Part shown: positions 1 to 64,000 of the stretch, one piece after another | How positions within the stretch are numbered: position 1 is the first letter of the stretch | Layout: each line of letters begins with the position of its first letter | Assembly (NCBI GenBank): GCA_964512835.1 | Contig: CAZELA010000001.1 | Coordinates: 105,372-169,371 of the forward strand | Length of the DNA: 64,000 nt | Direction of reading: 5' to 3' | Source of the DNA: an uncultured Candidatus Saccharibacteria bacterium | GTDB lineage: Bacteria; Patescibacteriota; Minisyncoccia; Phycocordibacterales; UBA2100 | Notes under the pieces: generated by a model | The model's input: the letters and a program-made list of their open reading frames with translations, nothing else | Databases searched by the model: none | Told to the model about the DNA's origin: nothing | Made by a program: the position numbers and the translations under genes

Positions 1-476
1 ACGCATATACCGCCACACAATCAATCGTCGACGCTCCTGCAGCAGACGACTTTCGCCGCGGTCGCGCGGGGGCGCATAACCTTGCACCGTCCTCGACCGG
101 GGCAGCAAAAGCGACCGCACTCGCATATCCCCAGCTTGCGGGTAAGTTCGATGGTATATCGATCCGTGTACCGGTCATTGCCGGTTCAATGGTGGACGTA
201 ACATTCGTCCCGAAACGCGCAACAACCGTTGAAGAAGTAAACAATGCCCTCAAAGCGGCTGCCGCGTCCGACCGCTGGAAACGAGTGTTTGCTGTCTCTG
301 AAGAGCCGTTGGTATCGTCCGACATCCTCGGGCTTCCGTACGGTTCAATTGCTGATCTTGCGATGACACGAGTCGTCGACGGTATGCTCGTGAAGGTGCT
401 TGCCTGGTACGACAATGAAATGGGGTATACGCACACGCTCGTCGAGCACGCGGTTTCTATAGCTTCACGAAAATAG
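1..476 (+). CDS. gap: glyceraldehyde-3-phosphate dehydrogenase, C-terminal part (5' end lies outside the window)
   Basis: Frame-3 translation from nt 3 reads ...APSSTGAAKA...IRVPV..GSMVDVTF...LAWYDNEMGY, the GAPDH catalytic-domain motifs; ORF is open at the window edge and stops at 474-476. Confidence 0.9.
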   Translation, partial: AYTATQSIVDAPAADDFRRGRAGAHNLAPSSTGAAKATALAYPQLAGKFDGISIRVPVIAGSMVDVTFVPKRATTVEEVNNALKAAAASDRWKRVFAVSEEPLVSSDILGLPYGSIADLAMTRVVDGMLVKVLAWYDNEMGYTHTLVEHAVSIASRK

Positions 477-477
477 A

Positions 478-984
478 ATGAAAATTTATTTCGCGGCAGA
501 CCATGCCGGATTCGATCTCAAGAACGTCTTGATGAATTACGTGCGCGGCGAACTCGGTCATGATGTCGAAGACTGCGGCGCGTTCGAAAAAGATCCGAAC
601 GACGACTATCCGGACATTATTGCGGGTGCGTGCCGCATGATTGTGCGTGATATTCACGACGGCATCGAATGTCGCGGCATCATTCTGGGTGCGTCCGGCC
701 AGGGTGAGGCAATGGCGGCCAATCGTTTTAACGAAGTACGCGCCGCCGTCTATTACGGTCCTACAGGTATGCAAACCGATAACGGCGGTTTGTCGCTGGA
801 TATGCTTGCATCGATCCGCGGACACAATGACTCAAACGTGTTGTCGCTCGGTGCACGATTTTTGTCGGAGAATGATGCAAAACGGGCAGTGAAAGCGTGG
901 CTCGAAGCGCCGTTTACGGGTGATGAGCGGCACGTGCGTAGGATCGGAATTCTGGATACACTGCAGGGAAATACCGGCATATGA
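478..984 (+). CDS. rpiB: ribose-5-phosphate isomerase B (RpiB/LacAB family)
   Basis: MKIYFAADHAGFDLK start; GIILGASGQGEAMAANRF and GHNDSNVLSLGARF motifs match RpiB. Confidence 0.85.
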   Translation: MKIYFAADHAGFDLKNVLMNYVRGELGHDVEDCGAFEKDPNDDYPDIIAGACRMIVRDIHDGIECRGIILGASGQGEAMAANRFNEVRAAVYYGPTGMQTDNGGLSLDMLASIRGHNDSNVLSLGARFLSENDAKRAVKAWLEAPFTGDERHVRRIGILDTLQGNTGI

Positions 985-1724
985 AATACCTTTGCGACCC
1001 GCACGTGTTACCCACGAACACCTGCCCGCCCGACCTTGCCGAACTTGAAAAGCGCACTGCCGCTGCCATGGGCTTCGCGCCGGAGATACAGCTCGACGCG
1101 GCAGACGGAGTATTTGCGCCGGTCACATCATGGCCATATTTGGAAGGGCAGTGGACTGGCCTCGAGGAGATGGCTGCTTCCGGAACGAAGCTCCCGCATG
1201 CCGACAAGATTCGATACGAGGCACATTTGATGGTGAATGATCCGCGTCCGTTGGGCACGCTCTTTGCAAAGATCGGTTGCATCCGCATTTTGCCGCACAT
1301 CGAGACCTTCAACGGGGTCGACGACGCGAAGACGATGTTCGCGGAGTGGAAAGCCGCGGGTGCAAGCGAGGTCGGTATATCACTGTTGCTTGATACACCG
1401 CTATCCGAGATCGACCAGTATGCGGACATGATCGACGTCGTGCAGCTGATGTCGATTGCAAAAGTGGGCGCACAGGGTCAACCGTTCGACGAAAGCATCT
1501 ATTCCCGTATCGAAGAGCTTCACGCAACGTATCCCGATATGATGGTGTCCGTTGACGGCGGAGTTGCCGAGAACAACGTGGAAATGCTGACTCGCGCGGG
1601 CGCCAATCGTCTGTGTGTCGGTTCAGCGATCTCGAAGGCAGAAGACCCGGCAGCCGCATACGCTGCTATCCACGCTCGCGCTATGAAAGGGTGTGCGCCT
1701 GTCACCATCGAAATGGGCATGTAG
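981..1724 (+). CDS. rpe: ribulose-phosphate 3-epimerase-like protein
   Basis: EAHLMV, LMSIAKVGAQGQ and VDGGV..VGSAIS motifs of RPE TIM barrel; 4-nt overlap (ATGA) with rpiB; the first metal-binding His is replaced by Gln. Confidence 0.7.
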   Translation: MKYLCDPHVLPTNTCPPDLAELEKRTAAAMGFAPEIQLDAADGVFAPVTSWPYLEGQWTGLEEMAASGTKLPHADKIRYEAHLMVNDPRPLGTLFAKIGCIRILPHIETFNGVDDAKTMFAEWKAAGASEVGISLLLDTPLSEIDQYADMIDVVQLMSIAKVGAQGQPFDESIYSRIEELHATYPDMMVSVDGGVAENNVEMLTRAGANRLCVGSAISKAEDPAAAYAAIHARAMKGCAPVTIEMGM

Positions 1725-1739
1725 CCGCCAACCGCGCGC

Positions 1740-1745
1740 TATACT
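1740..1745 (+). promoter_or_regulatory. -10 element TATACT 6 nt upstream of the tkt N-half ATG (leaderless-type promoter)
   Basis: gcgcTATACTtgtgcgATG; no SD present. Confidence 0.35.
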
Positions 1746-1751
1746 TGTGCG

Positions 1752-2612
1752 ATGGAACCGCTTACAGACGCCGAGGTCCGGGATCTGACCCTGAAGGCGA
1801 ATCAGATCCGTCAGACGGTCATCGAAATGTTGCTTGCTGCAGGATCCGGTCATACCGCCGGTCCGCTTGGCATGGCCGACATATTTACGGCGCTCTATTT
1901 CCGGGTACTCAAACACGATCCGAAAAATCCGAACTGGGCAGACCGCGACCGGCTACTGCTCTCCAACGGGCACATCACGCCCATTCGGTATGCCACGATG
2001 GCTCACGCGGGATATTTTCCCGTCGAGGAGTGTCTCACGCTGCGAAAATTCGGCTCACGACTCCAGGGTCATCCCGAGCGTCACATGTTGCCGGGAGTTG
2101 AAACAACATCAGGTCCGCTCGGTAGCGGGTTGTCACAGGCAGCGGGCATGGCATACGCCGCGCGTATGGACGACAAAAAGTTCCGTATTTTCTGTGCGAT
2201 GTCGGACGGGGAGCACAACGAAGGAAATCTGTGGGAGGCAATGATGTTCGCCGGCAAGAATCGCCTGTCCAATCTGACCGGTATCATCGACCGCAATAAT
2301 ATCCAGATCGACGGCATGACCGAAGACATTATGCCGCTCGAACCGTTCGCGGATAAATACAGAGCGTTCGGATGGCATGTACTCGAAGTGGACGGGCACA
2401 ATATTCCGCAGTTTATAGCGGCGTGTCACGAGGCGCAGGCAATATTTGAGAAACCGACCGTTATCATTGCCCATACAATCCCCGGAAAAGGCGTCAAAGA
2501 GATTGAGGGAGACTACCGCTGGCACGGCAAACCGCCGAGCAAAGACGAGGCAGCACGATTTTTGCAGGAACTACGGACCTTCGGCGGCCAGATGGCGGGT
2601 GAGCATCAGTAG
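1752..2612 (+). CDS. transketolase, N-terminal subunit (split transketolase, TPP-binding half)
   Basis: GSGHTAGPLGMADIF, LSNGH, GPLGSGLSQAAGMA, CAMSDGEHNEGNLWEA motifs of the transketolase N domain; 286 aa only. Confidence 0.9.
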   Translation: MEPLTDAEVRDLTLKANQIRQTVIEMLLAAGSGHTAGPLGMADIFTALYFRVLKHDPKNPNWADRDRLLLSNGHITPIRYATMAHAGYFPVEECLTLRKFGSRLQGHPERHMLPGVETTSGPLGSGLSQAAGMAYAARMDDKKFRIFCAMSDGEHNEGNLWEAMMFAGKNRLSNLTGIIDRNNIQIDGMTEDIMPLEPFADKYRAFGWHVLEVDGHNIPQFIAACHEAQAIFEKPTVIIAHTIPGKGVKEIEGDYRWHGKPPSKDEAARFLQELRTFGGQMAGEHQ

Positions 2613-2621
2613 GAGGGTTTT

Positions 2622-3704
2622 ATGAACATGCAGCGTCTATCCCGCCTCGTTTCCGGTATGCGGGCGGTGTATCTGGCAGCGGGCGCTGTAGCAATTTTTG
2701 CAGCGGTACTGATCGGTGGCACATACCTGCATGTACCGTCGTTCGACGACACATGGAAGATTGCTCAAAAGGAAGAATTTTGGTCCGCGCGTATCGAGCG
2801 GGTGGGGCCGGAGGCGGCCTACAAAGAGATGGTTGCGGACATGGAGGCGACCAAGCCGAAATTGTGGCATCTCAATGCGCATGTCTTCGGCGAAGCGCTC
2901 TATAAGCATGCGGGGACCGCCTCGATGAACGTGTGCGGATCGGAATTCGCATACGGGTGTTTGCACGAAGTATTCAAGTGGATCATTGCAGAACATGGGG
3001 TCGATCCGCTGGCGGCAGAGTACGAAAAGGGATGCGCCTTCGACAGCCACCGGGCACATCAATGTGAGCACGCGATCGGGCACGGTCTGCTTTCGTACTA
3101 CGGATACACACCGCCTGCGCTGCATACTGCGCTCGATATCTGTAAATCGTCGTTCTACAAGGATCCGATCAACGGTTGTGTCGGCGGCGTGTTCATGGAA
3201 TACAACTTATACACGACGCTGGGGCCCGAAGTAAGTGCGCGTGCAGTCACTCATGGTGAGTGGCATGCGCCGTGCACATCACTGCCCGACGAATATAAGA
3301 AGGCCTGTTATACGTGGCTCGCACAGTGGTGGAATGTTGTATTGACGCAACAGAAACTTCCGCGTTCTGATATTGCTGAGCGTTTAGGCGAACTCTGCAG
3401 AGAAGATCCGCACGAGTATATCCTTGATTGCTTTGAACGAGCGGGACAGCAGCTCTCCGACGGGGAGCGTTATGATCCCGCCCGTACTCGAGCAGACTGC
3501 AAACTGGCGGCTGGGGGCAATGCTGCGCAATATGTATCGTGCGTCACCTATGCCGCGTGGGTCACCAACTACGCGAATCCGCAGCTCCATGACGCCGCGC
3601 TTTCGATGTGCGAAGGGCTTCCGAGAGACGACGCTGCATATTGTGATGCCTACGCCCGTGGCGAAAATTCAAAGGGTAAGCCGCTTCCACAGCCTGTCGA
3701 GTGA
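2622..3704 (+). CDS. hypothetical membrane-anchored Cys/His-rich protein (14 Cys), inserted between the transketolase halves
   Basis: AGGAGG RBS 6 nt upstream; N-terminal TM helix, then a Cys- and His-rich soluble domain (e.g. SHRAHQCEHAIGHG); no family recognised. Confidence 0.6.
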   Translation: MNMQRLSRLVSGMRAVYLAAGAVAIFAAVLIGGTYLHVPSFDDTWKIAQKEEFWSARIERVGPEAAYKEMVADMEATKPKLWHLNAHVFGEALYKHAGTASMNVCGSEFAYGCLHEVFKWIIAEHGVDPLAAEYEKGCAFDSHRAHQCEHAIGHGLLSYYGYTPPALHTALDICKSSFYKDPINGCVGGVFMEYNLYTTLGPEVSARAVTHGEWHAPCTSLPDEYKKACYTWLAQWWNVVLTQQKLPRSDIAERLGELCREDPHEYILDCFERAGQQLSDGERYDPARTRADCKLAAGGNAAQYVSCVTYAAWVTNYANPQLHDAALSMCEGLPRDDAAYCDAYARGENSKGKPLPQPVE

Positions 3705-3728
3705 TTCGCGGTATACTTACGAATATCT

Positions 3729-4715
3729 ATGCTGAATCCCGACATGCACATACGTGATGACTGGGCCGCCGTAACCGAAAAGGGTGCCACCCGCGACGGC
3801 TTCGGGAAGGGGGTCGTTGAGGCGGGGCGCGCCGATGAGCGCGTTGTTGTGTTATCCGCAGACCTCGCGGAATCCACGCGGGCTGAATGGTTTCAAAAAG
3901 AATTTCCGAAGCGGTTCATAGAGATCGGCGTTGCAGAGCAGAATCTCGCGACCGTTGCGGCAGGAATGGCGAATTACGGAAAGATCCCGTTCTTTACTTC
4001 GTATGCCGCATTTTCTCCCGGACGTAACTGGGAACAAATCCGCACCACGATCGCACTCAATGATGTGCATGCGGTTGTATGCGGCATGCATGCAGGCATT
4101 TCCGTCGGTCCCGATGGTGCAACCCACCAGATGCTCGAAGATATAGCGATTATGCGAGCGCTACCGAATATGATTGTGATCTCCGCGTGTGACGTCGAAG
4201 AGGCACGAAAGGCAACCATTGCGGCTGCTACGGTAGGAAAGCCTGTCTATATGCGTTTCGGTCGCGAGAAAACGCCCGCGATCACGACCGCAGAAACGCC
4301 GTTTGTGATCGGGAAAGCAAACGTGCTCATATCGCACGATGCACCGAAGGTTGCACTGTTTGCGACCGGTCCGCTCGTGCATGCCGCACTTGTTGCCGCG
4401 TCCGCGCTCGAACAGGAGGGTATTCCGGCCAGCGTGACCAATGTTCATACGATTAAGCCGCTTGATGTGGAGACCATTGCTCGCGAGGCGTCGCGTGCCG
4501 GTGCTGCCGTCACTATAGAAGAGCATCAGACGACCGGAGGAATGGGTAGTGCCATAGCCGAAGCGCTCGCACGCACGACACCGGTTCCGATGGAATTCAT
4601 CGGCGTGCAGGACAAGTTCGGACAGTCCGGTACACCGGACGAGCTGTACACCCATTACAATATGGACGCTGCGCACATTATCGAAGCTGCAAAGAAAGTT
4701 ATTTCACGAATATGA
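3729..4715 (+). CDS. transketolase, C-terminal subunit (pyrimidine-binding and C-terminal domains)
   Basis: FIEIGVAEQNLATVAAGMA, PDGATHQMLEDIAIMRALPNM, FIGVQDKFGQSGT motifs. Confidence 0.9.
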   Translation: MLNPDMHIRDDWAAVTEKGATRDGFGKGVVEAGRADERVVVLSADLAESTRAEWFQKEFPKRFIEIGVAEQNLATVAAGMANYGKIPFFTSYAAFSPGRNWEQIRTTIALNDVHAVVCGMHAGISVGPDGATHQMLEDIAIMRALPNMIVISACDVEEARKATIAAATVGKPVYMRFGREKTPAITTAETPFVIGKANVLISHDAPKVALFATGPLVHAALVAASALEQEGIPASVTNVHTIKPLDVETIAREASRAGAAVTIEEHQTTGGMGSAIAEALARTTPVPMEFIGVQDKFGQSGTPDELYTHYNMDAAHIIEAAKKVISRI

Positions 4716-5737
4716 ATCTGATCCGTTCAGTCTGCTCAGTACTTTTGATCATGCTTGTTGTGCTGCCGCTCACCGCCGGGGCGCAAACATCCGACGAGAT
4801 CATCGCGGATCTGTTACGCACACTCGACGGTACGACGCCGGTCCGAGTTGTTTCTACATCGACGGCTTCCACCACAGCGCCGAAACCCGCGCCGAAGCCG
4901 GTCTCGTACTCAACAGCGGTTCCTACACCGACAAATCAGCCGGTCCTCGGTCCGATGTTTGTATTCGGTATCGACGGCAATGCTCCCCAGGTAGACCCGC
5001 AGGTATCAGGATTGAAGGGGACTGTAGAGCTTCTCATGGTGCAGCTGGAGGCGCTCAGGGCTCCCGCTGCCCCCGCAACGACCACAGCAACGACGACCGC
5101 AACCACGACACCCGTGAAAAAAATGTTCAGTCGCGACCTCACGATCGGTTCCCGCGGCGAAGACGTGTCCCGTTTGCAGACACTCCTTATCGCTCAGGGA
5201 TTTCTTTTTGGTGAGGCGACAGGCTACTACGGCATTCTCACAAAAACAGCGGTGATAGCGTTCCAGACGGAGCATTCGCTGCCGCCGGTCGGGAATGTGG
5301 GCCCGCGTACACGAGTCGTGTTAAATGAGATGCCGACTGAGCCGGGACAAGAATCCGCGCAGCTCATCATCGGTCCGCCTGCGCGCCCGTTCATTGCGTC
5401 GTCCACCAGTGCGATATTGTCCGCATCGTCGACTGCAACATCTACGACCGGTATGGCCTCAACGTCGGTTTCGTTCGATCCGTTCTATCCGCCGGTGTCA
5501 GTTTTTATGTCGGTGCTTCCTCCTGAGGCGCCTGTTGGCGGGTCGTCCGCCGTTACATGGATCTCACAGAACGCGACCAGTTGTCAGGCAAGCGACGGAT
5601 GGGACGGACCCAAGGCAACACTCGGCGCTGCACGCATTGAGCCGCTGCAGTTCACATTGAATCTCGTGCTTACGTGCACCGGTCCGGGCGGAATCGCCAG
5701 CACGACCGCTGTAATTGTGGTTGGTGGGGAGCAATAA
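4712..5737 (+). CDS. secreted Pro/Thr-rich protein with a peptidoglycan-binding domain (PG_binding_1-like)
   Basis: Signal peptide; ATTTATTTATTTP low-complexity segment; LTIGSRGEDVSRLQTLL..GYYGILTKTAVIAFQ matches the PG-binding repeat; ATGA overlap with the upstream gene. Confidence 0.6.
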   Translation: MNLIRSVCSVLLIMLVVLPLTAGAQTSDEIIADLLRTLDGTTPVRVVSTSTASTTAPKPAPKPVSYSTAVPTPTNQPVLGPMFVFGIDGNAPQVDPQVSGLKGTVELLMVQLEALRAPAAPATTTATTTATTTPVKKMFSRDLTIGSRGEDVSRLQTLLIAQGFLFGEATGYYGILTKTAVIAFQTEHSLPPVGNVGPRTRVVLNEMPTEPGQESAQLIIGPPARPFIASSTSAILSASSTATSTTGMASTSVSFDPFYPPVSVFMSVLPPEAPVGGSSAVTWISQNATSCQASDGWDGPKATLGAARIEPLQFTLNLVLTCTGPGGIASTTAVIVVGGEQ

Positions 5738-5756
5738 ATAAGTCAACTCAAACACG

Positions 5757-5786
5757 TAAAATACGGCTCTACAGAGCCGTATTTTA
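5757..5786 (+). terminator. rho-independent terminator (AAAATACGGCTCT-aca-GAGCCGTATTTT)
   Basis: Perfect 12-bp inverted repeat whose T-run is built into the descending arm, immediately after the stop at 5737. Confidence 0.7.
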
Positions 5787-5809
5787 CTATGGACACAGCG
5801 TTGTATAAG

Positions 5810-5818
5810 TGGTATAAT
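5810..5818 (+). promoter_or_regulatory. extended -10 promoter TGgTATAAT
   Basis: TGGTATAAT lies 50 nt upstream of the 5869 ATG, which has a GGGGGT RBS. Confidence 0.4.
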
Positions 5819-5868
5819 AGCGACAGGTTAACTATCGAGTTTCATCCATCAACAACGGGGGTTACCGA

Positions 5869-6552
5869 ATGCAGAAATGGATTCAAAATACCTGGCTCGT
5901 CATCTTGGCGATGTGGGAACCATTCCACCGGCTGCTCGTGTCGTTCAAGTGGCCGATCGCATTTGCGGTCGCCGCTATCGGATCGGTCGCGGCGCTCGCG
6001 ATCGTTGGATTCATGTGGTGGGAGGATGCCTTCAAGCACAAGAAGACCGTCGACGAAAAGCGTATCGAGACCGTGCAGAAGCTGAGGGATGATGAGCGGA
6101 CGTATCTCGCGACCGCCATCATTCGCGATGCGATGCTGACATCGGAACCGATCCGCGTACAGGAAGGTGTCGGTTGGGCTGTCTTGAACTATCGCAAGAA
6201 GTTCAACGTAGATATCCCGACCATCGTGAAAAATTCACTCACGATGCTGCCGTTGAATCACAAAGGCGGCGGACCGTTACTCCCGACGAGCAGTCGCTTC
6301 GTGATGAAAGAGGCGAGCGACGGGCAAATCACCGAAGCGTACGCCTTGGCTGACCGCCTCGTCGCGATGCAGGCCGCTGTCCTTTCGGATCCGGCACTTT
6401 CGTGCGCAACACAATATGTGCGCAAGAAGCGGATCACCTGGTCGCCCTCGAAGGAAATCGTCGAGAAATTCGAGTCATCCGAATACAAGGAGGTGCCGAA
6501 GAGCAACGCTCCGAACCCGGGTGACGGCAGGTTCTTCTGCTACGCAAAGTGA
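5869..6552 (+). CDS. hypothetical membrane protein
   Basis: RBS gggggt; two N-terminal TM helices; no recognisable domain. Confidence 0.55.
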   Translation: MQKWIQNTWLVILAMWEPFHRLLVSFKWPIAFAVAAIGSVAALAIVGFMWWEDAFKHKKTVDEKRIETVQKLRDDERTYLATAIIRDAMLTSEPIRVQEGVGWAVLNYRKKFNVDIPTIVKNSLTMLPLNHKGGGPLLPTSSRFVMKEASDGQITEAYALADRLVAMQAAVLSDPALSCATQYVRKKRITWSPSKEIVEKFESSEYKEVPKSNAPNPGDGRFFCYAK

Positions 6553-6573
6553 TCTGACTCACGCTCTTTGATC

Positions 6574-6607
6574 GAGACCGCTACGGTGTAGCGGTCTCTT
6601 TCTTTTG
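6574..6607. terminator. bidirectional terminator between convergent genes
   Basis: GAGACCGCTAC-ggt-GTAGCGGTCTC followed by TTTCTTTTG; it overlaps the stop codon of the minus-strand gene. Confidence 0.65.
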
Positions 6608-7390
6608 TATGAGTTCTGTTTCCAGAAATTGCAGGATGAGCGCCTGTACATCAGCGCGGCCCTCGCCGTAAAAGATGCCGTGACTTTTGTTATCCAGTAT
6701 AACGGCTTTGTTGCGCGGATTCCGTGCGGTCTGCTCCAGAATCGCATTGCCGCTGTCAGGCCATGCAAGCGAATCCGAGTTGCCGTGCACCGTAAGTACC
6801 GGGGCTTTGATCGTATGCAAAATCTCGTGCACGCGCTGCTTACCCTCAAGCAGAAGCCACAGCGCCTTGCCGGGCATATGTTGATAATAAAACTTTCCGA
6901 CGCGTTCGTTCATTTCTTTCTCAGACAGTTTTTTCTCCCAGGTCCTTTTCAGTCTAAGTAGGTAGGACATGAGCGGCAGATTGAACGGGAATCGCATGTG
7001 ATACGGCATAACGGTTATCACGACGGCTTTCGGAGGGAATTCTGCGGCACACAATAGCGCCAAGTATCCGCCGAAACTATGACCGATCAGCGTGAGCGGT
7101 TTGCCGCTTTGGTACGCCTCGCGCACATGCGCCTGCGCTGCGGAATAGATATCGTCGAACGACAAGGGGAGAAGATCGTCGATAGCGGTTCCGTGTCCTG
7201 GCAAGAGCGGCGCTGTCACGTACGCATTCAGTCGTGTTGCAAGATCCTTCGCAAAATCCCTGAACTCATCGGGGGAGCCCGTATAACCGTGGAGAATAAC
7301 AACGCGATTATCCGCGTCGGGATCGCCGACCGCTATCGGGGACGACATCATCATGCAGGGTAGTGTATGGCTGCGCTCATAGCTCAGCAA
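6581..7390 (-). CDS. alpha/beta-hydrolase fold esterase/lipase
   Basis: HGYTGSPDEF and the GHSFGG nucleophile elbow; a later Asp/His is plausible; the true start may be the internal MMMSSP. Confidence 0.75.
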   Translation of the reverse strand: MLSYERSHTLPCMMMSSPIAVGDPDADNRVVILHGYTGSPDEFRDFAKDLATRLNAYVTAPLLPGHGTAIDDLLPLSFDDIYSAAQAHVREAYQSGKPLTLIGHSFGGYLALLCAAEFPPKAVVITVMPYHMRFPFNLPLMSYLLRLKRTWEKKLSEKEMNERVGKFYYQHMPGKALWLLLEGKQRVHEILHTIKAPVLTVHGNSDSLAWPDSGNAILEQTARNPRNKAVILDNKSHGIFYGEGRADVQALILQFLETELIQKKETATP

Positions 7391-7402
7391 TACCGATGTT
7401 CA

Positions 7403-8398
7403 TTAAGCAAGCGGTGATGCCTTGAAGTCCGCGGGGCGCTTTGCGTACCACTCTTCGATCTGCTCGGGAGTCAGCAGTCCTTTTTGTGCACCGATTTCCT
7501 GTACAACAGACGCAGAATTGATCTGGCCGCGAAGTAATGACTCTTCGAGATTCATACCTTTGTTGAGATACGCGACGCAGGTCGACGCACTCGCGTCGCC
7601 CGCGCCGGTTCGCTCAAGCGGCGGCTTCGGGTCCGGATACATCGGTGCGTGCCACATGGCACCGTCTCGTTCACGGGCATAGCTGCCTTCGCGACCGTCG
7701 GTTATGACTACAAGTTTCGGTCCGAGTGCGGCGAGACCGTTGAGAAGTTCCTTGATGTCGTGCGTTTCCGTCTTGAGGATACGCTGCGACTCTTCTTTGT
7801 TGCAGAAAAATATCTCGGTGTGGCCGTAAATTTCCGCGAGGGCCTCGGTGCCCATTTTCATTTGGAATGTGCCCGGCTGGAACGCGACTTTTACATTCGG
7901 GTGCGCAGCAAGATACTTGCCGAGTTCCTGGTGGTAGGGAAGCGTGCCGTCGGCCATCGACGAGAGGTAGATCCATGCGGGCTCTTCGTCGAGCTGCGGC
8001 ATCGCGTAGTCGAACACCTCGTGCTTGATGAGAATCGTGCGTTCGGATTCGAACCACAATACGTAGTGGTAGTTCGTGATCTTGCCGTCCTGCTTGACGA
8101 TCAGTTCCGTATGCACACCGTTTTTCTCGAGTGCCTTTATGCAGCGCTCGCCGTCTTCGTCGTTGCCCACGTAGGTGCGCAATCCGGAATTCACTCCCAA
8201 GCGTGCGCACGCGACGGCGGCGTTGGCTGAATTGCCGACTCCGTAAATGACCTCGGCGAATTCAAAGGGGATCTTGTCGCCGAACCGCATGGAGATCATG
8301 CAGTTCTCGTTGTTGATATCGCAGGTAACTCGCGCGTCCTTCAATCGGATAAATGCGTCGACGACGGTGTCGCCGAGCGCGAGAATGTCATATTTCAT
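7403..8398 (-). CDS. PfkB-family carbohydrate kinase (ribokinase-like)
   Basis: DILALGDTVVD N-terminal motif and a C-terminal TGAGDA anion hole; start trimmed to MKYDIL (8398), which lies 6 nt after a TATAAT. Confidence 0.75.
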   Translation of the reverse strand: MKYDILALGDTVVDAFIRLKDARVTCDINNENCMISMRFGDKIPFEFAEVIYGVGNSANAAVACARLGVNSGLRTYVGNDEDGERCIKALEKNGVHTELIVKQDGKITNYHYVLWFESERTILIKHEVFDYAMPQLDEEPAWIYLSSMADGTLPYHQELGKYLAAHPNVKVAFQPGTFQMKMGTEALAEIYGHTEIFFCNKEESQRILKTETHDIKELLNGLAALGPKLVVITDGREGSYARERDGAMWHAPMYPDPKPPLERTGAGDASASTCVAYLNKGMNLEESLLRGQINSASVVQEIGAQKGLLTPEQIEEWYAKRPADFKASPLA

Positions 8399-8438
8399 GA
8401 GCGAATTATACCGTATATGGCGCCCGTAAATTACAAAA

Positions 8439-8463
8439 CCGAGACTTTCTGTCTCGGTTTTTG
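8439..8463. terminator. hairpin terminator (CCGAGAC-tttct-GTCTCGG), flanked by A-run and T-run
   Basis: Sits downstream of the minus-strand gene 8507..9091; on the minus strand it reads hairpin + TTTTGTAATTT. Confidence 0.55.
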
Positions 8464-8506
8464 TAAAGAACTTTTCGGCATCCACATTCTGTGTAGCCGT
8501 ACCCGT

Positions 8507-9091
8507 TCAGACGCTGGTCCGCATCGGGGTAACGCATCCTTTTTTGTCGCGATACGCAGTATGCGACCCGAATGTGCCGACGGGCACGAGCGCGCGGTCG
8601 AACCATTTCTGACTCTTTTCGCTGACACCCTTGTTATCGGTCCGCTTGTAGTACCGAACGCACTGCCAACCTTTCGGCATGACGAGCGAGTTGTCCGGAT
8701 CGTTCACGATAGAACGTGCGATCTGAAGAGCGGTTTCCCACTTTTCTTTTTCGCCGCGCTTGGTCGCGATCTTGTGATCGAGTACCCAGCTAAACGCACG
8801 ATCCTGCGCGATGGTTGCGATGACCGACTTCGGCCATTGCTTGTCCTGATCGGCCGCACGCGCGAGCGTGATGAGCGCGATCTTTCGCTGACTGTCGACG
8901 GACTCACCACGACCTTCGTGGTAAATATTTTCGCCGAGCACATACTCCAGCTTTTCGCGCTTACTCGTCATCGTGAAGCTGAAACACAGCAGCGCGATAC
9001 AGAGTGAGCCGGTGAAGGCAGAGGACGCCTTGCTGACCGAAACACGACGGGCGAGGGAAGGGATAGCCTTCAGATATCCAAGGATACGCAT
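8507..9091 (-). CDS. cell-wall hydrolase, SleB/CwlJ (Hydrolase_2) family, membrane-anchored
   Basis: N-terminal TM; HEGRGES...KIALITLAR motif resembles the EARGE..AVA.VVLNR signature; GGAGAAG RBS. Confidence 0.5.
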   Translation of the reverse strand: MRILGYLKAIPSLARRVSVSKASSAFTGSLCIALLCFSFTMTSKREKLEYVLGENIYHEGRGESVDSQRKIALITLARAADQDKQWPKSVIATIAQDRAFSWVLDHKIATKRGEKEKWETALQIARSIVNDPDNSLVMPKGWQCVRYYKRTDNKGVSEKSQKWFDRALVPVGTFGSHTAYRDKKGCVTPMRTSV

Positions 9092-9210
9092 CAGTCTTCT
9101 CCGTACTGGTTACAAATCGGAGGACACTATTGTCCGACTGCAATAGTACCACAAACTGTGGATAAGTCAATACGCGAATTATGAAGCAGGAGAGCCGTGT
9201 TTTGGTCGTT

Positions 9211-9235
9211 TTGACACTTTGTAGCGTGGTAAAAT
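9211..9235 (+). promoter_or_regulatory. promoter with extended -10 TGgTAAAAT; fba ATG 6 nt downstream (leaderless)
   Basis: TTGACActttgtagcgTGGTAAAATcggggcATG. Confidence 0.45.
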
Positions 9236-9241
9236 CGGGGC

Positions 9242-10102
9242 ATGAAGACACTCAGAGAGACAGTCTCGGAAGCCCGAGAAAAAGGCATAGCAATCGGTCA
9301 CTTTAATATTTCGGATTCAAATCAGATCAAAGCGATAGCTGATGCGGCGCACGAAACCGGCATGCCGGTCATCATCGGATTATCCGAAGGCGAGCGCGAT
9401 TACTTTCCGCTTGCGCACGCACGCGCGCTCGTGACCGAATATCAGAAGGCCGGACTCCCCTTGTATCTGAATGCTGATCACACCTACTCTATAGACAAAG
9501 TCCGTGCCGCAATCGATGCGGGTGTGGATTCGGTGGTCGTCGACGGGGCCAAACTCCCCTTCGACCAGAATGTGCAATTTGCCAAGGATTCAGTCGCCTA
9601 TGCCCGCGCAAGCGGACGCGACGTCATCATCGAAGGTGAACTGGGCTACATCGGTTCATCGAGCAAGGTATTGGATGCGTTGCCGGAAGGCGCACAGGTT
9701 ACCGAGGAGCTCATGACCAAGGTGGACGAGGCAAAGGCGTTTATGGAACAGACGGGCGCTGACATGCTCGCGCCGGCTGTCGGTAACGTGCATGGGATGG
9801 TCAAAGGCGGTGACCCGAAGCTCTCGATCAGTCGTATCGCGGAAATTTCCGCGGCGGTCGGGAAGCCGCTCGTTTTGCACGGCGGATCGGGGAACTCGAA
9901 TGAGGAATTCATCAACAGTGTAAAAAACGGTATTGCGATAATTCATATCAACACTGAGCTGCGTTTGGCATACCGCGAGGGTCTGGTGCAGTCGCTCGCA
10001 CATAATCCCGACGAAACAACGCCGTATAAGTTTGTTTCGCCGGCGGTTTCCCACATGAAAGACTTTCTGGTACAAAAGATCCGGCTGTTTGCAGGTCAAT
10101 AA
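9242..10102 (+). CDS. fba: fructose-bisphosphate aldolase, class II
   Basis: GIAIGHFN, LNADH, DSVVVDG, GELGYIG, HGGSG motifs of class II FBA/TBP aldolases. Confidence 0.9.
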   Translation: MKTLRETVSEAREKGIAIGHFNISDSNQIKAIADAAHETGMPVIIGLSEGERDYFPLAHARALVTEYQKAGLPLYLNADHTYSIDKVRAAIDAGVDSVVVDGAKLPFDQNVQFAKDSVAYARASGRDVIIEGELGYIGSSSKVLDALPEGAQVTEELMTKVDEAKAFMEQTGADMLAPAVGNVHGMVKGGDPKLSISRIAEISAAVGKPLVLHGGSGNSNEEFINSVKNGIAIIHINTELRLAYREGLVQSLAHNPDETTPYKFVSPAVSHMKDFLVQKIRLFAGQ

Positions 10103-10114
10103 CAGGAGGCGCAG

Positions 10115-10414
10115 ATGCGCTCGCAAGCCCCCTTTTTCTCCGCGCCGCATCATTCGGCCTGGTTTATCGTGACCGCGTTCATGTTCGTGCTCGCGGGATT
10201 CCGTCTCTGCGAGGGAGAAACAGACGTATCCGCTCTCTTTCTCGTTTTGCACGGCCTTATCCTGAACAACGCGCTTTCTGCATTGCAGTACGGCCGTATC
10301 GAACGCACCGAGATCTACACGATCGACTGTGTCTGGTACAACCTTGTTATGGTCGAGATGCACGCCCTTTCGATGCTTATGTTTGCACTCGCCAAACGCC
10401 CGGTCGGACTCTGA
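10115..10414 (+). CDS. small hypothetical membrane protein (99 aa)
   Basis: Two predicted TM helices; AGGAGG RBS 8 nt upstream. Confidence 0.5.
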   Translation: MRSQAPFFSAPHHSAWFIVTAFMFVLAGFRLCEGETDVSALFLVLHGLILNNALSALQYGRIERTEIYTIDCVWYNLVMVEMHALSMLMFALAKRPVGL

Positions 10415-10426
10415 CCGGGCGTTCTG

Positions 10427-10454
10427 TTGCAAAATCGGAATAAATCCGTATACT
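10427..10454 (+). promoter_or_regulatory. sigma70-type promoter TTGCAA-16-TATACT for rplY (10-nt leader, no SD)
   Basis: TTGCAAaatcggaataaatccgTATACTtcgcggcgatATG. Confidence 0.55.
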
Positions 10455-10464
10455 TCGCGGCGAT

Positions 10465-11097
10465 ATGATCATGACGTTGAACGTAGAGAAGCGCGACTCA
10501 AACGAGAGCGCAGCAGACATCCGATCGCGCGGTTTTGCGCCGGCTGTTTTTTATGGACCGAAAGAAGAGGCTACATCCGTTGTGATCAATGCCCGCAAGC
10601 TTGCTTCCGTATGGAAGGAGGCGGGCGAAACCACCATCATCAAGCTCGAAGGAGCCGGTGAAGGCATTGATACGCTCATCAAAGACGTACAAATCCACCC
10701 AGTAACGGGCGAAATCCTGCACGCGGACTTTTACGCCCTCGAAAAGGGTAAGAAGATCGAGATCTCCGTACCGCTCCACTTCGTGGGCGAGGCGCCGGCT
10801 GAAAAGCTCGGTCATGTGATCTCCAAGGCGCTGCACGAAGTCGAGATCGAGGTATCGGCCGCAGAACTCCCCCATGCTCTCGACGTCGACCTCTCGGTAC
10901 TTGCCGATATCGGTGCGCACATCACCGCAGGCGACATCAAGCTCCCGCCGAGCGCATCATTGAAAACCCCGGCAGACGAGATCGTTGCATCGGTCACGTC
11001 GCACGAGGACGAACCGGAGCCGACCACGACAGAAGGCGAAGTCCCGAATCCGATCGTCGAAGGCGAGGAGAAGAAGGAAGAGGCTCAGGCTGAGTAA
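10465..11097 (+). CDS. rplY: 50S ribosomal protein L25 / general stress protein Ctc form
   Basis: VFYGPKEEATSVVI...VQIHPVTGEILHADF with an acidic C-terminal tail, typical of Ctc-type L25. Confidence 0.85.
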   Translation: MIMTLNVEKRDSNESAADIRSRGFAPAVFYGPKEEATSVVINARKLASVWKEAGETTIIKLEGAGEGIDTLIKDVQIHPVTGEILHADFYALEKGKKIEISVPLHFVGEAPAEKLGHVISKALHEVEIEVSAAELPHALDVDLSVLADIGAHITAGDIKLPPSASLKTPADEIVASVTSHEDEPEPTTTEGEVPNPIVEGEEKKEEAQAE

Positions 11098-11112
11098 TCC
11101 AAATTACAGATC

Positions 11113-11141
11113 AAAAAAGGACCGCGGCGCGGTCCTTTTTT
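11113..11141 (+). terminator. rho-independent terminator
   Basis: AAAAAAGGACCGC-ggc-GCGGTCCTTTTTT. Confidence 0.7.
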
Positions 11142-11198
11142 CATTCACGGGGAAAGATGAACGGCAGCGGACCGTCTTGGTATAATCGAAAGACGGAT

Positions 11199-12551
11199 AT
11201 GCGACTACGGTTCGTAACGAAACAGAGTGTGTTCGCTGTGCTCGCTGCACTGATCGGGATTTTTATGGTATTCGGGCAGTCCGTATACGCCCTGTCGAAC
11301 GAAGAGCGCGCCGCACTCGAGCGTCAGCTCGCCGAAGTGGAGGCTCAGATCGAAAAGAATAAAAGCGACCTCACGGTCACGCAGCGCGAGCGCACGTCGC
11401 TCGAGCGCGATGTGGCCGTGCTTAACGCAAAGATCCAGGCGGCGCAGCTTGGTATCAAGCAGCGCGATCTTGCCATCAAAAAAATCAACGGCGATGTCGG
11501 TGATCTGAAGGCCGGCATCGGAAACCTTGATAGTAAGGTCGTTGCAGGTCAGCAGTCGCTTGCGCAGATTTTGCGTCGGACCCGCGAGATCGACGACATG
11601 ACGCTTGTCGAGCTTGCGCTCGGCCAGTCGCTCACGGACCTGTTCGAAGATATCGACGACTTCGAACGAATCCAGATGGAGCTGGATTCGTCGTTCAAAG
11701 AAATTGCCGTAACACGATCGGATCTCGCCGCCCGTAAATCCGCACTGGAAGACAAGAAGCGCGAAGAGGCCGATATGCTGCAGCTGCAACAGCTCCAAAA
11801 GAAGGATCTACAGTCGACCGAATCCGAAAAGAAAACGCTCGTAAGCGCCGCCAAGGGCAAGGAGTCGACCTACCAAAAAATCATCGCTGAACAGGTGCGT
11901 ACCGCGACACAGATCAAGAACGCGCTGTTCGGTCTGCGCGACGGCGGGGCAATCCCCTTCGGTACGGCATATCAGTATGCAAAAGAAGCCGAGGCAAAGA
12001 CGGGCGTAAATGCCGCGCTTACGCTCGGCGTGTTGCGTCAGGAGACAAATTTGGGCGAGAACGTAGGGAAGTGTCTCGTAACAAATACGCCCAACAAGGG
12101 GGACGGCATCGGCAAAAATTCCGGCACACTCATTCGCGGGGTGATGAAGCCCGACCGCGACGTTGATCCGTTCATGGCTATAACCGCAGAACTTGGTATC
12201 GATCCTGCCTCACAAGTCGTGTCATGTCCGCAGTCGGTCGGATACGGCGGGGCAATGGGACCCGCGCAGTTCATTCCGTCGACCTGGGTTTTGTATAAGG
12301 CGAGGCTTGCAGCGGCGACGGGCGATAACCCGCCAAACCCGTGGCAGGCGCGCACTGCAATTTTTGCGACCGCGATGCTCATGGCGGATAACGGCGCGGA
12401 TCAGGGAACGCGCGAATCGGAACGCAGAGCAGCGCTCCGATACTTTGCAGGCGGGAACTGGAGCAAGCCGTCGTACGCCTTCTACGGCGACGGGGTCATG
12501 AAATACCGCGACCAGTATCAGGCGGACATCAACGTGCTCCTCGGTAAATAG
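11199..12551 (+). CDS. secreted coiled-coil protein with a C-terminal lytic-transglycosylase-like (MltB/Slt) domain
   Basis: Signal peptide from MRLRF; long coiled coil; the C-terminal GAMGPAQFIPSTW resembles the MltB GAMG.QFMPST motif; an alternative upstream start is 11157. Confidence 0.5.
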   Translation: MRLRFVTKQSVFAVLAALIGIFMVFGQSVYALSNEERAALERQLAEVEAQIEKNKSDLTVTQRERTSLERDVAVLNAKIQAAQLGIKQRDLAIKKINGDVGDLKAGIGNLDSKVVAGQQSLAQILRRTREIDDMTLVELALGQSLTDLFEDIDDFERIQMELDSSFKEIAVTRSDLAARKSALEDKKREEADMLQLQQLQKKDLQSTESEKKTLVSAAKGKESTYQKIIAEQVRTATQIKNALFGLRDGGAIPFGTAYQYAKEAEAKTGVNAALTLGVLRQETNLGENVGKCLVTNTPNKGDGIGKNSGTLIRGVMKPDRDVDPFMAITAELGIDPASQVVSCPQSVGYGGAMGPAQFIPSTWVLYKARLAAATGDNPPNPWQARTAIFATAMLMADNGADQGTRESERRAALRYFAGGNWSKPSYAFYGDGVMKYRDQYQADINVLLGK

Positions 12552-12573
12552 CGCATAAAAAATGTAAAAAAAG

Positions 12574-12603
12574 AAGGGGAGCCGCGGTGATGCGACTCCC
12601 CTT
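12574..12603. terminator. hairpin between convergent genes (stronger on the minus strand)
   Basis: AAGGGGAG-14 nt-CTCCCCTT; the minus-strand reading is followed by CTTTTTTTACATTTTTT. Confidence 0.45.
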
Positions 12604-12627
12604 GTGACTTCCCTGTTTTCCAGGTGT

Positions 12628-13062
12628 TCAGATCTTGCCGTCGTCCTTCTCCCCTTGTTTCTTTTCGAGCTCCTCGTCCTCGGCATCCGCCATTTCGCGG
12701 AGTTTGATTGAGGCCGCGTCCATGCAGCCGTCGAGCGCCCTCCGGTAGAGGAAGTTCGTAAAGAACGACGGTGCCTCGAGCTCATATGAGTAGCTCACTG
12801 CCACGACGCCACCGATATCGGTGATGGCGCTCGTCATATGGCAGCGAATACTCGGCGCATACGTGAGCGACGACACGAGCTCGACCTTTTCGAGCGACTG
12901 CGACCGTGCGTTCTTGGTCTCGTGGACTTCGTCGACCTGCCACAGATCGCCGCGGAACGGCATCGACGCAATGTCGATGAAGTCGAGCCAGAACCACAGT
13001 CCGAATATGACGCTCACGACACTGAGTGCTGCGATCTTCGTCACGCGAATGAGCCTATCCAT
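12628..13062 (-). CDS. hypothetical membrane-anchored protein
   Basis: N-terminal TM; acidic C-terminus; no plausible overlapping gene. Confidence 0.45.
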   Translation of the reverse strand: MDRLIRVTKIAALSVVSVIFGLWFWLDFIDIASMPFRGDLWQVDEVHETKNARSQSLEKVELVSSLTYAPSIRCHMTSAITDIGGVVAVSYSYELEAPSFFTNFLYRRALDGCMDAASIKLREMADAEDEELEKKQGEKDDGKI

Positions 13063-13190
13063 CGGAACCCCCGGGTTGCTATCTGATGTCTATCAATCTG
13101 TGCGGATACTGCGTATAAATCGGTCCCGGGTCAAGGCGTTGCATGGCCAGGATTTGCCCTGAAAGCGTCGCTATGTTACAGTGCCGCGAC

Positions 13191-13442
13191 ATGAAAAAGG
13201 ATCTGCACCCGGAAGAATATCGCATGGTCATCTTCGAGGACGTAACCTCGGGGAAGCGTTTTTTGATCGGATCCACAATCGAGACCTCCAAAACCGACAA
13301 GTGGGAAGACGGTAAGGAATACCCGGTCTTCCAGGTAGAAATCTCATCCGCTTCGCACCCGTTCTACACCGGCCAGTCCAAGACGATCGACACCGCAGGA
13401 CGCGTCGAGAAGTTCAAGCAGCGACTCGCTAAGAAGAAATAA
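13191..13442 (+). CDS. rpmE: 50S ribosomal protein L31 (type B, no Cys)
   Basis: [13 protein letters not shown]...[16 protein letters not shown]; start trimmed from the track ORF. Confidence 0.85.
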
Positions 13443-13455
13443 CGACCCTATATGA

Positions 13456-13492
13456 GCAGAGGCCCGCTTCGCGGGCCTCTGCTGTATGTTTT
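13456..13492 (+). terminator. rho-independent terminator
   Basis: GCAGAGGCCCGC-ttc-GCGGGCCTCTGC followed by TGTATGTTTT. Confidence 0.7.
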
Positions 13493-13507
13493 ACTTACTA
13501 CAACGCT

Positions 13508-14494
13508 ATGGCAGACAAACCTTTTGACCCGAAAGAATACGCGGATGACCCGCGTGTTTCGTACATGGTGGTGGAATGGAACCGTCTCACGCAGGCCGAA
13601 AAGGACGCCGAGGAGCTGGTCGAAGTCGATCCCTCGATGAAGGAGCTTGCCGAAAAGGAAATCCAAGAGATCGAGTCTCAGAAAGAGGCACTGATGAAGC
13701 AGATGAGCGATATTGTGGCATCGGATAACGAACGCGAATGGCCGAATGAAATCGTGCTGGAAGTCCGTTCCGGCGTCGGCGGAGACGAGGCGGCGCTCTT
13801 TGCGGAAGAGCTTGCGCGCGCATACCTGCGCTATGCAGAATCCAAGGGATGGAAGCACCGCATGCTCGACGAATCGCGCAGTGCGGGCGGCGGCTACAAG
13901 GAAGCCCAGTTCGAGATCAAAGGTCTCGATGTGTTCAAGGAATTGCAGTGGGAGACAGGCGTGCATCGCGTGCAGCGTGTACCGACCACAGAAAAGGCAG
14001 GGCGCATCCACACGTCCACCGCGTCGGTTGCGATCATGCCGATTTACAAGCGCACGAAGATTGTCATTAACCCGTCGGATCTTGAACGCGAGACATCGCG
14101 CTCGGGCGGTGCGGGCGGTCAGAACGTAAACAAAGTAGAAACCGCGGTGCGACTCATTCACAAGCCGACCGGACTCGACGTGCGCTGCACATCTGAGCGC
14201 TCTCAGAATGCGAACTATGAAAAAGCGCTCCAGCTCCTCACAAGCCGATTGCAGCTGTTGCAGGACGAACAAGAGGCTCGAGAACGAGCGGCTGACCGCA
14301 AGGCGCAGGTAGGCACCGGCGACCGCTCGGAAAAGATCCGTACCTACAACTTCCCGCAGGATCGTGTGACCGACCACCGCATCAAGCAGAACTGGTCGAA
14401 TTTGGAGGCAATCATGGAAGGCCGGCTGGGCCCGATCCTTGAGGCATTGGCCGCGGCAGACGGGGGAGACGGGACGGTTGCAGACGAGGATTAG
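13508..14494 (+). CDS. prfA: peptide chain release factor 1
   Basis: RVPTTE (PxT-type tripeptide), a GGQ motif in [20 protein letters not shown], and [14 protein letters not shown]. Confidence 0.85.
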
Positions 14495-14544
14495 GTGTAG
14501 TAGTATCCATCCACGCCGCAGACGCGGCATTTCATTTGTAATCT

Positions 14545-15246
14545 ATGTCAGCAAGCGATATCAAGACACTCTTTGAAGCCGGAGCACACTTCGGTTTCCC
14601 TCGCGCACGCCGACACCCGACAGCAGCACCGTACATTTTCTCTACTAAAGACCGAACCGATATCTTTGACCTCGAATTGACCGAGCAGCGCCTCGAGACC
14701 GCGAAGGCATTCGTAGCCTCGCTCGCAGGCACCGGCCGCCAGATCCTCTTTGTCGGCGGCAAGAACGAAGCAATTTCCGTTGTGCGATCGCTCGCAGAGC
14801 AGGTCGGCATGCCGTTTGTGGCAGGTCGCTGGATCGGTGGCACGCTCACGAACTTCAAGAACATCCGCAAGCGATTGGAGCGCCTTGAGCGCCTCACCAA
14901 GGAGCGAGAGAGCGGCGAGCTCGAAAAGTACACCAAGCGCGAGCGCCTCATGATCGATCGCGAGATCGATGAGTTGACCGCACGATTCGGCGGACTCATT
15001 TCCATGAGCGACCTCCCGGGTGCACTCTTTGTTGTCGACTCCCGACACGAAGACACTGCAGTGAAGGAGGCAAACCAGCTCGGTATTCCGGTTGTCGGTC
15101 TTGCATCATCTGACTGCGACTTCTCGCTCGTGCAGTATCCGATCCCGGCCAACGACACATCGGTCCGTTCCATTCGTCTCTTTGCGGAAGAAGTCGCTGC
15201 TGCGGTATCCGAAGGCAAGCGCGCTCCGGCGAAGACAACAGCGTAA
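14545..15246 (+). CDS. rpsB: 30S ribosomal protein S2
   Basis: LFEAGAHFGF..., WIGGTLTNFK, PGALFVVD motifs. Confidence 0.9.
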   Translation: MSASDIKTLFEAGAHFGFPRARRHPTAAPYIFSTKDRTDIFDLELTEQRLETAKAFVASLAGTGRQILFVGGKNEAISVVRSLAEQVGMPFVAGRWIGGTLTNFKNIRKRLERLERLTKERESGELEKYTKRERLMIDREIDELTARFGGLISMSDLPGALFVVDSRHEDTAVKEANQLGIPVVGLASSDCDFSLVQYPIPANDTSVRSIRLFAEEVAAAVSEGKRAPAKTTA

Positions 15247-15328
15247 GTGGCGGTACAGCCGCGTAGGGGAAGCGGCGTGTGGCCGCTTTTTTCTTAGAAA
15301 TAGTTAATAACGTATAATACGAATCCAT

Positions 15329-15916
15329 ATGGCAGAGATCACAACAGAACTTATCAAGGCACTCCGTGACGAGACCGGCATCTCGGTGATGCAGGTGAAA
15401 AAGGCGCTCGAAGAAGCGGGGGGCGACGTGGAGAAGGCGAAGGTCATCCTCCGCAAGACATCGGCTGCTATCGCCGCAAAGAAAGGCGACCGTGAGCTTG
15501 GTGCGGGTGTTGCATCGGCATACGTGCATGCAGGCGGTCAGGTAGTGGGCGCTGTTGTGCTTTCGTGCGAAACCGACTTCGTTTCGAAGAACGAGGAATT
15601 CGTAAAGCTCGCATACGACATCGCCATGCACGTGGCCGCGATGAAGCCGATTTACAAGTCCAAGGACGACGTGACCGAGGATTCGATCAAGGCAGCACGC
15701 GAAGTATTTGCATCCGAAGCGGCAAACGTGCCGGAGGCAAAGCGCGACATCGCGATCCAGGGCAAGCTCGATGCATACATCGCAGAGCGCGCGCTCATGG
15801 AGCAGCCGTTCGTAAAGAATGGTGATGTAACCATCCGCGAGCTCATCGATCAGGCAGTACAGAAGTTCGGCGAAAAGGTAGAAGTGACCCGATTCGCACG
15901 CTTCTCGGTCAAATAA
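15329..15916 (+). CDS. tsf: elongation factor Ts (short form)
   Basis: ITTELIKALRDETGISVMQVKKALEEAGGD UBA-like N-terminus; the ATG lies 10 nt after a TATAAT. Confidence 0.9.
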   Translation: MAEITTELIKALRDETGISVMQVKKALEEAGGDVEKAKVILRKTSAAIAAKKGDRELGAGVASAYVHAGGQVVGAVVLSCETDFVSKNEEFVKLAYDIAMHVAAMKPIYKSKDDVTEDSIKAAREVFASEAANVPEAKRDIAIQGKLDAYIAERALMEQPFVKNGDVTIRELIDQAVQKFGEKVEVTRFARFSVK

Positions 15917-15920
15917 CGAT

Positions 15921-16319
15921 ATGGTGCTCGCGACCGCAGCGTTCTTCGTGTCGCTTGTGCTCATCATCGGGCTCTTCGTGCTGCGCATGGTAGAAGAGCG
16001 ACGCGGCGCACGCTTCGGCGCACGCCCGCGACACCTGGCCGACAACGCGGCACTTAATCTGAAAGACGCGCTCGTGCACGGCCGCACGCAGTTGGAAAAG
16101 CTTCCGCCGGAAGTTGCCCATATGTCGATGCGCACCGCACACAAAGGCGCGCTCGGCGCAGCATCGCTTGCGCGATCGCTCGAGGCACAGGCGCACCGCT
16201 TTGCGGACTTTGTGTCATCGAAGGGGAGCTTTCAGCGCCGTGAACCGAAGAGTGAATTCCTGAATCAGGTGCAGAATTTCAAACAAACAAATACGGGAGG
16301 CGAGTCTGCGGACGAGTAG
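15921..16319 (+). CDS. hypothetical membrane protein (N-terminal TM helix)
   Basis: Starts 5 nt after the tsf stop; basic/Ala-rich; unknown function. Confidence 0.45.
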   Translation: MVLATAAFFVSLVLIIGLFVLRMVEERRGARFGARPRHLADNAALNLKDALVHGRTQLEKLPPEVAHMSMRTAHKGALGAASLARSLEAQAHRFADFVSSKGSFQRREPKSEFLNQVQNFKQTNTGGESADE

Positions 16320-16336
16320 CTACGTATTTGTTATAA

Positions 16337-16412
16337 GCCGCTTTAGCTCAGTTGGTAGAGCAACGCTTTTGTAAAGCGAAGGTCCCCGGTTCGAGTCCGG
16401 GAAGCGGCTCCA
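16337..16412 (+). tRNA. tRNA-Thr (anticodon TGT), CCA encoded
   Basis: Cloverleaf folded by hand: 7-bp acceptor GCCGCTT/AAGCGGC; D-arm GCTC..GAGC; anticodon loop TTTGTAA with U33, TGT at 34-36 and A37; T-arm CCCGG/CCGGG with a TTCGAGT loop; discriminator T; CCA. Confidence 0.75.
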
Positions 16413-16421
16413 AATAAAAAC

Positions 16422-16448
16422 CCGGCCAGTGGCCGGTGTTTTTATTTT
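16422..16448 (+). terminator. rho-independent terminator after the tRNA
   Basis: CCGGCCA-gt-GGCCGG followed by TGTTTTTATTTT. Confidence 0.7.
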
Positions 16449-16642
16449 GAGCACGCTTCAGGACAGTGCCTGCGCACTGTCCGTCCGGACTCGAAAGGCG
16501 GAGCCATGTCGCTCTGCGACGGGCGAGCCAGGGCAGGAGCCACTTAGTATTTTCGGCCCGTTAAGAGGCGAAAATACTTAGTGAGCTGCGCCGAGTCCTG
16601 AAGAGGCCGGGGAAACTGTAGTTTCCCCGCTATACTTCCACC
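16449..16642 (+). other. structured non-coding element (nested hairpins) between tRNA-Thr and the GNAT gene
   Basis: 9-bp long-range helix CTTCAGGAC/GTCCTGAAG encloses hairpins GGACAGTGC..GCACTGTCC, GTCGC..GCGAC, the 15-bp CACTTAGTATTTTCG..CGAAAATACTTAGTG stem, and GGGGAAAC..GTTTCCCC. Confidence 0.35.
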
Positions 16643-17179
16643 ATGTCCATCAAGATCGAGAACACCCGCCCCGAGCAAGTCGAAGAAGTGCAGGAGGTGT
16701 TTTACCGTACATGGCTCACTACGTATCCGAATGCCGAGGCGGGCATCACGGTCGAAGACATCCAAGACCGTTGGAAAGATCGCAATGCACCGGAGCGGCT
16801 TGCAAGACGGCGTGCGGAGATTGAGAAGAACGACCCCAATCAAAAATTCATCGTAGCGACCGACGACGACAAAGTCGTTGGCGTTTGTGTGGCAACCAAG
16901 AATGATGACGTTGGTCGCTTGAACGCGATCTATGTGTTGCCTGAATATCAGGGGCAGGGAATCGGCAGACTACTATGGAACGAGGTGAAGCGATTCTTTG
17001 ACCCCAACAAAGACATCGTTGTTGGCGTTGCCACCTACAACACTGACGCTATCGGTTTCTATACAAAGCTTGGATTCGTGGACTCCGGCCACCGCTATAC
17101 CGATGACCGGTTCAAAATGAAAAGCGGCACGGCCATTCCCGAAATGGACATGGTGCTTGTTGCTGGTGACACAGTCTAA
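16643..17179 (+). CDS. GNAT-family N-acetyltransferase
   Basis: Motif A IYVLPEYQGQGIGRLLW; the ATG lies 7 nt after a TATACT (leaderless). Confidence 0.85.
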   Translation: MSIKIENTRPEQVEEVQEVFYRTWLTTYPNAEAGITVEDIQDRWKDRNAPERLARRRAEIEKNDPNQKFIVATDDDKVVGVCVATKNDDVGRLNAIYVLPEYQGQGIGRLLWNEVKRFFDPNKDIVVGVATYNTDAIGFYTKLGFVDSGHRYTDDRFKMKSGTAIPEMDMVLVAGDTV

Positions 17180-17221
17180 TCCCTATGTTACTTTGCACTC
17201 CGCTCAACAAAGGAGGCAGAC

Positions 17222-17992
17222 GTGCCAGGCAGGAACATTCTCCATAACGAACCACCGTCGAAATCAGTAGCCGCGTACCTGAACAACGGCTCCCGAGCTT
17301 TCGTGGAGACGCGATGCGGCAAGGTGTTCTCGTACGACAACACCCGGCCCAAGGGCCAGCGGTTCAAGGAGGAGGCGCTTGGATTCCATCCGGGCTTCTT
17401 CATGCAGCCGGCGCTGAGCCGGCAGCTCGGCAACCCGGTCCTCACGGTGGACCCGGGTGAGTATCCGTTCACGGACTTCGAGAACCTCATGGAACTCAAG
17501 AGTCGAACGTACGAAGCGCTCACATTCTTCCTGCATTCGCTCAACATCGAGTTCGAGCCGGCAGATCGCGAGATGTATGCCCGCAAGGCGACGCATTTGC
17601 TGAAGGAGGACGCCGTTCGTGCGGAAGTCGAGCCAGTGCTCATCCGCAATCCGATGCCGCCGAACTTCGACACCACGTATGGTCCCAAGGAGGATCACGC
17701 GGGTCGCATTTTGCAGGCGATGATCGAGACCTGGCGTCCGGCCGATCCGAACGAACCGCGCGAATACGCAGTCTCGTTCCGTCGCGGCAAAAAGATCCAC
17801 GATCTTGCGCCGGGCGACGGCGCGTTGCTCGTCGATTATTTGCGAGCCCAGGGCATCGAGATCGTCGAGATCATGCAAACGCAGGAGATGGTGATCGTGA
17901 AGCTCACGGTCCAAGGCGCGAGCGATCTGTATGACGCGATTCACGCCACGTGCCACGTGGTCCTGCGCACGACCGGCACGGTCAAGGTCTGA
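17222..17992 (+). CDS. hypothetical protein (very high GC3 codon usage)
   Basis: GTG start with an AAAGGAGG RBS; composition is protein-like while the antisense ORF is Arg-rich; the stop is embedded in CTGATCTTTCAACTG. Confidence 0.6.
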   Translation: MPGRNILHNEPPSKSVAAYLNNGSRAFVETRCGKVFSYDNTRPKGQRFKEEALGFHPGFFMQPALSRQLGNPVLTVDPGEYPFTDFENLMELKSRTYEALTFFLHSLNIEFEPADREMYARKATHLLKEDAVRAEVEPVLIRNPMPPNFDTTYGPKEDHAGRILQAMIETWRPADPNEPREYAVSFRRGKKIHDLAPGDGALLVDYLRAQGIEIVEIMQTQEMVIVKLTVQGASDLYDAIHATCHVVLRTTGTVKV

Positions 17993-18007
17993 TCTTTCAA
18001 CTGTTTC

Positions 18008-18039
18008 AAAAGCCGGGTTCGCACCCGGCTTTTTGTTGT
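18008..18039 (+). terminator. rho-independent terminator
   Basis: AGCCGGGT-tcgc-ACCCGGCT followed by TTTTGTTGT. Confidence 0.7.
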
Positions 18040-18053
18040 ATACGGGTGTTACG

Positions 18054-19301
18054 ATGAGCGGCATCATGATGCTGTCGCTGACACAGTTCCGTGCGCTTCG
18101 TCCGCAGGTGCGGGCACTCGTGTACCTCTATTGGATCTACATGTTCGCTACCGCTGTGATCGGCGTGTTCACCCAGATCTACGTATATCAAACGTTCAGC
18201 AGCGTCTCGTTCAATATCGTTACCTCGATGCTCAGCTTTACCGGACTGATGCTCAGTTTCTGCGGGTACGGTGCGGTCGCTGCGCGCCTCGGTATCAGTT
18301 CTCGCTACGGGTTCCTCCTCAGCTTTTTGTTCACGAGCGTGGGCATCGTTATGCTTGCCGGAGCGGGGGATATTCCGGGCGCGGCGTCAGCAATGACCAT
18401 GATAGGCACGGGCGCGGGATTCTTTTGGCTCACGATTCATACGTATGAATTGGTCGAAACGCACGATCACGAACGCGACGTGTATTCTACGTACCTTTCT
18501 GCGGGTACGCAGATCATTTTTCTCGTCGGTCCTGCTGTTGCAACGGCGCTCATTTACACAGCTCACGTACTCGGTTGGTCCGAGCTCGTCCTTCTGTTCC
18601 TCGCAACGCCGTTTATATTCATATTGGGATTTTTCTTTTTTGACTCACTGTCGGATTACCGACCGGCCCCGATACGGGGAGTGGATGTCGCGCACTTTGT
18701 CTCCGATTCCCGTAATCGGGCTGCACAGCTCTACCTGTTCGGGGGAGCCGCCTCGCACATTCTCCAGGAATCACTCCTGCCGCTCGTACTCATTACCGTG
18801 CTCGGCACTACGCTACATGTCGGTAGTTTTAATACCGTCTTTGCTATCGTGGGTGCGGCTGCGCTCTTACTCGTCGGTGCGCATCGTCACTCGGGGAATC
18901 GGCTGCACATACTCGGTATCTGCGCAGGCGTGATCATGATCCTCAGTATTCTCCTCGGGCATGCACTCTCGGTCCTGATGCTCATTGTGTACGCATTCGG
19001 CACCAACATCGCGCAGCCGCTGTTGCGTGTGTCGGAGCACGTGATCGATCTGCAAACACTCGGTTCCGTCGGGCATCACGAAAGCGACTTTTATCCCACG
19101 ATGATTTTCCGCGATTTCTCGCTCTGGGCGTGGCGCATGGTGGCCGGCTTTGCGCTCCTTGCCGTTATTTCGTCGGTCGATGTCGATGCGCAGGCGCTCA
19201 CGATCGGTATGTACTTTATCGCCGGCTCGTTTGTACTGTTGTACGTGGGTGCTTCTATACTCCTCGCCGCACAGAAGCGCTCGCAGGGTGGCGCGGCATA
19301 G
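18054..19301 (+). CDS. polytopic membrane protein, possible MFS-type transporter (about 12 TM)
   Basis: Start trimmed to MSGIMML, past the upstream terminator; hydrophobic throughout. Confidence 0.5.
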   Translation: MSGIMMLSLTQFRALRPQVRALVYLYWIYMFATAVIGVFTQIYVYQTFSSVSFNIVTSMLSFTGLMLSFCGYGAVAARLGISSRYGFLLSFLFTSVGIVMLAGAGDIPGAASAMTMIGTGAGFFWLTIHTYELVETHDHERDVYSTYLSAGTQIIFLVGPAVATALIYTAHVLGWSELVLLFLATPFIFILGFFFFDSLSDYRPAPIRGVDVAHFVSDSRNRAAQLYLFGGAASHILQESLLPLVLITVLGTTLHVGSFNTVFAIVGAAALLLVGAHRHSGNRLHILGICAGVIMILSILLGHALSVLMLIVYAFGTNIAQPLLRVSEHVIDLQTLGSVGHHESDFYPTMIFRDFSLWAWRMVAGFALLAVISSVDVDAQALTIGMYFIAGSFVLLYVGASILLAAQKRSQGGAA

Positions 19302-19352
19302 GGGATGCGGTTTTTATGTACTCGCGAGTCGAAGGGGCGTAGTATTCCACGT

Positions 19353-19928
19353 ATGATCTCGGATTCGCAGATATTCATTGTGGTTGACATCGAGGCCGAC
19401 GGCCCCGATGTCGGCCTGCATTCCATGCTCAGTATTGCGGCGGTCGCCACGACCGAAACTTCAGAAGTATCGCGGTTTTATCGCAAGCTCGCGGTATTGC
19501 CGGGTGCGACCACGTTCCCGCAAACGATGGAGTTTTGGAGCGAATTTCCCGAGGCGTGGAAAGAGGCGACCACCGACCCCGAGCCGCCCGAAACCGTCAT
19601 GAAAGATTTTTATGACTGGGTCCAAGGCCACGGCCGCGAAGCGATATTTGTCGCAAATCCGACCAGTCTCGATTACGTATTTACCACGTGGTACCTCGCG
19701 CGGTTTGCACCGGGCAATCCCTTCCGCAGTTCAAACAACAGCATCCGCGCGCTCGACCTCAAGTCGTATGTCGCGGCCAGATACAACTTTACGTTCGATG
19801 AAGCCAAGCGCACCAACTGGCCGCCGGAGCTCACGCAGGGCATGCCGGAGCACACACACAATGCGCTTGACGACGCTGCCGGATACGCAATCGTGTTACG
19901 GAATCTTATCGCGCTCGGTGGTACGTAA
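19353..19928 (+). CDS. 3'-5' exonuclease, DEDDh (DnaQ-like) family
   Basis: Exo I motif IVVDIEADGP and Exo III motif HNALDDAAGYA; start trimmed to MISDSQ. Confidence 0.7.
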   Translation: MISDSQIFIVVDIEADGPDVGLHSMLSIAAVATTETSEVSRFYRKLAVLPGATTFPQTMEFWSEFPEAWKEATTDPEPPETVMKDFYDWVQGHGREAIFVANPTSLDYVFTTWYLARFAPGNPFRSSNNSIRALDLKSYVAARYNFTFDEAKRTNWPPELTQGMPEHTHNALDDAAGYAIVLRNLIALGGT

Positions 19929-19985
19929 GGCTGCTCTCTGAAAGCAACACAGGATACTCTGCGTTTTGCAGGCTAGAATATTCCG

Positions 19986-20795
19986 ATGCGAACCGGAGCA
20001 TTCCTCGAGGCAGGGGGCAACAAAGTCTTTTTTGTGAACGGCGTGCTTTCGGAATTGTCGCGCGTGGGTATATCGCTCGACTATCTGGCGGGCTTCAGCT
20101 CGGCAGCGCCTATCATCCTCGCGCATTTTGCGGGGCTGCACACACCTATACTCGAGGATTTTACGGGACGGCTCGACGCGAACAAAAAGAATTTCTACTG
20201 GTTCAAGCGCCCGCATTTTCCGCAGGATCGCATTTACGGCGGTGCTGTACACGCGCTCGTGCACGAATACCGCACACATCTGCCGTTCGGGAGCTTTGCG
20301 ATATATGGCGCCGCAACTAATCCCACGTATCCCGTACTCAAGAGCCTGACTGCATCCTTTTTTCTACTTGTGCGATATGGCCTCCGCATCAATCTGCTGC
20401 CGCTTGCACGATGGCTGCTCGGCATTGAACAAATAACGATCGACGAAGAAACCGATATGAGTCGCGAGCGACTCGCGCGGTTCATTATGGGTTCGTCGTC
20501 GCTGTATCCGTATATCAGTCACTATCGAGTCGGGCATCATCTGATCCTCGAGGGAGCGCTGCTCGAAGTTGATCCCATCCAGGCGCTTTCGGAGTGCGAA
20601 AAGAAAATCATTATCCATACCGAACGAGGAAAGACGGGGATTGAGAACGGTGTATTCCACATCTACGCGAGCGAACCAATTCCGGAAAATATCCTTGATT
20701 ACACGAACGGCGATGCGATCCGTGCGCTTCACGCACATGGCAAAGAGGTGGCCCATCGCCACCTCTTGGAAATCAAAGACTTTCTCTCCGCGTAA
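19986..20795 (+). CDS. divergent patatin-like phospholipase-domain protein
   Basis: LEAGGNKVFFVNGVLSEL...DYLAGFSSAAP parallels the patatin GGGxKG / GxSxG blocks with substitutions (GG-NK, GFSSA). Confidence 0.4.
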   Translation: MRTGAFLEAGGNKVFFVNGVLSELSRVGISLDYLAGFSSAAPIILAHFAGLHTPILEDFTGRLDANKKNFYWFKRPHFPQDRIYGGAVHALVHEYRTHLPFGSFAIYGAATNPTYPVLKSLTASFFLLVRYGLRINLLPLARWLLGIEQITIDEETDMSRERLARFIMGSSSLYPYISHYRVGHHLILEGALLEVDPIQALSECEKKIIIHTERGKTGIENGVFHIYASEPIPENILDYTNGDAIRALHAHGKEVAHRHLLEIKDFLSA

Positions 20796-21512
20796 CTATT
20801 TCTTCTTCGTTGTCGTCGTCGCTGCGGTGCTCGTCGATTGTTTGAGTGTCGAGAGTTCCGGCAGCACCTGCTCGATGTCGTCCATCGTGTGCAGTCCGTA
20901 ATAGACCTCGTTGTTAATCACGAGTGCAGGCATTTCGTCGCGGATGTTATTGATGTCGACGAGGGTGCGGAGTGCCGAGTTAGTGAGGTTGTAGTCAAAC
21001 GAGTAGATTCGCAGTGTCGGGTACTTCTGTGCGAGACCGGTCAGCACATAGCCCTGCTGCTCGCACTCTTTGCAGTCACCGGCGTTGGAATAGAAGTATA
21101 GGATGAACACCGGCTTCAGCTTGCACTTGTCGGCCACTTTTTGCATGAGCAGCAGGTCTTTGATCTGGAGCAGGGTGTAGTAGCGCTTGAGGCCCATCAG
21201 TTCATCCTGGTTTACCTGCGACTGTGATTCCAGATAGGAGAGTCGCTGTGCGAGCGGCTGGATTTCGGTCGACAGTACCGAATTCTCGGAAATGTCTTTG
21301 CATGAATGCTCGGCCAGCAGGTCGAACTGTGTTTCGAGCGATAGGATGTCGATCGAGATCTTATCTTGTGTCGCCTGGATATCAACGACACGGCGATTAT
21401 TGAAATAGTTCGACGCGTAGACCGCCGTCGCAAAAATAAATGCGGTGATCAAAAAGGCTACGATGTAGCTCGAAAGTCGGGCGGTGCGCGTGTTTACGAC
21501 AGGATCTTCCAT
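20796..21512 (-). CDS. membrane-anchored thioredoxin-fold protein with a CxxC (DCKEC) motif, possible thiol-disulfide oxidoreductase
   Basis: N-terminal TM; FILYFYSNAGDCKECEQQ resembles a Trx/DsbA active site; immediately follows the GT2 gene. Confidence 0.4.
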   Translation of the reverse strand: MEDPVVNTRTARLSSYIVAFLITAFIFATAVYASNYFNNRRVVDIQATQDKISIDILSLETQFDLLAEHSCKDISENSVLSTEIQPLAQRLSYLESQSQVNQDELMGLKRYYTLLQIKDLLLMQKVADKCKLKPVFILYFYSNAGDCKECEQQGYVLTGLAQKYPTLRIYSFDYNLTNSALRTLVDINNIRDEMPALVINNEVYYGLHTMDDIEQVLPELSTLKQSTSTAATTTTKKK

Positions 21513-21531
21513 AGAGACTATTCTATTCGAT

Positions 21532-22758
21532 TTAGCGCCACTTTACGCCAGTTTTCAGCGCAGCGCGAACGACAGCTGTGCCTAACCAAAACGGTACGAG
21601 AAAGCTGTAGAACAACAGGAATATCGGCGTGGACTTAGGCGGCGCCTTATGGCCGGTACCGATGAACGATCCGATTGAGATAAGCACGAGGATCATCGCA
21701 ACCGATACCCATACCAAAAACCAGATCGCGCTTGTATTTACATAAAACAGCTCAAACGACGGACTTCCGAAGTGGACACCGCCGTAATACACACGTTCGA
21801 TCAATCGGTATAAGCCCCTCAGCGCGTAAAACGCGATGCGGGTAAAGAAATAGATACCGGTAAAAATCGAAATGATTGCGGTCGGCAATACGATCAGCCC
21901 TAGATTTCCGTAGCGATGATTGCCGATCATGTACCAGTAGTCCATCGCATTGCGCAGCCAGCCGTACGTCCACCGCACGCGCTGATGGAACAACTTACGC
22001 AATGTTCGTGGCGTTGCAGTGTGCACGACCGCCTTCGGAGCATTCGCGATCAAGTGACCGGCAAGCTGAATGCGGAGTGCGAGCTCCATGTCTTCGGTGG
22101 AGTGTGCGTACTTCCAGCCTCCAAGCTCGTGCAATACGGATGATCGGAAGAATGAGAACGGACCGGGTGTGATGAACACGGAACCGAGTGCGGCAAAAAT
22201 CCACCGGTTGAATATCGAGAGCCGGTATTCCACATTCTGCATGTGCTGCAGCATTGTTTCCGGTGTTCGTACATGAATTCCCGGCGTGACGGCGGCGATT
22301 TTACGGTTCAAAAAGATCGGCACGATGCGCTTCAGCGCGTCGGGCTCGACAACCGAGTCGGCATCGAGGCATCCGATCAGATCGGCGTTTGTGTGCTCGA
22401 GGGCAAAGTTCATCGCAGTGTGCTTGCCGCCGTTTTCCTTGTGGAACAGACGCACGCGCGGATTGTTCGCATATGCCTGGAGATTTTTCCACGTGTTGTC
22501 GGTTGATCCGTCGTCGACGACGATGATCTGGAGCTTGTCGTCGGGGTAGTCGAGCTTGAGCAGCGAGTTCATGGTGAGCTGCACGGTGTTCTCTTCGTTG
22601 AAGCAGGGCACCACAACGGCGACCGTCGGGAGTTCACCCTCCATCATGACGACCGGCTCGATTCGGGTGAACCGTTTTTCAAGGTAGGCAACAAGCAAAA
22701 AAACCTCAAAATAGAGGGAAAAGAATAAAAGGACGTACATTACGCCTTCGCCGAACAT
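21532..22758 (-). CDS. family-2 glycosyltransferase, processive polysaccharide-synthase type, with TM helices
   Basis: VVVPCFNEE, VVDDGSTDNT, DADS, QRVRW (QxxRW) motifs; multiple C-terminal TM helices. Confidence 0.85.
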   Translation of the reverse strand: MFGEGVMYVLLFFSLYFEVFLLVAYLEKRFTRIEPVVMMEGELPTVAVVVPCFNEENTVQLTMNSLLKLDYPDDKLQIIVVDDGSTDNTWKNLQAYANNPRVRLFHKENGGKHTAMNFALEHTNADLIGCLDADSVVEPDALKRIVPIFLNRKIAAVTPGIHVRTPETMLQHMQNVEYRLSIFNRWIFAALGSVFITPGPFSFFRSSVLHELGGWKYAHSTEDMELALRIQLAGHLIANAPKAVVHTATPRTLRKLFHQRVRWTYGWLRNAMDYWYMIGNHRYGNLGLIVLPTAIISIFTGIYFFTRIAFYALRGLYRLIERVYYGGVHFGSPSFELFYVNTSAIWFLVWVSVAMILVLISIGSFIGTGHKAPPKSTPIFLLFYSFLVPFWLGTAVVRAALKTGVKWR

Positions 22759-22841
22759 AGTTCAGTATTATACCAAATTTTGGCCAAATTTCTACCCCCT
22801 GTGGCGCTTACAGTGTTCATGCGCGGGGTATACTAGCCCGA

Positions 22842-23573
22842 ATGGATACAGGCCATCTGCACCCGATATCGCATCTGATTCGCGAAGCAAATCGCATTTT
22901 TGGGGCGATGGGATTCACGATGGCCGAGGGTCCGCTCTTGGAGAGTGAGTGGTACAACTTTGATGCACTCAATGTGCCCAAGGATCATCCGGCGCGAGAC
23001 ATGCAGGACACGTTCTTCGTCAAAGACGAACCCGGCTACGTGCTTCGCACGCAAACATCGCCGGTGCAGGTACGCTACATGGAGGCGCAGATGAAAGCCG
23101 GTGTGCAGCCGCCGTACCGCGTGATCGTGCCGGGCAAGGTGTTCCGCAACGAAGCAACCGACATGACGCACGAAGCGGAATTCTTCCAGCTCGAAGGACT
23201 TGCGGTCGGTCCCGATGTTTCGCTCGCACAGCTTAAGGGCACCATCGATCGCTTTTACACGGAGCTTTTTCAGGGAGCCGATGTCGAAGTCCGATTCCGC
23301 CCGAGCTTTTTCCCGTTTGTTGAACCAGGCGTCGAAGTCGATGCGCGTATCAACGGCGAACACGTTCCGGAAAAATTGCGCGGTAAGTGGATCGAAATGA
23401 TGGGGGCCGGCATGGTGCACCCGAATGTGCTCAAAGCGGCAGGAGTAGATGCCGACAAACATCAGGGATTCGCCTTCGGTATGGGGCTCGACCGCTTGGC
23501 TATGCTTCGATGGGGGATCGACGACGTACGCCTGATGCACTCAGCAGACCTCCGGTTCATCAACCAATTTTAG
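22842..23573 (+). CDS. pheS: phenylalanine--tRNA ligase alpha subunit (short catalytic-core form)
   Basis: HPARDMQDTFF, class II motifs 2 and 3 (FRNEA..THEAEFFQLEG; GFAFGMGLDRLAML); the ATG lies 7 nt after a TATACT. Confidence 0.9.
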   Translation: MDTGHLHPISHLIREANRIFGAMGFTMAEGPLLESEWYNFDALNVPKDHPARDMQDTFFVKDEPGYVLRTQTSPVQVRYMEAQMKAGVQPPYRVIVPGKVFRNEATDMTHEAEFFQLEGLAVGPDVSLAQLKGTIDRFYTELFQGADVEVRFRPSFFPFVEPGVEVDARINGEHVPEKLRGKWIEMMGAGMVHPNVLKAAGVDADKHQGFAFGMGLDRLAMLRWGIDDVRLMHSADLRFINQF

Positions 23574-23575
23574 CT

Positions 23576-25375
23576 ATGAAAATCTCCCGCAATTGGTTGC
23601 AGCAGCATTTTGAACAACCGCTCCCGGATGCGGAGACACTTTCTACTGCACTCACGTTCCACGCCTTCGAGATCGACGGTGTCGAGCAGCACGGTGATGA
23701 TTTCGTACTCGATGTAAAAGTCACACCGAATCGCGGACATGATTGCCTATGTCATCGCGGCATTGCCAAAGAACTCTCGGCGATCCTCGAGATGCCGATG
23801 AAGGCCGATCAACTGAAGATCAAGCCGACACTCTCGCCGACGACAAGCAGGGTCTCCGTCGTTATTTCAGAACCTTCGCTCTGCGCGCGATATGTAGCCG
23901 GCCATATCAAGGGCGTCAAAGTCGGCCCGTCGCCCGCATGGCTCGTACAAATGCTCGAAGCGATCGGCCAGCGCTCGATCAATAACGTGGTCGATGCGAC
24001 GAATTTCGTTATGTTCAATCTGGGGCAACCGTTGCACGCATTCGACGCGAGCAAGCTCTCATCAGTGGGCGGGGAGTACGGCATTCAGGTGCGTCGCGCA
24101 CGTGCAGGCGAAAAAATTACAGCGCTTGATCACAAAGAATATACGTTGAGCGAAAGCATGCTTGTGATCGCCGAGGTGCACGCAGATGCTGCAATCGGCA
24201 TTGCCGGTGTAAAGGGCGGACTGCCTGCCGGTGTCGACGAAACAACGACCGACATCATCATTGAGTCGGCGAATTTCGACGGCGTATCCGTACGCAAGAC
24301 GGCGGCAGCGCTCAAGCTTCGCACCGATGCTTCGTCGCGTTACGAGCAGGTAATCTCGCCGGAACTTGCAGGCTACGGTATGCAGGCAGTCGTCGACATG
24401 ATCCGATTGCTCGCCGGCGGCGAACTCGTCGGCTTCACCGACGTGTATCTCGCGCCGCAGGCGATCAATCCGGTCTCTGTGACTGCAGCAAAAGTGAATT
24501 CCGTCCTTGGCACGCAATTTCCCGCAAGCGAGATGGAGAAAGCGCTCGTCCGATTGGATCTCGCCCATATGACGCAGAGCGACACTTTTACCGTCACGCC
24601 GCGCTTCGAGCGCCTCGACCTGACGATCCCCGAAGACCTCATAGAGGAGATCGGTCGCATCATCGGATACGACAAGGTAACGGCATCGGAACTTCCTGCG
24701 ATCCCGAACGCGGCGGCAGCAAACGACACATTCCAGCGCATCGAATACACGCGCGAACAGATGATACGGGACGGTTATTCCGAGGTGTATACATCGGTCT
24801 TTGCGGACAAAGGCGAACGCGCAGTGCTCAATAAAGTCGGCGGCGACCGGCCTTTCATGCGCAGTAACATAAAGGATTCGCTTGCCGATGCGCTCACGCG
24901 CAATGCCCGCATCAAGGATTCGCTCGGTCTCAAAAAAGTAAAACTGTTCGAGATCGGCACGGTGTGGAGCGCGGCCGGAGAAGAGATTCGAGTTGCCGCT
25001 GTCGAGGAAAAAGGCGAGGTCAAGGAGTACGCGCTTTCCGATGTTCCGAAACCGGATGAGCCGGTTGTCGGTGAGCGCTCCCGACTCGAGCAGTACAAAG
25101 CGTTCTCGAAATATCCGTTCATCTCACGCGATATTGCAATGTGGGTGCCGACCGGCACGACCCCCGAAACAGTATTCGGGATCATGGCTGAAATCGGCGG
25201 TCCGCTACTTACGCGGATTGATTTGTTCGACACGTTCGTAAAGGGCGACAAGACATCGCTCGCATTCCGACTTATCTTTCAGTCGTTTGATAAAACGTTG
25301 ACCGACGACGAAGTTGCGGCGATTATGACGCCGCTCACTGCGGCGCTTACTGAACACGGGTTCGAGATCCGCTGA
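23576..25375 (+). CDS. pheT: phenylalanine--tRNA ligase beta subunit (short, 599 aa)
   Basis: MKISRNWLQQHF start 2 nt after the pheS stop; B3/B4 and B5 region motifs; start trimmed from the track ORF. Confidence 0.85.
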   Translation: MKISRNWLQQHFEQPLPDAETLSTALTFHAFEIDGVEQHGDDFVLDVKVTPNRGHDCLCHRGIAKELSAILEMPMKADQLKIKPTLSPTTSRVSVVISEPSLCARYVAGHIKGVKVGPSPAWLVQMLEAIGQRSINNVVDATNFVMFNLGQPLHAFDASKLSSVGGEYGIQVRRARAGEKITALDHKEYTLSESMLVIAEVHADAAIGIAGVKGGLPAGVDETTTDIIIESANFDGVSVRKTAAALKLRTDASSRYEQVISPELAGYGMQAVVDMIRLLAGGELVGFTDVYLAPQAINPVSVTAAKVNSVLGTQFPASEMEKALVRLDLAHMTQSDTFTVTPRFERLDLTIPEDLIEEIGRIIGYDKVTASELPAIPNAAAANDTFQRIEYTREQMIRDGYSEVYTSVFADKGERAVLNKVGGDRPFMRSNIKDSLADALTRNARIKDSLGLKKVKLFEIGTVWSAAGEEIRVAAVEEKGEVKEYALSDVPKPDEPVVGERSRLEQYKAFSKYPFISRDIAMWVPTGTTPETVFGIMAEIGGPLLTRIDLFDTFVKGDKTSLAFRLIFQSFDKTLTDDEVAAIMTPLTAALTEHGFEIR

Positions 25376-25442
25376 TACTCCTGTTGCTTGCGTCGGGGTG
25401 GCCGTTTGCGCATAGTGCCGATAGGTACTGATGGAGGTCCGG

Positions 25443-25832
25443 ATGGATAGCATAACGCTGCTGCTCGGCATCGTGGTTGTTGTCGTAAGTTTGGTCGTTG
25501 TTCTCGCGCTGGTGTTTATGGTGGGGTCTCGTGTGTTCATTTCGCGGTGTCTCGGGCTCGTGCCGACGGACTCATTTACCTCACCGTGTCATGTCACCGC
25601 GATGTGCCATAGCGTGTACGGCCGAGGATTTTTCCCCGGGGATCCGATGGCGGATACGAAATTCCTACGCGAGGCATTCGTGTTCTACGAACAGCAGGGT
25701 GAATTGACCGGCATGCCCAACTACAGCGCCGAATGCGGCTGTCCGCGTCTCTTCAAACTTTCGCCGAGCGCATCGCTGCGTCGTGAAAAAGCAGGCGAGA
25801 TATTGGTGCGTTCGATCCAACCTTCGTCCTGA
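25443..25832 (+). CDS. small hypothetical membrane protein
   Basis: GGAGG RBS before the second ATG; N-terminal TM helix. Confidence 0.45.
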   Translation: MDSITLLLGIVVVVVSLVVVLALVFMVGSRVFISRCLGLVPTDSFTSPCHVTAMCHSVYGRGFFPGDPMADTKFLREAFVFYEQQGELTGMPNYSAECGCPRLFKLSPSASLRREKAGEILVRSIQPSS

Positions 25833-25882
25833 AAAAAGAAAGCTCCTGCACGGTTTCGTGCAGGAGCTTCGTTTCTGAAAGG

Positions 25883-26347
25883 TCAGCGCGGTTGTGCGGT
25901 CGCGTATGTCGGGTACGACCGTCCGCATGGAGCGAACATCTCGGTGAGCTGTCTGCCCTTGAGATTGATGAGCGTCGGCGTCAATCCGCCGTTCCGGCGG
26001 ATCCACTGTTGCACGTCGCTCGGGTACAGGCTGAAGAGCAGATTCGTTGCTTCGGAGTTGGTGAGTGCCGTCCCGTTCGGTCCCGGGTCCCACGCTGCGT
26101 GAAAGGCAAAGTCGGCCTTCGGTGTCACGCAGATGCGGTCACGCGGAATTGAGCCGAGGAGAATGGTGCACGCCGATGCGCAGAGGCCGTCCACGACGAC
26201 CAATAGATTCTGAGCACGCATCTCCTTGAACTTTTCCATATACGTTCCGATCTGGCCGCCGCGGTCACCGGCGACGACCACCTGTGCCTGGGCACAACAG
26301 TAGGTGAGGATGAGCATGGTCAGTGCCGTCAAAAGGCGATACGCCAT
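25883..26347 (-). CDS. hypothetical secreted protein
   Basis: Signal peptide MAYRLLTALTMLILTYCCAQA; no homolog recognised. Confidence 0.5.
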   Translation of the reverse strand: MAYRLLTALTMLILTYCCAQAQVVVAGDRGGQIGTYMEKFKEMRAQNLLVVVDGLCASACTILLGSIPRDRICVTPKADFAFHAAWDPGPNGTALTNSEATNLLFSLYPSDVQQWIRRNGGLTPTLINLKGRQLTEMFAPCGRSYPTYATAQPR

Positions 26348-26492
26348 CGTCCGCTCCCGTATGTACGAGGTATGTTGCCGCGGGCATTCTACTGCACGGT
26401 TTCATTTTATGCAACAAAAATCGGTATCTGTAAATGAAGCGCTCATACGTCTCAAAACCCCCAAAAAACCGATAGGCAAGCACGCCGAATTT

Positions 26493-26501
26493 TGGTATAC
26501 T
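26493..26501 (+). promoter_or_regulatory. extended -10 TGgTATACT upstream of gyrB
   Basis: TTTGGTATACT lies 14 nt before the ATG; no SD. Confidence 0.45.
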
Positions 26502-26515
26502 CAAACGACAAAAAT

Positions 26516-28546
26516 ATGGCTGAAAAGAAAGGAAAAACCAGCTCGTACGGAGCAAGTGACATTACCGTTTTGGAAGGGTTGGAAGCAGTCCGACGACGAC
26601 CGGGCATGTACATCGGTACCACCGGTCCCGATGGTTTGCATCACCTGATTTGGGAAATTTTTGATAACTCTCGCGACGAAGCGATGGGTGGCTTTGCCAA
26701 CGACATCGAGATTGCATTGTTACCGGACAACATGGTCCGTGTCGTCGACAACGGCCGCGGTATTCCCGTCGACATCCATCCGAAAACAAAAGTTTCGGCA
26801 CTCGAAACGATCATGACCACATTGCACGCCGGCGGTAAGTTCGGCGGCGAAGGTTACAAAGTATCCGGCGGTCTGCACGGCGTCGGTGCATCAGTCGTGA
26901 ACGCACTTTCTACGTATGCGCGCGTCGAGGTTCACCGCGACGGCGGTCAGCATGTGCAGGAATACAAGAACGGCGGCAAAGCAGTCGCAAAAGTAAAACA
27001 GATCGGCAAGTCCAAGTTCCACGGCACCATCACCGTATTTCAGGCCGACCCGTCGATCTTTCCGAGTGTTGAATACAACTGGGATCGTATCGTCTCGCAC
27101 ATGCGACAGCAGGCATACCTCGTCAAAGGGCTGCGCATCGCAATGTACGACCTGCGCCAGGCAGGCAAGGTAAAACACGAAGACACTATTTATCTGCGCG
27201 ACCTCGGACTCGATGCCCCGTCGTTCTCGTTCTATTTCGAAGGAGGTTTGCGCTCGCTCGTCGGATTCCAAAACCATCACCTCGAAGCGGTTCACAAGAC
27301 CATTTTCTACGTCGAAAAGGAGCAGGACGGGGTGCAGGTGGAAGTGGCGCTGCAGTACGTCGACGACATTTCCAGTCGTATTTCCGCATTCGCCAACAAC
27401 ATCTACACCGCAGAAGGCGGTACACACATCACCGGTTTCAAAACCGCGCTCACGCGAACGCTGAATGCGAAGAACGGCGGCGGCAAAGACTCAGACAACT
27501 TCACCGGCGACGACGTGCTCGAAGGGTTGACCGCGGTTGTCTCCGTGAAGCTCGCGGAAATCCAGTTCGAGGGCCAGACCAAGGGCAAGCTCGGCTCAAT
27601 GGAAGCGCGCGGCGCGACCGAAGCCGTGTTCGGCGAAGCGTTCAACACATTCCTCGAAGAGCATCCGGATGAGGCGCGCGCGATCATCGGCAAAATCACG
27701 CTCGCGATGAAGGCTCGCAAAGCCGCCAAAGCCGCCAAGGATTCGATCCTGCGAAAGGGGGCGCTCGACGGCATGACATTGCCGGGCAAGCTCGCTGACT
27801 GCCAAAGCAAATCAGCAGAGGAATCAGAGATATTCATCGTAGAGGGAGATTCCGCAGGCGGCACGGCCAAGATGGGTCGGGATCGCCGCACACAGGCGGT
27901 GCTTCCGCTTCGCGGAAAGATCCTCAACATCGAACGCGCTCGTCTTGATAAAATGCTTGCATCCGAACAGATCAAGAACCTGGTCGTTGCCATGGGTACC
28001 GCAATCGGCGACATCTTTGATCTCTCGAAACTCCGCTACCACAAGATCATCATCGCAACGGATGCAGACGTCGACGGAGCGCACATCCGTACGCTATTGC
28101 TGACGCTCATGTATCGACATTTCCGACCGGTCGTTGACGGCGGATTCCTGTACATCGCACAGCCGCCGCTCTTTAAGATAAAAAAGGGTAAGGAAGTGCA
28201 CTACGCATATTCTGATGCAGAGCGCATCAAATACGCGGGCGTAGAGACCCCGATCGAAGCCGAAGAAGGCGGCGAGGAGCCCGAAGAGGGCGCGGAAGAA
28301 ACGCCGGAAGTCGCAAAGAAAAAGGCGAACAAGGTATCAGTACAGCGATACAAGGGTCTCGGCGAAATGAACTCGGAAGAATTGTGGGAGACCACCATGG
28401 ATCCGACGCGGCGCATTCTCAAACAAGTGCGTATTGAAGACGCTGTCGAAGCGGACATCGTGTTCGACATGCTCATGGGTACCGACGTACCGGCACGTAA
28501 GAGCTTTATCCAAAGCCACGCCAAGGAAGCTACGCTCGATATTTAG
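26516..28546 (+). CDS. gyrB: DNA gyrase subunit B
   Basis: YGASDITVLEGLEAVRRRPGMYIG, GHKE ATPase, Toprim (EGDSAGG), QRYKGLGEM tail; start trimmed to MAEKKG. Confidence 0.95.
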   Translation: MAEKKGKTSSYGASDITVLEGLEAVRRRPGMYIGTTGPDGLHHLIWEIFDNSRDEAMGGFANDIEIALLPDNMVRVVDNGRGIPVDIHPKTKVSALETIMTTLHAGGKFGGEGYKVSGGLHGVGASVVNALSTYARVEVHRDGGQHVQEYKNGGKAVAKVKQIGKSKFHGTITVFQADPSIFPSVEYNWDRIVSHMRQQAYLVKGLRIAMYDLRQAGKVKHEDTIYLRDLGLDAPSFSFYFEGGLRSLVGFQNHHLEAVHKTIFYVEKEQDGVQVEVALQYVDDISSRISAFANNIYTAEGGTHITGFKTALTRTLNAKNGGGKDSDNFTGDDVLEGLTAVVSVKLAEIQFEGQTKGKLGSMEARGATEAVFGEAFNTFLEEHPDEARAIIGKITLAMKARKAAKAAKDSILRKGALDGMTLPGKLADCQSKSAEESEIFIVEGDSAGGTAKMGRDRRTQAVLPLRGKILNIERARLDKMLASEQIKNLVVAMGTAIGDIFDLSKLRYHKIIIATDADVDGAHIRTLLLTLMYRHFRPVVDGGFLYIAQPPLFKIKKGKEVHYAYSDAERIKYAGVETPIEAEEGGEEPEEGAEETPEVAKKKANKVSVQRYKGLGEMNSEELWETTMDPTRRILKQVRIEDAVEADIVFDMLMGTDVPARKSFIQSHAKEATLDI

Positions 28547-28595
28547 TCCAGTCCCAGTCACGCATAAATCGCTGCTGCGATTTTGTAAGATCCGA

Positions 28596-28621
28596 AAAAC
28601 AGGACTAACGTCCTGTTTTTC
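28596..28621 (+). terminator. rho-independent terminator after gyrB
   Basis: ACAGGAC-taac-GTCCTGT followed by TTTTT. Confidence 0.7.
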
Positions 28622-28644
28622 AATGACGCCGACGCGCTCGGGCC

Positions 28645-29814
28645 TTGCGACCAGGGCCCACCCCCAGTCTCACTAAATCAGCTACACTCGACATCGAGCG
28701 AGGCGATATACTGAGGGCTGTGCGGAATGCCCTCGAATTTTTCAAAAAGAAAAAACGCGAAGAACTTCTGAAAGCAGAAGAATCTTTGACTGCGCCCACG
28801 CCGGAACCGCTCATCGAAGAAGAGATTGTTGATCAGGGGAGGCGCTCACTGTTGTTCGGTCTCGGTGCGACTGCTGCCGTCGCTGCGATGCCGACGGTGC
28901 TATCGAGTACCGAAGCGGTCGCGGCGTCACTCGACCCAATCAGAAAGAACGAGAAATTCATCAGCGAGACAATGGCACATTTCAAGCGCGACCTTGCGAC
29001 ACCGGAGCTTCGCGATGCCCGTTCAGGCAAAGGTCCGCTCATCGGTACCATGATGCGCACACTCAAGCGTTTTGATCCGAAGGAGGTGATCGGTACCTCC
29101 TATGACTGCACGAGGGAACTCATGCAGCACTGCGTACAATATGCGTACGGCAAGAACCGGGAAGGAAAGCACGTCAGCGTGTGTATCCCCGCATCCGCCG
29201 GTCCCGAGCGCTATATGCCGCCGACCGTCGGCTACGGCAACGGATTTTTTTGGGGCGCAAAGAATATATTCGTCACCGCCCACCACGTATACGACTTCGC
29301 TATGGGTCGGCAAGACTCGAAAAAGAAAGCCGATATTTATATTCAGCGGATGGCTCCCGAGTTCGAGGCACGACCGGAACAGGTGATCCGCGATTGCCCG
29401 TCGATAACAGACGCAGATGTCGACGGCGCATTCGTGTCGATCGTCGGTATCGACAAGGACGCGACGGCTATGAAGGAGGGTGCGGTCGGCTGCAAAATGT
29501 ATTCGGGCGGGGCAGTGCGACTTACGCGTGAATGGGTAGATGTTGCGTTCGGTAAAGCCGATGACTATTTCAAGGAGCGACTCTATCGATCTTTCATTGT
29601 GGAGATTCCGCGCGGCGAAGCGATCGAAGCGCCGGGCGTCGAGAAGCCGAGCGCGGGCATGTCCGGCGCACCGGTATTCATGGTCAAGGACGGCATAAAA
29701 GTGTTCGCCGGATTCATCCACGCAGTAAAGCAGGGACCCGATAAAGACTTTGCGATATTCTACGGACCTGAGTTCGTACGCGAGTCGTTCGCACAATTCA
29801 ACCGGACCGCATAA
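28645..29814 (+). CDS. trypsin-like (S1) serine protease with a Tat-like RR motif; start uncertain
   Basis: His motif VTAHHV and Ser motif GMSGAPVF; GRRSLLFGLGATAAVAA resembles a twin-arginine signal but sits about 65 codons into the TTG-initiated track ORF; a nearer TTG start exists around 28783. Confidence 0.55.
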   Translation: MRPGPTPSLTKSATLDIERGDILRAVRNALEFFKKKKREELLKAEESLTAPTPEPLIEEEIVDQGRRSLLFGLGATAAVAAMPTVLSSTEAVAASLDPIRKNEKFISETMAHFKRDLATPELRDARSGKGPLIGTMMRTLKRFDPKEVIGTSYDCTRELMQHCVQYAYGKNREGKHVSVCIPASAGPERYMPPTVGYGNGFFWGAKNIFVTAHHVYDFAMGRQDSKKKADIYIQRMAPEFEARPEQVIRDCPSITDADVDGAFVSIVGIDKDATAMKEGAVGCKMYSGGAVRLTREWVDVAFGKADDYFKERLYRSFIVEIPRGEAIEAPGVEKPSAGMSGAPVFMVKDGIKVFAGFIHAVKQGPDKDFAIFYGPEFVRESFAQFNRTA

Positions 29815-29816
29815 AC

Positions 29817-29846
29817 AAACAGGCCACCCTGCGGTGGCCTGTTTTG
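29817..29846. terminator. bidirectional terminator
   Basis: CAGGCCACC-ctgc-GGTGGCCTG, flanked by AAAA and TTTT. Confidence 0.7.
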
Positions 29847-29861
29847 TAGTTCGTACCGATC

Positions 29862-30875
29862 CTAGTACTGGTACGGGTACTGCGGGTAGCTCGGGTAGGG
29901 ATTGTATGCGCCGGTCACCCAACGGCTCGCCGTATTGTTCGACTGATTGTTGTCGTAGGCTCGGACAGTGACGGAGAATGTTCCGTCGACTGCGGGTGTG
30001 AAGCGAAGCGTGTTGATCACATGCGCTCCTGCGCCAAGCGACGGTTGCAGTTGTGAGCTGAACACGTACGGCTGTGACGTCGGGATGTTCGCTTCAAACG
30101 TGTACGAACCGGATGCGGTGCCGCCGACGTTCTGAATGTCGAACTGCACGGCAGATACGTCAGACGGTGAGTATGCCGGGCGCGATACGAATGCGCCGGT
30201 GTACGGATCGATCACACCCACTGCAACGACACGGACCGAAAGGTCTGCGGGCGTTACCGGTTTCGGGCTCGAGGATCCGGTATTCGACGTGGTCGGCTTC
30301 GGCTTCGTGACGACCGGAGTTTCTTCATGGGGTGCCGGGGATTCTTCAACAGGAGTCGGCTGCGTAACAACCGGTGCGCCCTTTACGATTTTTACCGCGG
30401 TGTTGCCGGTCGCTTCAGGTCCCGTGGTGCCGGCCGCGCTCGGAATAAAGAGGACCGAGATCTGACTTTGGACCGACGTTGTACCGGTGAGCGTCGGGAG
30501 GATCGATGCGGAGCCTGTTGCGTTACCGAGTGTGTATGCGGCGCCGCAGGGGATCGGGTTACCGTCGACCGAGATTTTGAGTCCGGTCACGCACTGGTAC
30601 AAGACTGCGTACGTACCGCGGCTTGAGGTGTTGTACTTCCACGACACCGTGAACGGCTGTGACGCCGTTGCGGTGGATGGCGCGCTCACGGAAATCTCCT
30701 TTTTTGAAGAGAACATGCCCGAGAACCACGGGGTAGAGAGGTTGATGATATGGAGCAGACCCCAGATCACGATGATGATCAAAATGACGAATCCGATGAT
30801 CGCGAGAATGTTCGCAACCACACCCGGCTTACGTGCGGGTCCTTTCGGTCGAATTTCCGGTGCTGCATCTGCCAT
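29862..30875 (-). CDS. membrane-anchored surface protein with a CARDB-like beta domain and a Tyr/Pro-rich C-terminal tail
   Basis: N-terminal TM; Thr/Pro-rich linker; ...QYPYQY end. Confidence 0.5.
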   Translation of the reverse strand: MADAAPEIRPKGPARKPGVVANILAIIGFVILIIIVIWGLLHIINLSTPWFSGMFSSKKEISVSAPSTATASQPFTVSWKYNTSSRGTYAVLYQCVTGLKISVDGNPIPCGAAYTLGNATGSASILPTLTGTTSVQSQISVLFIPSAAGTTGPEATGNTAVKIVKGAPVVTQPTPVEESPAPHEETPVVTKPKPTTSNTGSSSPKPVTPADLSVRVVAVGVIDPYTGAFVSRPAYSPSDVSAVQFDIQNVGGTASGSYTFEANIPTSQPYVFSSQLQPSLGAGAHVINTLRFTPAVDGTFSVTVRAYDNNQSNNTASRWVTGAYNPYPSYPQYPYQY

Positions 30876-30988
30876 ATATCTTTTGTAAGTGAAGAGTTAA
30901 CCTCAAAAATTAGTAAAAATCTATGAGGCCGCAATTGTAACATCTAATACCGCATTGTCAAGTATTAGAGCGACGCATGAGTGGTTCA

Positions 30989-31050
30989 TTGACACTTCAC
31001 CTGTGCGACGGTAGCGTCGCCCGTAGCGACACTGTCGAATGTGGCAGGTC
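30989..31050 (+). promoter_or_regulatory. TTGACA -35 plus overlapping alternative hairpins upstream of 31068
   Basis: TTGACA at 30989; GCGACG-gtag-CGTCGC (31005-31020) overlaps GTCGC-ccgta-GCGAC (31016-31030). Confidence 0.3.
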
Positions 31051-31067
31051 GAACAGAGGAGGATCCG

Positions 31068-31418
31068 ATGAAGCGTTTACTCACTGCACTCCTCGGTCTC
31101 GGCACGTTCCTCGTGCTCGCGACCGATGCGTCTGCCGGCGGGTACCCCGGCTGCAACTGCTACAGGCCGCGTCCCGCGGTGCGGCAGTACTCGCCGCCGC
31201 CGCCTCGCCCCGCTCTCGTCTGTCAGACGCTGCGTATGGCGGATGCAGACTGGGCTGCCTGTCAGACCAAGTCCTGGTCGCTCTCGAGTAAGGACGAGCG
31301 GATCTGGACCCACAGCTACCGGTCGCAGGTCATCCAGGTCTGTCGACCCGCGGGGCATCCGAACCTCGGATATCGGGGCAAGGCGACGGGTGCGCAGTAC
31401 GTCGTGCGGTTCCAGTAG
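31068..31418 (+). CDS. small secreted cysteine-rich protein (6 Cys)
   Basis: AGGAGG RBS; signal peptide MKRLLTALLGLGTFLVLATDASA; high GC3. Confidence 0.6.
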   Translation: MKRLLTALLGLGTFLVLATDASAGGYPGCNCYRPRPAVRQYSPPPPRPALVCQTLRMADADWAACQTKSWSLSSKDERIWTHSYRSQVIQVCRPAGHPNLGYRGKATGAQYVVRFQ

Positions 31419-31439
31419 TTCATTCCGCGGATGCGGATA

Positions 31440-31483
31440 CAAAAAAGGCGGCAACACTCGTGTGTTGCCGCCGATCTTTTTAT
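31440..31483. terminator. bidirectional terminator
   Basis: GGCGGCAACAC-tcg-TGTGTTGCCGCC, with AAAAAA upstream and GATCTTTTTAT downstream. Confidence 0.7.
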
Positions 31484-31494
31484 GCTGGTGCAGT

Positions 31495-32823
31495 CTAGTT
31501 CTGCAGCATGTTGTTCTTTGTCCAATAGTCGTATCGCCATTTGTACGACATGATCGGAAACCGTCGCCCCACCCACGCGAACATGCTGTGATTGTCCATA
31601 TAGAGAGCGTACTTTACATAGTTTGCATCAGTCGAGAGTAGTCGTTCTTCGCCGAGTGCACGACCCACGTAGATCGCGCATACGAGCAAGAACAAAATGC
31701 CTGACTGGATCGGATTCACGACACCTACCGCGTTCAGTACGGGGAAGTACAGGAGCGCCCACTGAAAACATTTTGATACATAGATGGGATGTCTGGTGAA
31801 CGCGAACGGTCCCGTTGTGATGATGCCGCGCATCGAGATGTTTGCTGCGCGGATACCCACGATCGCTTCGCCCCATAAGTGGATGATTGCGAAGAAAATG
31901 ATGAGCGCCGCGACGGCAAAAAGGATCATCGGTTGCGACAGTGTGTGATATGCCCACGCCGGAGTGCCGTTGTAGATCGCATCGGTTTCCGACGCGGGAA
32001 CGTAGCGCACCCATCCGCCGAAGAGCGCATTGTTGATCGGCGGATAGCAGGAGAGGTTGATCGCCCACGCAAACCACGTGCGGTCGACCTTTTTGAGTTC
32101 GGTGCCGATCAAGCGCGACGCAAAAATGTAGCCCGGCAAGATTGATCCGACGATCATGCCGAAGATCGCAAGATCAAGGCGTGAGACGAACGTGACGAAG
32201 TCGCCGGAGATATCGGGCAAACCGAATGCGCGAAGGTAATGGATGTACCATACGATCGCGTAGAAGTTGATCAGCAGGAAAAAGCATCGCAAGAGCCATT
32301 CACGAACGCCGTCAAAGAATATTTTCCATTCGATCTCGCGCACGCGCAGGCGTGCCAACAATCCGATCTGGAATGTGCCGTCGCGCTTTTCGCCGAGGAT
32401 ATATTCGGTCACGTAGATCAGAATGAACGACGCCGGTATAACGAACGTGAGTGTCGGAACAATCGCTTCGAAGAGGCGACGGAGGTTCGTTTGGTTATCG
32501 TACGCAGGGAATAGCCACACGAGAAAAAAGATGAATCCGATACCGACGAGCACTCCGAGGAATTTGGTGACGGTCGATTCGAGAACCTCTGTATGAGTGC
32601 GCTTCGGCCGATCGGCGACCTTCCACGGCGCCCGCATGATCTCGGAGGTGAAGAGGTAGGCGCATGTCAGCAGTGCGATTATGAGTGCGATGTAGACATC
32701 TGACGTTCCTGTCCGGTAGAGGGCCAGAAACACCGCATTGATGATGCCGACGGAAACGATCGGGTCGAACCATCGACCGACCGACATTCGGTAGATTTCC
32801 TGTTTCGTAGGCTGTGCTTCCAT
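31495..32823 (-). CDS. polytopic membrane protein with a C-terminal ICMT/PEMT-like methyltransferase domain
   Basis: GIITTGPFAFTRHPIYVS matches the isoprenylcysteine carboxyl / phospholipid methyltransferase motif; more than 8 TM helices. Confidence 0.5.
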   Translation of the reverse strand: MEAQPTKQEIYRMSVGRWFDPIVSVGIINAVFLALYRTGTSDVYIALIIALLTCAYLFTSEIMRAPWKVADRPKRTHTEVLESTVTKFLGVLVGIGFIFFLVWLFPAYDNQTNLRRLFEAIVPTLTFVIPASFILIYVTEYILGEKRDGTFQIGLLARLRVREIEWKIFFDGVREWLLRCFFLLINFYAIVWYIHYLRAFGLPDISGDFVTFVSRLDLAIFGMIVGSILPGYIFASRLIGTELKKVDRTWFAWAINLSCYPPINNALFGGWVRYVPASETDAIYNGTPAWAYHTLSQPMILFAVAALIIFFAIIHLWGEAIVGIRAANISMRGIITTGPFAFTRHPIYVSKCFQWALLYFPVLNAVGVVNPIQSGILFLLVCAIYVGRALGEERLLSTDANYVKYALYMDNHSMFAWVGRRFPIMSYKWRYDYWTKNNMLQN

Positions 32824-33009
32824 AGACGTGTCGGGACTACACCATAAGCTGCTTTTTAAAGCAAGTTGTCCCCGAGGGCGTAAGGGCGTATCGTTGCCCC
32901 GGAAACGTGATGAGGCCCTCTCATGCGGCCTTCATCAAACCGGACGTAGTCTACGACCGGACAAGCGTTCGCTCTCATTTATTTAATTTCAGTAGTACCG
33001 CACCCTGTT

Positions 33010-34977
33010 ATGGCAGCTCAATCCCGCACGAAGGGAATCGGATTTTCATTTTTGCAGACACTCGGCACGGCGTTCATCGCGCTCGTGCTCTTCGGATTTG
33101 CGATGTTGCTTGTGATGCGCGCGAATGCGCAGTTTTCTATGAATGATTCGCATGGCATCGCGAAACTTTTTACCGCGCGCGCAGACGGCGGAGGCGGCGA
33201 CTCGGGCGGCGGTGGTGACTCAGGTGGTGGAGGAGACAGCGGCGGCGGAGGGGATTCCGGCGGCGGAGGGGATTCCGGCGGAGGCGGCGACTCGGGCGGC
33301 GGCGGTGACTCAGGTGGTGGAGGAGACAGCGGCGGCGGCGACGGCGGCGGTTGTTCAGGCTGTGGCTGCGGCGGCTTCTGCTACCCGCAGTGTCCGGCGG
33401 GAACGACCGGTGTGTATCCCATCTGCATTCCGCAGACATGCCCGGCAGGAACAACCGGCACGTACCCGAACTGCACAACCATTCAGTGTCCGGCGGGAAC
33501 AACCGGCACCTACCCGAATTGCACGACGCTGCATTGTCCTGAAGGAACAACCGGCACGTACCCGAACTGCACGACCATTCAGTGCCCGGCGGGAACCACC
33601 GGTACCTATCCGAACTGCACGACGATCCAATGCCCGGCGGGAACGACGGGAACCTACCCGAACTGCACGACGATCACATGCCCTGCAGGTACAACGGGAA
33701 CGTATCCGAATTGCACACCAAACACGGGATGCATCGACGTGCTGAAGGAAACGTACAACACGCTCGGTCTTCCGATCATGCCGGTTGCACAGTTCTCGTT
33801 TAAGCTCGATGGGGGAACGCAGACCGTGTTCAACAACTCTGCCGGTAACGCACGATTCACCGGCGTCTCGGTCGGTGCACACACCGTAACGGAAACTCCG
33901 GTTGCCGGATGGGCACTTATTTCCACGACGCCGCAGGGCGGCATCGTAAATGTGCTTGCTGGTTCGCAGTGCGTGACGGTTGTATTCAAAAACAAGCAGG
34001 TTATCAACGAATGCCCGGCAGGAACGACAGGCACGTACCCGAACTGCACGACCATTCAGTGCCCGGCGGGAACCACCGGTACCTATCCGAACTGCACGAC
34101 GATCCAATGCCCGGCGGGAACGACGGGAACGTATCCGAATTGTGTTTCTATCCAGTGTCCGTCGGGTACAACGGGAACGTATCCTAATTGCGTCTCGATC
34201 CAATGTCCGGCAGGAACATACGGCACGTACCCGAACTGCATCCAAATCCTGTGCCCGGCCGGGTCAACCGGCACGTACCCGAACTGCTACACGCAGCAGT
34301 GTCCGGCAGGGACGTACGGAACCTATCCGAACTGCTACACGCAGCAGTGTCCGTCGGGAACCACCGGGACGTACCCGAATTGTTACTCGCAGCAGTGCCC
34401 CGCAGGAACCTACGGAACCTACCCGAACTGCGTCCAGATCTTGTGTCCTGCAGGTTCAACGGGAACCTACCCGAACTGCCTCACGCCGCAGGCTCCGTAC
34501 TGCACACTGACCGCAAACCCGACATTCGTTTCGCACGGTCAGAGCTCAACGCTGTTCTGGTCGTCGCAGAATGCGATCAACGCGCAGCTCTCATCGTTCG
34601 GAACGGTCGGTGTGAACGGCTCGACGAACGTATCGCCGTACCAGACGACGACGTACACACTCACCGTGTGGAACAATCAGGGCCAGCAGGCAACCTGCCA
34701 GACGACGGTGCAGTTGAACTATCAGCCGCCGTATAATCCGCCGACCTACTACCCGCCGCAGCCTCCGACGATTTATCCGCCGATCACGTACTACCCGCCG
34801 AGCATTCCCGTTTCAAACATCCCGTACACGGGAACGGGTTCGACGACCGGCAACGTGATCCTCATGAGTCTCATCGTTCTTGCATCAATCTCCGGTGCAT
34901 ACTTGATTCTGTACTCACGGGGCGGTGCACGGAACATGCTTGTCGAAGCGGGCATCCTGCAAACCTCGCGACTCTAG
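33010..34977 (+). CDS. repetitive cell-surface protein: (GGGGDS)x8 linker, 17 copies of a 16-aa CPAGTTGTYPNCTTIQ repeat, and a C-terminal IPYTG sorting signal
   Basis: N-terminal TM/signal; repeats read directly; C-terminal IPYTGTG + hydrophobic helix + YSRGG tail; adjacent to the sortase gene. Confidence 0.8.
   Translation: MAAQSRTKGIGFSFLQTLGTAFIALVLFGFAMLLVMRANAQFSMNDSHGIAKLFTARADGGGGDSGGGGDSGGGGDSGGGGDSGGGGDSGGGGDSGGGGDSGGGGDSGGGDGGGCSGCGCGGFCYPQCPAGTTGVYPICIPQTCPAGTTGTYPNCTTIQCPAGTTGTYPNCTTLHCPEGTTGTYPNCTTIQCPAGTTGTYPNCTTIQCPAGTTGTYPNCTTITCPAGTTGTYPNCTPNTGCIDVLKETYNTLGLPIMPVAQFSFKLDGGTQTVFNNSAGNARFTGVSVGAHTVTETPVAGWALISTTPQGGIVNVLAGSQCVTVVFKNKQVINECPAGTTGTYPNCTTIQCPAGTTGTYPNCTTIQCPAGTTGTYPNCVSIQCPSGTTGTYPNCVSIQCPAGTYGTYPNCIQILCPAGSTGTYPNCYTQQCPAGTYGTYPNCYTQQCPSGTTGTYPNCYSQQCPAGTYGTYPNCVQILCPAGSTGTYPNCLTPQAPYCTLTANPTFVSHGQSSTLFWSSQNAINAQLSSFGTVGVNGSTNVSPYQTTTYTLTVWNNQGQQATCQTTVQLNYQPPYNPPTYYPPQPPTIYPPITYYPPSIPVSNIPYTGTGSTTGNVILMSLIVLASISGAYLILYSRGGARNMLVEAGILQTSRL
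33187..33342 (+). repeat. 18-bp tandem repeat encoding (GGGGDS)n
   Basis: About 8.5 imperfect copies of ggcggNggNggNgaYtcN. Confidence 0.8.
33391..33729 (+). repeat. 48-bp tandem repeat array 1 (7 copies, CPAGTTGTYPNCTTIQ module)
   Basis: In-frame coding repeats. Confidence 0.8.
34012..34491 (+). repeat. 48-bp tandem repeat array 2 (10 copies of the same module, more diverged)
   Basis: In-frame coding repeats. Confidence 0.8.
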
Positions 34978-35044
34978 GCAAACCTGCCGCTTTCCGAAAA
35001 GGGAAGCGGCTTTTGCTTTGAGCGGATCGTCTGCTTGACAGCCT

Positions 35045-35072
35045 TGACAAATGTGTCGTAATGGCTTATAAT
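35045..35072 (+). promoter_or_regulatory. consensus sigma70 promoter TTGACA-16-TATAAT (second TTGACA copy at 35035)
   Basis: ccTTGACAaatgtgtcgtaatggctTATAATatggctATG; the first ATG overlaps the -10, so the transcript is probably leaderless from ATG 35079. Confidence 0.6.
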
Positions 35073-35822
35073 ATGGCTATGAATAAGGGTTTTCACCCCA
35101 AAGAGACAGGAAATAAGCCCCCGTTCGCCGTGTACCTCTCGGTGACGGTGATTCTGTTTGTGCTCACCCTTTCCGTTGCCGACTCCATCGGTCTCGTGCC
35201 CGACTACATCGACGGTACTCAGTCAGAACACATGGCAGTATCGGATTCACAGTCGAATTCTCCGGATGGTGATTGGAGCGAATTCGATCAGTCAGTCTCG
35301 GTTTCAAATCTGCCTGAGCTCGGCGAAGCGGTGTCGGCACCGACTCCCGTCGTAGAGCAGCAGCACTCAGCGGCGCTTTCGAAGCCGACGAAGATCCTGA
35401 TCCCGGCGATCGATATGAATCTTCCGGTACAGAATCCGTCGACCCGCGATCTCTCTGCGCTCGATACGCTGTTGCAGAAAGGTCCGGCTCGATACGTCGA
35501 TTCCGCAAAGCTTAACGAGCGGGGAAACGTCATCATCTTTGCTCACTCGTCGCATCTTCCCGTCGTACACAACCAGATGTACAAGGCGTTCAATCGTGTG
35601 CCTGAGCTCGTAAAGGGTGACACCATCACGCTCGTGGGAGACGACGGTCAAAAGTATCTCTACAGCGTGACATCGGTCCGAAAGGCGGATGCAAATGATG
35701 CAACGATCGACCTGTCTCCGCTCCACGGCACAAAGCTCACACTCGTCACGTGCGACACGCTCACGGGCAAAAGCGCACGCTTCATCTTAGAAGCAGACTT
35801 TATCGGCACCGTCGACCTGTAA
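35061..35822 (+). CDS. sortase (transpeptidase), membrane-anchored
   Basis: N-terminal TM; IFAHSSH His motif; TLVTCDTL catalytic Cys motif near the C-terminus; KILIPAIDMNLPV start of the beta-barrel; likely true start 35079 (MNKGF). Confidence 0.8.
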   Translation: MAYNMAMNKGFHPKETGNKPPFAVYLSVTVILFVLTLSVADSIGLVPDYIDGTQSEHMAVSDSQSNSPDGDWSEFDQSVSVSNLPELGEAVSAPTPVVEQQHSAALSKPTKILIPAIDMNLPVQNPSTRDLSALDTLLQKGPARYVDSAKLNERGNVIIFAHSSHLPVVHNQMYKAFNRVPELVKGDTITLVGDDGQKYLYSVTSVRKADANDATIDLSPLHGTKLTLVTCDTLTGKSARFILEADFIGTVDL

Positions 35823-35840
35823 TTACGTTTAAAAAAATAT

Positions 35841-36467
35841 ATGAAAAATCTCACCATCGCATTCGTAACCGTTTTCGCGCTCGCACTTCCTGCAATTGCA
35901 GATGCCGCATCGTATCCGACGGGTGGCTCGTACCGGACCGGTGTCTCGGCTCAGACCGGGGTACCGTGCTACTACGGCGGCTCTGCATTCACCGGCAGTT
36001 CCTATGCGACCGGAGTCTCGTATGACACAGGGGATTCGTATTCAACGGGATCGTCCTATCAGACCGGCTACTCCTATCCGACCGGTATGTCTGCCGGCCC
36101 GGTGGGCACGTCGTACACAACTGGTGTCTCTGCCGGCCGTGTCGGCACATCGTATGCGGTCGGTGTTTCGTACCCGACCGGATACTCCATGGCAACCGGC
36201 TCATCGGTTCCGACCGGATACTCGAGCGCAACATCACACCCGAAGGGAACGAAGTACGGTACACCAAACTACGCACAGTATTCGTATCCGAACTACTACA
36301 ACGAAACGCCTACGTACATGCAGGACTACACCGGCTACATGTATAACTCGTACTACCCGCAGCAGAATCAGTACACGGAGACTGTGGGTGGCATGGGCTA
36401 CGCGTACATGAACACCGCGCACTACGCATACGATCAGGTGACTGGTGTCTACTACATCAGCTACTAA
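35841..36467 (+). CDS. secreted Tyr/Gly/Ser/Thr-rich low-complexity protein
   Basis: Signal peptide; (S/T)Y.TG(V/Y)S repeats; Y-rich C-terminus; 18 nt after the sortase stop. Confidence 0.55.
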   Translation: MKNLTIAFVTVFALALPAIADAASYPTGGSYRTGVSAQTGVPCYYGGSAFTGSSYATGVSYDTGDSYSTGSSYQTGYSYPTGMSAGPVGTSYTTGVSAGRVGTSYAVGVSYPTGYSMATGSSVPTGYSSATSHPKGTKYGTPNYAQYSYPNYYNETPTYMQDYTGYMYNSYYPQQNQYTETVGGMGYAYMNTAHYAYDQVTGVYYISY

Positions 36468-36539
36468 GCAAAACGTTTGACGCATCCACGTAAGCGATGT
36501 ATTGCTTACGGCGGGTCAACAAGCAGAAAGGGGGCAATC

Positions 36540-37007
36540 ATGCCCGATCCGGATACCTCGGCTCAACCGGGGAAGGTGAAGCTATTCTTTCGCGGGTGCC
36601 GCACCGTCATTGGTGCGGTCTCGTGGGTGATTCCGTTTGTCATCATGGGAGGTGCGTACTACCTCTTCCCGGCGCTACGAGTCAACATTACATTCGACGG
36701 CAACGTGCCGCACGAAGTCGCGTGGGGACTCCTGGCATCACTTGCCTCCGTCGGTGTTTGGCTCGGCTACGAGATGTGGTTTGCGGTCAGTCGCAAGACA
36801 TCGGTCGGCCAACTCCAGGCTGACGGACTCATCAGCACCTTCTTTGCTATCGTGCTGACGGGCATCGGCGTACGCTGGGCGACACTTGGCACCTTGCCAT
36901 ATTGGTTCGTGCTGCCGTGGATCGGCACACTCATCGATGCGCTCGGCTCCGGGTTCCTCGCCATCAACAACGCCGCCCAGAAGCCGATCATCCAGCAGGA
37001 CCGCTAG
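36540..37007 (+). CDS. hypothetical membrane protein (4 TM)
   Basis: AAAGGGGG RBS before ATG 36540; start trimmed. Confidence 0.55.
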   Translation: MPDPDTSAQPGKVKLFFRGCRTVIGAVSWVIPFVIMGGAYYLFPALRVNITFDGNVPHEVAWGLLASLASVGVWLGYEMWFAVSRKTSVGQLQADGLISTFFAIVLTGIGVRWATLGTLPYWFVLPWIGTLIDALGSGFLAINNAAQKPIIQQDR

Positions 37008-37030
37008 GGTCGATCACGCACTTTTACGAA

Positions 37031-37072
37031 TAAGCGCCGCAGACAAAGCGGCGCTTATTTATTTGCTATTTT
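37031..37072 (+). terminator. rho-independent terminator
   Basis: TAAGCGCCGC-agacaaa-GCGGCGCTTA followed by TTTATTTGCTATTTTC. Confidence 0.7.
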
Positions 37073-37097
37073 CATGAAAAGGGGGTTAGAGAATCAT

Positions 37098-37128
37098 TTG
37101 ACAAATGCGTCAAATGTGATAGTATATT
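37098..37128 (+). promoter_or_regulatory. sigma70 promoter TTGACAAA-N16-TAGTAT(ATT)
   Basis: TTGACAaatgcgtcaaatgtgaTAGTATatt. Confidence 0.55.
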
Positions 37129-37188
37129 AGCGGTTAATCAACCGTCCCGCCAATTCCGGTCGGGTCCATGCCAAACAGGAGTTATCCC

Positions 37189-38109
37189 ATGGCAATCGAA
37201 GTCATCGCACGCGGCAAGATCCACGCCGGCAAGAAAAGCGGCAACAACTTCCGCTTTCAGCCCGGCAGGACGCAGGGTATCGGCAAAACCGCCAATCAGA
37301 CCCTGTTCCGCTCGCTGACGTACGTTCGCGGCACGATCGCCGGGACCGACGACGGCTCGTTCAAGTACGGTGCGGTGATGGGACCCAACCAGGTGGTGTC
37401 GGGATCGGGTAATCACGCGATCCTCGATCCCAACTCCAAGGTCATCCCGGTCGTTGCGAGCAACGACACGCAGCTCGTGCCGATCCGGAAGTTCTACACG
37501 CCGGAGGAGCTCAAGAAGCCGCATCACCAGCGCGTCGCCAAGACGTTCATCGACTGGGCATCGTTCCAGTCGCAGCAGAACGGCGAGGCCAGCCTCGTGA
37601 AGTATCTCGGCAACAACACGGTGAACGTCGAGATCTGGACCGGCCTGTTCGAGAAGATGACCGAGGAAATGTACCAGCTCATCTTCGGGCTGGAGCATGG
37701 ATCGATCAACTACTCGGGCAGCAAGACTGTCGCCAGGGCCAAGAAGAAGTTGGTCGTCGACGAAACTGCGCCGGAAGGCGAGGCGATCGTCGAGGCGAAG
37801 GCGAAGTTCTCGGCCAACCTCGTGCTCGAGGATCACGCGACCGTCGTCAACAACAACGACGTCCCGCTCTGGTCCGTGCGTACGTGGGAGATCGAGTACT
37901 CGCCCGGCGACAGCGCGATCGTGCTGGTGCGTCACTTCGACGCGTTCTACGTCGTCGAAGTGAAGAAGGGCGAAGAGCTCGTCATCACCAAGTACACCGA
38001 CAAGGACGCCGCGGTCTGGAAGCGTCGCTTCCTCAAGGACTGGTCGGCGGCGCTCGCGGCGGAACGCACGAAGGCGGAAATCGACGCCAAGCTCGCTTCG
38101 GCAGCCTGA
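37189..38109 (+). CDS. hypothetical protein, 306 aa, no signal peptide, very high GC3 / expression-optimised codons
   Basis: AGGAG RBS; strong promoter and terminator; the stop is embedded in CTGATCTTTCAACTG. Confidence 0.65.
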   Translation: MAIEVIARGKIHAGKKSGNNFRFQPGRTQGIGKTANQTLFRSLTYVRGTIAGTDDGSFKYGAVMGPNQVVSGSGNHAILDPNSKVIPVVASNDTQLVPIRKFYTPEELKKPHHQRVAKTFIDWASFQSQQNGEASLVKYLGNNTVNVEIWTGLFEKMTEEMYQLIFGLEHGSINYSGSKTVARAKKKLVVDETAPEGEAIVEAKAKFSANLVLEDHATVVNNNDVPLWSVRTWEIEYSPGDSAIVLVRHFDAFYVVEVKKGEELVITKYTDKDAAVWKRRFLKDWSAALAAERTKAEIDAKLASAA

Positions 38110-38133
38110 TCTTTCAACTGGGTCTATGACCCG

Positions 38134-38172
38134 CGCGCGGCAGTGTGAACTGCCGCGCGTTTTCTATTTTTT
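38134..38172 (+). terminator. rho-independent terminator of the hairpin-TTTTCTAT type
   Basis: CGCGCGGCAG-tgtgaa-CTGCCGCGCG followed by TTTTCTATTTTTT. Confidence 0.75.
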
Positions 38173-38190
38173 GTAAGCTATCATGAATGC

Positions 38191-40323
38191 ATGTCCGCAG
38201 AGGGCCCTCAGGAACCCAAACAAAGCTGGGAGAAAGTTCGATTACTGAAAACGAATGCGGGGCTGCTTTGGTATCGCACAAAAACGGGCGAAGTGGTCGT
38301 TCTCGACGATGCCGCAGAAATGGAGCGTGACCGACAGAACGATGAACCGGGCACTCCGCCGCAGGAAGGTTATCCGGAATTTTCCGGGCGTATCGGTACC
38401 GAGGAGTTGCCGGTTACCGACGCAAATGAGATTGAGCAGAAACGCGCCGACCTCCATACGCTCGTCAATAACCTCGTCGATATTTCTACCGACTTGCGTA
38501 CGAACCTGGTGGAAGAGATCGTTGCCGCGGAGGACGACGGCGACCTCGAAGCAATTCGGCAGGGTATTGATCAATTGCTGAAAGACAAGCGCGATGCAGC
38601 GCGAGCGGCAGGTTCGGCTGCAGGACCCGCCGGTGGTGCGGCAGGGGGAGCAGCGGGCGCGGGTGCACAGACTGTGGACCAGCTGTACGACGAAACGAAG
38701 CAGAAGCACAAAGATAAGACCGCGCGTAAGCGCGCGATGCAGCGTGCGGAGCGCGATGCGATAGCGGAGCTCGATGCCGAAGAATCGGCTGCGAATCCGC
38801 TTGTGCCGAAGACTGACGACGAGGTCTTTACCGATATAGAAAAAGCAGAGGCCGATAGACTCTCCAAGCGGGATCTTGAGGATCGTGCAAAGAAAAAGGC
38901 AAAAGATGCATTCGATGCCGCGAAGGCCGCGGCACGCGTGCAGGCTGAGCAGGACGCTCAAGCAGAGAATGCGGCGAAGGTTGCGGCTGAGTTAGCGTTG
39001 GACAAGGATTACTACAACGCCCGGTTCGATAACCTCCGGCTCCACGGCATCATAGATGACACGAACGCAGTTTTTGCGCAGGACGAGGTCGCGAACGCGC
39101 AGACGAGCGAAGCGCTACGCGAGCGGTTTGATACGGAGCTCCAGGGATTAGAGTCGCGACTGCCCGAAAACCCTGCGCCGCCGGATCATGGGATCAACGC
39201 TGTCCGCAATGATACGGAATTTGCACAAATGACCGTCGAAGCGATACGCAACATCGAAGCGGTGATCGCGGTGGGCGGCAATGCAAACAGTTTGTACCAG
39301 CGGTACCGCAAACGTCTCCGTGCAGGCGATTTGAAACAGTTCGATACGAGTCTTGCACGACGCGAGAAACTGACGGGCAAACAGTTCGGTATTGATTACC
39401 GCACTATGACTCCGGCAGAGCGATTGCGAATCATGAATCCGCCCCCTGGCTTTGCAAACAGATACACGGCTAACGGTCGGATTGATCGCATCTGGATGGC
39501 GCACGATTCTGCGAAATATAAAGATCTCGTGCCGTTTTCGATGGAGGAGATACGAACGGACGATAAGAAAAAGGTCCTCTACGACCGCTTTATGAAAGCG
39601 ATCGAATACGATAATTCGCTCAAAGCCACAGTCGAGGCGGGGCAACCGTTTGATGATGCACAGCGGCAACTGCAGGAGTATTCGCAGTATGAGTTCACGT
39701 ATCAGTACAAACGTGCCGAAGTGTTGAGCGAGATGTTCACGCCGGAATTCACGAAAAAGCTCATTTATCAGAATGAATTTGTGAACTCGATCGCGGTCAT
39801 GTACGGCGTCGAGAAAACAGCCGCATTTTTGAAAGACGACGTGTTTCGTATCGCGGTTGAAGATCTCGGAACCTTTGATCGGCTCGCGCTTGCGGCCTCG
39901 CGCCTCCAGCATCTGGGTAGTGGACGATTCACAGCGATGAGTCGGGGTGAAGAGCAATTCGACATGGCTGAGATTTTTGAAACGCGGCTTCGCGATGCGG
40001 ATATACAAACCGCCATTCAGAAGGAGGCTGCGACCGGTACGAAGACGGTGGAGATGCTACCGCCCGCAAAAGAAATGAAAGACGAATTTTCTGCGGCGAA
40101 CCTGCAGAAATATTTCGACCGCGACAAAATGAAGGCAAAGATCGGCGACCGGGGCTGGGACAAGTGGACTGCGGCGGAGCGCGCAGACTTTAAGCGCAAG
40201 TGGGAGCCGGAAGAGGTCGTTAAGCGACGCGAACACAAAGAAGCGGGGCTCTACGCGCAGCTGAAGGCGGTTCTTATGGAGTCACTGTTCGGAGAGCAAA
40301 AGAAGCAGGTGAAGGCTCACTAA
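38191..40323 (+). CDS. large acidic hypothetical protein (710 aa), coiled-coil rich, Ala/Gly-rich linker
   Basis: Long ORF with protein-like composition; no TM; no recognised domain. Confidence 0.6.
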   Translation: MSAEGPQEPKQSWEKVRLLKTNAGLLWYRTKTGEVVVLDDAAEMERDRQNDEPGTPPQEGYPEFSGRIGTEELPVTDANEIEQKRADLHTLVNNLVDISTDLRTNLVEEIVAAEDDGDLEAIRQGIDQLLKDKRDAARAAGSAAGPAGGAAGGAAGAGAQTVDQLYDETKQKHKDKTARKRAMQRAERDAIAELDAEESAANPLVPKTDDEVFTDIEKAEADRLSKRDLEDRAKKKAKDAFDAAKAAARVQAEQDAQAENAAKVAAELALDKDYYNARFDNLRLHGIIDDTNAVFAQDEVANAQTSEALRERFDTELQGLESRLPENPAPPDHGINAVRNDTEFAQMTVEAIRNIEAVIAVGGNANSLYQRYRKRLRAGDLKQFDTSLARREKLTGKQFGIDYRTMTPAERLRIMNPPPGFANRYTANGRIDRIWMAHDSAKYKDLVPFSMEEIRTDDKKKVLYDRFMKAIEYDNSLKATVEAGQPFDDAQRQLQEYSQYEFTYQYKRAEVLSEMFTPEFTKKLIYQNEFVNSIAVMYGVEKTAAFLKDDVFRIAVEDLGTFDRLALAASRLQHLGSGRFTAMSRGEEQFDMAEIFETRLRDADIQTAIQKEAATGTKTVEMLPPAKEMKDEFSAANLQKYFDRDKMKAKIGDRGWDKWTAAERADFKRKWEPEEVVKRREHKEAGLYAQLKAVLMESLFGEQKKQVKAH

Positions 40324-40325
40324 GT

Positions 40326-40538
40326 ATGGACGAAAACGACATCAAGGAAATCGTACAGAAATTCGAAGCGACCGTACCGCCGGGGGATGATGAGGCGGCG
40401 CGCGTGTTTTTTGAAGAAGTGTTCCCGAATTTCTCGCAGGATTTGAAAGACGCGTTTTTGCGCGAGGCACTCGTGAGCGCCATCGAGCAATCCGCCGAAG
40501 AACTCATGGCGGGGCGAAAGGGTGATTCCGAGGCTTGA
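40326..40538 (+). CDS. small acidic hypothetical protein (70 aa), translationally coupled
   Basis: ATG lies 2 nt after the upstream TAA; its stop TGA lies inside the downstream TTGACA. Confidence 0.45.
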   Translation: MDENDIKEIVQKFEATVPPGDDEAARVFFEEVFPNFSQDLKDAFLREALVSAIEQSAEELMAGRKGDSEA

Positions 40539-40626
40539 CAGAGCCGTATTTTTATGAATTAATATTGCCGGCATCCGATCGGAGGATCGGTATAGTCGTA
40601 GTACGAACAAACCTGCGGAGGGCACC

Positions 40627-41508
40627 ATGGCGGACATCGCCGCGGCGCTTGCCGCTTTCACGCTCGCTCTATGGTCGCTCGGTATCGTGCTCATGAGCAC
40701 GGTGTATCAAGAGACCGGTGTACTGCTTGCGGCACTCGGGTTTCTGACCGGAGTGATGCACGCGATACTGCAATGGCGATCGGCGAACTCGGAATCGCAA
40801 CTTCAACCTGAACGTACAGAAAGGAATGAAACCATGACTGCACCCGAAGCTTCGGCTGCACAGCCGGTCCACATTCACCCGATGGTGGGGAAGGAGAGTC
40901 ACTTCGTCGCGTGGGTCGGATTCTTTTCGACCCTGTTGGTGAGCTTGCTCATCTTCTCGATCCTGACCGGCAACTGGATCCCGCCGACGTTCGCCATCGG
41001 TGACGCGTCGGTCGGCCCGGAGACGTACATCCCGATCATGGCGATGATCGTCTATCACTACCAGGTCAAGGTCTCGCTCGAACGTCCGGACACGCTCTTC
41101 TACGCGTGGCTGGATCTCATCGGCTCCGTGCTTCCGTTCGCGATCGCATTCATCGCGATCATGTCGTGGTTCCCGGCGGTCCGTTGGATCTTGGAGACCA
41201 TGCGGCTCTGGATCACGCCGTACACCACGCTGACACTGGTGACCGCCGGCACGTATCTCATCCTCTCGGCATGGGACGTGTTCTGGAATCACTGGCGTCG
41301 GTCGCGTGTGTTTGGGCATGGCGGCGGCGCGAGCAATGCGTTCATCGATGATGTCATCATCGGGCAGGGGGTCTCGCGCAAGCGCGTCATGCCGCTCGAG
41401 ATCATCTGGGAACCGCAGCACTTCGTGCAGCAGCCCGACGGCACGCTTCGTCGCGTGCAGCCCGAGCTGATCGAGCAGCAGACCGGTCCGGCGCCGGAGA
41501 CCCACTAA
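40627..41508 (+). CDS. hypothetical polytopic membrane protein (high GC3)
   Basis: GGAGGG RBS; 6-7 TM; flanked by the split halves of the 5757 hairpin. Confidence 0.6.
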   Translation: MADIAAALAAFTLALWSLGIVLMSTVYQETGVLLAALGFLTGVMHAILQWRSANSESQLQPERTERNETMTAPEASAAQPVHIHPMVGKESHFVAWVGFFSTLLVSLLIFSILTGNWIPPTFAIGDASVGPETYIPIMAMIVYHYQVKVSLERPDTLFYAWLDLIGSVLPFAIAFIAIMSWFPAVRWILETMRLWITPYTTLTLVTAGTYLILSAWDVFWNHWRRSRVFGHGGGASNAFIDDVIIGQGVSRKRVMPLEIIWEPQHFVQQPDGTLRRVQPELIEQQTGPAPETH

Positions 41509-41536
41509 ATACGGCTCTACGACGAGCTCTTTCGAC

Positions 41537-41572
41537 CCGGCGGCACAGCGATGTGCCGCCGGTTTTCTATTT
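41537..41572 (+). terminator. rho-independent terminator of the hairpin-TTTTCTAT type, abutting a TTGACAAA promoter
   Basis: CCGGCGGCACA-gcga-TGTGCCGCCGG followed by TTTTCTATTTGACAAAAG. Confidence 0.75.
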
Positions 41573-41599
41573 GACAAAAGTGATTTTATATGATACTTT
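41571..41599 (+). promoter_or_regulatory. promoter TTGACAAA-N17-TACTTT
   Basis: TTGACAaaagtgattttatatgaTACTTT. Confidence 0.45.
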
Positions 41600-41659
41600 A
41601 TCTGCGGTCTCTTTCCGTACAGGAGAGGGTTTTACAGTCACACAAACATGGGAGGCGTA

Positions 41660-42301
41660 ATGGCCGCTCCGGTATCACCGGGATCGCGATGGCGTATCCC
41701 GATCGTCACACCGCAGCCGTATGTCGTGCCACCTCGGCCCGTGCATGCAGCTGCTCCGGTAGTTTCCAACCAACAGCCTTCCTCGCACGAAGATGCGCGT
41801 ATGCGCGGCTTCGAGGACGGCAGGGCATATCAACGAAATGGAGGTCAGAATATGTCTGCGAAGGCCGACGACCACGGACATCACGGCAGCGGTCCGCCCG
41901 AGGGGGTAAAAAAGGCCCTCTGGTGGATCGGGGTGATCCTGATTGCGTTCCTGTTGTTCAATTGGTTCACGACCGCCTGGGATCGGTTCACCGATCCTGT
42001 CGGCTTCCGCGCCAATGAACAGCAGCGCGTGATCGACGATCTGAAGGATCGTCTGCGCGCGTACCAAAGCGGCGATGTCGGTCCGAGCCCTCGCGGTGGC
42101 ACGGGCGGCAACATCTCGCGGCTCGGAAACAACAATGCGCCTCGTCAACCGACGGCACAGGAGATCTGGGATCGTACGTTCCATCGCACGACCAGTACCT
42201 GCGCCCCGTGCGATCAGACCAGGGGATGGAATTACATCCAGGACCCCGAAACCTGTCAGTGCGATGCGGCTCGGTGGCGGCCTGGTCCGCCCCCGCGCTA
42301 A
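41660..42301 (+). CDS. single-pass membrane protein with a C-terminal Cys4 domain (CAPCDQTRGWNYIQDPETCQCD), paralog A
   Basis: GGGAGG RBS before ATG 41660; central TM helix; the last 34 aa are identical to 42482..42979. Confidence 0.6.
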   Translation: MAAPVSPGSRWRIPIVTPQPYVVPPRPVHAAAPVVSNQQPSSHEDARMRGFEDGRAYQRNGGQNMSAKADDHGHHGSGPPEGVKKALWWIGVILIAFLLFNWFTTAWDRFTDPVGFRANEQQRVIDDLKDRLRAYQSGDVGPSPRGGTGGNISRLGNNNAPRQPTAQEIWDRTFHRTTSTCAPCDQTRGWNYIQDPETCQCDAARWRPGPPPR

Positions 42302-42342
42302 GTGATCTTTCGTCCTCAAATCGAAACAATTGCGGGGACATG

Positions 42343-42375
42343 CAGACGGCTAGCGATAGCCGTCTGTTTCTTTTG
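42343..42375 (+). terminator. rho-independent terminator
   Basis: CAGACGGCTA-gcga-TAGCCGTCTG followed by TTTCTTTTG. Confidence 0.7.
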
Positions 42376-42381
42376 TAGCCC

Positions 42382-42409
42382 TTGACAAAAAGGGTAAATA
42401 TGGTAATAT
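42382..42409 (+). promoter_or_regulatory. promoter TTGACAAA-N16-TGGTAATAT
   Basis: TTGACAaaaagggtaaataTGGTAATAT. Confidence 0.55.
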
Positions 42410-42481
42410 TCTCATTAGAAGGGAGGTACCATTCGGTGCTTTCCGCTTCACATCACACAATTACAGAAAGAGGAGTGGCCA

Positions 42482-42979
42482 ATGAACAGGCTTATCGTTG
42501 CTCTCTGTGCGATTGCGTTCTTCGCATTCGCATCGCTCGGCACGGCGTCCGCGCAATACGGAGCCGGTGTCGGCACCGGCGGTACCATGGCTCTTCGCCA
42601 GGGCGTTCCGCATGCCCAGACTGTCTACGAGGACCAATGTCGGCGCATCGGTGCATATAACCATCCGATGTGCATGACCGGTCAGCGTCGTGGTCACGGC
42701 CATGGTGTTCAGGGCCGTCGCGTGATCCCGGTTTTCGCGACCGGCGCACACTACGACCGTCGCGTGGCAGCTGGGCACTACGGCCGCACAGCCGTGGTTC
42801 GCCCCGTGGCACCCCCGCCGCCCCCGCCTTCGGCACAGCAGATCTACTCTGCAGTGCCGCACAAGACGGTCAGCGTCTGCGCCCCGTGCGATCAGACCAG
42901 GGGATGGAATTACATCCAGGACCCCGAAACCTGTCAGTGCGATGCGGCTCGGTGGCGGCCTGGTCCGCCCCCGCGCTAA
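42482..42979 (+). CDS. secreted protein with a C-terminal Cys4 domain, paralog B
   Basis: AAGAGGAG RBS; signal peptide; His/Arg/Gly-rich middle; Pro7 linker; identical C-terminal 34 aa. Confidence 0.65.
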   Translation: MNRLIVALCAIAFFAFASLGTASAQYGAGVGTGGTMALRQGVPHAQTVYEDQCRRIGAYNHPMCMTGQRRGHGHGVQGRRVIPVFATGAHYDRRVAAGHYGRTAVVRPVAPPPPPPSAQQIYSAVPHKTVSVCAPCDQTRGWNYIQDPETCQCDAARWRPGPPPR

Positions 42980-43019
42980 GTGATCTTTCGTCCTCAAATC
43001 GAAACAATTGCGGGGACAT

Positions 43020-43052
43020 GCAGACGGCTAGCGATAGCCGTCTGTTTCTTTT
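43020..43052 (+). terminator. rho-independent terminator (duplicate of 42343)
   Basis: Same hairpin within repeat copy 2. Confidence 0.7.
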
Positions 43053-43059
43053 GTAGCCC

Positions 43060-43087
43060 TTGACAAAAGGGGTAAATATGTTAATAT
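43060..43087 (+). promoter_or_regulatory. promoter TTGACAAA-N16-TGTTAATAT (duplicate)
   Basis: Within repeat copy 2. Confidence 0.55.
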
Positions 43088-43147
43088 GGCAGAGGAAGGT
43101 AATCACATCCGTGATCTACCCGAAATGGCAACCATCGGAGGAATACC

Positions 43148-43537
43148 ATGCAGATTCGTATCGCCCTTGCCCTCGTGCTCGCTCTCGCCACGACCTCGGT
43201 CTACGCTCAGGCGCCCAAGAGCTACAATCCGGGACGTGTCGAGGTCGCTGCTCCTCAGCAGCAGGTGCCGCCCGCGATCGCGAAGGCGAACGCCCAAGCT
43301 GCTCCCGCTGCTCCCGCTGCTCCCGCTGCGCCGGCCCCCAAGGTCGACCGCGCCGAGGAAGCTCGCCAGGAGATCGCGCAGTGGCACAAGGCCCGCAAGG
43401 ACTGCTACAACGCGCTCGGCCTCAAGGAAGGTGTGCACTATCGTCTGAATCCGGCGGATGCGAACAACTACCAGGTGCTGAAGCAAGCGCACTTGATGTT
43501 CAACTCGGCCGGCATCACGAAGTGCGACGCCATCTGA
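43148..43537 (+). CDS. small secreted protein (129 aa, 2 Cys, PAA repeats)
   Basis: GGAGG RBS; signal peptide; high GC3; the stop is inside CTGATCTTTCA. Confidence 0.6.
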   Translation: MQIRIALALVLALATTSVYAQAPKSYNPGRVEVAAPQQQVPPAIAKANAQAAPAAPAAPAAPAPKVDRAEEARQEIAQWHKARKDCYNALGLKEGVHYRLNPADANNYQVLKQAHLMFNSAGITKCDAI

Positions 43538-43552
43538 TCTTTCACTACCGGA

Positions 43553-43630
43553 GGGGTGTGTCGGCAACGACACACCCCACCACACTTCTCGTTGAGATCT
43601 CTGTGTCCGCGTACAACGTGCACACAGAGA
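43553..43630 (+). terminator. two consecutive stable hairpins (no clean U-tract)
   Basis: GGGGTGTGTCG-gcaa-CGACACACCCC, then TCTCTGTGT-15 nt-ACACAGAGA. Confidence 0.4.
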
Positions 43631-43668
43631 CCCCAGTGAGGGTCGGATAGCACACAAGGGAGCAATCA

Positions 43669-44172
43669 ATGCGTGCGATCAAAAATGTTCTTTGCGTCGT
43701 TGCTCTTGCGCTGTTCAGCCTCACCTCCATGGTGAACGCCGCATGCGTCGAGCAATCAAAGCGGGGCCCGTTGCCCAGTGGATACGAACCTGTGCGGATC
43801 GTGTTCGCTGCGGCACAGGACGATCGCGTGTCGGATGACACGAAGGAATCGACCCTGCGCTTCCTTGTCGACGGCCTCGTTCGCGTGGCATTCGACAAAC
43901 TCGGACACGTCAAACAGGTCCATCAGTGCAGCTTCGGAAATGGGTCTGTGCTGAAGAATCAGACGTTCGTCCAGGTCCGGTACGTCAAAGTGCCGGGGAA
44001 TGATGATCTGATTCACGGGGAATCGTGGATCGGCCTGCCGAAACAGGCGATCGCGTCTAAACCGAATGTGGGCGTCGAGCTCACCTCGGGCACCGAACTC
44101 AAGGGTGTCTGGGGGAGGTCGAATGCTCACGGCCGTGAGGTCGCGACCATCACCATCAGTCCGGTCGACTGA
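43669..44172 (+). CDS. hypothetical secreted protein (167 aa)
   Basis: AAGGGAG RBS; signal peptide MRAIKNVLCVVALALFSLTSMVNA. Confidence 0.6.
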   Translation: MRAIKNVLCVVALALFSLTSMVNAACVEQSKRGPLPSGYEPVRIVFAAAQDDRVSDDTKESTLRFLVDGLVRVAFDKLGHVKQVHQCSFGNGSVLKNQTFVQVRYVKVPGNDDLIHGESWIGLPKQAIASKPNVGVELTSGTELKGVWGRSNAHGREVATITISPVD

Positions 44173-44197
44173 TTTGACCAACGGCCGAAACCATTGT

Positions 44198-44241
44198 GCG
44201 GGAGGGCAAAGTCGTGTACTTTTGCCCCCCGCATTTTCTAT
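44198..44241 (+). terminator. rho-independent terminator of the hairpin-TTTTCTAT type
   Basis: GCGGGAGGGCAAA-9 nt-TTTGCCCCCCGC followed by ATTTTCTAT. Confidence 0.7.
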
Positions 44242-44250
44242 AAGAATTGC

Positions 44251-44279
44251 TTGACAAACTAGGAATCGTGTGGTAATAT
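44251..44279 (+). promoter_or_regulatory. promoter TTGACAAA-N17-TGGTAATAT
   Basis: TTGACAaactaggaatcgtgTGGTAATAT. Confidence 0.55.
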
Positions 44280-44340
44280 AAACGGGTCGAAAATTATTCA
44301 CTTTTTATTGGAGATTTAGAAGACGTTAAACAAAAAAGTT

Positions 44341-45840
44341 ATGACAAATGTATCGAAAAACATGCTCTTTGCCTTCTTGGTCGCCGTAAGTGCAACAGTG
44401 CTTTCATTGGGTGCATTTGCCACGACTGTTCACGCAGCTGACTTCGACGGAGGTTCCTTCGACGGAGGCGGCTGGTACGACGCCGGCTCATTCGGCGGCG
44501 GTGGTTTCTACGACGCGGGTTCGTACTCCGGTTCCGACTGGTACGATGCCGGTTCGTACAACAATGGCGGTTTCTACGACGCGGGTTCGTACAGCGGCGA
44601 TTTCTACGACGCTGGCTCACAGAACAGCGGTTGGTATGACGCCGGTTCACCGAATGGCGGCTGGTACGATGCCTCGACCGGTTACTGGGAGACTGACTCG
44701 TACAATCCGGGCTACTATGAAAAGGATTCGTACAACCCTGGGTATTATGAGACTGACTCCTACAATCCTGGTTACTACGAAACTGATTCGTACAACCCTG
44801 GTACCTATCAGACTGATTCGTACGTAAGCTCGTACATGGATCAGTACGCAGCAGGCAACCCGATCATGTCGGGCGGCAGCTACGGAGGTGGTTCGTACGG
44901 CGGTGGCTACACCACCGGCGGTGGGTACAGCATGCCGAGCATCAGCACCGGCGGCTGCACGACCTGCCACTCACAGAGCTACCCGAAGCCTGTTCCGACT
45001 CCGGTCTGCACAACCTGCAATCATCCAGTCCCGACTCCGACCTGCACGACCTGCGGCGGATCAAGCGTGACTAACACGAACATGTGGATCGATAACTCGA
45101 TCATCGACAACTCGATCAACGGTTCGTTCAACACCACGATCAAGGACAGCTACAACACGACCATGCTTACTCCGGTCGTACCGCAGCAGCCGATCGTGTA
45201 CACCCAGCCGGCACCGTACTGTGTGATCACCTTGCAGAATGCGGGTGCATACACGGCACAGGCAACGCTCGTATGGTCCTCGACGAATGCACAGTCCGCG
45301 TACATTACGCAGGTGGGTTCTGTAGCTCCGAACGGCACTCGAGTTGTTACCGGCTTCGCGAATCAGATGTACTCGCTCACGGTTACCGGTCAGGGCGGCA
45401 CCTACACGTGCAATACCCAGCCGTACACCCCGACGTACATCCCGCAGGCTCCGATCACACCGTCTGTCTCGCTCACGCAGATCCCGTACACGGGTCTCGC
45501 ACTGAGCCCGATGGCACAGGCGATGTACTGGCTCGCGCTCCTCTCGGTCGCAGCAGCAGGTGGTTACTTGCTCGTCTACTACAAGGGAGGCGCACTTGCT
45601 CTCGCAGGTGCAATGAACCGCCTGACTGCGCAGGCAGGCCGACAGAATCACTTCGTCGTCTCTGAACAGGAGACCGAGGAAGTGATTACTCCGGAAGCAG
45701 TTGAGACCGAAGAGGTCGCAGCTCCGACCGTAGACGCAATGAGCTTCCTCCCTGCGATGCAGGAAATGAAGACCCGAGATGTCATGTCGGTCATGCACTC
45801 GGAAGACGGAACCCCGCGACTCGTCATCGCACGCGCGTAA
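44341..45840 (+). CDS. secreted repeat protein with an IPYTG sorting-signal-like segment, a TM helix and an about 80-aa C-terminal tail
   Basis: Signal peptide; (F/W)YDAGS and DSYNPGYYET repeats; Cys/Pro/Thr spacer (CTTC x3); a domain alignable to the C-terminal domain of 33010..34977; TQIPYTGLALSP + TM + YYKGG. Confidence 0.75.
   Translation: MTNVSKNMLFAFLVAVSATVLSLGAFATTVHAADFDGGSFDGGGWYDAGSFGGGGFYDAGSYSGSDWYDAGSYNNGGFYDAGSYSGDFYDAGSQNSGWYDAGSPNGGWYDASTGYWETDSYNPGYYEKDSYNPGYYETDSYNPGYYETDSYNPGTYQTDSYVSSYMDQYAAGNPIMSGGSYGGGSYGGGYTTGGGYSMPSISTGGCTTCHSQSYPKPVPTPVCTTCNHPVPTPTCTTCGGSSVTNTNMWIDNSIIDNSINGSFNTTIKDSYNTTMLTPVVPQQPIVYTQPAPYCVITLQNAGAYTAQATLVWSSTNAQSAYITQVGSVAPNGTRVVTGFANQMYSLTVTGQGGTYTCNTQPYTPTYIPQAPITPSVSLTQIPYTGLALSPMAQAMYWLALLSVAAAGGYLLVYYKGGALALAGAMNRLTAQAGRQNHFVVSEQETEEVITPEAVETEEVAAPTVDAMSFLPAMQEMKTRDVMSVMHSEDGTPRLVIARA
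44452..44821 (+). repeat. in-frame tandem repeats (about 21-24 bp YDAGS units, then 30-bp DSYNPGYYET units)
   Basis: Read directly from the sequence and its translation. Confidence 0.7.
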
Positions 45841-45891
45841 CACGATAGACTCCAAGTCCGCCGCCTCGCGCAGCTCCAAAAAGTGAAACGA

Positions 45892-45926
45892 AACGACCCG
45901 CCGAAAGGCGGGTCGTTCTCGTTTTG
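45892..45926. terminator. bidirectional terminator between 44341..45840 (+) and thrS (-)
   Basis: AACGACCCGCC-gaaa-GGCGGGTCGTT followed by CTCGTTTTG. Confidence 0.7.
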
Positions 45927-45940
45927 CGTCTCTGCAAATG

Positions 45941-47680
45941 CTAGAGACGTCGCGATGCGATATCGTTCTTCAATTTCTCGATGAACGGCCCGATCGTTTC
46001 GGTTTGCTTGTCACCGGAACGATTCTCGATGGTTACGGTGTTGCCGTTCACTTCTTCGTCGCCCACGACGATGTAGTACGGCACCTTGTGGAGTTTTACG
46101 TTGCGGATGCGCTTACCGAGGCTGTCTGCATAGTCGAGTTCGGCACGGATGCCGCTTTGCAATAGTGTGTCGACAACACCAGCGGCGTAATCGGTGTGTT
46201 TTTCAGAAACGGGGAGCACGCGCACCTGTGTGGGCGCCATCCAGAGCGGGAACGCGCCTGCGTAGTGTTCGATGAGGATTCCCATAAACCGGTCCGGGGA
46301 GCCGATAAGTGCGCGGTGGATCATGACCGGCGTTTTCTTCGTGCCGTCTTCGCCCTGGTATTCCAGTTCGAATCGTCCCGGCATGGTGCGATCCACCTGG
46401 ATCGTCGAGATCTGCCACTCGCGGCCGAGCGCATCCACTGCCATGATGTCGAGCTTCGGTCCGTAGAACGCCGCTTCGCCTTCGACTGCTTTGAACTCCA
46501 CGTCGCTCTTTTCAAGAATGTCGCGCAGCTGCGATTGCGACTGCTCCCACGCCTCGTCCGAACCCAAATATTTTTCCTTGTTGTTCGGGTCGCGAAGTGA
46601 CAAGCGGATCCAGTAGCCGACGCCGTATGTGTTCAGGGTTTCCTTGATGATTGCGAGCACGTTCAACAGTTCGCCCTCTACCTGGTCTTCGCGGCAAAAG
46701 ATGTGGCCGTCGTCCTGTGCGAACGAGCGAAGGCGAGTGAGTCCCGAGAGCTGTCCCGGACGCTCATCGCGATAGAGGTTCGCGAAGTCTGCGTAGCGCA
46801 GCGGCAGGTCGCGGTAACTGCGCGGACGCGACGCATAGATCTGTGTGTGCTGCGGGCAGTTCATGGGCTTCAGGAACATTTCGTCGTCCACGTACTGCGA
46901 ACGCACGGTCATCATGTCTTCCTTATACGCGTCGTAGTGGCCGGAGAGTTTGAACAGCTCGGCTTTGTTCACGTTCGGGGTGTGTACTTCACCGAAGCCG
47001 AGCTTCGCGTTCTGCTCACGCGAGTAGTTGATGATTGCATTTCGGATTATGTTTCCTCGTGGCGTATAGAGCGGCATACCGGAGCCGACGAGGTCCGAAA
47101 AGGTGAACAGATCCTGTTCGACGCCCACTTTGCGGTGGTCGCGCTTGATCGCTTCTTCGCGCTGTATGATGTAGGTGTCGAGTTCCTCGGCCGTATTGAA
47201 CGCGAGTCCGTAGATGCGGGTGAGCATTTTATTTTTCTCATCGCCGCGCCAGTATGCGCCCGCGAGTCGATCGAGCTTGAATGCGTCCGCGCTGATCTCT
47301 TTGGACGGGTTTTCCGCGTGGCCGCCGCGGCACAGGTCGGTGAACCCGCCGCACGTGTAGAGTGTGATCTTCTCGCCGCGCTCTGCGATCTCATTGATGA
47401 GTTCAGTCTTGTAGGGGTTGCCCTCGAAGCGCTTGAGGGCTTCGTCTTTCGAGACTTCCTCGTGGGTGAACTCGGTCCACTTGCTCAGCGATTTGCGCAT
47501 GGTTTTCTGGAATCCTTTCAGGTGATCCTCGGTGACTTTGTCGTCGCCGAAATCGATGTCGTAGTAGAAACCGTTGTCGATCGCCGGGCCGAGCGTAAGG
47601 ATCGCGTTCGGAAACTGCTCCAGCACCGACTGTGCGAGCAGGTGAGCGAGCGTGTGTCGAATGTGTTCGATGTGTGCCAT
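45941..47680 (-). CDS. thrS: threonine--tRNA ligase (short form without the N-terminal TGS/editing extension)
   Basis: HRDLFTF-like, FRNE...HQF class II motifs, C-terminal anticodon-binding domain; start trimmed to MAHIEHIRHTLAH, directly after the leader terminator. Confidence 0.9.
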   Translation of the reverse strand: MAHIEHIRHTLAHLLAQSVLEQFPNAILTLGPAIDNGFYYDIDFGDDKVTEDHLKGFQKTMRKSLSKWTEFTHEEVSKDEALKRFEGNPYKTELINEIAERGEKITLYTCGGFTDLCRGGHAENPSKEISADAFKLDRLAGAYWRGDEKNKMLTRIYGLAFNTAEELDTYIIQREEAIKRDHRKVGVEQDLFTFSDLVGSGMPLYTPRGNIIRNAIINYSREQNAKLGFGEVHTPNVNKAELFKLSGHYDAYKEDMMTVRSQYVDDEMFLKPMNCPQHTQIYASRPRSYRDLPLRYADFANLYRDERPGQLSGLTRLRSFAQDDGHIFCREDQVEGELLNVLAIIKETLNTYGVGYWIRLSLRDPNNKEKYLGSDEAWEQSQSQLRDILEKSDVEFKAVEGEAAFYGPKLDIMAVDALGREWQISTIQVDRTMPGRFELEYQGEDGTKKTPVMIHRALIGSPDRFMGILIEHYAGAFPLWMAPTQVRVLPVSEKHTDYAAGVVDTLLQSGIRAELDYADSLGKRIRNVKLHKVPYYIVVGDEEVNGNTVTIENRSGDKQTETIGPFIEKLKNDIASRRL

Positions 47681-47870
47681 AGAAAAAAATAAGGTAAATA
47701 AAAACGCCCGAGTGAACACACGATCGTTCGTGTACTCACTCGGGCGATTCAAGTAAAACCGCGGTTCCACCGAGCTTTTCCCTCTGCAGGGCAGTGGGAC
47801 TCATTCAGTATCGGCTTGGGCCTGATGGCGCAGTGTGCTCCCGGTTGGTGGCCGAGACGTTCACCGATAG
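47681..47870 (-). promoter_or_regulatory. T-box riboswitch leader of thrS (Thr specifier candidate ACC-A), with terminator 47704..47745
   Basis: The minus strand reads ...AGCTCGGTGGAACCGCGG (T-box consensus GGUGGNACCGCG) immediately 5' of CGCCCGAGTGAGTACACGA..TCGTGTGTTCACTCGGGCG + TTTTTATTT, then the ATG; GCCACCAACC lies in a stem-I-like region. Confidence 0.6.
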
Positions 47871-47873
47871 CGG

Positions 47874-47901
47874 AATGATAACGCCCGCACTCGTGAAGTC
47901 A
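47874..47901 (-). promoter_or_regulatory. thrS promoter TTGACT-16-TATCAT (minus strand)
   Basis: Reverse complement reads gtcaTTGACTtcacgagtgcgggcgtTATCATtcc. Confidence 0.5.
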
Positions 47902-47956
47902 ATGACACATACAACAGAACCGCGCCTTGGGAGGCGCGGTCGGTGAGTAGCGGCAC

Positions 47957-48310
47957 TTACGCGGCCGCAACGTTCTCGAGAAAAGTTCCGATTCGACCGC
48001 GACGGTCCGGCTCCGCATGGTGCGGCCGATTCGTTGCGCCGAACGCTTCTGAGAGAAAGTTCAGGAGCATGCTGTCATTGCGGGAGAATCGGGGATTCAC
48101 CGTCCCCGCCGCGATGCGCAGCTTTTCTCTGGCACTGTCTTCCAGTCGTTCAAAGTTCTCGCGGTCCCTGATGCGTTTGAGAATGCGCGCGACCTCTCCG
48201 CACGGGGCGAGATCGGGCGACTCTCCGTCATTCAGTTTCTTGAGGACTTCTCCGGCCTTCGCGAATGTTTCCGGTGTCAAAGCGACTTCCGGCACATCTG
48301 CTTTTGTCAT
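47957..48310 (-). CDS. hypothetical protein (117 aa)
   Basis: AAGGA RBS 8 nt before ATG 48310; the minus frame looks more protein-like than the overlapping plus ORF. Confidence 0.4.
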   Translation of the reverse strand: MTKADVPEVALTPETFAKAGEVLKKLNDGESPDLAPCGEVARILKRIRDRENFERLEDSAREKLRIAAGTVNPRFSRNDSMLLNFLSEAFGATNRPHHAEPDRRGRIGTFLENVAAA

Positions 48311-48429
48311 CAGTTTTGTCCTTGTGTACGCGCACCCCATCGGTACGTGCGTGTACCTTAAATCCTGTGCAGACGATGTCAATACTTTTATGTGAAAATC
48401 GCGGCGGGAGCGTGTCCCGCCGCGATGAG

Positions 48430-48822
48430 TCATCTCGGTCCGTTACCGGTCTCCGGTCCGGGTTCCGCAAGGTGCATACAGAACGAATGTGCTTCCAAGA
48501 TCTTGATCTCGTCGGATCTCGATTTGTTCACGAGGAGACGCTCGAGCGTGACGACCACGTCGGCGACGTCACGAACAATCAGGAGCGCGTGTGCATACGG
48601 AACATCCGGGTGCATCTCGCGTAGTGCCGCGCGAAGTACCTCGACCGTTTTGGTGGGAGGGTCGGTGTTCAATAGTTCGCGCAGATAATCGCGCAGTGTG
48701 GTGCACGCGACACGGATAGACTCCTGTTCTTCGTCGGTCGCGTTGTCGGCGCCCCTCCCGTGAACCGTAAGGATTGCCTTCATGCACCGCCCGAAGACGT
48801 GCCGGTGGATTTCATTCGTCAC
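48430..48822 (-). CDS. hypothetical protein (start uncertain: GTG 48822 with an AGGAG RBS, or ATG 48783)
   Basis: The track ORF starts with TTG; an internal AGGAG-9nt-GTG is present. Confidence 0.35.
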   Translation of the reverse strand: MTNEIHRHVFGRCMKAILTVHGRGADNATDEEQESIRVACTTLRDYLRELLNTDPPTKTVEVLRAALREMHPDVPYAHALLIVRDVADVVVTLERLLVNKSRSDEIKILEAHSFCMHLAEPGPETGNGPR

Positions 48823-48878
48823 TACAGATAACTCCTGGTTACGCCCGTTCTCTTTTAAACACAAAAAAGCGGCCGGCG

Positions 48879-51800
48879 CTAGAGCGCCTTCGCTTTCTCG
48901 GCAACAAAGCTGTCCTCTCCGTTTCGCTCCGATATCTTGCCTTTGAGCATGATGCAGTTCCCGGAGACGATGAGTTTTTCGTTTTCCTTGAGGAGATTGG
49001 GAAATATCACGACCTCGATCGAGTCGGATAGGTCCGATATCTTGAGGAATGCCATTTTCTCGCCCTTTTTGGTGAGAATAGTCTGCACCGTTTCTACATA
49101 TCCGGCGATCACGGTCTCGACGTTCTTTAGGTGTTCCTTTGCATGTTTGATCGAATTCTTTGCGTTCGCGAGTTTTGCTTTGTGCTTATCGAGCGGGTGG
49201 CCGGAGATGTAGAGACCGAGCAGCTCCTTTTCCCACGCGAGCTTTGTGTCCTGGTTTGCAGCGGGCGAGGGATCGAGCTTGAGTTTTGCGAGTGCGGGTG
49301 CTGCGGCGAGACCGCCGAACAAATTACCCTGATCAACGGGGGCTTTGTTGAGTTCGCGGTGGAACTCGAGCAGACGTTCGATATTCGTGAGCAGCTGACC
49401 GCGTTCACTGAGCTCGTCGAGCGCGCCGGACTGAATAAGCGACTCCATCGATTTTTTGTTGAGGTTTTTGTCTGCGATGCGCGAGACAAAGTCCGAAATA
49501 TCTTCAAACGGTCCTTTTTTCTCGCGATCGGCGCGGATAGAGTCGCCGACTCCAGTGCCGAAGTTCTTGATCGAATAGAGACCAAATCGGATCGTGCTTT
49601 CGTCGACGACCGTAAAGTTGCCGCGGCTTTCATTGACTGACGGCGGCAGAATCTGAATACCCATGCGCTTACATTCGTTCACAACCTCGGAAATCTTTTC
49701 GGTATCACCCGCATCCGCGGTGAGTACTGCAGCCATGTAGTCGACGGGGTAATTCGCCTTCATATACGCAGTCTTGTACGCGAGGTTGCCGTAGGAAGCC
49801 GCATGCGCCTTATTGAAACCGTACGCGGCAAACGTTTCGATCTGTTCCCAGAGTGTTTGTACGACCGCCGGCTTCATGCCGCGTTCCAGACAGCCTTTTT
49901 GAAACTTTTCTTTTTGTGCGGCCATTTCCGCGGGGACTTTTTTACCCATCGCTTTGCGGAACTTGTCGGCCTCGAGCCATGAGTACCCCGCCAGATCGAT
50001 TGCAATCTGGAGCACGTCGTCCTGATACGTAATGACGCCGTAGGAATTCTTGAGGATTGCTTCCATTCTCGGATCCAGATAGCTGACGAGCGCCGGGTTC
50101 TTTTTGCGCTCGATGTACTGCGGGATGAAGTTCATCGGTCCCGGGCGGTAGAGTGCAACCATCGCGTTGATGTCGTGGATCACCGTCGGTTTGAGGTCTA
50201 CGAGGTATGCGGTCATGCCGCCGCCAGCGAGTTGGAATACACCGAGTGTTTCGCCGCGCGAGAGCATCTCGAATGTTTTTTTGTCGTCGAGCGGAAAGTT
50301 ATCGAGATCAATGTCGATCCCGAGGCGTTCTTTTACACGCGCGACGGCGTCGGCGAGGATCGAGAGGTTCGTGAGTCCAAGGAAGTCGAACTTCAATAGA
50401 CCCGCGTCTTCGACCGCGTGCATGTCGTACTGTGTGATTTTCTTGCCGCCTTTCGGGTCGGGTTGAATCGGTACGAAGTCGGTTACCGGTGTCGGTGCGA
50501 TGACGACGCCTGCGGCGTGCACACCGACGTGACGCGCGTTACCCTCTACCTTTACCGCAAGATCAAGCACTTCGCGCGCATCGGCGTCGCGTTTGTAGAG
50601 TTCTGCCAATTCAGGCACCTCTTCGAGCGAACCTTTGATGGTTACGGGAAATCCCTGTTTGCCGAACGGAATGATTTTTGCAATTGCATCACCGAGCGCA
50701 TAGGGGTGACCGAGTGCGCGTGCTACGTCGCGTACCGCCGCGCGCGCCATCATGGTGCCGAACGTGCCGATCTGCGCCACGTGGTCATCGCCGTATTTTT
50801 CGCGCACGTAATCGATCATGTCGTCGCGTCGGTTATCGGCATAATCCATGTCGATATCCGGTGCAGACGGTCGCTCAGGGTTAAGGAATCGCTCGAACGG
50901 CAGACCGTATTCGAGGGGATTCACGTTGGTGATCCCGGAGAGATAGGTAACGAGCGATCCGGCGACTGAGCCTCGGATGTTCGTCAGAATACCGTTCTCT
51001 TTAGCGTGACGGAGCAGATCGGATACGACGAGGAAGTACGGTGAATAGCCCTTGTTCTTGATGACGGATAGCTCGTAATCCACACGGGTGAGCGTCGCAT
51101 CGTTTTTCTCTACGCCGCGCTTTTCAAATCCCGCATAGGTCAGTTCGCGGAGCACGTCGTCGGCGTTTGCGTTATTCGGCAGTTTGAAATCGGGAAAGAG
51201 CCACTTACCCAAAACGAGCTCCACATTGCATTCTTCGGCGATCTTCATGGCGTTGTCGAGGGCCTCCGGTAAGTCCTTGAAAAGATCGATGGCTTTTGCG
51301 CGCGAGATGAATGAAAAATCGTTCGCCGTGCCTTCAAAATCGCGGTTGAGCGTTCCGCCGCTTCTGATCTTGGTGACAAGTTCGCGTGCAATGGCATCCG
51401 ACTGCGTGAGGTAGTAGGTATCGTGGGCGGCTACGAGCGGTATGTCTGCGTCCCGGGCGAACGAAATGATCCGCTGCATCCGCTCCTCGTGTCCTTCAAT
51501 TTCATGGTGCCGGGTTATTTCGGCATAGCAATCGGATCCGAATGTTTTCTTGTACCAGTCGAGCGATTCGCGAGCGCGGTCGTCGACACCGTCTTTCAAA
51601 GCTTTTGCATGTTCGCCGCCGAAGCTCGGGAGGATTGCGATCAGGCCTTCTTTGTATTCGTTGATAAGCTCGCGATCGAGACGAGGACGATAATAAAATC
51701 CTTCGATATACGCCCGGGAAACCACTTTCAGGAGATTTTTGTACCCCGTCTCGTTCTTCGCGAGGAGAACCAGGCGAGATGTCTTGTCGTCGATACGGTG

Positions 51801-52043
51801 CTCTTTGTCGTGGCGACTGCGCGGCGCGACAAAGAAGTCGACGCCAAGGATCGGTTTTATGCCCGCGGATTTACACTCTTTGTAAAACTCGATTGCCGCA
51901 TACATGTTGCCGGCGTCCGTAAGTGCAAGGGATGTTTGGCCGTCCGCTTTGGCTGCAGCGACCAGATCTTCGATCTTCGGGATGGCCTCTAGGAGAGAAT
52001 AGTGCGAATGCGTATGGAGGTGTACGAAATCGCGCTCGCTCAT
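48879..52043 (-). CDS. dnaE: DNA polymerase III subunit alpha
   Basis: PHP domain FVHLHTHSHYSLL, polymerase core, OB fold; start trimmed to MSERDF, which lies 7 nt after a TACAAT (leaderless). Confidence 0.95.
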   Translation of the reverse strand: MSERDFVHLHTHSHYSLLEAIPKIEDLVAAAKADGQTSLALTDAGNMYAAIEFYKECKSAGIKPILGVDFFVAPRSRHDKEHRIDDKTSRLVLLAKNETGYKNLLKVVSRAYIEGFYYRPRLDRELINEYKEGLIAILPSFGGEHAKALKDGVDDRARESLDWYKKTFGSDCYAEITRHHEIEGHEERMQRIISFARDADIPLVAAHDTYYLTQSDAIARELVTKIRSGGTLNRDFEGTANDFSFISRAKAIDLFKDLPEALDNAMKIAEECNVELVLGKWLFPDFKLPNNANADDVLRELTYAGFEKRGVEKNDATLTRVDYELSVIKNKGYSPYFLVVSDLLRHAKENGILTNIRGSVAGSLVTYLSGITNVNPLEYGLPFERFLNPERPSAPDIDMDYADNRRDDMIDYVREKYGDDHVAQIGTFGTMMARAAVRDVARALGHPYALGDAIAKIIPFGKQGFPVTIKGSLEEVPELAELYKRDADAREVLDLAVKVEGNARHVGVHAAGVVIAPTPVTDFVPIQPDPKGGKKITQYDMHAVEDAGLLKFDFLGLTNLSILADAVARVKERLGIDIDLDNFPLDDKKTFEMLSRGETLGVFQLAGGGMTAYLVDLKPTVIHDINAMVALYRPGPMNFIPQYIERKKNPALVSYLDPRMEAILKNSYGVITYQDDVLQIAIDLAGYSWLEADKFRKAMGKKVPAEMAAQKEKFQKGCLERGMKPAVVQTLWEQIETFAAYGFNKAHAASYGNLAYKTAYMKANYPVDYMAAVLTADAGDTEKISEVVNECKRMGIQILPPSVNESRGNFTVVDESTIRFGLYSIKNFGTGVGDSIRADREKKGPFEDISDFVSRIADKNLNKKSMESLIQSGALDELSERGQLLTNIERLLEFHRELNKAPVDQGNLFGGLAAAPALAKLKLDPSPAANQDTKLAWEKELLGLYISGHPLDKHKAKLANAKNSIKHAKEHLKNVETVIAGYVETVQTILTKKGEKMAFLKISDLSDSIEVVIFPNLLKENEKLIVSGNCIMLKGKISERNGEDSFVAEKAKAL

Positions 52044-52105
52044 GCGGGGCATTGTAACAAAACGGTACGGCGGTAGAGTGGTATCAGGAAACGGAGGATA
52101 ACCGG

Positions 52106-52570
52106 ATGTCTACAGTGTATGAGGCGCCGTCCATCGACGGATTTATCGACTTGTTTCTCGCGGCGCTTGTGATGCGCGGTAAGCGCGAGGTGTGGGTGCG
52201 CACTGATGCCGCCTATGCGGAGCGTCGGCGGATGTACGCGATGTACGAGTACCTTGATCGAGCAGTCGACGAGTACAAGGAAACGCCGAAGGACGAGGTT
52301 GAAAAAGATTATCTCTACTTCCTGGTGCGACTGCGCAATCACGTTGCGCCGGGCCTCATCGGCTCGTTCGATGAACTGTACGGTTCGATACTGCGAAAGA
52401 TGGCAACTATTGTGTCGGTCGACCTTGTGTACTGCTGGTACTACAAGATCGATCTGCAGAAAGTGACTGCACAATGCTGGCTCGAGCGGGCGCCGGAGCG
52501 CATCCGGAAACTCGCCGAGGAAGCGGCCGACGAATACATGAAGCCGCTCGAAAAGGAACGTGCCGCCTAA
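52106..52570 (+). CDS. hypothetical protein (154 aa)
   Basis: AACGGAGGA RBS; transcribed divergently from dnaE; no domain recognised. Confidence 0.5.
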   Translation: MSTVYEAPSIDGFIDLFLAALVMRGKREVWVRTDAAYAERRRMYAMYEYLDRAVDEYKETPKDEVEKDYLYFLVRLRNHVAPGLIGSFDELYGSILRKMATIVSVDLVYCWYYKIDLQKVTAQCWLERAPERIRKLAEEAADEYMKPLEKERAA

Positions 52571-52581
52571 ACGACACACGC

Positions 52582-52615
52582 AGGACCGCTCAAAAGGGCG
52601 GTCCTTCTATATATT
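52582..52615 (+). terminator. rho-independent terminator
   Basis: AGGACCGC-tcaaaagg-GCGGTCCT followed by TCTATATATT. Confidence 0.55.
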
Positions 52616-52689
52616 GACTGCGTACACGGGTCGGCCTAGAGTGGTAACGGAATTACGACACACAGAAACTCGTAACGGGAGGACACTCG

Positions 52690-52845
52690 ATGCTCAACAA
52701 AGTGCGTCACCTTCGTAAGGAGGGCACCTACAAGCTGGTCGCGTTGTGCGGCCTTGTCTGCACGGCAGTCGTGTTCGGGATCATGATGGTCGGCGGCCTC
52801 GTTTTGCAGGGCATTGCCACCCTGGGACACCGCCTGTCCACATGA
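52690..52845 (+). CDS. small membrane protein (51 aa), below the ORF-track length cutoff
   Basis: GGGAGG RBS 7 nt upstream; MLNKVRHLRKEGTYKLVALCGLVCTAVVFGIMMVGGLVLQGIATLGHRLST; TTGACT-17-TAGAGT upstream; terminator downstream. Confidence 0.4.
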   Translation: MLNKVRHLRKEGTYKLVALCGLVCTAVVFGIMMVGGLVLQGIATLGHRLST

Positions 52846-52873
52846 AGTTCGTGCCTATTTATGCACTGTTCGG

Positions 52874-52905
52874 GGCCGCGCACTTGCGCGGCCTTTGCTA
52901 TTATT
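52874..52905 (+). terminator. rho-independent terminator
   Basis: GGCCGCGC-actt-GCGCGGCC followed by TTTGCTATTATT. Confidence 0.65.
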
Positions 52906-52913
52906 AGTTGGTA

Positions 52914-53546
52914 ATGAGATACGTGATCGGCATCGACGAAGCGGGTCGCGGCGCACTTGCCGGGCCGGTTTGTGTCGGGGCGGTCATGATGCCCTTGGAT
53001 CTTGATTGGCGGGTCGCGTATGCCCTCGTAACGGCGCGGGGTGAACCGCGGCTCCGGGACTCAAAACAGCTCTCGGCGCAGCAGCGAGAGATACTCTACG
53101 AATACATCATCACTCACGGCCGCCTGAAACATGCGGCCGCGTTCGTTGATGCCCCGGTCATTGATTCCATCGGTATCGTGAACGCTGCGCACGAGGCGGC
53201 GGCCGTTGCGCTTTCGCGACTGGGTATCGGTCATGACAAGGCGGAAGTATTGCTCGATGCGGGCCTGCGCGTGCCTGATATGTGGCAGCAGCGCTCGTTT
53301 ATCCGCGGCGACGAAACAGTCCCGGCAATATCGTTTGCGTCGATCATCGCAAAGGTAACGCGCGACCGCCTGATGGAGAGCTTGCCGGAGAGTTTTTCCG
53401 AATATCAATTCAATGAGCACAAGGGCTATGGGACGCTCGCGCACCGTAAAGCGATCGCACGGTCGGGATTGTCGGTACTGCACCGGGCGTCGTTCTGCAC
53501 CCGGCTCACGGGATCTGCCCGAGAGGCCGTTTCGTCCGAGGAATAG
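52914..53546 (+). CDS. rnhB: ribonuclease HII
   Basis: YVIGIDEAGRGALAGPV DEDD motif; a GTG at 52908 is an alternative start. Confidence 0.9.
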   Translation: MRYVIGIDEAGRGALAGPVCVGAVMMPLDLDWRVAYALVTARGEPRLRDSKQLSAQQREILYEYIITHGRLKHAAAFVDAPVIDSIGIVNAAHEAAAVALSRLGIGHDKAEVLLDAGLRVPDMWQQRSFIRGDETVPAISFASIIAKVTRDRLMESLPESFSEYQFNEHKGYGTLAHRKAIARSGLSVLHRASFCTRLTGSAREAVSSEE

Positions 53547-53584
53547 CCCCGCGCGACTCCCGGCGCCCCTGCATCGCGACCGTG

Positions 53585-53612
53585 TTGCAAAAGGGCTGAT
53601 TATCTGTATAAT
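53585..53612 (+). promoter_or_regulatory. promoter TTGCAA-16-TATAAT, 10 nt before the rpmF ATG
   Basis: TTGCAAaagggctgattatctgTATAATcggccgcactATG. Confidence 0.55.
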
Positions 53613-53622
53613 CGGCCGCACT

Positions 53623-53892
53623 ATGGTAGTACGAATGCGTCGTAACCGATCCCAGACCGCCAAGCGGCGTTCTCATCATGGGCTCACAACCTCCCGCGTC
53701 ACCGCGGACAAGCAGGGCAATACGCACCTGCGACACCGCGTTGATCCTGAGACCGGCATGTACCGCGGCAAAATGATCATAGATGTCGTGGCTCGCGCAA
53801 AGCGACAGCAGCGCCGAGACAAGCGCAAGGAGCAGGAGCTCCGTGCAAGCGGTCAGATCAAGGAAGACAAGGCGACCGAAGCAACCAAATAA
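53623..53892 (+). CDS. rpmF: 50S ribosomal protein L32 with a Lys/Arg-rich C-terminal extension (89 aa)
   Basis: MVVRMRRNRSQTAKRRSHHGL...HLRHRVDPETGMYRGKMII matches the L32 R.RRSH / HLRH..P.TG.YRGK signature; it is hidden inside the longer track ORF 53413..53892. Confidence 0.7.
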   Translation: MVVRMRRNRSQTAKRRSHHGLTTSRVTADKQGNTHLRHRVDPETGMYRGKMIIDVVARAKRQQRRDKRKEQELRASGQIKEDKATEATK

Positions 53893-53897
53893 CAAAC

Positions 53898-53935
53898 AAG
53901 AACAGACCGGCGAAAGCCGGTCTGTTCTTTTAAAT
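53898..53935 (+). terminator. rho-independent terminator
   Basis: AAGAACAGACCGG-cgaaa-GCCGGTCTGTTCTT followed by TTAAAT. Confidence 0.7.
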
Positions 53936-54010
53936 CCACAGTTTTCGGTCCATTCATACGCTGTTTATGTTTTTGCGTGTACACTAGTGAGGTGTCCAGT
54001 TCCTTCGCTT

Positions 54011-54931
54011 ATGGCAAATAGACATCTCGCACGATCAGTAGCACTTCAAGTGCTCTTTGAACGCGACTCCGCGGGCGGGCAGTTGTCTATGGATGATTGT
54101 TTCGGACGATTGGCAGACTATGCCAAGGAGTTCGGTGCGCGAGAGTCCGACATGCCGTTTATGAAGAACCTCCTCCAGACGGCCTGCGCGAAGCAGGGCG
54201 AGATTGACGATGTTATCGTGCGTGCCGCACCGGAGTGGCCGCTCGAGAAAATTGCGGCGATTGATAGAAATATTTTACGCATCGGTCTGACTGAGCTGTT
54301 ATTTGCAGACCGCACACAGGTGCCGGCAAAAGTAGCGATCAATGAAGCGATCGAGCTTGCAAAGGCATTCGGCAGTGCTTCATCGGGCCGCTTCGTAAAC
54401 GGTGTGCTCGGCGCGGTGTATGTGGAACTCGGTGAACCGGGTAAAAACGAAGGCGGGTCGCGCAAAGCACCGATGAATACCGCGAAGATGCCGCTCGAAG
54501 AGCTTGCGGGAGCGGTTGTATTTGCGGAACAAGACGGAGAATACTATCTCGCATTCGTTCACGACATTTTCGGTCACTGGACCATCTCGAAAGGCAAGGT
54601 GGAAGCCGGTGAAGACGTGCAGCAGGGAGCGATTCGCGAGATCAAAGAAGAAATGGGATTGGATATCGAAATTGTCGAAGAGATCGGCGTCAATGAATAC
54701 ATCGCCAATGACTCCAAGATCCAGGGCGGCAAAAAGAAAAAACGCGTCACGTACTTCCTTGCGAAATCACCCTTCACGGATATTAAGCTCGGGCCATCAG
54801 GAGGCCTCGACGATGCACAGTGGTTTCCGCTTGCAGCTGTGGGCGACCTTAACTTTTACGATGACTCGCTGACGAAGATCGTCATTCCGGCGATCAAGGC
54901 GCTCGCAAAGATCCGCGAAGGAAAGAAGTAG
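54011..54931 (+). CDS. nusB: NusB antitermination factor fused to a C-terminal NUDIX hydrolase domain
   Basis: The N-terminal half carries [33 protein letters not shown] (NusB); the C-terminal half carries the Nudix box [23 protein letters not shown]; start trimmed to MANRHLARS. Confidence 0.75.
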   Translation: [306 protein letters not shown]

Positions 54932-54932
54932 G

Positions 54933-55625
54933 GTGCGTATGGATTTCGCACCCTTTGAAGCGAGAATCGGCTACACATTTCGCCGGAAAGAACTGCTTGA
55001 GCAGGCGTTTACGCACCGCTCCTATCTCAACGAGCATCGCGGCAGCGGTCGCGAACATAACGAACGACTCGAATTTTTGGGCGACGCTATTTTGGAACTG
55101 GTCGTTACTGAATTTTTGTTCAATAAATATCCGGACAAACCGGAAGGGGAGCTGACTGCGTTTCGAGCGGCGCTCGTAAATACGGTATCCATTTCCGACG
55201 CGGCACAGTCGCTTGGGATGAATGATTTTTTGCTTCTCAGTAAAGGAGAATCGCGCGATACCGGGCGTGCACGACAGATTATTCTTGCCAATGCGTTTGA
55301 GGCGGTGATCGGTGCGATCCATCTCGATGCAGGTTATCCAGCCTCGCGCGACTTTATTTCGAAACAACTGTTCCATAAAGCCGATGCTGTGGTTGAGCAA
55401 AAGTTGTGGCAGGACGCAAAAAGCAAACTGCAGGAGCTTTCACAAGAAAAGCTGGGCATTACACCCATCTACGAGGTTGTAAGTCAGACCGGGCCTGATC
55501 ACAACAAAGTGTTCGTAACGGGTGTGCGTCTCGGTGCTGAGCGCGTTGCTATCGGCGAAGGACGTTCCAAGCAGGAGAGTGAGCAGGCAGCGGCGGAAAA
55601 GGCGATTGCTGCAAAGGGGTGGTAG
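54933..55625 (+). CDS. rnc: ribonuclease III
   Basis: ERLEFLGDA signature, catalytic domain plus a C-terminal dsRBD. Confidence 0.9.
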   Translation: MRMDFAPFEARIGYTFRRKELLEQAFTHRSYLNEHRGSGREHNERLEFLGDAILELVVTEFLFNKYPDKPEGELTAFRAALVNTVSISDAAQSLGMNDFLLLSKGESRDTGRARQIILANAFEAVIGAIHLDAGYPASRDFISKQLFHKADAVVEQKLWQDAKSKLQELSQEKLGITPIYEVVSQTGPDHNKVFVTGVRLGAERVAIGEGRSKQESEQAAAEKAIAAKGW

Positions 55626-55930
55626 GGCGCTCGCGACCCGTATTATTTTTTGGGTACGAAATTTCCCTGCTGGGAAATTTCTCCGTTCTCGTTTCGCCAA
55701 ACTCGAAAGCCCCAAAAATAATACGGATTCACTCGCTTCTATATGACTCGCTCGGGCCGTCGCGCTCGCGAGCCTCAAAAAAGTACCTATACGCTCGCTG
55801 CGAGTGGTGGATTCGGGTGACATAAAACGTAGCTGCATGCCCGCGTGGGTCTGCGAGCACTTCCTTGTGATTCCGGGCTAGCGGTGGCAGAGTGCCGAAA
55901 GTGTATCGGATGTAGCTAACTGAGGAGGAG
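55626..55930 (+). other. structured non-coding region after rnc
   Basis: 17-bp long-range helix CCGTATTATTTTTTGGG/CCCCAAAAATAATACGG (55636-55653 with 55709-55725) encloses GAAATTTCCC-tgct-GGGAAATTTC; GC palindromes GCTCGCGAGC lie downstream. Confidence 0.3.
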
Positions 55931-55932
55931 TC

Positions 55933-56307
55933 ATGTCACCGATAAGTAAGGACTATCTCGGCGAGGTAATCGCCACGGCGTACCTATTGTTTCTAGGGCT
56001 CTTGTTCAGCGGCCTTGTGGCGGTGTTCGCACCGCGCGATGTCTCGCCGCTCGGGCTGTTTCAGGTCGGGTTTGCATTGTATTTCGTTGCGATCGCGACG
56101 GTGAACAAGACAACGTTCGACCTCTCGGCGCTCGCCGTCACGATTGGCGGCCTTGCCATCAACGATTATGGGCTCAAGATCGTCACCGGCATGACTACCG
56201 AACAGTGGTGGGGCATGTTGCTGATCGCTCACGGAATGCCCGTGGCGATCGTGACCATGATCACGCACTACCGTGACGGCATTTTCAAGCGTTCACCGAT
56301 ATTCTGA
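55933..56307 (+). CDS. hypothetical membrane protein (4 TM)
   Basis: GAGGAGGAG RBS. Confidence 0.6.
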   Translation: MSPISKDYLGEVIATAYLLFLGLLFSGLVAVFAPRDVSPLGLFQVGFALYFVAIATVNKTTFDLSALAVTIGGLAINDYGLKIVTGMTTEQWWGMLLIAHGMPVAIVTMITHYRDGIFKRSPIF

Positions 56308-56321
56308 CCCGGAGGAGAAAA

Positions 56322-56636
56322 ATGATGAGAATTGCTAAGATCGTCGGATTGTTCGCGGCGGTGCTCGCCACTGCGTGGGTCGCGTATGCGTTCTCTGCAT
56401 TGAATCAGCCGAGTGCGTCGTGCCGTGCATACGGCGGCGTCGCCGGGGAACGCGCCTGGAATCAGACTACGCCGACTTGTACCTGGACCGAGGCCGGTAA
56501 CAAGGACCTTCCGCCGGTATTCATGGACGGTCACTCGATGAAGCCCGCGATCCATGCGTTTCGCTGGTGCACCGAGCGGAAAGGCAGGTACACGCTCACC
56601 GGCAACAGCATCACCTGCTACCTGCCGAAGGTCTGA
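56322..56636 (+). CDS. small secreted protein (104 aa, 6 Cys)
   Basis: GGAGGAG RBS; signal peptide MMRIAKIVGLFAAVLATAWVAYA. Confidence 0.55.
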   Translation: MMRIAKIVGLFAAVLATAWVAYAFSALNQPSASCRAYGGVAGERAWNQTTPTCTWTEAGNKDLPPVFMDGHSMKPAIHAFRWCTERKGRYTLTGNSITCYLPKV

Positions 56637-56722
56637 ATCGCGCTTCTATCAGCTCTTTGAAACGTCCCGTAAGCCCAGGCTTGCGGGCGTTTTGCTTTGT
56701 TACAATGAGCGGAACATAGGAT

Positions 56723-58924
56723 ATGTATCTGAAGTCCATCGAACTCGCGGGTTTTAAATCGTTCGGCAAAAAGTCCGAGCTTGTTTTTACGTCGTCCATC
56801 GCGAGTATCGTCGGACCAAACGGCAGCGGTAAATCTAACGTGGCCGAAGCATTTCGGTTCGTCTTGGGCGAACAATCGATGAAGAGTATGCGCTCGAAAA
56901 AGGGCGAGGATCTTATTTGGGGCGGTTCGCCAACGCTTCCGCGCGGAAATCGTGCGGGCGTCAAAGTCACGTTCGACAATTCCACTCGACTGTTGGATAT
57001 CGATTTTAAAGAAGTTGCGATTGAACGCATTGTGTACCGCGACGGTCAGAACGAATATCTGATGAACGGCACCGCGGTCCGCTTGAAAGATGTTATCCGC
57101 CTTCTTGCAGGTGCGAACATCGGCGGCTCGGGCTATCAGATTATCTCGCAGGGAGAAGCAGATCGTATCTTGAATGCATCGCCGCGCGAACGTCGCGAAA
57201 TGGTGGAAGATGCGCTCGGCCTCAAGCTCTACCAGCACAAAAAAGCCGAAAGCGAACGCAAGCTCGAGGAAACAGGCATCAATATTGATAAGACGCGTTC
57301 ACTGCGCCGCGAGATTGCACCGCACCTCAACTTTTTGCGTGTGCAGGTAGAAAAGATCGAGAAGGCGCGCGAAATGAAAGAAGAGCTTGCCGCAAAGCTC
57401 GCGGACTACCTTTCTCGAGAGCACGCGTATCTTACCCAGGAAGACGCGCGGCTGTTAGAAGACGCGCGGGCACACGAACATGAGCTGAAGGCGCTCAACG
57501 AGCGTTTGCGTGAGGCATCGGGCAAAAGCGGACGCGCGGGAGACGATGCCGCACAGGAATTGCAGCGTCGCGTACAGGAACTCACGCAGCGTGTGCAGGA
57601 GACGCGCCGCCGTCGCGAAGAGATCACGCGTGAACTCGGCCGTGCCGAAGGGGCGCTTGAAGCAACCAACATCACGGTAGAGAGCATCGTGCCGGTGCCG
57701 CACGTGCGTCAGTTTGTGCACGAGGTAGACGACTCGCTCTCGGGTGCTGAGCGCTCGGGTGATGTGTCGACGATGCGCACGGTCATTACCGACGTGCGCG
57801 GCCGAATCAAGGCATTCGTCGAAGGACTCTCCGGCACCGCCCCCGAAACAAATCAGGAGGTACAGCAGCAGATCGAACGATTGTCAGCGTCGCTGAAGCA
57901 GGTCAATGAAGAAGAAGCACATCTGACAACCGATATCGAAATGGCGCGGGCCGGTATTGCACAGAGCCGCGAAGCGTCGTTTGCCGCTGAACGTGAATCT
58001 GTGGAATTGCAGGGCAAGGTGCGCGAAGTGCGCCAGATGCTCGATTCTGCAAATGCGGCACGCGGACAGCTTTCGGGGCTGCGCCAGCGCTTTGAAGAAG
58101 AAGTGCGCGAAGGTATCGCGCTGATCGGTGCGGCGGTCCACGCGTGGGACAAAAATTCGATACCGGACGGTGCGCTTTCCGAAGAGCGAAACGTGCAAGA
58201 AAAGCGCCGCCGCGAGATCGAACGACTGAAGATCAAGATCGAAGAGAGCGGTATCGGCAACGGCGACGCGATCGTCAAAGAATTTACGCAGACCAAAGAG
58301 CGTGACGAATTTCTGACGCGCGAGCTCGCTGATCTGGAAAAGAGTGCAGAATCCCTCAAAGACATCATTGTCGAACTGGAAAAAACCATCGACGCGCGGT
58401 TCCACGACGGACTCAAGGACATCAACGTGGCACTCAACACCTTTTTTGCAAAGCTGTTCAACGGCGGGGAAGCGAAGTTTATGGTGGAGAAACCGAAGCG
58501 CGCCTCGCGCAAGGACCTCGATGACGACGAAGAACTCGAGGATACTGTTCCCGAAGAAGAGGAGATCTATGCGGGACTTACGGTATCAGTGCATTTGCCG
58601 CGCAAAAAAGTACACGGACTCGAAGTGCTCTCCGGCGGTGAGCGCGCGCTCACATCGATCGCGATGATCTTTGCGATGTCGCAGGTGAATCCGCCGCCGT
58701 TTTTGATCCTGGACGAAACCGATGCTGCACTCGACGAGGCGAACAGCAAGCGCTACGCCGACATGATCCGCGAATTGGGTCAGAAGTCGCAGCTGATTGT
58801 CATCACGCACAACCGCGCAACTATGGCGGCTGCGGGTGAGCTCTACGGCGTCACGATGGGAAGCGACGGCGTATCGAAACTTCTTTCAGTTAAATTTGAA
58901 GAGGCGACCAAGGTTGCAAAGTAG
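56723..58924 (+). CDS. smc: SMC-type chromosome segregation ATPase, short form (733 aa)
   Basis: N-terminal GFKSF...VGPNGSGKSNV Walker A; C-terminal LSGGERALTSIAMIFA..LILDETDAALD signature/Walker B; a coiled-coil middle about 400 aa shorter than canonical SMC. Confidence 0.7.
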   Translation: MYLKSIELAGFKSFGKKSELVFTSSIASIVGPNGSGKSNVAEAFRFVLGEQSMKSMRSKKGEDLIWGGSPTLPRGNRAGVKVTFDNSTRLLDIDFKEVAIERIVYRDGQNEYLMNGTAVRLKDVIRLLAGANIGGSGYQIISQGEADRILNASPRERREMVEDALGLKLYQHKKAESERKLEETGINIDKTRSLRREIAPHLNFLRVQVEKIEKAREMKEELAAKLADYLSREHAYLTQEDARLLEDARAHEHELKALNERLREASGKSGRAGDDAAQELQRRVQELTQRVQETRRRREEITRELGRAEGALEATNITVESIVPVPHVRQFVHEVDDSLSGAERSGDVSTMRTVITDVRGRIKAFVEGLSGTAPETNQEVQQQIERLSASLKQVNEEEAHLTTDIEMARAGIAQSREASFAAERESVELQGKVREVRQMLDSANAARGQLSGLRQRFEEEVREGIALIGAAVHAWDKNSIPDGALSEERNVQEKRRREIERLKIKIEESGIGNGDAIVKEFTQTKERDEFLTRELADLEKSAESLKDIIVELEKTIDARFHDGLKDINVALNTFFAKLFNGGEAKFMVEKPKRASRKDLDDDEELEDTVPEEEEIYAGLTVSVHLPRKKVHGLEVLSGGERALTSIAMIFAMSQVNPPPFLILDETDAALDEANSKRYADMIRELGQKSQLIVITHNRATMAAAGELYGVTMGSDGVSKLLSVKFEEATKVAK

Positions 58925-58970
58925 TTCAAAGAACAGGTAGTCTCTCGGTAGGAAACAGGGAGAACATCGC

Positions 58971-59780
58971 ATGAACTCGGGAAGAGTTGTGTGGGTCATT
59001 TCGGACTCATCGGGTGAGACAGGCCATCACTTGGCAGAAGCGTGCTTGGAGCAGTTCAGCTCCGTTCATGTTCGAGTGCAGCGCGTGGCACATGTTCGTA
59101 CGACGGAAATGGTGGCGCCGGTGTTTGCACAGGCAGCCGACGCGAAAGCGCTTGTTTTTTATTCGTTCGTGAAAGATCGAATGAGAGAGGCGGCGAAAGA
59201 GAGTGCGGAACATTTCGGAGTGTTTGCGGTTGATGTAATCGGCGGTCCGATGCAGATCGTGGGACAGTGGCTGCAGATGGAACCGTCGCACAAGCCCGGC
59301 CGTGTGCTCGATAAGCAGTACTTTACCCGCATCGAGGCGCTTGCATTTGCGCAAAAACACGACGACGGGCAGCGGCCCGAAGATCTGCCGCTCGCCGATG
59401 TGGTCTTGCTCGGGCTCTCGCGGAGCGGGAAAACGCCGCTCATGCACATGCTTGCGGATCACGGATTGCGGGCGGCGAATATTCCGCTTGTTACGGAGGT
59501 CCCGCCTCCCGAACAGCTTTCGCTCGTGGAGCCGAATCGTGTGTTCCTGCTTCGCATCCAGCCGGAAAGACTCCGTAGTATTCGTATGCAGCGACTGAAA
59601 AAACTCGGCCTAGACGAAAGCTCACCGTACGTGAACCCGCGACTCATTCAAGAAGAGGTGCGGATGATCGAGCGTTTGCATGCGGATCACCCCGAATGGC
59701 GTACCGTCGATATGACACGTCGCGCGGTTGAAGAGGCTGCCGGCGAGATCATTCAGTTGCTCGGTCCGATCGAGGTGTAA
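58971..59780 (+). CDS. PEP synthetase / pyruvate-phosphate dikinase regulatory protein (PSRP/PDRP, DUF299 kinase-pyrophosphorylase)
   Basis: VWVISDSSGETG and the LLGLSRSGKTPL P-loop match YdiA/PpsR. Confidence 0.75.
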   Translation: MNSGRVVWVISDSSGETGHHLAEACLEQFSSVHVRVQRVAHVRTTEMVAPVFAQAADAKALVFYSFVKDRMREAAKESAEHFGVFAVDVIGGPMQIVGQWLQMEPSHKPGRVLDKQYFTRIEALAFAQKHDDGQRPEDLPLADVVLLGLSRSGKTPLMHMLADHGLRAANIPLVTEVPPPEQLSLVEPNRVFLLRIQPERLRSIRMQRLKKLGLDESSPYVNPRLIQEEVRMIERLHADHPEWRTVDMTRRAVEEAAGEIIQLLGPIEV

Positions 59781-59787
59781 AAGGAAC

Positions 59788-59824
59788 GAAGGCCGGTGAG
59801 ATTCACCGGCCTTCTTTGTTTTTT
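59788..59824. terminator. bidirectional terminator
   Basis: GAAGGCCGGTG-agatt-CACCGGCCTTC followed by TTTGTTTTTT. Confidence 0.7.
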
Positions 59825-60398
59825 AGGATGAGGGTCGTTCGCGCTTACGCTTTTCGACTTCGCGCGCCCATGCCTCGTTTGCTTTTTTAGCTAAAGCCGC
59901 GGCAAGGGCTTCGCGTTCGGCTTTGCGGGCGCGCATGACCTCTATCGGAGCGATGTCGCCGATTCCGGCCTCGTACGCGAGATCGGAATTCACGTCTTCC
60001 TGCGATGGGGCAAATGCCTGCTTTGGGTTCTCGTATGCATGGCCGGCTTCACCCACATTAGTCGCACGTCGGTCTTCGATGTTCTTTGAGCGGCGCCAAT
60101 CGGGAAATGAATGTGTTTTGTGTATGTCTGCGTCTTTGAGTTCCTGCGCGGCTTCGGTTGTGCGGCGGGCGATCTCGCCGTCTGTCGCACCCAACAGAAT
60201 GCCTGTACCGAATACGGCAGCGCGAGCCGCGTCTTTGAGGCGGGCCTTCTTTTCCTTTATGTCCTTCTTCTTTCGCTCTAAGCTCACGACCCCATAATAC
60301 CGCACGCGGAGAGTCGCATCGCTGCGTATTTCAAAAGAAAAGGACCGGACGAATCTGTGTTCGCTCCGGTCCCAAGGATCATCGGCTGTTCGCGGCAT
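59823..60398 (-). CDS. hypothetical protein (191 aa)
   Basis: GGAGGA RBS 6 nt before ATG 60398 (MPRTADDPW); the track ORF extends to 60440. Confidence 0.45.
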   Translation of the reverse strand: MPRTADDPWDRSEHRFVRSFSFEIRSDATLRVRYYGVVSLERKKKDIKEKKARLKDAARAAVFGTGILLGATDGEIARRTTEAAQELKDADIHKTHSFPDWRRSKNIEDRRATNVGEAGHAYENPKQAFAPSQEDVNSDLAYEAGIGDIAPIEVMRARKAEREALAAALAKKANEAWAREVEKRKRERPSS

Positions 60399-60642
60399 GT
60401 CGCTCCTCCACGTCGACGGTACATTCGGAAATTTTTTCACCGAGGATGCTCGTTACCACACCCTCAATGTCGGCTTTCTGCTTACACGTGTGCAGGTATG
60501 CACTCGCGAGCGTGATCGCCGCTTCTACAACACACATGGAGTTGTAGATTGCGCCGATCCGCTCAAGCGCATCGCAGAGTTGCCGGTACTCGTCGTGAGT
60601 GAACGTGCCGCGGAGCATAATGCTCGCGCGGGGTCTGTGCAC
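60379..60642 (-). CDS. small hypothetical protein (about 88 aa); start uncertain (GTG 60642 with an AAGGAGG RBS, or TTG 60672)
   Basis: Strong SD; 20-nt overlap with the downstream gene; a competing plus-strand ORF 60397..60678 cannot be excluded. Confidence 0.35.
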   Translation of the reverse strand: MHRPRASIMLRGTFTHDEYRQLCDALERIGAIYNSMCVVEAAITLASAYLHTCKQKADIEGVVTSILGEKISECTVDVEERHAANSR

Positions 60643-60773
60643 CTTTACCACCTCCTTTCGACCTTCACTCAATCATGAATCGGCTGTGGTGCAAATGAAG
60701 GGCGGATGGAGGCCGAAAGGGCAAGATTGGACCACGATTTGACGGTCGATGCCAACTTTGCTAAAGTCCTGCC

Positions 60774-61154
60774 ATGTTGAAAATTCGTATGCAGCGAGTG
60801 GGCCGCATTAACATGCCGTCATACCGCATTATCGTGGTGGAACACACCGAAGGACCGAAGACCGGCAATATAGTCGAGAAGGTAGGTACCTATAATCCCC
60901 GCTCAAAGGAGCGCGCGATCGATGCCGATCGTGTGAAGTACTGGATGTCAGTCGGCGCACAGCCGTCGGACACCGTGCACAATATGTTGGTCAGCCTTGG
61001 TATCTTGAATGCCAAGAAGATCAACGTACTTCCGAAGTTTGTAGAGCCGGAGAAGCCGGCAGAGGAGGTAAAGGAGGAACCGAAGGCAGCAGCACCGGCA
61101 GCCGCTGAAGAAGCAGCACCGGAAGCAGCAGCTGAGGAAACTCCGGCCGCTTAA
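60774..61154 (+). CDS. rpsP: 30S ribosomal protein S16 with an Ala/Glu/Pro-rich C-terminal tail
   Basis: MLKIRMQRVGRINMPSYRIIVV...EKVGTYNP. Confidence 0.9.
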   Translation: MLKIRMQRVGRINMPSYRIIVVEHTEGPKTGNIVEKVGTYNPRSKERAIDADRVKYWMSVGAQPSDTVHNMLVSLGILNAKKINVLPKFVEPEKPAEEVKEEPKAAAPAAAEEAAPEAAAEETPAA

Positions 61155-61230
61155 CCACACAAGGGTTTTGACCCGACGCTCTCCGAGCGTTACTCTGTAG
61201 GTAATTACCTCTAACGACTGTACGACTGAT

Positions 61231-61620
61231 ATGGAACGCGACCAGCAATTTTTGGACTACGTGATCAAGGCGCTCGTAGATCATGCGGAAGATGTAAAAA
61301 TCACCCGTGTTGTCGACGAGATGGGAGTGCTGTTGACGCTTTCGGTCCACAAGGACGACATGGGCAAGGTGATCGGACGCTCGGGTGCAACCGCCAAGGC
61401 GATCCGCACCATCCTGCGCGTGGTCGGCATGAAGTACGACGCCCGCGTGAACCTCAAGATCGAGGAGCCGGAAGGAAGCGAGCGCGGTAACGGGCGCGAC
61501 ATGGCAAGCTCTGACGACGAATCAGACACGCCGGAAGATCCGGGAGCGTCCGCAGGTAGCTACCAGCGAGACACGACCGTAGACGACGTGATCAACGACC
61601 TCAAAGAGGGTCGAATGTAA
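61231..61620 (+). CDS. KH-domain RNA-binding protein (KhpA/UPF0109-like) with an acidic tail
   Basis: VIGRSGATAKAIRTIL KH GxxG loop; sits in the conserved position after rpsP. Confidence 0.8.
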   Translation: MERDQQFLDYVIKALVDHAEDVKITRVVDEMGVLLTLSVHKDDMGKVIGRSGATAKAIRTILRVVGMKYDARVNLKIEEPEGSERGNGRDMASSDDESDTPEDPGASAGSYQRDTTVDDVINDLKEGRM

Positions 61621-61635
61621 TCAAGCCTCAAAACA

Positions 61636-61673
61636 AAAACACCGCCCGAAGTAAAAATCGGGCGGTGTTTTTA
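61636..61673 (+). terminator. rho-independent terminator
   Basis: AAAACACCGCCC-11 nt-GGGCGGTGTTTT. Confidence 0.7.
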
Positions 61674-61738
61674 ATTGCTCGACAGGGTAGGTACAAGGTC
61701 TATACTCAGGGTCCTTTAGAGGAACTTATTTCATATAT

Positions 61739-62518
61739 ATGAATCCGCAGATTCCGACCCGTCGCATCGCGCAGGCTATTGCGCTCCTTATCATTGTTGT
61801 TCTTGGATACGCGTTTTTCCCGTTCACCATCATCAATGCGGGTGAGCGCGGTGTGGTAACGCGCCTCGGCGCATACGTGCGCACCGTGGATCCGGGTATC
61901 AACTGGGTCACACCCATCATCGAACGCGTGAGTGTGTTCGACGTTCGTACGCAGAAAGAGCAGACCGACGCATCAGCAGCATCGAAGGACCTGCAGACCG
62001 TAAACGCTGTTGTGGCGGTGAACCACAATGTGGACCCGCAGAAGGTGGGCGAACTCTATGTAAAAGTCGGTCCGGAATACAAGACTCGCATCATCGACCC
62101 GGCAGTACAGGAAGTCGTGAAAGCGGTAACTGCACGCTATACGGCGGAGGAGTTGCTTACCAAGCGCGCTATCGTGACCGAAGAAATTCAGTCGCTCCTT
62201 TCGAATCGCTTGTCGACCAACGACATAGAGGTAACGGCTGTGTCGATCGTGAACTTCAACTTCTCGCCCACGTTCAATGCGGCGATCGAAGCAAAGGTAA
62301 CGGCAGAACAGAACGCGCTCGCCGAAAAGAACAACCTTGCCGCGGCGCAGTACCAGGCACAGGCGATCCGCGTAAAGTCCGAAGCGGCGAACAACGAGAA
62401 ATACATTCAGCTTCAGCAGCTCGAGGTGGAGCGAGCCGCGATCGAAAAGTGGAACGGCGTGTTGCCGACTCAGATGATTCCGAACGCTACGCTCCCGTTC
62501 ATCAACCTGACGAAATAG
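61739..62518 (+). CDS. SPFH/band-7 (prohibitin/HflK-like) membrane protein
   Basis: N-terminal TM; ERGVVTRLG...V.PG.NW..P; a coiled-coil C-terminus. Confidence 0.8.
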   Translation: MNPQIPTRRIAQAIALLIIVVLGYAFFPFTIINAGERGVVTRLGAYVRTVDPGINWVTPIIERVSVFDVRTQKEQTDASAASKDLQTVNAVVAVNHNVDPQKVGELYVKVGPEYKTRIIDPAVQEVVKAVTARYTAEELLTKRAIVTEEIQSLLSNRLSTNDIEVTAVSIVNFNFSPTFNAAIEAKVTAEQNALAEKNNLAAAQYQAQAIRVKSEAANNEKYIQLQQLEVERAAIEKWNGVLPTQMIPNATLPFINLTK

Positions 62519-62530
62519 GGAACGTCTCCG

Positions 62531-62563
62531 AAAGCACCGCCGAACGGCGGTGCTTTTTATTTG
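62531..62563. terminator. bidirectional terminator
   Basis: AGCACCGCC-gaac-GGCGGTGCT followed by TTTTATTTG. Confidence 0.7.
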
Positions 62564-62739
62564 TTGCGAAGGCGACTGTCCGGGGTGTCCATGGGGATGG
62601 TGATGTCTGCACCGTTGTCGGAAAGCGACATGTCGTCAATCGGATTCCGTATTGCTGCTGCGGGGTTTGCCGATAGCAGCATCGCCGCGAGAATCGGGAT
62701 TGTTGAAATGTGCTGAAGTCGCCGAAACTTCTTTGCCAT
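62557..62739 (-). CDS. possible small secreted peptide (60 aa)
   Basis: Signal-peptide-like MAKKFRRLQHISTIPILAAMLLSANPAAA; no SD; weak support. Confidence 0.25.
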   Translation of the reverse strand: MAKKFRRLQHISTIPILAAMLLSANPAAAIRNPIDDMSLSDNGADITIPMDTPDSRLRNK

Positions 62740-62797
62740 ACCTGTAATACACCGAGGCATCGTTGTTTATTTCATGGGCCTACAGTAAGGTGGCCGC

Positions 62798-63481
62798 ATG
62801 GCCTCAGCCAAAACTCAAAAACCTACCCATTTTCATATCGTCACGTTGTTTGCCGAGAGCATCGAGCCGTATTTGAACAGCTCTATTTTGGGACGCGCGG
62901 TGAAGGACAAGAAGATCAAGGTCTCGTACTACGATCCCAAGGACGTTACCCGTGACCGCTACGGTCGCGTGGACCGCCGTCCGTACGGCGGGGGCCCGGG
63001 CATGGTGCTTGAACCGGATGCAATGCTCCGCGCAGTAGAGAAGGCGCAGAAAAAGTGTGCCAAGGGCAAGAAGCCCGAGATTGTGTTCTTTGCGACCGAC
63101 GGGGAACAGTTCGATGAACCAATGGCGCAGAAATTGTCGAAGAAAAAAGACATTATTTTTATCTGCGGTCGCTACGAAGGAATTGACGCACGTGTGCAGA
63201 AAATTCTGAAAGCAAAAAAGGTGACTGTGGGCCCGTATGTGCTCACCGGCGGCGAATTGCCGGCGGCGACCATGATCGATGCAATCGCGCGATTCATTCC
63301 CGGCGTGCTCGGCAAGGCCGAATCGCTTGAGCGCTCGCGAGTATCTGCGCCCGAGGTCTACACCCGACCCGAGGTATTGGAGTGGAAGAAAAAGAAATAC
63401 AAAGTTCCGTCTGTGCTTCTGAGCGGTAATCACGCCGAAATGGATAAGTGGAAGCAGGGAAAACAGCCCGGTGACAAATGA
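62798..63481 (+). CDS. trmD: tRNA (guanine37-N1)-methyltransferase
   Basis: FHIVTLFAE..., GGGPGMV, ICGRYEGIDARV SPOUT-knot motifs; AAGGTGG RBS. Confidence 0.9.
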   Translation: MASAKTQKPTHFHIVTLFAESIEPYLNSSILGRAVKDKKIKVSYYDPKDVTRDRYGRVDRRPYGGGPGMVLEPDAMLRAVEKAQKKCAKGKKPEIVFFATDGEQFDEPMAQKLSKKKDIIFICGRYEGIDARVQKILKAKKVTVGPYVLTGGELPAATMIDAIARFIPGVLGKAESLERSRVSAPEVYTRPEVLEWKKKKYKVPSVLLSGNHAEMDKWKQGKQPGDK

Positions 63482-63820
63482 GGTGAATATCTCAATTGAC
63501 CTCTGCGCAAAGCGGGCGTAGTGTTTTGGCAGACTTAAGCTGTGGTGCGGTATCGCAGTACGGTCTCTTCGCATGGGGTTATTTGCGATGACTGATGAGA
63601 CGGGAACGGAAACTCCCAAAGTGGTGAGATGCAGCGACATTCCGACATCCACGTGGCCGTTCGGCCACAAGGGGGGTGGGGGCACGCTGGATCCGCTGAG
63701 TCCGGCAGCACTTGCCGGACAACCGGCCGGGCGATTCCGCCAGGGATCGCCGGGGGTGTCGCAGCGGATGCATCCGCTGCCGAAGAAGTCGTAGACTTCG
63801 AAATAGTTCTGCGTAATGGG

Positions 63821-63856
63821 GGCCTGGAACCTTGAATTCCAGGCCTTTTCATCTTG
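63821..63856 (+). terminator. rho-independent terminator
   Basis: GGCCTGGAA-ccttgaa-TTCCAGGCC followed by TTTTCATCTTG. Confidence 0.6.
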
Positions 63857-63958
63857 TGAGAATGCGACAGACCAGCCACGTGCTGTACAGTCTCTAGGCG
63901 GATACAGGGTCCAAAATCGCCCCAAAAGCCCCCAATATGGGCTTCATAGAGCCTTAAT

Positions 63959-63987
63959 TTGACAGGTCACCGGAATCCGACTATATT
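63959..63987 (+). promoter_or_regulatory. promoter TTGACA-17-TATATT at the window edge
   Basis: TTGACAggtcaccggaatccgacTATATT; the target gene lies beyond the window. Confidence 0.45.
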
Positions 63988-64000
63988 ACGCACACATTTG

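Follow-up and report, generated by a model that had tools for sequence, protein, structure and literature searches.

A conserved 8-nt RNA motif at the stop codons of unrelated genes resembles BoxA and is a possible Nus-factor site

Results

A nine-base motif lies at the stop codons of unrelated genes

Several unrelated genes in the 64-kb window (the whole stretch of DNA analysed here, from a tiny uncultured bacterium), and in its relatives, carry a short RNA motif, UGAUCUUU (UGAUCUUUCAAC as RNA), on or directly 3' of their stop codons. The exact 9-mer TGATCTTTC occurs five times in the window, at 17990, 38107, 42303, 42981 and 43535, always on the + strand and at a distance of 0 to 4 nt from a called stop (5/5). 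The motif's own TGA is the stop of the ORFs 17222..17992, 37189(37168)..38109 and 43148..43537, while ORFs 41648/41852..42301 and 42482..42979 end with TAA, followed by a G and then by TGATCTTTC. The 15-mer CTGATCTTTCAACTG has exact matches starting at 17989 and 38106. An earlier sequence-only reading of this DNA had described the five copies at or near stops, the shared 15-mer and an expectation of about 0.5 copies, all of which check out. Because copies 42303 and 42981 share one 222-nt direct repeat (42188-42409 / 42866-43087, 97% identical), there are four independent motif sites and not five. The copies and their hairpins are as follows.

17990..17998, + strand: motif copy 1, TGATCTTTC, which supplies the TGA stop of a 256-aa hypothetical gene (17222-17992, family F2); extended form TGATCTTTCAACTG
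18008..18034, + strand: intrinsic terminator hairpin with T-run, 9 nt 3' of copy 1
38107..38115, + strand: motif copy 2, which supplies the TGA stop of a 306-aa hypothetical gene (37189-38109, family F1, GC3 0.88)
38120..38132, + strand: small 5-bp hairpin GGGTC-TAT-GACCC, 4 nt 3' of copy 2, in a boxB-like position
38133..38160, + strand: intrinsic terminator of the 306-aa gene, then TTTCTATTTT; stem conserved, with 2 compensatory pairs
42303..42311, + strand: motif copy 3, 1 nt past the TAA of a Cys-rich gene ending at 42301 (family F3)
42342..42367, + strand: terminator 3' of copy 3, then the promoter of the next paralogue (TTGACA-16-TAATAT)
42981..42989, + strand: motif copy 4, within 42866-43087, the second unit of the 222-nt repeat, and so not independent of copy 3
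43020..43045, + strand: terminator 3' of copy 4, a duplicate of 42342-42367
43535..43543, + strand: motif copy 5, which supplies the TGA stop of a 129-aa secreted protein gene (43148-43537, family F4)
43553..43578, + strand: G+C-rich hairpin without T-run, 9 nt 3' of copy 5
25877..25885, - strand: one-mismatch variant TGACCTTTC, at the stop of 25883-26347(-)

The L007 and L015 orthologues lack the one-mismatch variant, which may be due to chance. Hairpins follow all five exact copies, as the sequence-only reading had claimed of terminators, but the last has no T-run. The motif block itself is predicted to be unpaired in nearly all minimum-free-energy folds, in which one or two hairpins then follow. 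The motif-bearing genes have strong promoters, 5' purine-rich boxes and hairpins, high GC3 and strong 3' hairpins; their assignment to one high-GC3 codon class reflects a real association, but not an exclusive one.

How surprising is this pattern? Shuffles give an expectation of 0.56 copies of TGATCTTTC, and no shuffle gives five. However, 473 distinct 9-mers recur at least five times in the window even when tandem-repeat genes are excluded, a shared exact 15-mer is expected about 2-4 times by chance per 64 kb (our estimate), and the motif was picked after the fact, all of which would suit a chance or compositional by-product of T/C-rich 3'UTRs. Copy number by itself is thus weak evidence, and the earlier argument that five hits could not be chance holds for their position and not for their count. 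The non-random part is the position: TGATCTTTC is the only 9-mer in the window scan with more than three copies at called stops (5/5), and no 7-mers rank above TGATCTT and ATCTTTC in the zone from the stop to +30 (5 observed vs. 0.25 expected).

The stop-overlapping 9-mer is a special form of a wider 3'UTR box

Among 5-mers, TCTTT shows the strongest enrichment in the spacers between stop codons and terminators, being present in 9/42 vs. 0.86 expected, a count that 0/2000 shuffles reach. The spacers of relatives give 11/26 vs. 0.51 expected, and those of the outgroup L010 0/11. The stop-overlapping 9-mer is a special form of a wider box, G-N-TCTTT, located 0-10 nt upstream of 3'UTR hairpins, with a density of about one copy per 6-7 kb. 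Free 3'UTR forms are GCTCTTT, GTTCTTT and GGTCTTT; such related boxes lie 13-38 nt past TAA, TAG or TGA stops, adjacent to the hairpin and not to the stop:

6562..6570, + strand: cGCTCTTTG, with GCTCTTT as an exact BoxA core, 13 nt past the stop of 5869-6552; terminator 6574-6598 follows after 3 nt
8464..8472, - strand: aGTTCTTTA, in the 3'UTR of 8507-9091(-), directly before the terminator
41525..41533, + strand: aGCTCTTTC, 20 nt past the TAA of 40627-41508; terminator 41537-41562 follows after 3 nt; matched in position by GGTCTTTTG in the L008 orthologue
56651..56659, + strand: aGCTCTTTGaaac, 3'UTR of 56322-56636; terminator 56666-56687 follows after 6 nt

Both this wider box and the resemblance to BoxA described below go beyond the sequence-only reading.

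An 8-nt block is conserved while its surroundings diverge

Conservation across relatives is the decisive evidence for the motif. We compared syntenic loci of related Paceibacterota genomes with 47-82% protein identity, an evidence base of about 170 kb from one narrow clade. The 8-nt block TGATCTTT is kept at the orthologous stops of four unrelated gene families, while the flanking codons and the 3'UTR diverge. In a logo of 20 stop-site copies, from these four families and up to seven genomes, exactly eight positions (TGATCTTT) carry 1.5-2.0 bits; position 9 has 0.8 bits and every flank at most 0.7. Five F1 orthologues have gccTGATCTTTC, one has TGATCCTTC and one TAAcgTTCTTTC, and the outgroup orthologue of F1 has lost the motif. 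The F2 orthologues in L018 and L019 keep TGATCTTT(T/G) after a different preceding codon, the orthologous F3 paralogues in L008 take the motif's TGA as their stop, and the F4 orthologues have TGAtcTGATCTTTC in L008 and TGAttgTTCTTTC in L007. The earlier proposal that the motif is a 3'-end element conserved as termination context or for binding by a protein or sRNA is supported in general by this sharp block, which persists at about 50% protein identity, is predicted to be single-stranded and lies ahead of a hairpin. Given the sharp edges, the replication in relatives, the absence from the outgroup and a TCTTT count that composition-preserving shuffles never match, we regard chance as extremely unlikely.

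The same comparison bears on whether the motif is a functionless DNA relic, either of gene 3' ends shared by duplication or of a mobile cassette boundary (integron attC-like or REP/RAYT-like). Two copies do belong to the 222-nt duplication, the small genes are arranged in tandem, each as a promoter-ORF-terminator unit, some terminators are alike (repeat families D9 and D13), and a Y1-transposase-like gene lies directly upstream of the window. However, extended flanks align for just 2/5 copies, which disposes of a single recent duplication as the source of all of them, and F1 and F2 encode unrelated proteins (hhalign probability 0.3%). Across species the loci are in synteny, with the block fixed as neighbouring bases change; the hairpin sequences vary between sites, unlike those of REP elements, and all copies point in the gene's sense orientation. 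The relic explanation, which the sequence-only reading had offered as a recombination trace, is largely refuted by the orthologues and very unlikely.

Where the stop codon has moved, TCTTTC stays, either out of frame or displaced downstream (TAAgTGATCTTTC, TGAtcTGATCTTTC, TAAcgTTCTTTC, TGAttgTTCTTTC); the block is retained after a stop shift in four separate lineage/family cases. This speaks against an extended translation-termination signal, in which UGA plus UCUUUC in the mRNA channel of the terminating ribosome would optimise RF2 release or suppress read-through in heavily translated genes. In favour of such a signal, the motif's TGA is a real stop at 3/4 independent sites and in most orthologues, every F1-F4 copy lies 0-5 nt from a stop, the block ends at +9, i.e. 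two codons past the stop, and TGATC follows 5 of the approximately 21 TGA stops in the window, T at +4 being the classical strong stop context. Known extended contexts (the bacterial +4 U, or the six-base CARYYA of plant-virus read-through) likewise lie directly 3' of the stop in the ribosome's mRNA channel. Bacterial contexts are, however, statistical biases of one to three bases, whereas the motif is an exact 8-mer that survives displacement, and we know of no bacterial stop context that is equally long or exact. The G-N-TCTTT boxes 13-38 nt past stops, and the ribosomal-protein and EF-Ts genes of the window, which end with TAA and lack the motif, also count against it. As a sole role, translation termination is therefore weakened, and we consider it unlikely.

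The motif resembles BoxA

BoxA is the RNA site through which the Nus antitermination proteins are recruited. NusB-NusE reads exactly 8 nt of BoxA (UGCUCUUU in E. coli, GGCUCCUU in Aquifex), with G2, C5 and U/C6 as the critical positions (PMC3177189). The motif block has the same length, is predicted to be single-stranded, and matches the E. coli BoxA at 7/8 positions including G2, C5 and U6, although the host lineage's own BoxA may differ. G2 and C5 are invariant in the motif, and position 6 varies only from U to C (L014, TGATCCTT), a change also present in the Aquifex BoxA. The shared 15-mer, written TGATCTTTCAACT, aligns with the rrn boxA TGCTCTTT-AACAA, and the motif's continuation ...CAAC resembles the ...AACA of BoxA. 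In addition, GYTCTTT, the core of the consensus published as GYTCTTTAANA (10.1101/091223), is matched exactly by four free copies in the window. A small hairpin lies 1-5 nt 3' of the motif in two families, as boxB follows boxA in nut sites. For a post-hoc match, we estimate the chance of a 7/8 agreement with one of a few dozen known motifs at 0.05-0.1.

A candidate reader, a canonical NusB judging by its sequence, is encoded in the window:

54011..54931, + strand: NusB fused to a NUDIX hydrolase domain (TIGR01951, 111 bits vs. a cut-off of 88)

The BoxA-contacting helix (AINEAIELAKxFG..FVNGVL) is conserved between this NusB and that of E. coli. No canonical leader BoxA was found in the window; one leader candidate beside nusB was rejected as coding sequence.

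There are also clear differences. The motif lies at the ends of protein-coding genes, on the stop and 10-40 nt before an intrinsic terminator, whereas known BoxAs are in promoter-proximal leaders; that distance may be too short for complex assembly. At position 3 the stop-overlapping copies carry A and three copies from relatives carry G, where known BoxAs have C or U, and the density of the motif contrasts with a handful of known BoxAs per genome. To our knowledge, BoxA elements occur in leaders and spacers upstream of their targets, and none lies 10-40 nt before a gene-end intrinsic terminator. The rrn-type complex of E. coli acts mainly against Rho and less on intrinsic terminators.

Discussion

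We tentatively propose that the motif may act as a BoxA/nut-like Nus-factor site and modulate the terminator that follows it, our favoured reading, which we hold as possible without calling it probable. There is precedent for BoxA acting beyond rRNA operons: such sites are active and can either inhibit or promote termination, as in the suhB 5'UTR and other non-rRNA targets, where BoxA regulates ordinary genes (10.1101/091223). Those sites, however, are located within 50 nt 5' of a start codon, where their action is on translation initiation and Rho, and none is reported in a 3'UTR (10.1101/091223). For recruitment of the complex BoxA is both necessary and sufficient, and the lambda N form is resistant to intrinsic terminators (PMC10250234).

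A positional parallel comes from the E. coli tna operon. Here, the motif is found immediately beside a stop codon, and Konan and Yanofsky (2000) reportedly described a boxA-like sequence adjoining the tnaC UGA stop. Because that element directly adjoins the UGA, a ribosome at the tnaC stop can mask or expose it, coupling the end of translation to the termination decision. The tna element works with a rut site and Rho, in a leader peptide and upstream of structural genes, whereas the present motif comes after full-length genes and ahead of hairpin terminators; the motif sites show no evident rut-like C-rich tract.

Other proteins that bind single strands could recognise the pyrimidine-rich UCUUU core just as well. 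Candidates are a cold-shock-domain protein, ribosomal protein S1, KhpA/KhpB and an Hfq-like protein, any of which might occupy the bare RNA from the last ribosome to the 3' hairpin, setting mRNA stability or hairpin melting and marking a post-transcriptional regulon; Csp proteins can melt terminator hairpins. The block is short, sharp-edged, pyrimidine-rich, predicted to be single-stranded and hairpin-adjacent, the genes bearing it look made for stable, abundant mRNA, and a KhpA gene is present in the window (61231-61620). The B. subtilis CspB consensus GTCTTTG/T, bound as a single strand, shares the TCTTT core, with the strongly preferred C at position 3 placed as in the motif and T strongly preferred at 2, 4 and 6 (PMC1904285). 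The window copy aaGTCTTTG at 20774-20782(-) suits this consensus better than BoxA. Against such a binder, the CspB site is 7 nt with G-TCTTT, whereas the block is 8 nt with an invariant G two bases before TCTTT, which is the BoxA spacing, and its length is closer to the NusB-NusE site than to the 6-7 nt of a cold-shock domain or the 4 nt of a KH site. The available sequence showed no csp or hfq gene. On balance, we see another binder as rather unlikely, if worth keeping in mind.

The arrangement of a single-stranded stretch, one or two hairpins and a U-rich tail also resembles 3'UTR-derived sRNAs and the Hfq-binding module. An endoribonuclease site at the ORF/3'UTR junction might free a hairpin-bearing sRNA with a 5' UCUUUC seed, or start mRNA decay once the stop is uncovered. 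The stop-codon position would suit translation-dependent protection, and the small F1 hairpin is maintained by compensatory changes, its stems differing among orthologues while still pairing (GGTC/GACC, GAGTC/GACTC, GGATCC/GGATCC, GGCTC/GAGTC). However, RNases E and Y are loosely specific and would have no need of an exact 8-mer, a search of the window and the compared loci found no conserved target complementary to the motif (GAAAGATCA), and several unrelated genes would have to yield sRNAs with the same seed. Processing of this kind seems quite unlikely to us.

Returning to the BoxA-like reading, the element would be an 8-nt single-stranded U-G-N-U-C-U-U-U, often followed by C-A-A-C, which the polymerase transcribes just as the ORF ends. 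Since U-G-A is tolerated at positions 1-3, the first three bases of the box can serve as the stop codon, and this double use would explain why the overlapping form always employs TGA. As RNA polymerase leaves the ORF, the nascent box would be bound by NusB-S10, possibly together with NusA or S1, and in two families the small adjacent hairpin could take a boxB-like role, giving a nut-like layout. The Nus-modified polymerase would then meet the intrinsic terminator 10-40 nt downstream with an altered termination efficiency. The effect could go in either direction, allowing read-through into the next gene or assisting termination at imperfect U-tracts.

A short motif at the stop codons of unrelated genes

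The recurrent motif that the sequence-only reading had noticed at gene ends is real, and broader than described there. Its 15-mer CTGATCTTTCAACTG is found exactly at 17989 and 38106, and the 9-mer TGATCTTTC occurs five times in the window.

Copies of TGATCTTTC in the window (n = 5)
17990, + strand: its TGA is the stop codon of the 256-aa gene (17222-17992)
38107, + strand: its TGA is the stop codon of the 306-aa gene (37189-38109)
42303, + strand: behind the first Cys-rich paralogue (stop TAA ending at 42301, next G, next the motif)
42981, + strand: behind the second Cys-rich paralogue (stop TAA ending at 42979, next G, next the motif)
43535, + strand: its TGA is the stop codon of the 129-aa secreted-protein gene (43148-43537)

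Dinucleotide shuffles expect 0.56 copies and none reaches five, but the count, on which the original case against chance had partly leaned, proves little: 473 distinct 9-mers outside tandem-repeat genes occur at least five times, and a few shared 15-mers are expected by chance per 64 kb. What argues against chance is position, since all five copies of TGATCTTTC are at called stop codons, where no other 9-mer exceeds three, and the 7-mers within it top the enrichment ranking for the stop-to-+30 zone (5 observed vs 0.25 expected); coincidence is on this ground scarcely credible. The copies at 42303 and 42981, which had been counted separately, lie within a 222-nt direct repeat (97% identical), leaving four independent sites, and the terminators said to follow the motif are present as hairpins after all five copies, the one after 43537 lacking a T-run. 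The direct repeat (42188-42409 and 42866-43087) takes in the final 113 nt of the two Cys-rich genes together with the motif, the terminator and the promoter that follows. On the metagenome contig L004 a single Cys-rich gene precedes the 129-aa gene, so either strains differ in the array or this assembly has collapsed it. The common C-terminal 37 residues of the paralogues (CAPCDQTRGWNYIQDPETCQCDAARW..., 42188-42298 and 42866-42976) give weak, sub-cut-off Pfam matches to the VEGF heparin-binding domain, which probably reflect only cysteine spacing.

Conservation in related genomes

Syntenic loci were obtained via homologues of the 306-aa and 256-aa proteins; scans of genome and metagenome collections yielded three loci, two of them already in the set. 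Among 306-aa orthologues, gccTGATCTTTC is kept in five genomes, at protein identities to the window copy of 47-82%, one further genome has TGATCCTTC and one TAAcgTTCTTTCC, and nothing resembling the motif is present at the most distant 306-aa locus (L010/L011). The two 256-aa orthologues (66-68% protein identity) carry TGATCTTTT and TGATCTTTG, with a different codon ahead in each, and the 129-aa orthologues carry TGAtcTGATCTTTC and TGAttgTTCTTTC. Cys-rich paralogues end in aacTGATCTTTA in the loci L007 and L015, and in gaaTGATCTTTC and cagTGATCTTTC in L008, so that in L008 the TGA of the motif is itself the stop codon. The logo of 20 copies holds 1.5-2.0 bits at exactly eight positions, TGATCTTT, with 0.8 bits at position 9 and at most 0.7 in the flanks, and 17 of the 22 occurrences of TGATCTTT in about 170 kb of non-redundant sequence, placed on gene tables, are at gene stops. 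These patterns are those of purifying selection on a short element. A relic of duplication, like the earlier suggestion of a relic of recombination, is contradicted by a sharp-edged block kept at orthologous stops of unrelated proteins, and, even with two window copies inside a direct repeat, a DNA-level relic strikes us as very unlikely.

Measured from the stop codon actually used, the register of the block runs from 0 to +5 in the four families, and that of the related boxes from 13 to 38 nt. An extended RF2 stop context would suit the copies whose TGA ends the gene, but with such a variable register a fixed-register context is not what is found, and we consider this explanation rather unlikely.

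The 256-aa and 306-aa proteins are unrelated, a weak BLASTP patch (E = 0.002) being unconfirmed by profile comparison (probability 0.3%). The 306-aa protein has zero Pfam, PHROG, NCBIfam or PDB sequence matches, and a Foldseek search of the PDB with its AlphaFold model (pLDDT 67) gives none at E <= 0.001.

A wider box ahead of terminator hairpins

Spacers from stop codon to terminator hairpin were delimited for 42 window genes. TCTTT is their most enriched pentamer, found in 9/42 against 0.86 expected (0/2000 composition-preserving shuffles reach 9); in relatives it is found in 11/26 spacers against 0.51 expected, and in the outgroup L010 in 0/11. Four boxes in the window stand away from a stop codon, each 0-10 nt before a hairpin.

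Free boxes in the window
6562, + strand: cGCTCTTTG, not at a stop
8464, - strand: aGTTCTTTA, not at a stop
41525, + strand: aGCTCTTTC, not at a stop
56651, + strand: aGCTCTTTG, not at a stop

As read from these sequences, the general form is G-N-TCTTT-(C/G/A), of which TGATCTTTC would be the variant shifted back over the stop codon; since only TGA fits the N-G-N positions, TAA and TAG never serve as the stop in overlapping copies.

The 8-nt block is unpaired in nearly all minimum-free-energy folds. In all seven orthologues of the 306-aa family, single-sequence folds show the block followed, 1-5 nt on, by a hairpin of 4-6 bp and then by the terminator (RNAalifold found only the terminator, MAFFT having misaligned the variable-length loops). 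The small stems vary yet pair (GGGTC/GACCC, GGTC/GACC, GAGTC/GACTC, GGATCC/GGATCC, GGCTC/GAGTC), and the terminator stem has two compensatory pairs. A comparable small hairpin is seen in the Cys-rich family in L008 and L007; in the 256-aa and 129-aa families it is absent and the block runs straight into the terminator. An RNase site or an sRNA seed would be in keeping with an unpaired block; we hold this to be improbable.

Some terminators of unrelated genes are alike in stem and tail (38137-38169 and 41540-41572, GCGGCA...TGCCGC..GTTTTCTATTT), a second look-alike set being 6589-6609 with 42357-42377 / 43035-43055 (TAGC(G/C)GTCT(C/G)TTTCTTTTGTA). A C typically interrupts the T-tracts of this genome.

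Several other readings were tried and set aside. Complements of the GAAAGA type are present in the 5'UTRs of two motif genes only, so 5'-3' pairing is not general. Pairing with a generic 16S 3' tail amounts to UGAUC:GAUCA (5 bp), in a geometry that we reason to be wrong for a terminating ribosome. As a promoter, on either strand, the motif is unlike a -35 or -10 element with a correctly spaced partner, and as programmed read-through or selenocysteine insertion it would precede in-frame extensions that are short and unconserved between orthologues. The NusG pause motif TTNTTT is fitted only by rare GTTCTTT variants. REP/REPIN or integron attC-type repeats are at odds with hairpin sequences that differ between sites and with positions that are syntenic across species, and a DNA uptake sequence with only five copies in 64 kb, all in gene-sense orientation and all at stops. 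A RAYT/REP link was likewise dropped, the Y1-transposase-like gene adjoining the window having different flanking hairpins and lacking the motif. That gene (L020 2795-3475, ~0.8 kb upstream of the window start) encodes a 226-aa IS200-like Y1 transposase domain protein (PF01797, 28.7 bits), has a perfect 9-bp hairpin just upstream of its start, and may be a domesticated RAYT-type gene.

Genome and gene setting

The window has a G+C content of 56% and encodes DnaE, GyrB, a short PheT, ThrRS, SMC, NusB, RNase III, ribosomal proteins, a sortase and many hypotheticals, with a general tendency to one sigma-70-type promoter and one hairpin terminator per gene. A 565-kb NCBI contig carries identical copies of its proteins, as do JGI metagenomes 33000453xx; the closest named relatives are metagenome-assembled 'Candidatus Paceibacterota/Pacebacteria' genomes, and the source belongs to the small-genome bacteria of the candidate phyla radiation. 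A phage origin was rejected on the bacterial gene content (DnaE, GyrB, PheT, ThrRS, SMC, NusB), with no nucleotide match among phage records.

Promoters of the motif genes combine a consensus TTGACA with a TAnnAT -10 element, and the long 5'UTRs carry a Shine-Dalgarno-like, purine-rich box as well as a hairpin close to the 5' end. The proposed link to high GC3 was borne out in that these genes have values of 0.69 to 0.88. High GC3 is kept in the lower-GC relative L016 (SRR12900980 contig), where the 306-aa orthologue and several small genes have GC3 of 0.74-0.85 against 0.38-0.51 for housekeeping neighbours, so the high-GC3 class is gene-specific and conserved rather than a regional composition effect. 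Because ribosomal-protein genes in the window have average GC3 and lack the motif, the motif-gene class looks built for abundant, stable mRNA and not simply 'highly translated'.

In the tandem small secreted-protein genes the 5'UTRs open with a purine-rich box, AGGAGGAGG, AGAGGAAGG or AGAAGGGAGG (window 42410-42481 and 43088-43147; L007 12830-12982 and 13500-13641; L008 8600-8740), followed by a short hairpin some 50 nt ahead of the ribosome-binding site proper; the arrangement recalls STAB-SD, which stabilises the mRNA of Bacillus cry genes. Downstream of the 306-aa gene, a 710-aa gene (window 38170-38193; L007, L008, L014-L017) appears leaderless, with no Shine-Dalgarno sequence and a conserved -10 element (TATCAT, TACCAT or TACGAT) 6-7 nt ahead of the ATG that directly abuts the T-tract of the upstream terminator. 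The stop codon of a conserved 70-aa gene is embedded in the consensus promoter gcTTGACAgagccgtatttttatgaatTAATAT (window 40529-40560), which drives the next gene and is kept in L008 (6188-6220). Two large repeat proteins are encoded at 33010-34977 and 44341-45840, one with 18-nt (GGGDS-type) and 48-nt tandem repeats, the other with a signal peptide, 30-nt repeats for the motifs YDAGS and YNPGYYETDS, and a membrane anchor at its C-terminus. In L018 (GCA_018061585, 2060-2500) a truncated 5' tRNA-Thr fragment, a GIY-YIG endonuclease ORF and a complete tRNA-Thr follow one another, which looks like a mobile insertion at a tRNA gene; the window tRNA-Thr (16337-16412) is uninterrupted.

Likeness to BoxA

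The element (in RNA UGAUCUUU) equals E. coli rrn BoxA UGCUCUUU at 7/8 positions. The match was made post hoc, which counts against the BoxA reading, as does the chance that the lineage's own rRNA-leader BoxA differs. The alignment of the shared 15-mer with rrn boxA sets TGATCTTTCAACT against TGCTCTTT-AACAA. In the NusB-NusE-BoxA crystal structure, base-specific contacts are made with exactly nucleotides 1-8, and transversions are not tolerated at G2, C5 and U/C6 of BoxA (PMC3177189). The information block here likewise has eight positions, predicted to be unpaired, and relative to the BoxA core (U/G/C)-G-Y-U-C-U/C-U-U, G2 and C5 never vary, while U at position 6 gives way only once, in a relative, to C, which is the Aquifex state. 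Position 3 is less compliant: it is C/T in the four free copies, whose GCTCTTT and GTTCTTT form the core of the published consensus GYTCTTTAANA (10.1101/091223), but A in stop-overlapping copies and G in three copies from relatives, which speaks against BoxA.

Placement differs as well. BoxA sits in a leader or spacer upstream of the controlled region, and the element, although upstream of a terminator, is at the gene 3' end and only 10-40 nt from it, which again counts against the reading. The small stem-loop after the block in the 306-aa family recalls a lambda-type nut site (boxA + boxB), but its loops are not GNRA-like pentaloops, and we know of no N-like protein. No leader BoxA was found in the window, and neither it nor any fetched locus contains an rRNA operon; a candidate leader BoxA upstream of nusB, GCTCTTTGAAC at 54052, falls inside the nusB reading frame, which starts MANRHLARSVALQVLFERD.

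Putative reader encoded in the window
54011-54931, + strand: NusB fused to a C-terminal NUDIX hydrolase domain, passing the NCBI equivalog cut-off TIGR01951

Its BoxA-contacting helix is near-identical to that of E. coli NusB, the F122 equivalent included. Automatic calls start the gene at 54089 or 53783 (longest ORF); the conserved NusB N-terminus starts at ATG 54011.

We came across no published account of a BoxA-like element that is fused to a stop codon and precedes an intrinsic terminator; the closest parallel is reportedly a boxA-like sequence adjoining the tnaC stop codon. Searches with the motif string returned primers and siRNAs only, Rfam finds one tRNA and no known RNA family over the 3'UTRs, and the element belongs to no curated family. 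BoxA is necessary and sufficient for recruitment of the Nus complex (PMC10250234), can either prevent or promote termination (PMC12360218), and also regulates non-rRNA genes (10.1101/091223). We tentatively favour, at well short of even confidence, a BoxA-like site, nut-like in two families, that may alter how polymerase handles the terminator behind it. Departure of the ribosome from the ORF would expose the element, which would then change the behaviour of RNA polymerase at the terminator just downstream, in either direction; such binding and effect are what we infer from the likeness. The UCUUU core could equally serve other single-strand binders, such as cold-shock proteins with their consensus GTCTTTG/T (PMC1904285), and another RNA-binding protein as reader is a lesser but real possibility.

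A bolder form of the BoxA-like reading, which we put forward as a long shot, is that this Paceibacterota clade took BoxA from rRNA antitermination as a widespread 3'-end tag, present about once every 6-7 kb and in many cases merging into the UGA stop. The lineage's unusual NusB-NUDIX fusion would read the tag; translation termination would pass the transcript directly to a Nus-type complex, which would choose between read-through and release at the next hairpin. Alternatively, that complex, by way of the NUDIX domain, would tag these mRNAs, which are unusually stable, for 5'-end-dependent turnover.

Significance

To our knowledge, bacteria of the candidate phyla radiation have tiny genomes and few recognisable regulators, and their control of expression is almost unknown. 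A conserved 8-nt element at the boundary of translation and transcription termination, on some of the clade's most expression-optimised genes, is a concrete, testable handle on it, and the box could in practice improve terminator and 3'UTR annotation in such genomes. If it is a working BoxA, ordinary genes would have Nus factors at work at their 3' ends, and a transcription-factor binding site could include a stop codon, neither of which, as far as we know, is established for any bacterium. Were the 3'-end tag true, it would give bacteria of minimal regulatory repertoire a new level of gene control; even with another reader protein, the element defines a small, unannotated regulon of abundant, lineage-specific surface or secreted proteins.

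What the first reader, a model, noticed from the sequence alone, without database searches (positions are those of the whole stretch)
33010..36467. Sortase locus with non-LPXTG (IPYTG) substrates and no recognisable pilin/adhesin homologs
The protein from 35061..35822 has the sortase signature: an N-terminal membrane anchor, the His motif 'IFAHSSH', and the catalytic Cys motif 'TLVTCDTL' close to the C-terminus.

The 655-aa protein encoded immediately upstream ends in '...NIPYTGTGSTTGNVILMSLIVLASISGAYLILYSRGG'. That is the pentapeptide + hydrophobic helix + basic tail layout of a cell-wall sorting signal, but with IPYTG in place of LPXTG.

A second protein (44341..45840) carries 'TQIPYTGLALSPMAQAMYWLALLSVAAAGGYLLVYYKGG'. 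It shares an about 70-aa domain directly before the motif (PYC.(L/I)T......(F/V)WSS.NA.SA.....G.V..G.......YTLTV.....Q..(C/Y).).

Downstream of the sortase is a Tyr/Gly/Ser-rich secreted protein with no motif. None of these proteins resembles a characterised pilin, MSCRAMM or S-layer protein.

The arrangement suggests a dedicated surface-display or polymerisation system with its own substrate motif.
Basis: partly seen in the sequence, partly recalled or inferred. Interest (0 to 1): 0.8.

Follow-up and report, generated by a model that had tools for sequence, protein, structure and literature searches.

The report
CPR sortase with IPYTG sorting signal
An uncultured ultra-small bacterium (Kaiserbacteria, Candidate Phyla Radiation) carries a real sortase that sits next to surface proteins with a lineage-wide, previously undescribed IPYTG anchoring signal, and one of them unusually keeps a conserved tail inside the cell.

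Summary
ORF 35061-35822 is a genuine sortase: Pfam PF04203 scores 63.8 bits, His162/Cys231/Arg240 are invariant, and the model has a sortase fold. It fits none of the curated classes A-F/GN.

Both IPYTG proteins exist. Each has an N-terminal signal peptide and a single TM helix after the motif.

The motif is far from chance. In 81 related stretches, IPYTG occurs 63 times and 62 are followed by a TM helix, always on the sortase strand. No canonical LPXTG+TM was seen.

This is not an accessory island. The order GyrB – membrane protein – sortase – variable genes – xPYTG protein – ThrRS – DnaE is conserved across Kaiserbacteria and more distant Paceibacterota, where the motif is VPYTG or TPYTG.

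The signal extends well beyond the pentapeptide: (S/T)Q-IPYTG-FDFGPxGN, then the TM helix, then YLxVYY(K/R)GG.

The core substrate (44341-45840) carries about 80 further cytoplasmic residues that end in a conserved TxDSM…PRIVIxR-COOH. That is atypical for a sorting signal.

The ectodomains are almost lysine-free, which argues against pilin-type polymerisation. No pilin or MSCRAMM fold was found.

The most likely function is sortase-mediated covalent anchoring to the cell envelope. This is a new variant of a known kind, and its biochemistry is untested.

The parts
35061..35822 (+). Sortase. It has an N-terminal TM anchor (aa 22-40), a roughly 65-aa low-confidence stalk carrying conserved VPDYID and LPELG, and a catalytic domain from about aa 106 to 253. 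Catalytic codons: His162 at 35544-35546, Cys231 at 35751-35753, Arg240 at 35778-35780. The true start is probably ATG 35079.
   Evidence: Pfam PF04203 at 63.8 bits. The triad is invariant in 23 homologs. AF2 model plus Foldseek hits to class A/C/E sortases at E about 1e-9. TM helix from hydropathy. Stalk motifs.
33010..34977 (+). Type A substrate, 655 aa. In order:
- signal/anchor at aa 18-36;
- GGGGDS repeats at 33186-33338;
- two blocks of 16-aa CPAGTTGTYPNC repeats at 33388-33716 and 34006-34491;
- an unassigned central domain at 33715-34044;
- an Ig-like pre-motif domain at about 34492-34719;
- a PPxYYPP linker;
- IPYTG at 34819-34833;
- the TM helix at 34855-34911;
- the tail YSRGGARNMLVEAGILQTSRL.
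   Evidence: ORF and sequence. Tandem repeats. Ig-like domain pLDDT 94-97. Hydropathy. Homologs with the same tail lie directly upstream of the sortase in L002, L003, L004, L050, L076 and L083.
34986..35072 (+). Hairpin terminator after type A (34986-35010), followed by a perfect sigma-70-type promoter TTGACA-17-TATAAT (35044-35072) in front of the sortase.
   Evidence: sequence.
35841..36467 (+). Secreted Y/T/G/S-rich short-repeat protein. It starts 18 nt after the sortase stop, carries no sorting motif and is probably in the sortase operon. A low-complexity secreted protein is conserved at this position in 29 loci.
36477..37060 (+). A 176-aa (probably about 155-aa) multi-pass membrane protein that closes the putative sortase operon, followed by a hairpin terminator at 37028-37060.
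   Evidence: Its cluster (c26) is found in 5 loci.
44341..45840 (+). Type B core substrate, 499 aa. In order:
- signal peptide;
- G/Y/D/S-rich and Cys-rich regions;
- an Ig-like pre-motif domain;
- SLTQ-IPYTG at 45481-45495;
- the TM helix at 45520-45576, followed by YYKGGA;
- an acidic cytoplasmic linker of about 60 aa;
- a conserved C-terminal motif, TRDVMSVMHSEDGTPRLVIARA, at 45766-45837.
   Evidence: An ortholog lies downstream of the sortase in 26 of 30 loci that have at least 9 kb of downstream sequence.
29862..30875 (-). Conserved 337-aa type II membrane protein. It has an N-terminal TM helix, an Ig-like domain, a weakly CARDB-like domain and a Y/P-rich C-terminus. It is transcribed divergently from the sortase region and lies next to the sortase in most related loci.
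   Evidence: Cluster of 73 members. Conservation profile. CARDB at E 0.063 only.
31495..32823 (-). A 442-aa multi-pass membrane protein with an ICMT/PEMT-type methyltransferase signature (RHPxY ... EE..L) at its C-terminus. It is part of the accessory insertion that also carries type A.
   Evidence: Pfam ICMT at 19.1 bits, below the cutoff of 24. It co-occurs with extra IPYTG genes in 7 loci.

Best explanation
This is the core cell-envelope sortase system of a Kaiserbacteria / Paceibacterota (CPR) bacterium.

**The enzyme.** It is a membrane-anchored extracytoplasmic Cys transpeptidase with the triad His162/Cys231/Arg240. It belongs to an unclassified, CPR-specific sortase clade and is nearest to class E in catalytic-residue spacing.

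**The signal.** The sortase recognises a lineage-specific extended sorting signal: (S/T)Q-[IV]PYTG-x3-GPxGN, then one TM helix, then YLxxY[YS][KR]GG.

**The reaction (inferred by analogy with all characterised sortases).** The enzyme cleaves between Thr and Gly and forms a thioacyl intermediate. It then transfers the Lys-poor, S/T/G/Y-rich ectodomain to an amine acceptor. The most probable acceptor is the peptidoglycan precursor, so the ectodomain ends up covalently displayed on the wall.

**The substrates.** There are two kinds:
- a core, single-copy, syntenic protein (type B, 44341-45840);
- accessory modular proteins (type A, 33010-34977), built from Cys-repeat and Ig-like modules, that share the same signal.

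After cleavage of type B, a fragment stays in the membrane. It consists of GFDFGPxGN, the TM helix and a conserved cytoplasmic tail ending in PRIVIxR.

**Shown:** the sortase identity, the conservation of the signal, the topology and the synteny.
**Inferred:** cleavage at T|G, the identity of the acceptor, and any role for the remnant.
For: **Sortase identity**
- Pfam Sortase at 63.8 bits.
- His, Cys and Arg are invariant in 23 homologs.
- The AF2 catalytic domain matches solved class A, C and E sortases at E 6e-10 to 1e-8.
- A profile of the family hits B. anthracis SrtA (2kw8) at E 1.3e-8 and the sortase entry 5go5/5go6 at E about 1e-5.
- His-to-Cys spacing is 69 and Cys-to-Arg spacing is 9. 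This matches SrtE1 His251/Cys320/Arg329 (PMC5148588).

**Substrate link**
- 62 of 63 IPYTG occurrences near these sortases are followed by a TM helix, all on the sortase strand. No LPXTG+TM alternative is present.
- 26 of 30 loci with enough downstream sequence have the type B gene.
- 4 of 4 VPYTG/TPYTG proteins sampled without prior knowledge of their context lie in the same GyrB – membrane protein – sortase – ... – xPYTG – ThrRS backbone. One of these sortases was compared and is only 43% identical.
- Of the best 147 family representatives, 109 carry [IVLM]PYTG before a TM helix.

**Topology and composition**
- Signal peptide plus a single TM helix after the motif.
- Type A has a classical short tail and nearly reaches the LPXTG_anchor model: 13.1 bits against 15.9.
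- Wall anchoring rather than polymerisation: ectodomains are 0.4% Lys, and 25 of 63 have none.
- Peptidoglycan is likely present. The window encodes a PG_binding_1 protein and an SLT-like protein.
Against: - There is no biochemical evidence. Cleavage at T|G is inferred only by analogy.
- Adjacency of the sortase and type B could reflect conserved core gene order rather than function.
- A 60-380 aa conserved cytoplasmic extension after the TM helix is not a feature of known sorting signals. The residues after TG (FDFGPxGN) are also far more conserved than in known signals. Either could mean the module has a role that does not involve cleavage.
- Curated LPXTG-anchor models do not reach their cutoffs.
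- The acceptor is unknown. The peptidoglycan chemistry of these organisms is not known, and only about 10 % of the genome was visible.
Confidence: 0.65

Rival explanations
1. Processing or signalling device rather than simple anchoring. Sortase cleavage splits the bitopic type B protein into two parts. One is a displayed or released ectodomain. The other is a membrane-retained fragment whose conserved cytoplasmic tail (TxDSM...PRIVIxR) then acts inside the cell, for example by reporting envelope assembly or by recruiting a partner.
For: - The extreme C-terminus is conserved across orthologs, and the motif is specific to this family. All 39 ORF-terminal P[RKQ][ILV][IVL][IVL]xR motifs in the loci belong to xPYTG proteins.
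- Other lineages replace it with other conserved cytoplasmic ends (FIxSQINRxR) or with 150-380 aa cytoplasmic domains.
- The P' side residues that would remain on the remnant (GFDFGPxGN) are strongly conserved.
- Own knowledge: the membrane-retained C-peptides of streptococcal sortase substrates are sensed by a two-component system.
Against: - No cytoplasmic partner has been identified.
- Type A and several family members have only short tails, so the tail is not required for the signal itself.
- Tail conservation could instead serve membrane retention or targeting before cleavage.
Confidence: 0.15
2. The xPYTG + TM module is a conserved juxtamembrane and transmembrane region of receptor-like bitopic proteins and is never cut. 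The sortase lies nearby only because the core gene order is conserved, and its real substrates are elsewhere in the genome.
For: - The whole PheST–GyrB ... ThrRS–DnaE region is syntenic, so neighbourhood alone is weak evidence.
- The long conserved cytoplasmic tails are atypical for sorting signals.
- The LPXTG-anchor HMMs score below their cutoffs.
Against: - The module has every element of a sorting signal, [ILV]PxTG, a hydrophobic helix and then K/R, in the correct topology.
- Accessory type A genes with classical short tails are inserted directly beside the sortase.
- No alternative LPXTG-like + TM candidate occurs in about 1.26 Mb of neighbourhoods.
- The intervening genes vary while the sortase and the xPYTG gene persist.
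Confidence: 0.12
3. Pilus or fibre polymerisation, class C-like. The sortase joins IPYTG proteins head-to-tail through a lysine on the next subunit.
For: - IPxTG-type motifs are typical of pilin subunits in streptococci (own knowledge).
- Foldseek ranks class C sortases among the top hits.
- The substrates are modular Ig-like and repeat proteins.
Against: - 25 of 63 ectodomains have no lysine at all, and the mean is 0.4 %.
- No conserved YPKN-type motif is present.
- No CnaA/CnaB or SpaA fold or HMM hit was found; SpaA reaches only E 0.2.
- There is a single sortase per locus, and the class C model scores 23.7 against a cutoff of 160.
Confidence: 0.06

Closest known systems
Class E sortases of Actinobacteria (e.g. 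Streptomyces coelicolor SrtE1 with LAXTG chaplins; PMC5148588)
   Same: - Housekeeping-type enzyme with an N-terminal TM anchor and a long stalk.
- His-Cys-Arg triad with the same spacings, 69 and 9 residues.
- Best-scoring NCBIfam class model.
- Dedicated to a non-canonical variant of the pentapeptide.
- A Tyr aligns with the GHY tyrosine of a solved sortase (5go6; molecule named only 'sortase' / 'putative secreted protein') in the HMMER alignment.
   Different: - It scores 32 bits against a class E cutoff of 160.
- The signal keeps Pro at P4 and fixes Ile at P5 and Tyr at P3 (IPYTG, not LAXTG).
- The organism is a CPR bacterium, not an actinobacterium.
- The substrates are unrelated to chaplins.
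- The signal extends across the membrane into a conserved cytoplasmic part.
Class A housekeeping sortases with LPXTG cell-wall sorting signals (S. aureus / B. anthracis SrtA)
   Same: - Same fold and triad.
- Best sequence match in the PDB is B. anthracis SrtA, 2kw8, at E 1.3e-8.
- Tripartite signal of motif, helix and basic residues.
- Presumed lipid II acceptor.
   Different: - No class A HMM membership.
- The pentapeptide is invariant IPYTG with conserved flanks.
- Only a handful of substrates were seen.
- Type B has 60-110 further cytoplasmic residues.
- The LPXTG_anchor and Gram_pos_anchor models are below their cutoffs.
Class C pilin sortases with IPQTG/VPxTG-type pilin signals (own knowledge)
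   Same: - Ile or Val at the first motif position.
- Genes for the enzyme and a substrate are adjacent.
- Similar Foldseek scores.
   Different: - The substrates are nearly Lys-free.
- No pilin motif is conserved, and no CnaB/SpaA domain was detected.
- The class C model scores 23.7 against a cutoff of 160.
- No DPW-type lid motif was seen.
Dedicated sorting-enzyme/target pairs with family-specific C-terminal domains (class GN 'marine' sortase and its target; archaeosortase A with the PGF-CTERM S-layer glycoprotein; own knowledge)
   Same: - A lineage-specific processing enzyme paired with a few proteins that carry a conserved, family-specific motif + TM + basic module.
- One target is a core envelope protein.
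   Different: - The enzyme here is an ordinary sortase-fold protein, not an exosortase or archaeosortase.
- TIGR03784 scores 26.8 against a cutoff of 158.
- The signal resembles LPXTG.

Membership tests
Sortase superfamily (PF04203) | Significant match to the sortase domain model | tested here: met
   63.8 bits against a cutoff of 26.6, E 1.7e-17, residues 112-246.
Sortase superfamily (PF04203) | Catalytic His, Cys (TLxTC) and Arg conserved | tested here: met
   H162 (FAHSS), C231 (TLVTCD) and R240 are invariant in 23 homologs.
Sortase superfamily (PF04203) | Eight-stranded beta-barrel sortase fold | tested here: met
   AF2 model, with 10-residue block means of pLDDT 59-94 across the catalytic domain. 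Foldseek finds 127 PDB matches at E <= 1e-3, and all 50 listed matches are sortases.
Sortase superfamily (PF04203) | Transpeptidase activity on a sorting signal | not testable with these tools
   Needs a peptide cleavage or transpeptidation assay.
Sortase class A/B/C/D/E/F/GN (NCBIfam class models) | Score above the curated class cutoff | tested here: not met
   Class E 32.4 against 160; F 27.1 against 166; GN 26.8 against 158; D 26.1 against 165; C 23.7 against 160. Class A and class B models are not listed at E <= 0.01.
Class E sortase | LAXTG substrates (Ala at P4) | tested here: not met
   Neighbouring candidate substrates carry IPYTG, VPYTG or TPYTG, always with Pro.
Class C (pilin) sortase system | Substrates with a pilin-motif lysine and CnaA/CnaB-type domains | tested here: not met
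   25 of 63 ectodomains lack Lys. No conserved YPK motif. No SpaA or Cna hit; the best is E 0.2.
LPXTG cell-wall anchor domain (TIGR01167 / PF00746) | Score above the curated cutoff of the anchor model | tested here: not met
   Type A tail: TIGR01167 at 13.1 bits against 15.9. Type B: PF00746 at 7.5 bits against 20.
LPXTG cell-wall anchor domain (TIGR01167 / PF00746) | Tripartite layout: xPxTG, about 20 hydrophobic residues, then basic residues, on a secreted protein | tested here: met
   Signal peptide, then IPYTG, then the helix, then SRGG or YKGG. The same layout is seen in 62 related proteins.
LPXTG cell-wall anchor domain (TIGR01167 / PF00746) | Signal located at the extreme C-terminus with a short charged tail | tested here: inconclusive
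   Met for type A, with 17 residues after SRGG. Not met for type B, where about 80 residues follow the helix and there is a conserved C-terminal motif.

The most novel reading that the evidence does not exclude
The xPYTG module is a new kind of trans-membrane sorting domain. The sortase reads not just a pentapeptide but a roughly 50-residue unit. That unit spans the outer juxtamembrane segment (IPYTG-FDFGPxGN), the helix, and an inner YYKGG segment. Recognition would involve the enzyme's own conserved TM-proximal VPDYID and LPxLG stalk motifs.

Cleavage of the core type B protein would then produce two functional halves. One is a wall-linked envelope protein. The other is a membrane fragment whose conserved cytoplasmic C-terminus (PRIVIxR, FIxSQINRxR, or whole domains in other lineages) couples surface assembly to an intracellular process. 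That would be sortase-dependent transmembrane signalling or scaffolding, built into the core genome of a large part of the CPR.
Probability: 0.2. Interest if true: 0.75.

Novelty: new variant of a known kind. Interest (0 to 1): 0.55.

Why it matters
CPR/Patescibacteria are a large, almost uncultured part of bacterial diversity, and their envelope and host-attachment biology is poorly understood. A sortase family is known to be common in them (PMC6744442). No paper in the searchable library describes its substrates or its motif.

This work defines four things:
- a concrete, testable recognition sequence (SLTQ-IPYTG-FDFGPxGN);
- a core substrate family of thousands of clusters that current HMM libraries and gene callers miss or truncate;
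- a conserved locus architecture;
- an unusual cytoplasmic extension.

Together these give a handle for identifying the major covalently anchored surface proteins of these organisms. They could also yield a sortase with new specificity for protein engineering.

Tried and rejected
- **Class assignment by HMM, PDB profile and fold search.** All classes score similarly low or equal, so no class could be assigned.
- **A SpaA/CnaB-like central domain in type A (aa 236-345), my own expectation from the sequence pattern.** Pfam SpaA reaches only E 0.2. phmmer against the PDB gives only chance hits. AF2 models this region at pLDDT about 30. The idea is not supported.
- **Full-length type A structure.** Mean pLDDT is 50.9. 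Only the pre-motif Ig-like domain is usable, and it matches generic SoxY/PKD/Ig folds at E >= 5e-3.
- **Word-indexed homolog search with the type B C-terminus.** It found only 9 proteins, mostly truncated gene calls. The exhaustive HMM search was needed.
- **Function of the genes between the sortase and type B (37168-44172).** Pfam gave only weak, below-cutoff VEGF_C hits for two of them, and PHROGs gave nothing.
- **A conserved lysine in the neighbouring 337-aa membrane protein as a possible acceptor.** K80 is present in only 50-70 % of homologs, so the idea was dropped.
- **The C-terminal PRIVIxR motif as a general tag on other proteins.** It occurs only in xPYTG proteins.
- **Genome-wide enrichment.** It could not be done. 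Only the 64-kb window and flanks of 10 kb or less around homologs were available.

Full report
**1. Observation**

- ORF 33010-34977 (655 aa) ends in NIPYTG, then a hydrophobic helix, then YSRGGARNMLVEAGILQTSRL.
- ORF 35061-35822 (253 aa) carries IFAHSSH and TLVTCDTL.
- ORF 35841-36467 (208 aa) is a signal-peptide protein with 17 % Tyr, 13 % Thr, 13 % Gly and 12 % Ser, and it has no motif.
- ORF 44341-45840 (499 aa) carries TQIPYTG, then a helix, then YYKGG.

The two IPYTG proteins share 34 % identity over 157 residues that cover the pre-motif domain, the linker, the motif and the helix (E 8e-14).

A hydropathy scan finds exactly two hydrophobic segments in each substrate, an N-terminal signal and the helix after IPYTG. 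The sortase has one N-terminal helix. The motif and the catalytic domain therefore lie on the same, outer side of the membrane.

**2. The enzyme**

- Pfam Sortase (PF04203) matches residues 112-246 at 63.8 bits, against a cutoff of 26.6.
- In an alignment of 23 homologs, His162, Cys231 and Arg240 are invariant.
- An AF2 model has a confident catalytic domain. Foldseek matches solved sortases of classes A, C and E almost equally, at E 6e-10 to 1e-8.
- A family profile finds B. anthracis SrtA (2kw8, E 1.3e-8), the sortase entry 5go5/5go6, and class C and class D entries with weaker scores.
- Every NCBIfam class model falls far below its cutoff. The best is class E, at 32 bits against 160.
- The His-to-Cys and Cys-to-Arg spacings are 69 and 9, the same as in SrtE1 His251/Cys320/Arg329 (PMC5148588).

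I therefore file it as a true sortase of an unclassified clade, nearest to class E in architecture.

**3. Who carries it**

The sortase has 937 database relatives. The two that carry an organism name are both Candidatus Kaiserbacteria. A scan of one genome per species returned 80 loci, all from Kaiserbacteria, Paceibacterota or Parcubacteria MAGs, i.e. the Candidate Phyla Radiation.

**4. The motif is a family property, not a coincidence**

- The window plus the 80 loci give 2.52 million six-frame residues. IPYTG occurs 63 times in them.
- 62 of these are followed by an uncharged helix, and the other is truncated by a locus end. All are on the sortase strand.
- No other [ILVMF]PxTG pentapeptide is followed by a helix more than once, and there is no canonical LPXTG + TM.
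- The consensus over 61 signals is xPYVSL(S/T)Q-IPYTG-FDxGxxGNAxYW-helix-YLxVYYxGG. Conservation therefore extends well beyond the pentapeptide on both sides.
- An exhaustive HMM search with the C-terminal 200 residues of type B found 4860 clusters (at 50 % identity) with E <= 1e-3, and 561 with E <= 1e-30.
- Among the best 147 of these, the motif before a helix is IPYTG in 92, VPYTG in 12, LPYTG in 4 and MPYTG in 1. The 35 without a motif are mostly giant multi-Ig proteins that share only the Ig-like domain.

**5. Genomic architecture**

Clustering all ORFs of the loci shows a conserved backbone:

PheS/PheT – GyrB – a roughly 340-aa type II membrane protein on the opposite strand (window 29862-30875) – sortase – a secreted low-complexity repeat protein – a variable set of small or unknown genes – the type B xPYTG protein – ThrRS – DnaE.

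- Type B is present downstream of the sortase in 26 of 30 loci that extend at least 9 kb.
- I looked up four VPYTG/TPYTG proteins without knowing their context (P0157, P0217, P0165, P0135). All four lie in the same backbone, next to a sortase. The one sortase I compared is 43 % identical to the window's.
- The 655-aa type A gene and an ICMT-type membrane methyltransferase-like gene (31495-32823) form an insertion between the membrane protein and the sortase. This insertion is found only in a few close relatives: L002, L004, L050, L076 and L083.

The 'locus' is thus a core-genome feature with accessory additions, not a mobile island.

**6. Transcription signals**

- A 10-bp-stem hairpin followed by a T-tract sits right after type A, at 34986-35010.
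- A perfect TTGACA-17-TATAAT promoter lies at 35044-35072.
- The next terminator-like hairpin of comparable stem length follows the 176-aa membrane protein gene, at 37028-37060.

The likely operon is therefore sortase, then the repeat protein, then the small membrane protein. Type A is a separate transcript.

The -10 box overlaps ATG 35061, while several homologs begin at MNKGFH (ATG 35079). This suggests a leaderless or near-leaderless mRNA.

**7. What the substrates are**

Type A is modular. In order it contains:
- GGGGDS repeats;
- two arrays of a 16-residue two-cysteine repeat, CPAGTTGTYPNC;
- a central domain that I could not assign;
- an Ig-like domain, the only part modelled confidently (pLDDT 94-97), which resembles SoxY/PKD/Ig sandwiches only weakly, with a best E of 5e-3;
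- a PPxYYPP linker and the signal.

Relatives swap the passenger modules but keep the last roughly 150 residues. No Pfam or NCBIfam family matches either substrate. SpaA reaches E 0.2, which is not significant.

The ectodomains have an extreme composition. Lys is 0.4 %, Glu 1.0 % and Arg 1.2 %, against 6.4, 7.7 and 5.9 % in housekeeping proteins of the same loci. Tyr, Ser, Thr and Gly are each 11-12 %. 25 of 63 ectodomains contain no lysine at all. This makes lysine-dependent pilin polymerisation very unlikely.

**8. The unusual part**

In type B the signal is not C-terminal. After the helix and YYKGGA come 60-110 poorly conserved, often acidic residues. These are followed by a conserved extreme C-terminus, TxD(S/A)M......G..PRIVIxR(S/N/A)-COOH.
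- All 39 ORF-terminal matches to this motif in the loci belong to xPYTG proteins.
- Other lineages end instead in D.FI.SQINR.R, or carry 150-380-residue cytoplasmic domains.
- Some members, including type A, have ordinary short tails.

Known sorting signals end in a short basic tail (established knowledge). A conserved intracellular extension is not part of that definition. If the sortase cuts at T|G, a fragment consisting of G-FDFGPxGN, the helix and the tail would remain in the membrane.

**9. Mechanism**

The best-supported reading is covalent surface anchoring by a housekeeping-type sortase with a lineage-specific extended signal.
- The acceptor is most probably a peptidoglycan precursor. 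The window encodes a PG_binding_1 protein and an SLT-like protein.
- **Shown:** enzyme identity, signal conservation, topology and synteny.
- **Inferred:** cleavage, the acceptor, and the fate of the remnant.

Three rivals remain:
- processing or signalling through the retained tail;
- an uncleaved receptor-like module whose proximity to the sortase reflects core synteny only;
- pilus-like polymerisation, which is the least likely.

**10. Novelty**

A sortase family is already known to be widespread in CPR (PMC6744442). Full-text searches for IPYTG and VPYTG, and for sortase combined with Parcubacteria, Patescibacteria or CPR, found no description of this signal or of these substrates.

Curated anchor models miss them: TIGR01167 scores 13.1 against 15.9, and PF00746 scores 7.5 against 20. 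Public gene calls truncate both substrates.

This is a new variant of a known kind of system. The chemistry is almost certainly ordinary sortase chemistry. The signal, the substrate family and the cytoplasmic extension are new.

Noticed in passing
window 35044-35081: A perfect sigma-70 consensus promoter (TTGACA-17-TATAAT, 12 of 12 positions) overlaps the first ATG of the sortase ORF. Several homologs start at the ATG at 35079, about 7 nt after the -10 box. This suggests a leaderless sortase mRNA.
   Followed up: partly
window 35193-35213 and 35310-35324 (sortase aa 45-51 and 84-88): The sortase stalk carries two conserved motifs outside the catalytic domain. VPxY[ILV]D sits just after the TM helix in 116 of 120 homologs. 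LPxLG, a look-alike of a sorting pentapeptide, occurs in 105 of 120. These could be a lid or pseudo-substrate, or a contact site for the substrate's juxtamembrane segment.
   Followed up: partly
xPYTG ectodomains in window 33010-34818, 44341-45480 and in loci L001-L080: The ectodomains show extreme depletion of Lys (0.4 %), Glu (1.0 %) and Arg (1.2 %). Tyr, Ser, Thr and Gly are each 11-12 %. 25 of 63 ectodomains have no lysine.
   Followed up: yes
window 33388-33716 and 34006-34491: There are about 20 copies of a 16-residue two-cysteine repeat (C-P-A-G-T-T-G-T-Y-P-N-C-x4). The same repeat occurs in many otherwise unrelated hypothetical proteins from metagenomes. It matches no Pfam family.
   Followed up: partly
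window 31495-32823 (-): A 442-aa multi-pass membrane protein carries an ICMT/PEMT-type methyltransferase signature, though Pfam scores it below the cutoff. In 7 loci it co-occurs with additional IPYTG genes, mostly short-tailed.
   Followed up: partly
window 29862-30875 (-): A 337-aa type II membrane protein has an Ig-like domain, a weakly CARDB-like domain and a Y/P-rich C-terminus. It lies next to the sortase in most related loci and in distant Paceibacterota. Its function is unknown.
   Followed up: partly
window 42188-42409 and 42866-43087: A 222-nt direct repeat (97 % identity) forms the shared 3' ends of two small Cys-rich secreted protein genes, 41648-42301 and 42482-42979. Both proteins end in the identical sequence CAPCDQTRGWNYIQDPETCQCDAARWRPGPPPR.
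   Followed up: partly
L084-L086 (identical sortase) and P0121: Public gene calls truncate both substrates. Type A is called as a 178-aa or 291-aa C-terminal fragment, and type B as a 157-aa fragment. The full-length proteins are therefore absent from the protein collection.
   Followed up: partly
window 37168-40538: Three cytoplasmic-looking genes (313 aa, 710 aa and 70 aa) recur between the sortase and type B in a subset of loci (clusters c25, c17 and c12). They have no Pfam or PHROGs match, and NCBIfam was tried only for the 313-aa one.
   Followed up: partly
window 35841-36467 and cluster 8 in 29 loci: The gene immediately after the sortase always encodes a signal-peptide protein made of short repeats of roughly six residues, for example SYxTGx or AVEIAH. 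The composition differs widely between lineages.
   Followed up: partly

Follow-up and report, generated by a model that had tools for sequence, protein, structure and literature searches.

Bacteria of the candidate phyla radiation (CPR, Patescibacteria) are considered to live in attachment to other cells, and to our knowledge their surface proteins are almost entirely uncharacterised, with no family assignment for most of them. The closest described architecture is that of the LPXTG-type surface proteins (MSCRAMM-like; SdrD B-repeats, CnaB/SpaA), which combine a secretion signal, a repetitive stalk and a Pro-rich wall-spanner with a pentapeptide, a transmembrane (TM) segment and a basic tail, and which have a sortase gene as neighbour. 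Their stalks consist of isopeptide-stabilised Ig-like domains of about 90-110 aa. Rods of tandem, tiny, disulfide-stapled β-hairpins are formed by the eukaryotic EGF-like, TNFR/furin-like and GCC2_GCC3 repeats, and the β-helical antifreeze protein of Tenebrio molitor is built from 12-residue TCT repeats with one disulfide per repeat. A dedicated sortase beside its presumed substrate is typical of single-substrate pairs (class GN, 'marine'). Bacterial extracellular proteins that are both Cys-rich and repetitive include the Myxococcus cysteine-rich repeat and large CPR proteins of Peregrinibacteria, which average about 1,655 aa and for which rigidity or attachment has been proposed (PMC4736985). 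Here, we describe a CPR surface protein that shares features with each of these systems and is built from a different repeat.

The window, i.e. the whole stretch of 64,000 nucleotides of DNA that was analysed, contains at 33010..34977 a gene for a repeat protein of 655 aa; this gene and all further features given with nucleotide coordinates lie on the + strand. As the first-pass annotation had stated, the protein carries 17 copies of a 16-residue module, arranged as 7 + 10. Each unit comprises the pattern C-P-x-G-x-x-G-x-Y-P-x-C and a linker of four residues, and the corresponding degenerate DNA pattern gave 17 matches where 0.00 were expected from 100 shuffles. Identity among the units is 94% at codon positions 1 and 2 and 51% at position 3. 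Because the third positions diverge while the first two stay near-identical, the frame of 33010 is the coding frame; an overlapping ORF in another frame was ruled out as the true gene by these codon-position statistics. TRF returned periods of 48, 96, 144 and 192 bp as well as an 18-bp linker repeat. Both DNA tandem repeats claimed earlier, of 48 and 18 bp, are among these, but their copies are only 72-82% matched.

The N-terminus (aa 1-40, 33010..33129) is a predicted signal peptide or membrane anchor, with a basic start, a 28-residue hydrophobic helix and an ANA/Q site that were read from the sequence; AlphaFold2 (AF2) places a helix at aa 14-38. A second motif, A-x-A-[DEQ]-G (ARA/D, aa 55-58), lies 17 residues after ANA/Q and just before the Gly linker, and is conserved in five of five aligned relatives. 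The linker itself is the perfect (GGGGDS)x8 repeat that had been reported (aa 60-107, 33187..33330). The codons of its units differ, a 90-bp higher-order repeat is present and AF2 gives a pLDDT below 50; Gly/Asp/Ser-rich counterparts occur in four relatives (L005, P0001, P0002 and P0006). Array A (aa 128-239, 33391..33726), with seven units of 16 aa in a strict 48-bp period, is preceded by a four-Cys cluster, CSGCGCGGFCYPQ (with CSGCGCGGFC; aa 115-127, 33352..33390). It is followed by an insert domain whose length, given earlier as about 95 aa, is indeed 95 aa (aa 240-334, 33727..34011), and by array B (aa 335-494, 34012..34491), with ten units of 16 aa in the same strict 48-bp period and a higher-order period of 192 bp (four units). 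The arrays hold the 34 regularly spaced Cys counted before, and the whole protein has 42, as four more lie in the cluster preceding array A, two in the insert and two in the C-terminal domain. Counted domain by domain, all 42 Cys come in pairs. A globular 'business end' is lacking at the tip that the mature N-terminus would form.

The insert probably is a prealbumin-like (SpaA/CnaB-type) domain, as suggested by matches to Pfam SpaA_4 (E 0.0026) and SpaA (E 0.0092), both of which are below the gathering score (19.0 bits against a cut-off of 27.3, and 16.6 against 23.1). Its AF2 pLDDT is below 50, and PDB sequences gave only chance matches (phycobiliproteins, Caf1M). In two relatives (P0009 and P0236), SpaA or SdrD_B domains reach significance, while the insert is absent from P0002 and from two alleles discussed below (L013 and L014). 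Downstream of array B, an Ig-like β-sandwich domain (aa 495-567, 34492..34710) of seven strands was predicted by AF2 with a pLDDT of 95-97. Its cysteines C498 and C563 are invariant in the alignment, and one relative (L005) has four copies of the domain. Foldseek matched it to SoxYZ, PKD and CEACAM folds with a probability of 1.00 and a target-relative TM of 0.5-0.64, and to CARDB with a probability of 0.87-0.97 and a TM of 0.33-0.38. When the full-length model was searched, only generic Ig-like folds were found, all for this domain and none pointing to a specific family.

The C-terminus carries a sorting signal (34819..34977), identified by alignment and from an AF2 helix. IPYTG at aa 604-608, of which P-Y-T-G is invariant in six aligned relatives and paralogues, is followed by NVILMSLIVLASISGAYLILY, a hydrophobic segment (AF2 helix at aa 612-636) and then a tail containing SRGGAR. 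Between the Ig-like domain and this signal lies a Pro/Tyr-rich (PPxY-like) segment (34711..34818), which on its composition is the presumed wall-spanning region; orthologues have a segment of the same kind but of differing length, and in one relative (P0001) it matches Pfam Extensin_1. The gene is followed by a terminator-like hairpin found by consensus scan (34986..35010; a 10-bp stem with seven GC pairs, then a T-run). A TM-anchored sortase with the motifs FAHSS, TLVTC and RF (35061..35822; Pfam Sortase, E 1.7e-17) starts 83 bp downstream of the repeat gene. The order repeat protein-sortase is conserved in relatives: the two genes also adjoin in L001, L002, L005 and L009-L014, and the adjacency extends to at least four other genomes. 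Therefore, the earlier description as a surface protein is supported on stronger grounds than those first given, namely IPYTG, a TM segment, a basic tail and the adjoining sortase. Neither the sorting signal nor the sortase had been part of that description. A RiPP precursor was ruled out, as maturase genes are absent nearby and the protein bears a sorting signal.

The sortase, which is the presumed processing enzyme of the repeat protein, scored below the cut-off of every NCBIfam sortase class, and its weak best scores (27-34 bits against 39-166) include the class E, F and GN models. The 655-aa protein itself matched no NCBIfam family at E ≤ 0.1; therefore, the canonical LPXTG-anchor model, which we take to be part of that library, is regarded as not firing. 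A second IPYTG protein is encoded 9 kb away, which brings the candidate sortase substrates in the window to at least two. Directly beyond the sortase, at a position conserved in L001, L002, L005 and L009, a secreted protein of 208 aa with 'S-Y-x-T-G' pentad repeats is encoded (35841..36467), for which Pfam and NCBIfam held no family match. At the thrS-dnaE locus, the positionally equivalent protein of another genome bears the array, but here it has other repeats.

Furthermore, we searched protein collections for the module. Of 1.84 billion protein clusters, about 550 contain the 12-residue core. Among 113 homologues, 472 of 472 cores are C-x10-C, and the top 150 representatives contained 672 further cores with the same pattern. 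Across the family the core is fixed, while the linkers range from 1 to 10 residues and core positions 3, 5 and 6 are variable as well. The core period is 16, 18, 17, 19, 13 or 20-22 residues, one array can combine different periods from 13 to 22, and units also stand alone between other domains. The partner domains, for which the census included an alignment of 40 proteins, are all extracytoplasmic: DUF11, Ig-like, SdrD_B/SpaA, subtilase, Calx-beta and autotransporter domains, and furthermore the TbpB barrel, FecR, PG_binding_1 and the C-terminus of PBP1A. Judged from this census, the module is part of a rare but widespread family of extracytoplasmic repeats.

The module has no described relative in Pfam, NCBIfam, the PDB or the literature. 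The whole protein matched no family in Pfam or NCBIfam, and a fragment of six units gave only noise in Pfam at E ≤ 10 (PRD1_P5_spike_N at 0.006 over 18 aa, DUF7385 at 1.7 and EGF1_RECK at 3.2). A full-text literature search with the motif strings returned one irrelevant match and no description, publications on CPR, sortases, Cys-rich proteins and hairpin stalks supplied background alone, and in the PDB there was no usable match, the sole Foldseek match being the EGFR/HER2 ectodomain at chance level (E 9.7). The statement that the module is not recognised thus holds for all resources searched, but it is not peculiar to this protein, given its recurrence in other proteins. In each of two independent runs, AF2 predicted a single β-hairpin for every unit. 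For the six-unit fragment, the best model had a pLDDT of 84.9, the five models spanned 55-85 and the pTM was 0.42; the full-length model had a pLDDT of about 70-77.

The repeat units are old and under strong purifying selection. When array A was compared to that of a relative with 89% identity (L003), 46 of 112 codons differed, and all 46 differences were synonymous. Synonymous sites are scrambled among the units, and therefore general slippage is not supported; with the exception of a single 101-bp repeat, no exact repeat exceeds 38 bp, or 35 bp in the gene of the window. The proposal that the repeats are prone to slippage is thus largely wrong, whereas length variation, which had been expected from it, is present both between orthologues and between assemblies. 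Orthologues in the syntenic loci L001 to L005 and further relatives have 7+10, 7+9, at least 4+11, about 10+0, 2+5 and about 13 units; they differ freely in how many units and which domains they carry but share a constant C-terminal anchor cassette, which is spacer-like behaviour. It had also been suggested that array B is the older one. This is not established, since array B has the 192-bp structure, yet its first two units are of the A type. Moreover, unit B2 is 100% identical to unit A5 at the DNA level, which points to a recent exchange between the arrays.

With moderate confidence, we propose that this is a wall-anchored protein in which autonomous, disulfide-closed hairpin modules serve as a stiff stalk or spacer. 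The host is a CPR bacterium of the Paceibacterota/Kaiserbacteria type, since the closest gyrB matches that bear a name, at about 81-86% identity, are assigned to Candidatus Paceibacterota, Kaiserbacteria or Parcubacteria. Most likely, the protein would be secreted by this bacterium and joined covalently to the cell wall via IPYTG by the adjoining sortase. Outward from the wall, the expected order would be the Pro/Tyr segment, the Ig-like domain, ten units, the SpaA-like domain and seven units, with the four-Cys cluster and then the floppy acidic (GGGGDS)8 tail outermost. Each unit would most likely be an autonomous 12-residue loop, C-P-x-G-x-x-G-x-Y-P-N-C, whose own two Cys are disulfide-linked and which folds as a small β-hairpin, joined to the next by a short linker. 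Such strings of beads could form a stiff, protease-resistant stalk that keeps other domains off the wall, and the module may have the same role in many unrelated extracytoplasmic proteins. A disulfide between units is unlikely because of the period-13 cases, as in P0015, where C-R-C stands between cores. Of the two natures suggested earlier for the module, the disulfide-stapled mini-module is therefore the best reading, with disulfides, rigidity and a spacer role that we infer and a hairpin that is predicted by AF2. Against it speak the wide spread of the AF2 models of the fragment, the selection on every residue of array A, the tip that bears no globular domain, the LPXTG-anchor model that does not fire and, as a weak point, the lack of a recognised disulfide oxidoreductase in the 64-kb window.

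A rather doubtful, though still serious, alternative is that the arrays are themselves a functional surface that binds a polymer (glycan, peptidoglycan or mineral), so that the protein would be an adhesin of an episymbiotic CPR cell. The repetitive face is rich in Thr, Tyr, Asn and Gln, about half of the mature protein consists of the arrays, and apart from them no tip domain is obvious. The absence of any non-synonymous change in the 112 codons of array A, linkers included, means purifying selection on every residue; this is stricter than a passive spacer would require and would suit a binding surface too. In addition, the module is often associated with peptidoglycan-related proteins (of the 113 matches, at least 12 are PG_binding_1 proteins and seven are PBP1A tails), and Cys-rich extracellular proteins of CPR have been proposed to function in attachment (PMC4736985). 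However, single units are also found between unrelated domains, and in proteins of free-living Campylobacterota the module sits between a FecR domain and a β-barrel; a connector fits these cases better. Moreover, core positions 3, 5 and 6 and the linker differ widely across the family, and profile and structure searches gave no similarity to lectins or carbohydrate-binding modules.

The stalk reading also has to be weighed against the other nature suggested earlier, a metal-binding repeat, in which the Cys pairs would be kept reduced and bind metal (Fe, Zn, Cu or a chalcophilic one) outside the cell. Anoxic groundwater, the habitat of many CPR, could allow extracellular thiols to persist, the 34 Cys are regularly spaced, and neither CxxC patterns nor Pfam revealed a disulfide oxidoreductase of the Dsb or thioredoxin type in the 64-kb window, a small part of the genome. 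On the other hand, the module has no His, Asp or CxxC-type ligand patterns, constant C-x10-C spacing together with invariant Pro and Gly is what a structural loop typically shows, and a multi-Cys site would not be held together by linkers that range from 1 to 10 residues. The module is also present in periplasmic or surface proteins of the diderm Sulfuricurvum, in which a working Dsb system is assumed. Metal binding is therefore without support and, in our view, quite improbable.

It is harder still to see the arrays as a disulfide-braced β-solenoid of the Tenebrio antifreeze type instead of independent beads. The short Thr- and Cys-rich repeats and their constant length of 16 aa in this protein would suit such a fold, which, however, needs regular coils; the family period varies from 13 to 22 even within one array, single units exist and AF2 gives hairpins rather than coils. 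Equally hard to accept is a subunit of a sortase-polymerised pilus instead of a wall-anchored monomer, which the dedicated adjoining sortase, the SpaA-like domain and the second IPYTG protein might suggest, since there is no pilin-motif Lys of the YPKN type (the module has YPNC instead, and Lys occurs only six times in the protein), the sortase scores 23.7 bits against a class C cut-off of 160, and the SpaA-like domain is dispensable in orthologues. Both the solenoid and the pilin were rejected on these grounds.

That the layout 7 + insert + 10 is an assembly artefact is scarcely credible, although assemblies do disagree about this gene. The repeat count varies between them because of a 101-bp exact direct repeat, R. 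Copy 1 (33553..33653) covers the end of A4, all of A5 and the start of A6, and copy 2 (34030..34130), 477 bp downstream and in phase, covers the end of B1, all of B2 and the start of B3. Two contigs from the same population (L013 and L014) have an exact 477-bp deletion between the copies, with copy 1 as its upstream junction, which fuses the arrays through R and leaves 13 units without the insert. Both unit number and presence of the insert thus differ between assemblies of one population. At 34071-34108, within copy 2, three further contigs (L011, L012 and L015) either begin or turn chimeric, and two species-representative MAG contigs end inside the repeat gene. Among JGI metagenome contigs, a scan for the 101-bp repeat gave 0 matches, the samples concerned evidently lying outside that collection. 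In contrast, contigs from two other samples (L009 and L010) reproduce the window exactly over 8.5 kb, with a 100% identical gene. Moreover, 7 + insert + 9 units (L003, the 89% identical relative) and at least 4 + insert + 11 units (L004) are found where no long exact repeat exists. As the DNA of the units has diverged too far elsewhere, a collapse is possible only at R, which is the only obvious substrate for recombination or mis-assembly in the gene, and doubt is confined at most to unit B2 and the deletion allele. That allele is either a real recombination product or a mis-join. A bolder reading, which we consider unlikely as a whole, would combine an undescribed self-sufficient disulfide bead, C-P-x-G-x-x-G-x-[YFP]-P-[ND]-C, among the smallest autonomous bacterial extracellular modules known and reused as a rigid connector in CPR, Campylobacterota and at least one phage, with R as a real in-frame recombination switch. 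By removing or restoring the SpaA-like domain together with four units, this switch would provide the population with a 655-aa form that has 17 units plus the insert and a 496-aa form that has 13 units and lacks the insert.

The exact 655-aa sequence was not on record in the protein look-up, and of the repeat protein, JGI gene calls retain no more than the C-terminal 178 aa. The full protein is missing from a collection of 15 billion proteins because of such truncated gene calls and of contigs that break inside the gene, which makes this locus a clear case of repeat genes dropping out of databases. The locus also provides a Paceibacterota sortase with IPYTG-type candidate substrates. For the mini-module, which is not annotated at present, a Pfam-style model could annotate several hundred clusters of extracytoplasmic proteins. 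If the disulfide beads are real, the module would be attractive as a minimal rigid linker in protein engineering.

Compared to the described systems, the dedicated sortase beside its presumed substrate resembles the class GN pairs, but its scores are far under the class cut-offs and more than one candidate substrate is present in the window. With the Tenebrio molitor antifreeze proteins, the module shares short Thr/Cys tandem repeats and, as we propose, one disulfide per repeat; it differs by the variable family period, the lone units, the predicted hairpins and the lack of a structural match. From the Cys-rich proteins of Myxococcus and Peregrinibacteria it is set apart by another motif and length and by the absence of Pfam or NCBIfam matches. 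The concept of a rod of tiny stapled hairpins is the same as in the EGF-like, TNFR/furin-like and GCC2_GCC3 repeats, and the 'CPxGTY' modules of GCC2_GCC3 show a local C-P-x-G-T-Y likeness. However, the module has two Cys per unit and a 12-residue core in place of the 6-Cys (or 4-6-Cys) pattern and fold of the EGF-like, TNFR and furin-like repeats, and is not a member of them. The overall plan of predicted secretion signal, repetitive stalk, presumed Pro-rich wall-spanner and C-terminal anchor beside a sortase gene is shared with the LPXTG-type surface proteins, as is the sub-threshold SpaA-like insert. Unlike these, the protein described here has the motif IPYTG, a sortase of no defined class and a CPR host, and its proposed stalk is made of 16-aa two-Cys units instead of isopeptide-stabilised Ig-like domains.

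The ORF at 33010-34977 (+) encodes a 655-aa protein with two arrays of a two-Cys module. A basic start and a hydrophobic helix of 28 residues that ends in ANA|Q (aa 1-40) are followed by a perfect (GGGGDS)x8 linker (aa 60-107), a four-Cys cluster (aa 115-127), the seven 16-aa units of array A (aa 128-239), a 95-aa insert (aa 240-334), the ten units of array B (aa 335-494), a β-sandwich domain that has a Cys at both ends (aa 495-567), a Pro/Tyr-rich stretch (aa 568-603) and a C-terminus (aa 604-655) in which IPYTG precedes a hydrophobic helix (aa 612-636) and a basic tail containing SRGGAR. This two-array layout behind the linker, proposed in the first-pass annotation, was borne out: the core, written as a degenerate DNA pattern, gave 17 matches in the window, all in-phase within the repeat gene, versus 0.00 expected. 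TRF recovered both repeats described there, the 48-bp one also at periods of 96, 144 and 192 bp and the linker one at 18 bp, with matches of just 72-82%. The 34 array cysteines were likewise found and belong to 42 overall, with an even count in every domain. Directly before the Gly-rich linker and after a hydrophobic patch lies A-x-A-[D/E/Q]-G (33172-33186, aa 55-59), kept in 5/5 aligned orthologues, 15-20 residues beyond the first candidate signal-peptidase site. Cleavage may actually occur here, or the motif may mark a second site of processing.

Searching 5.8 billion proteins returned 113 matches, in which the core C-P-x-G-x-x-G-x-[Y/F/P]-P-[N/D]-C is common to very different proteins: other PYTG-anchored CPR proteins, FecR plus TbpB/Slam-like barrel proteins of Sulfuricurvum kujiense (Sulku_2095) and Sulfurospirillaceae, class A penicillin-binding proteins (in their C-terminal tails), PG_binding_1 proteins of Paceibacterota and DUF11 proteins. 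The C-x10-C length was constant in all 472 cores from these matches, with core periods of 16 (101 cases), 18 (67), 17 (43) and 19 (36), and also 13 or 20-22; lone units were found between Ig-like domains. An exhaustive HMM search of 1.84 billion cluster representatives with a 6-unit profile yielded 547 proteins at E<=1e-3, of which 203 passed E<=1e-10 and 40 passed E<=1e-30. The two-Cys module family is real but rare. Among the HMM matches, the arrays often lie at the very C-terminal end of proteins 1,000-2,000 aa in length. In a Pfam census, 40 family members showed extracytoplasmic partner domains only: DUF11, BACON/HYDIN/CARDB/PapD-like Ig domains, SdrD_B/SpaA, subtilase, Calx-beta, autotransporter, TbpB barrel, FecR, ricin lectin and PG_binding_1. 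Among 2.9 million viral contigs, one (IMGVR_UViG_3300020472_002327) carried the module, in a 653-aa protein (2840-4801) whose five CPxGxxGT[PY]PxC units are preceded by low-complexity sequence rich in Asn and Ser, within a co-directional block of presumed structural genes.

Full-protein AlphaFold2 prediction with 36 aligned sequences (mean pLDDT 60) modelled each array as a string of β-hairpins, one per unit, whose strands span unit positions 5-8 and 11-14 at pLDDT about 70-77; values were 95-97 for the C-terminal domain and below 50 for the Gly linker and insert. A further prediction, on six units with 21 aligned array fragments, reproduced these hairpins (best model pLDDT 84.9, five models 55 to 85, pTM 0.42). 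We infer that a C1-C12 disulfide closes each core, because core length is constant while linkers range between 1 and 10 residues (C-R-C junctions among them), and because units can stand alone, cysteines are even in number and the context is always extracytoplasmic.

The first-pass annotation held the repeats to be prone to slippage. This was largely not supported: the units are old and not recent slippage products. Across the 17 units, codon positions 1+2 were 94% identical but position 3 only 51%, and 48% of same-residue codon pairs used different codons. Exact internal repeats in the gene and its relatives were at most 38 bp long, with the sole exception of a 101-bp repeat (R). Compared with the relative L003 (89% DNA identity), 46 of the 112 array-A codons differed, all synonymously, and the last six units of array B showed 29 synonymous changes and 1 non-synonymous change. 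Purifying selection on the peptide is very strong and extends to the linkers. Only 9 of the 95 insert codons (33727-34011) differed, and the comparison suggests that this segment was recently exchanged between lineages or is under unusual nucleotide-level constraint. Its flanks differed more (41% of array-A codons, 26-31% of array-B and C-terminal codons).

R is an exact direct repeat whose copies lie 477 bp apart, in phase: copy 1 (33553-33653) covers the end of A4, all of A5 and the start of A6, and copy 2 (34030-34130) the end of B1, all of B2 and the start of B3. When the C-terminal 162 aa were used as query, P0359 (178 aa) was retrieved; it is identical to the end of the repeat protein and encoded on contigs from seven JGI metagenomes of one project (L009-L015). 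L009 and L010 were 100% identical to the window across 8.5 kb, including the entire 7 + insert + 10 gene. L013 and L014 matched identically to 33653 and again from 34030, an exact 477-bp in-frame deletion through R that leaves a 496-aa protein of 13 contiguous units without the insert. L011, L012 and L015 start or become chimeric at 34071-34108, within or at the edge of R. The deletion is either a real recombinant allele or an assembler mis-join through R; the contigs do not distinguish these, because the two alleles show no further differences. Support for the full form comes from the longer contigs and from relatives that share the architecture without a long exact repeat (L003, 7 + insert + 9; L004, at least 4 + insert + 11). 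Upstream of the break, L012 1-3213 (with MutL_C and PMT_2 genes) and L011 1-365 do not match the window and are probably chimeric joins through R. JGI gene calls in 7/7 contigs cover only the last 178 aa (TTG start within unit B10), despite an intact 655-aa ORF in L009 and L010; the relatives P0360 and P0363 are likewise truncated. The full repeat protein is absent from the protein collection because the repeat region seems to have been masked or skipped by the annotation pipeline.

Architecture clearly differs between genomes. L005 has about 10 units, the insert and four Ig-like domains without a second array; P0001 has 2 + 5 units and one extra insert; P0002 has about 13 units without insert. 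P0006, which carries an 11-unit array and VPYTG, adjoins thrS-dnaE (L006/L007), a position occupied in the window by a different IPYTG protein (44341-45840, +) with FYDAGS and DSYNPGYYE repeats. Because P0006 carries a two-Cys array where the window has other repeats, the repeat passenger is exchangeable on a constant anchor cassette. The 44341-45840 protein, a second candidate sortase substrate, carries the same kind of cassette (Ig-like domain, IPYTG, TM and KGG) with a tail of about 100 aa behind it, and its N-terminal part is made up of FYDAGS and DSYNPGYYE[TK] repeats and CTTC motifs.

The gene after the repeat gene (35061-35822, +) encodes a membrane-anchored sortase (Pfam E 1.7e-17) that scores under the cut-off of every NCBIfam sortase class. 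In a C-terminus alignment of four relatives and the 44341-45840 protein, P-Y-T-G, with a TM segment and basic residues after it, was invariant. The repeat protein is a predicted sortase substrate, a point absent from the first-pass annotation. L001 (GCA_034680565.1), L002 (GCA_947085915.1), L005 (a Ca. Paceibacteria MAG) and seven JGI contigs share with the window the gene order pheT - gyrB - ... - repeat protein - sortase - 208-aa 'SYxTG' protein. By consensus scan only, a terminator-like hairpin lies 3' of the repeat gene, and a perfect 12/12 σ70 consensus promoter (TTGACA-17-TATAAT, 35044-35081) precedes the sortase. Since its -10 box falls within the annotated sortase ORF start and the L005 orthologue begins (MNKGF) at the equivalent of 35079, 7 nt past that box, the true start may be 35079 and the mRNA leaderless. 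The 208-aa secreted protein (35841-36467, +), which directly follows the sortase in L001, L002, L005 and L009, has about 20 S-Y-x-T-G pentads (SYPTG, SYRTG, SYATG and others) and a Tyr/Asn/Gln-rich tail, and matched no family. The pentad is loosely reminiscent of PYTG, the sorting motif; that it serves the sortase as an acceptor, decoy or substrate is entirely speculative.

Divergent and upstream of the repeat gene is a 442-aa polytopic membrane protein (31495-32823, -) with a weak C-terminal ICMT/DUF1295-like (methyltransferase-type) match, its position kept in L002, L005 and L009, not in L001. Two adjacent small proteins (41648-42301, +; 42482-42979, +) have a common 33-aa four-Cys C-terminal tail, CAPCDQTRGWNYIQDPETCQCDAARWRPGPPPR, with only a weak, sub-threshold Pfam match to the VEGF heparin-binding domain. 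Window GyrB is up to 95% identical to nameless database proteins; the host is assigned to the CPR bacteria because its closest named matches, about 81-86% identical, bear the labels Candidatus Paceibacterota, Kaiserbacteria or Parcubacteria. Two close MAGs carry the depositor label 'Saccharibacteria'.

With moderate confidence, we favour as most likely a wall-anchored surface protein whose main mass would be a stalk of hairpin beads, each closed by a disulfide, the module serving as a rigid connector of general use in extracytoplasmic proteins. In the main rival reading, which is less likely, the Thr/Tyr-rich arrays would act as the binding surface themselves; in its favour, every residue is wholly conserved, peptidoglycan-related domains often accompany the module and the protein is without a globular tip. 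Beside the hairpin stalk, it is unlikely that the arrays bind metal, form a β-solenoid or are wholesale an assembly artefact, or that the protein is a pilin.

The module is undescribed: Pfam and NCBIfam gave no described family for the repeat protein, nor for a pure 6-unit fragment at E<=10, and a full-text literature search with module motif strings gave no relevant paper. It is a useful new handle for annotation, and R a neat testable case of recombination versus mis-assembly. Sortase-anchored repeat proteins and Cys-rich extracellular repeats are already known as kinds; the CPR setting with an unclassified sortase is new.
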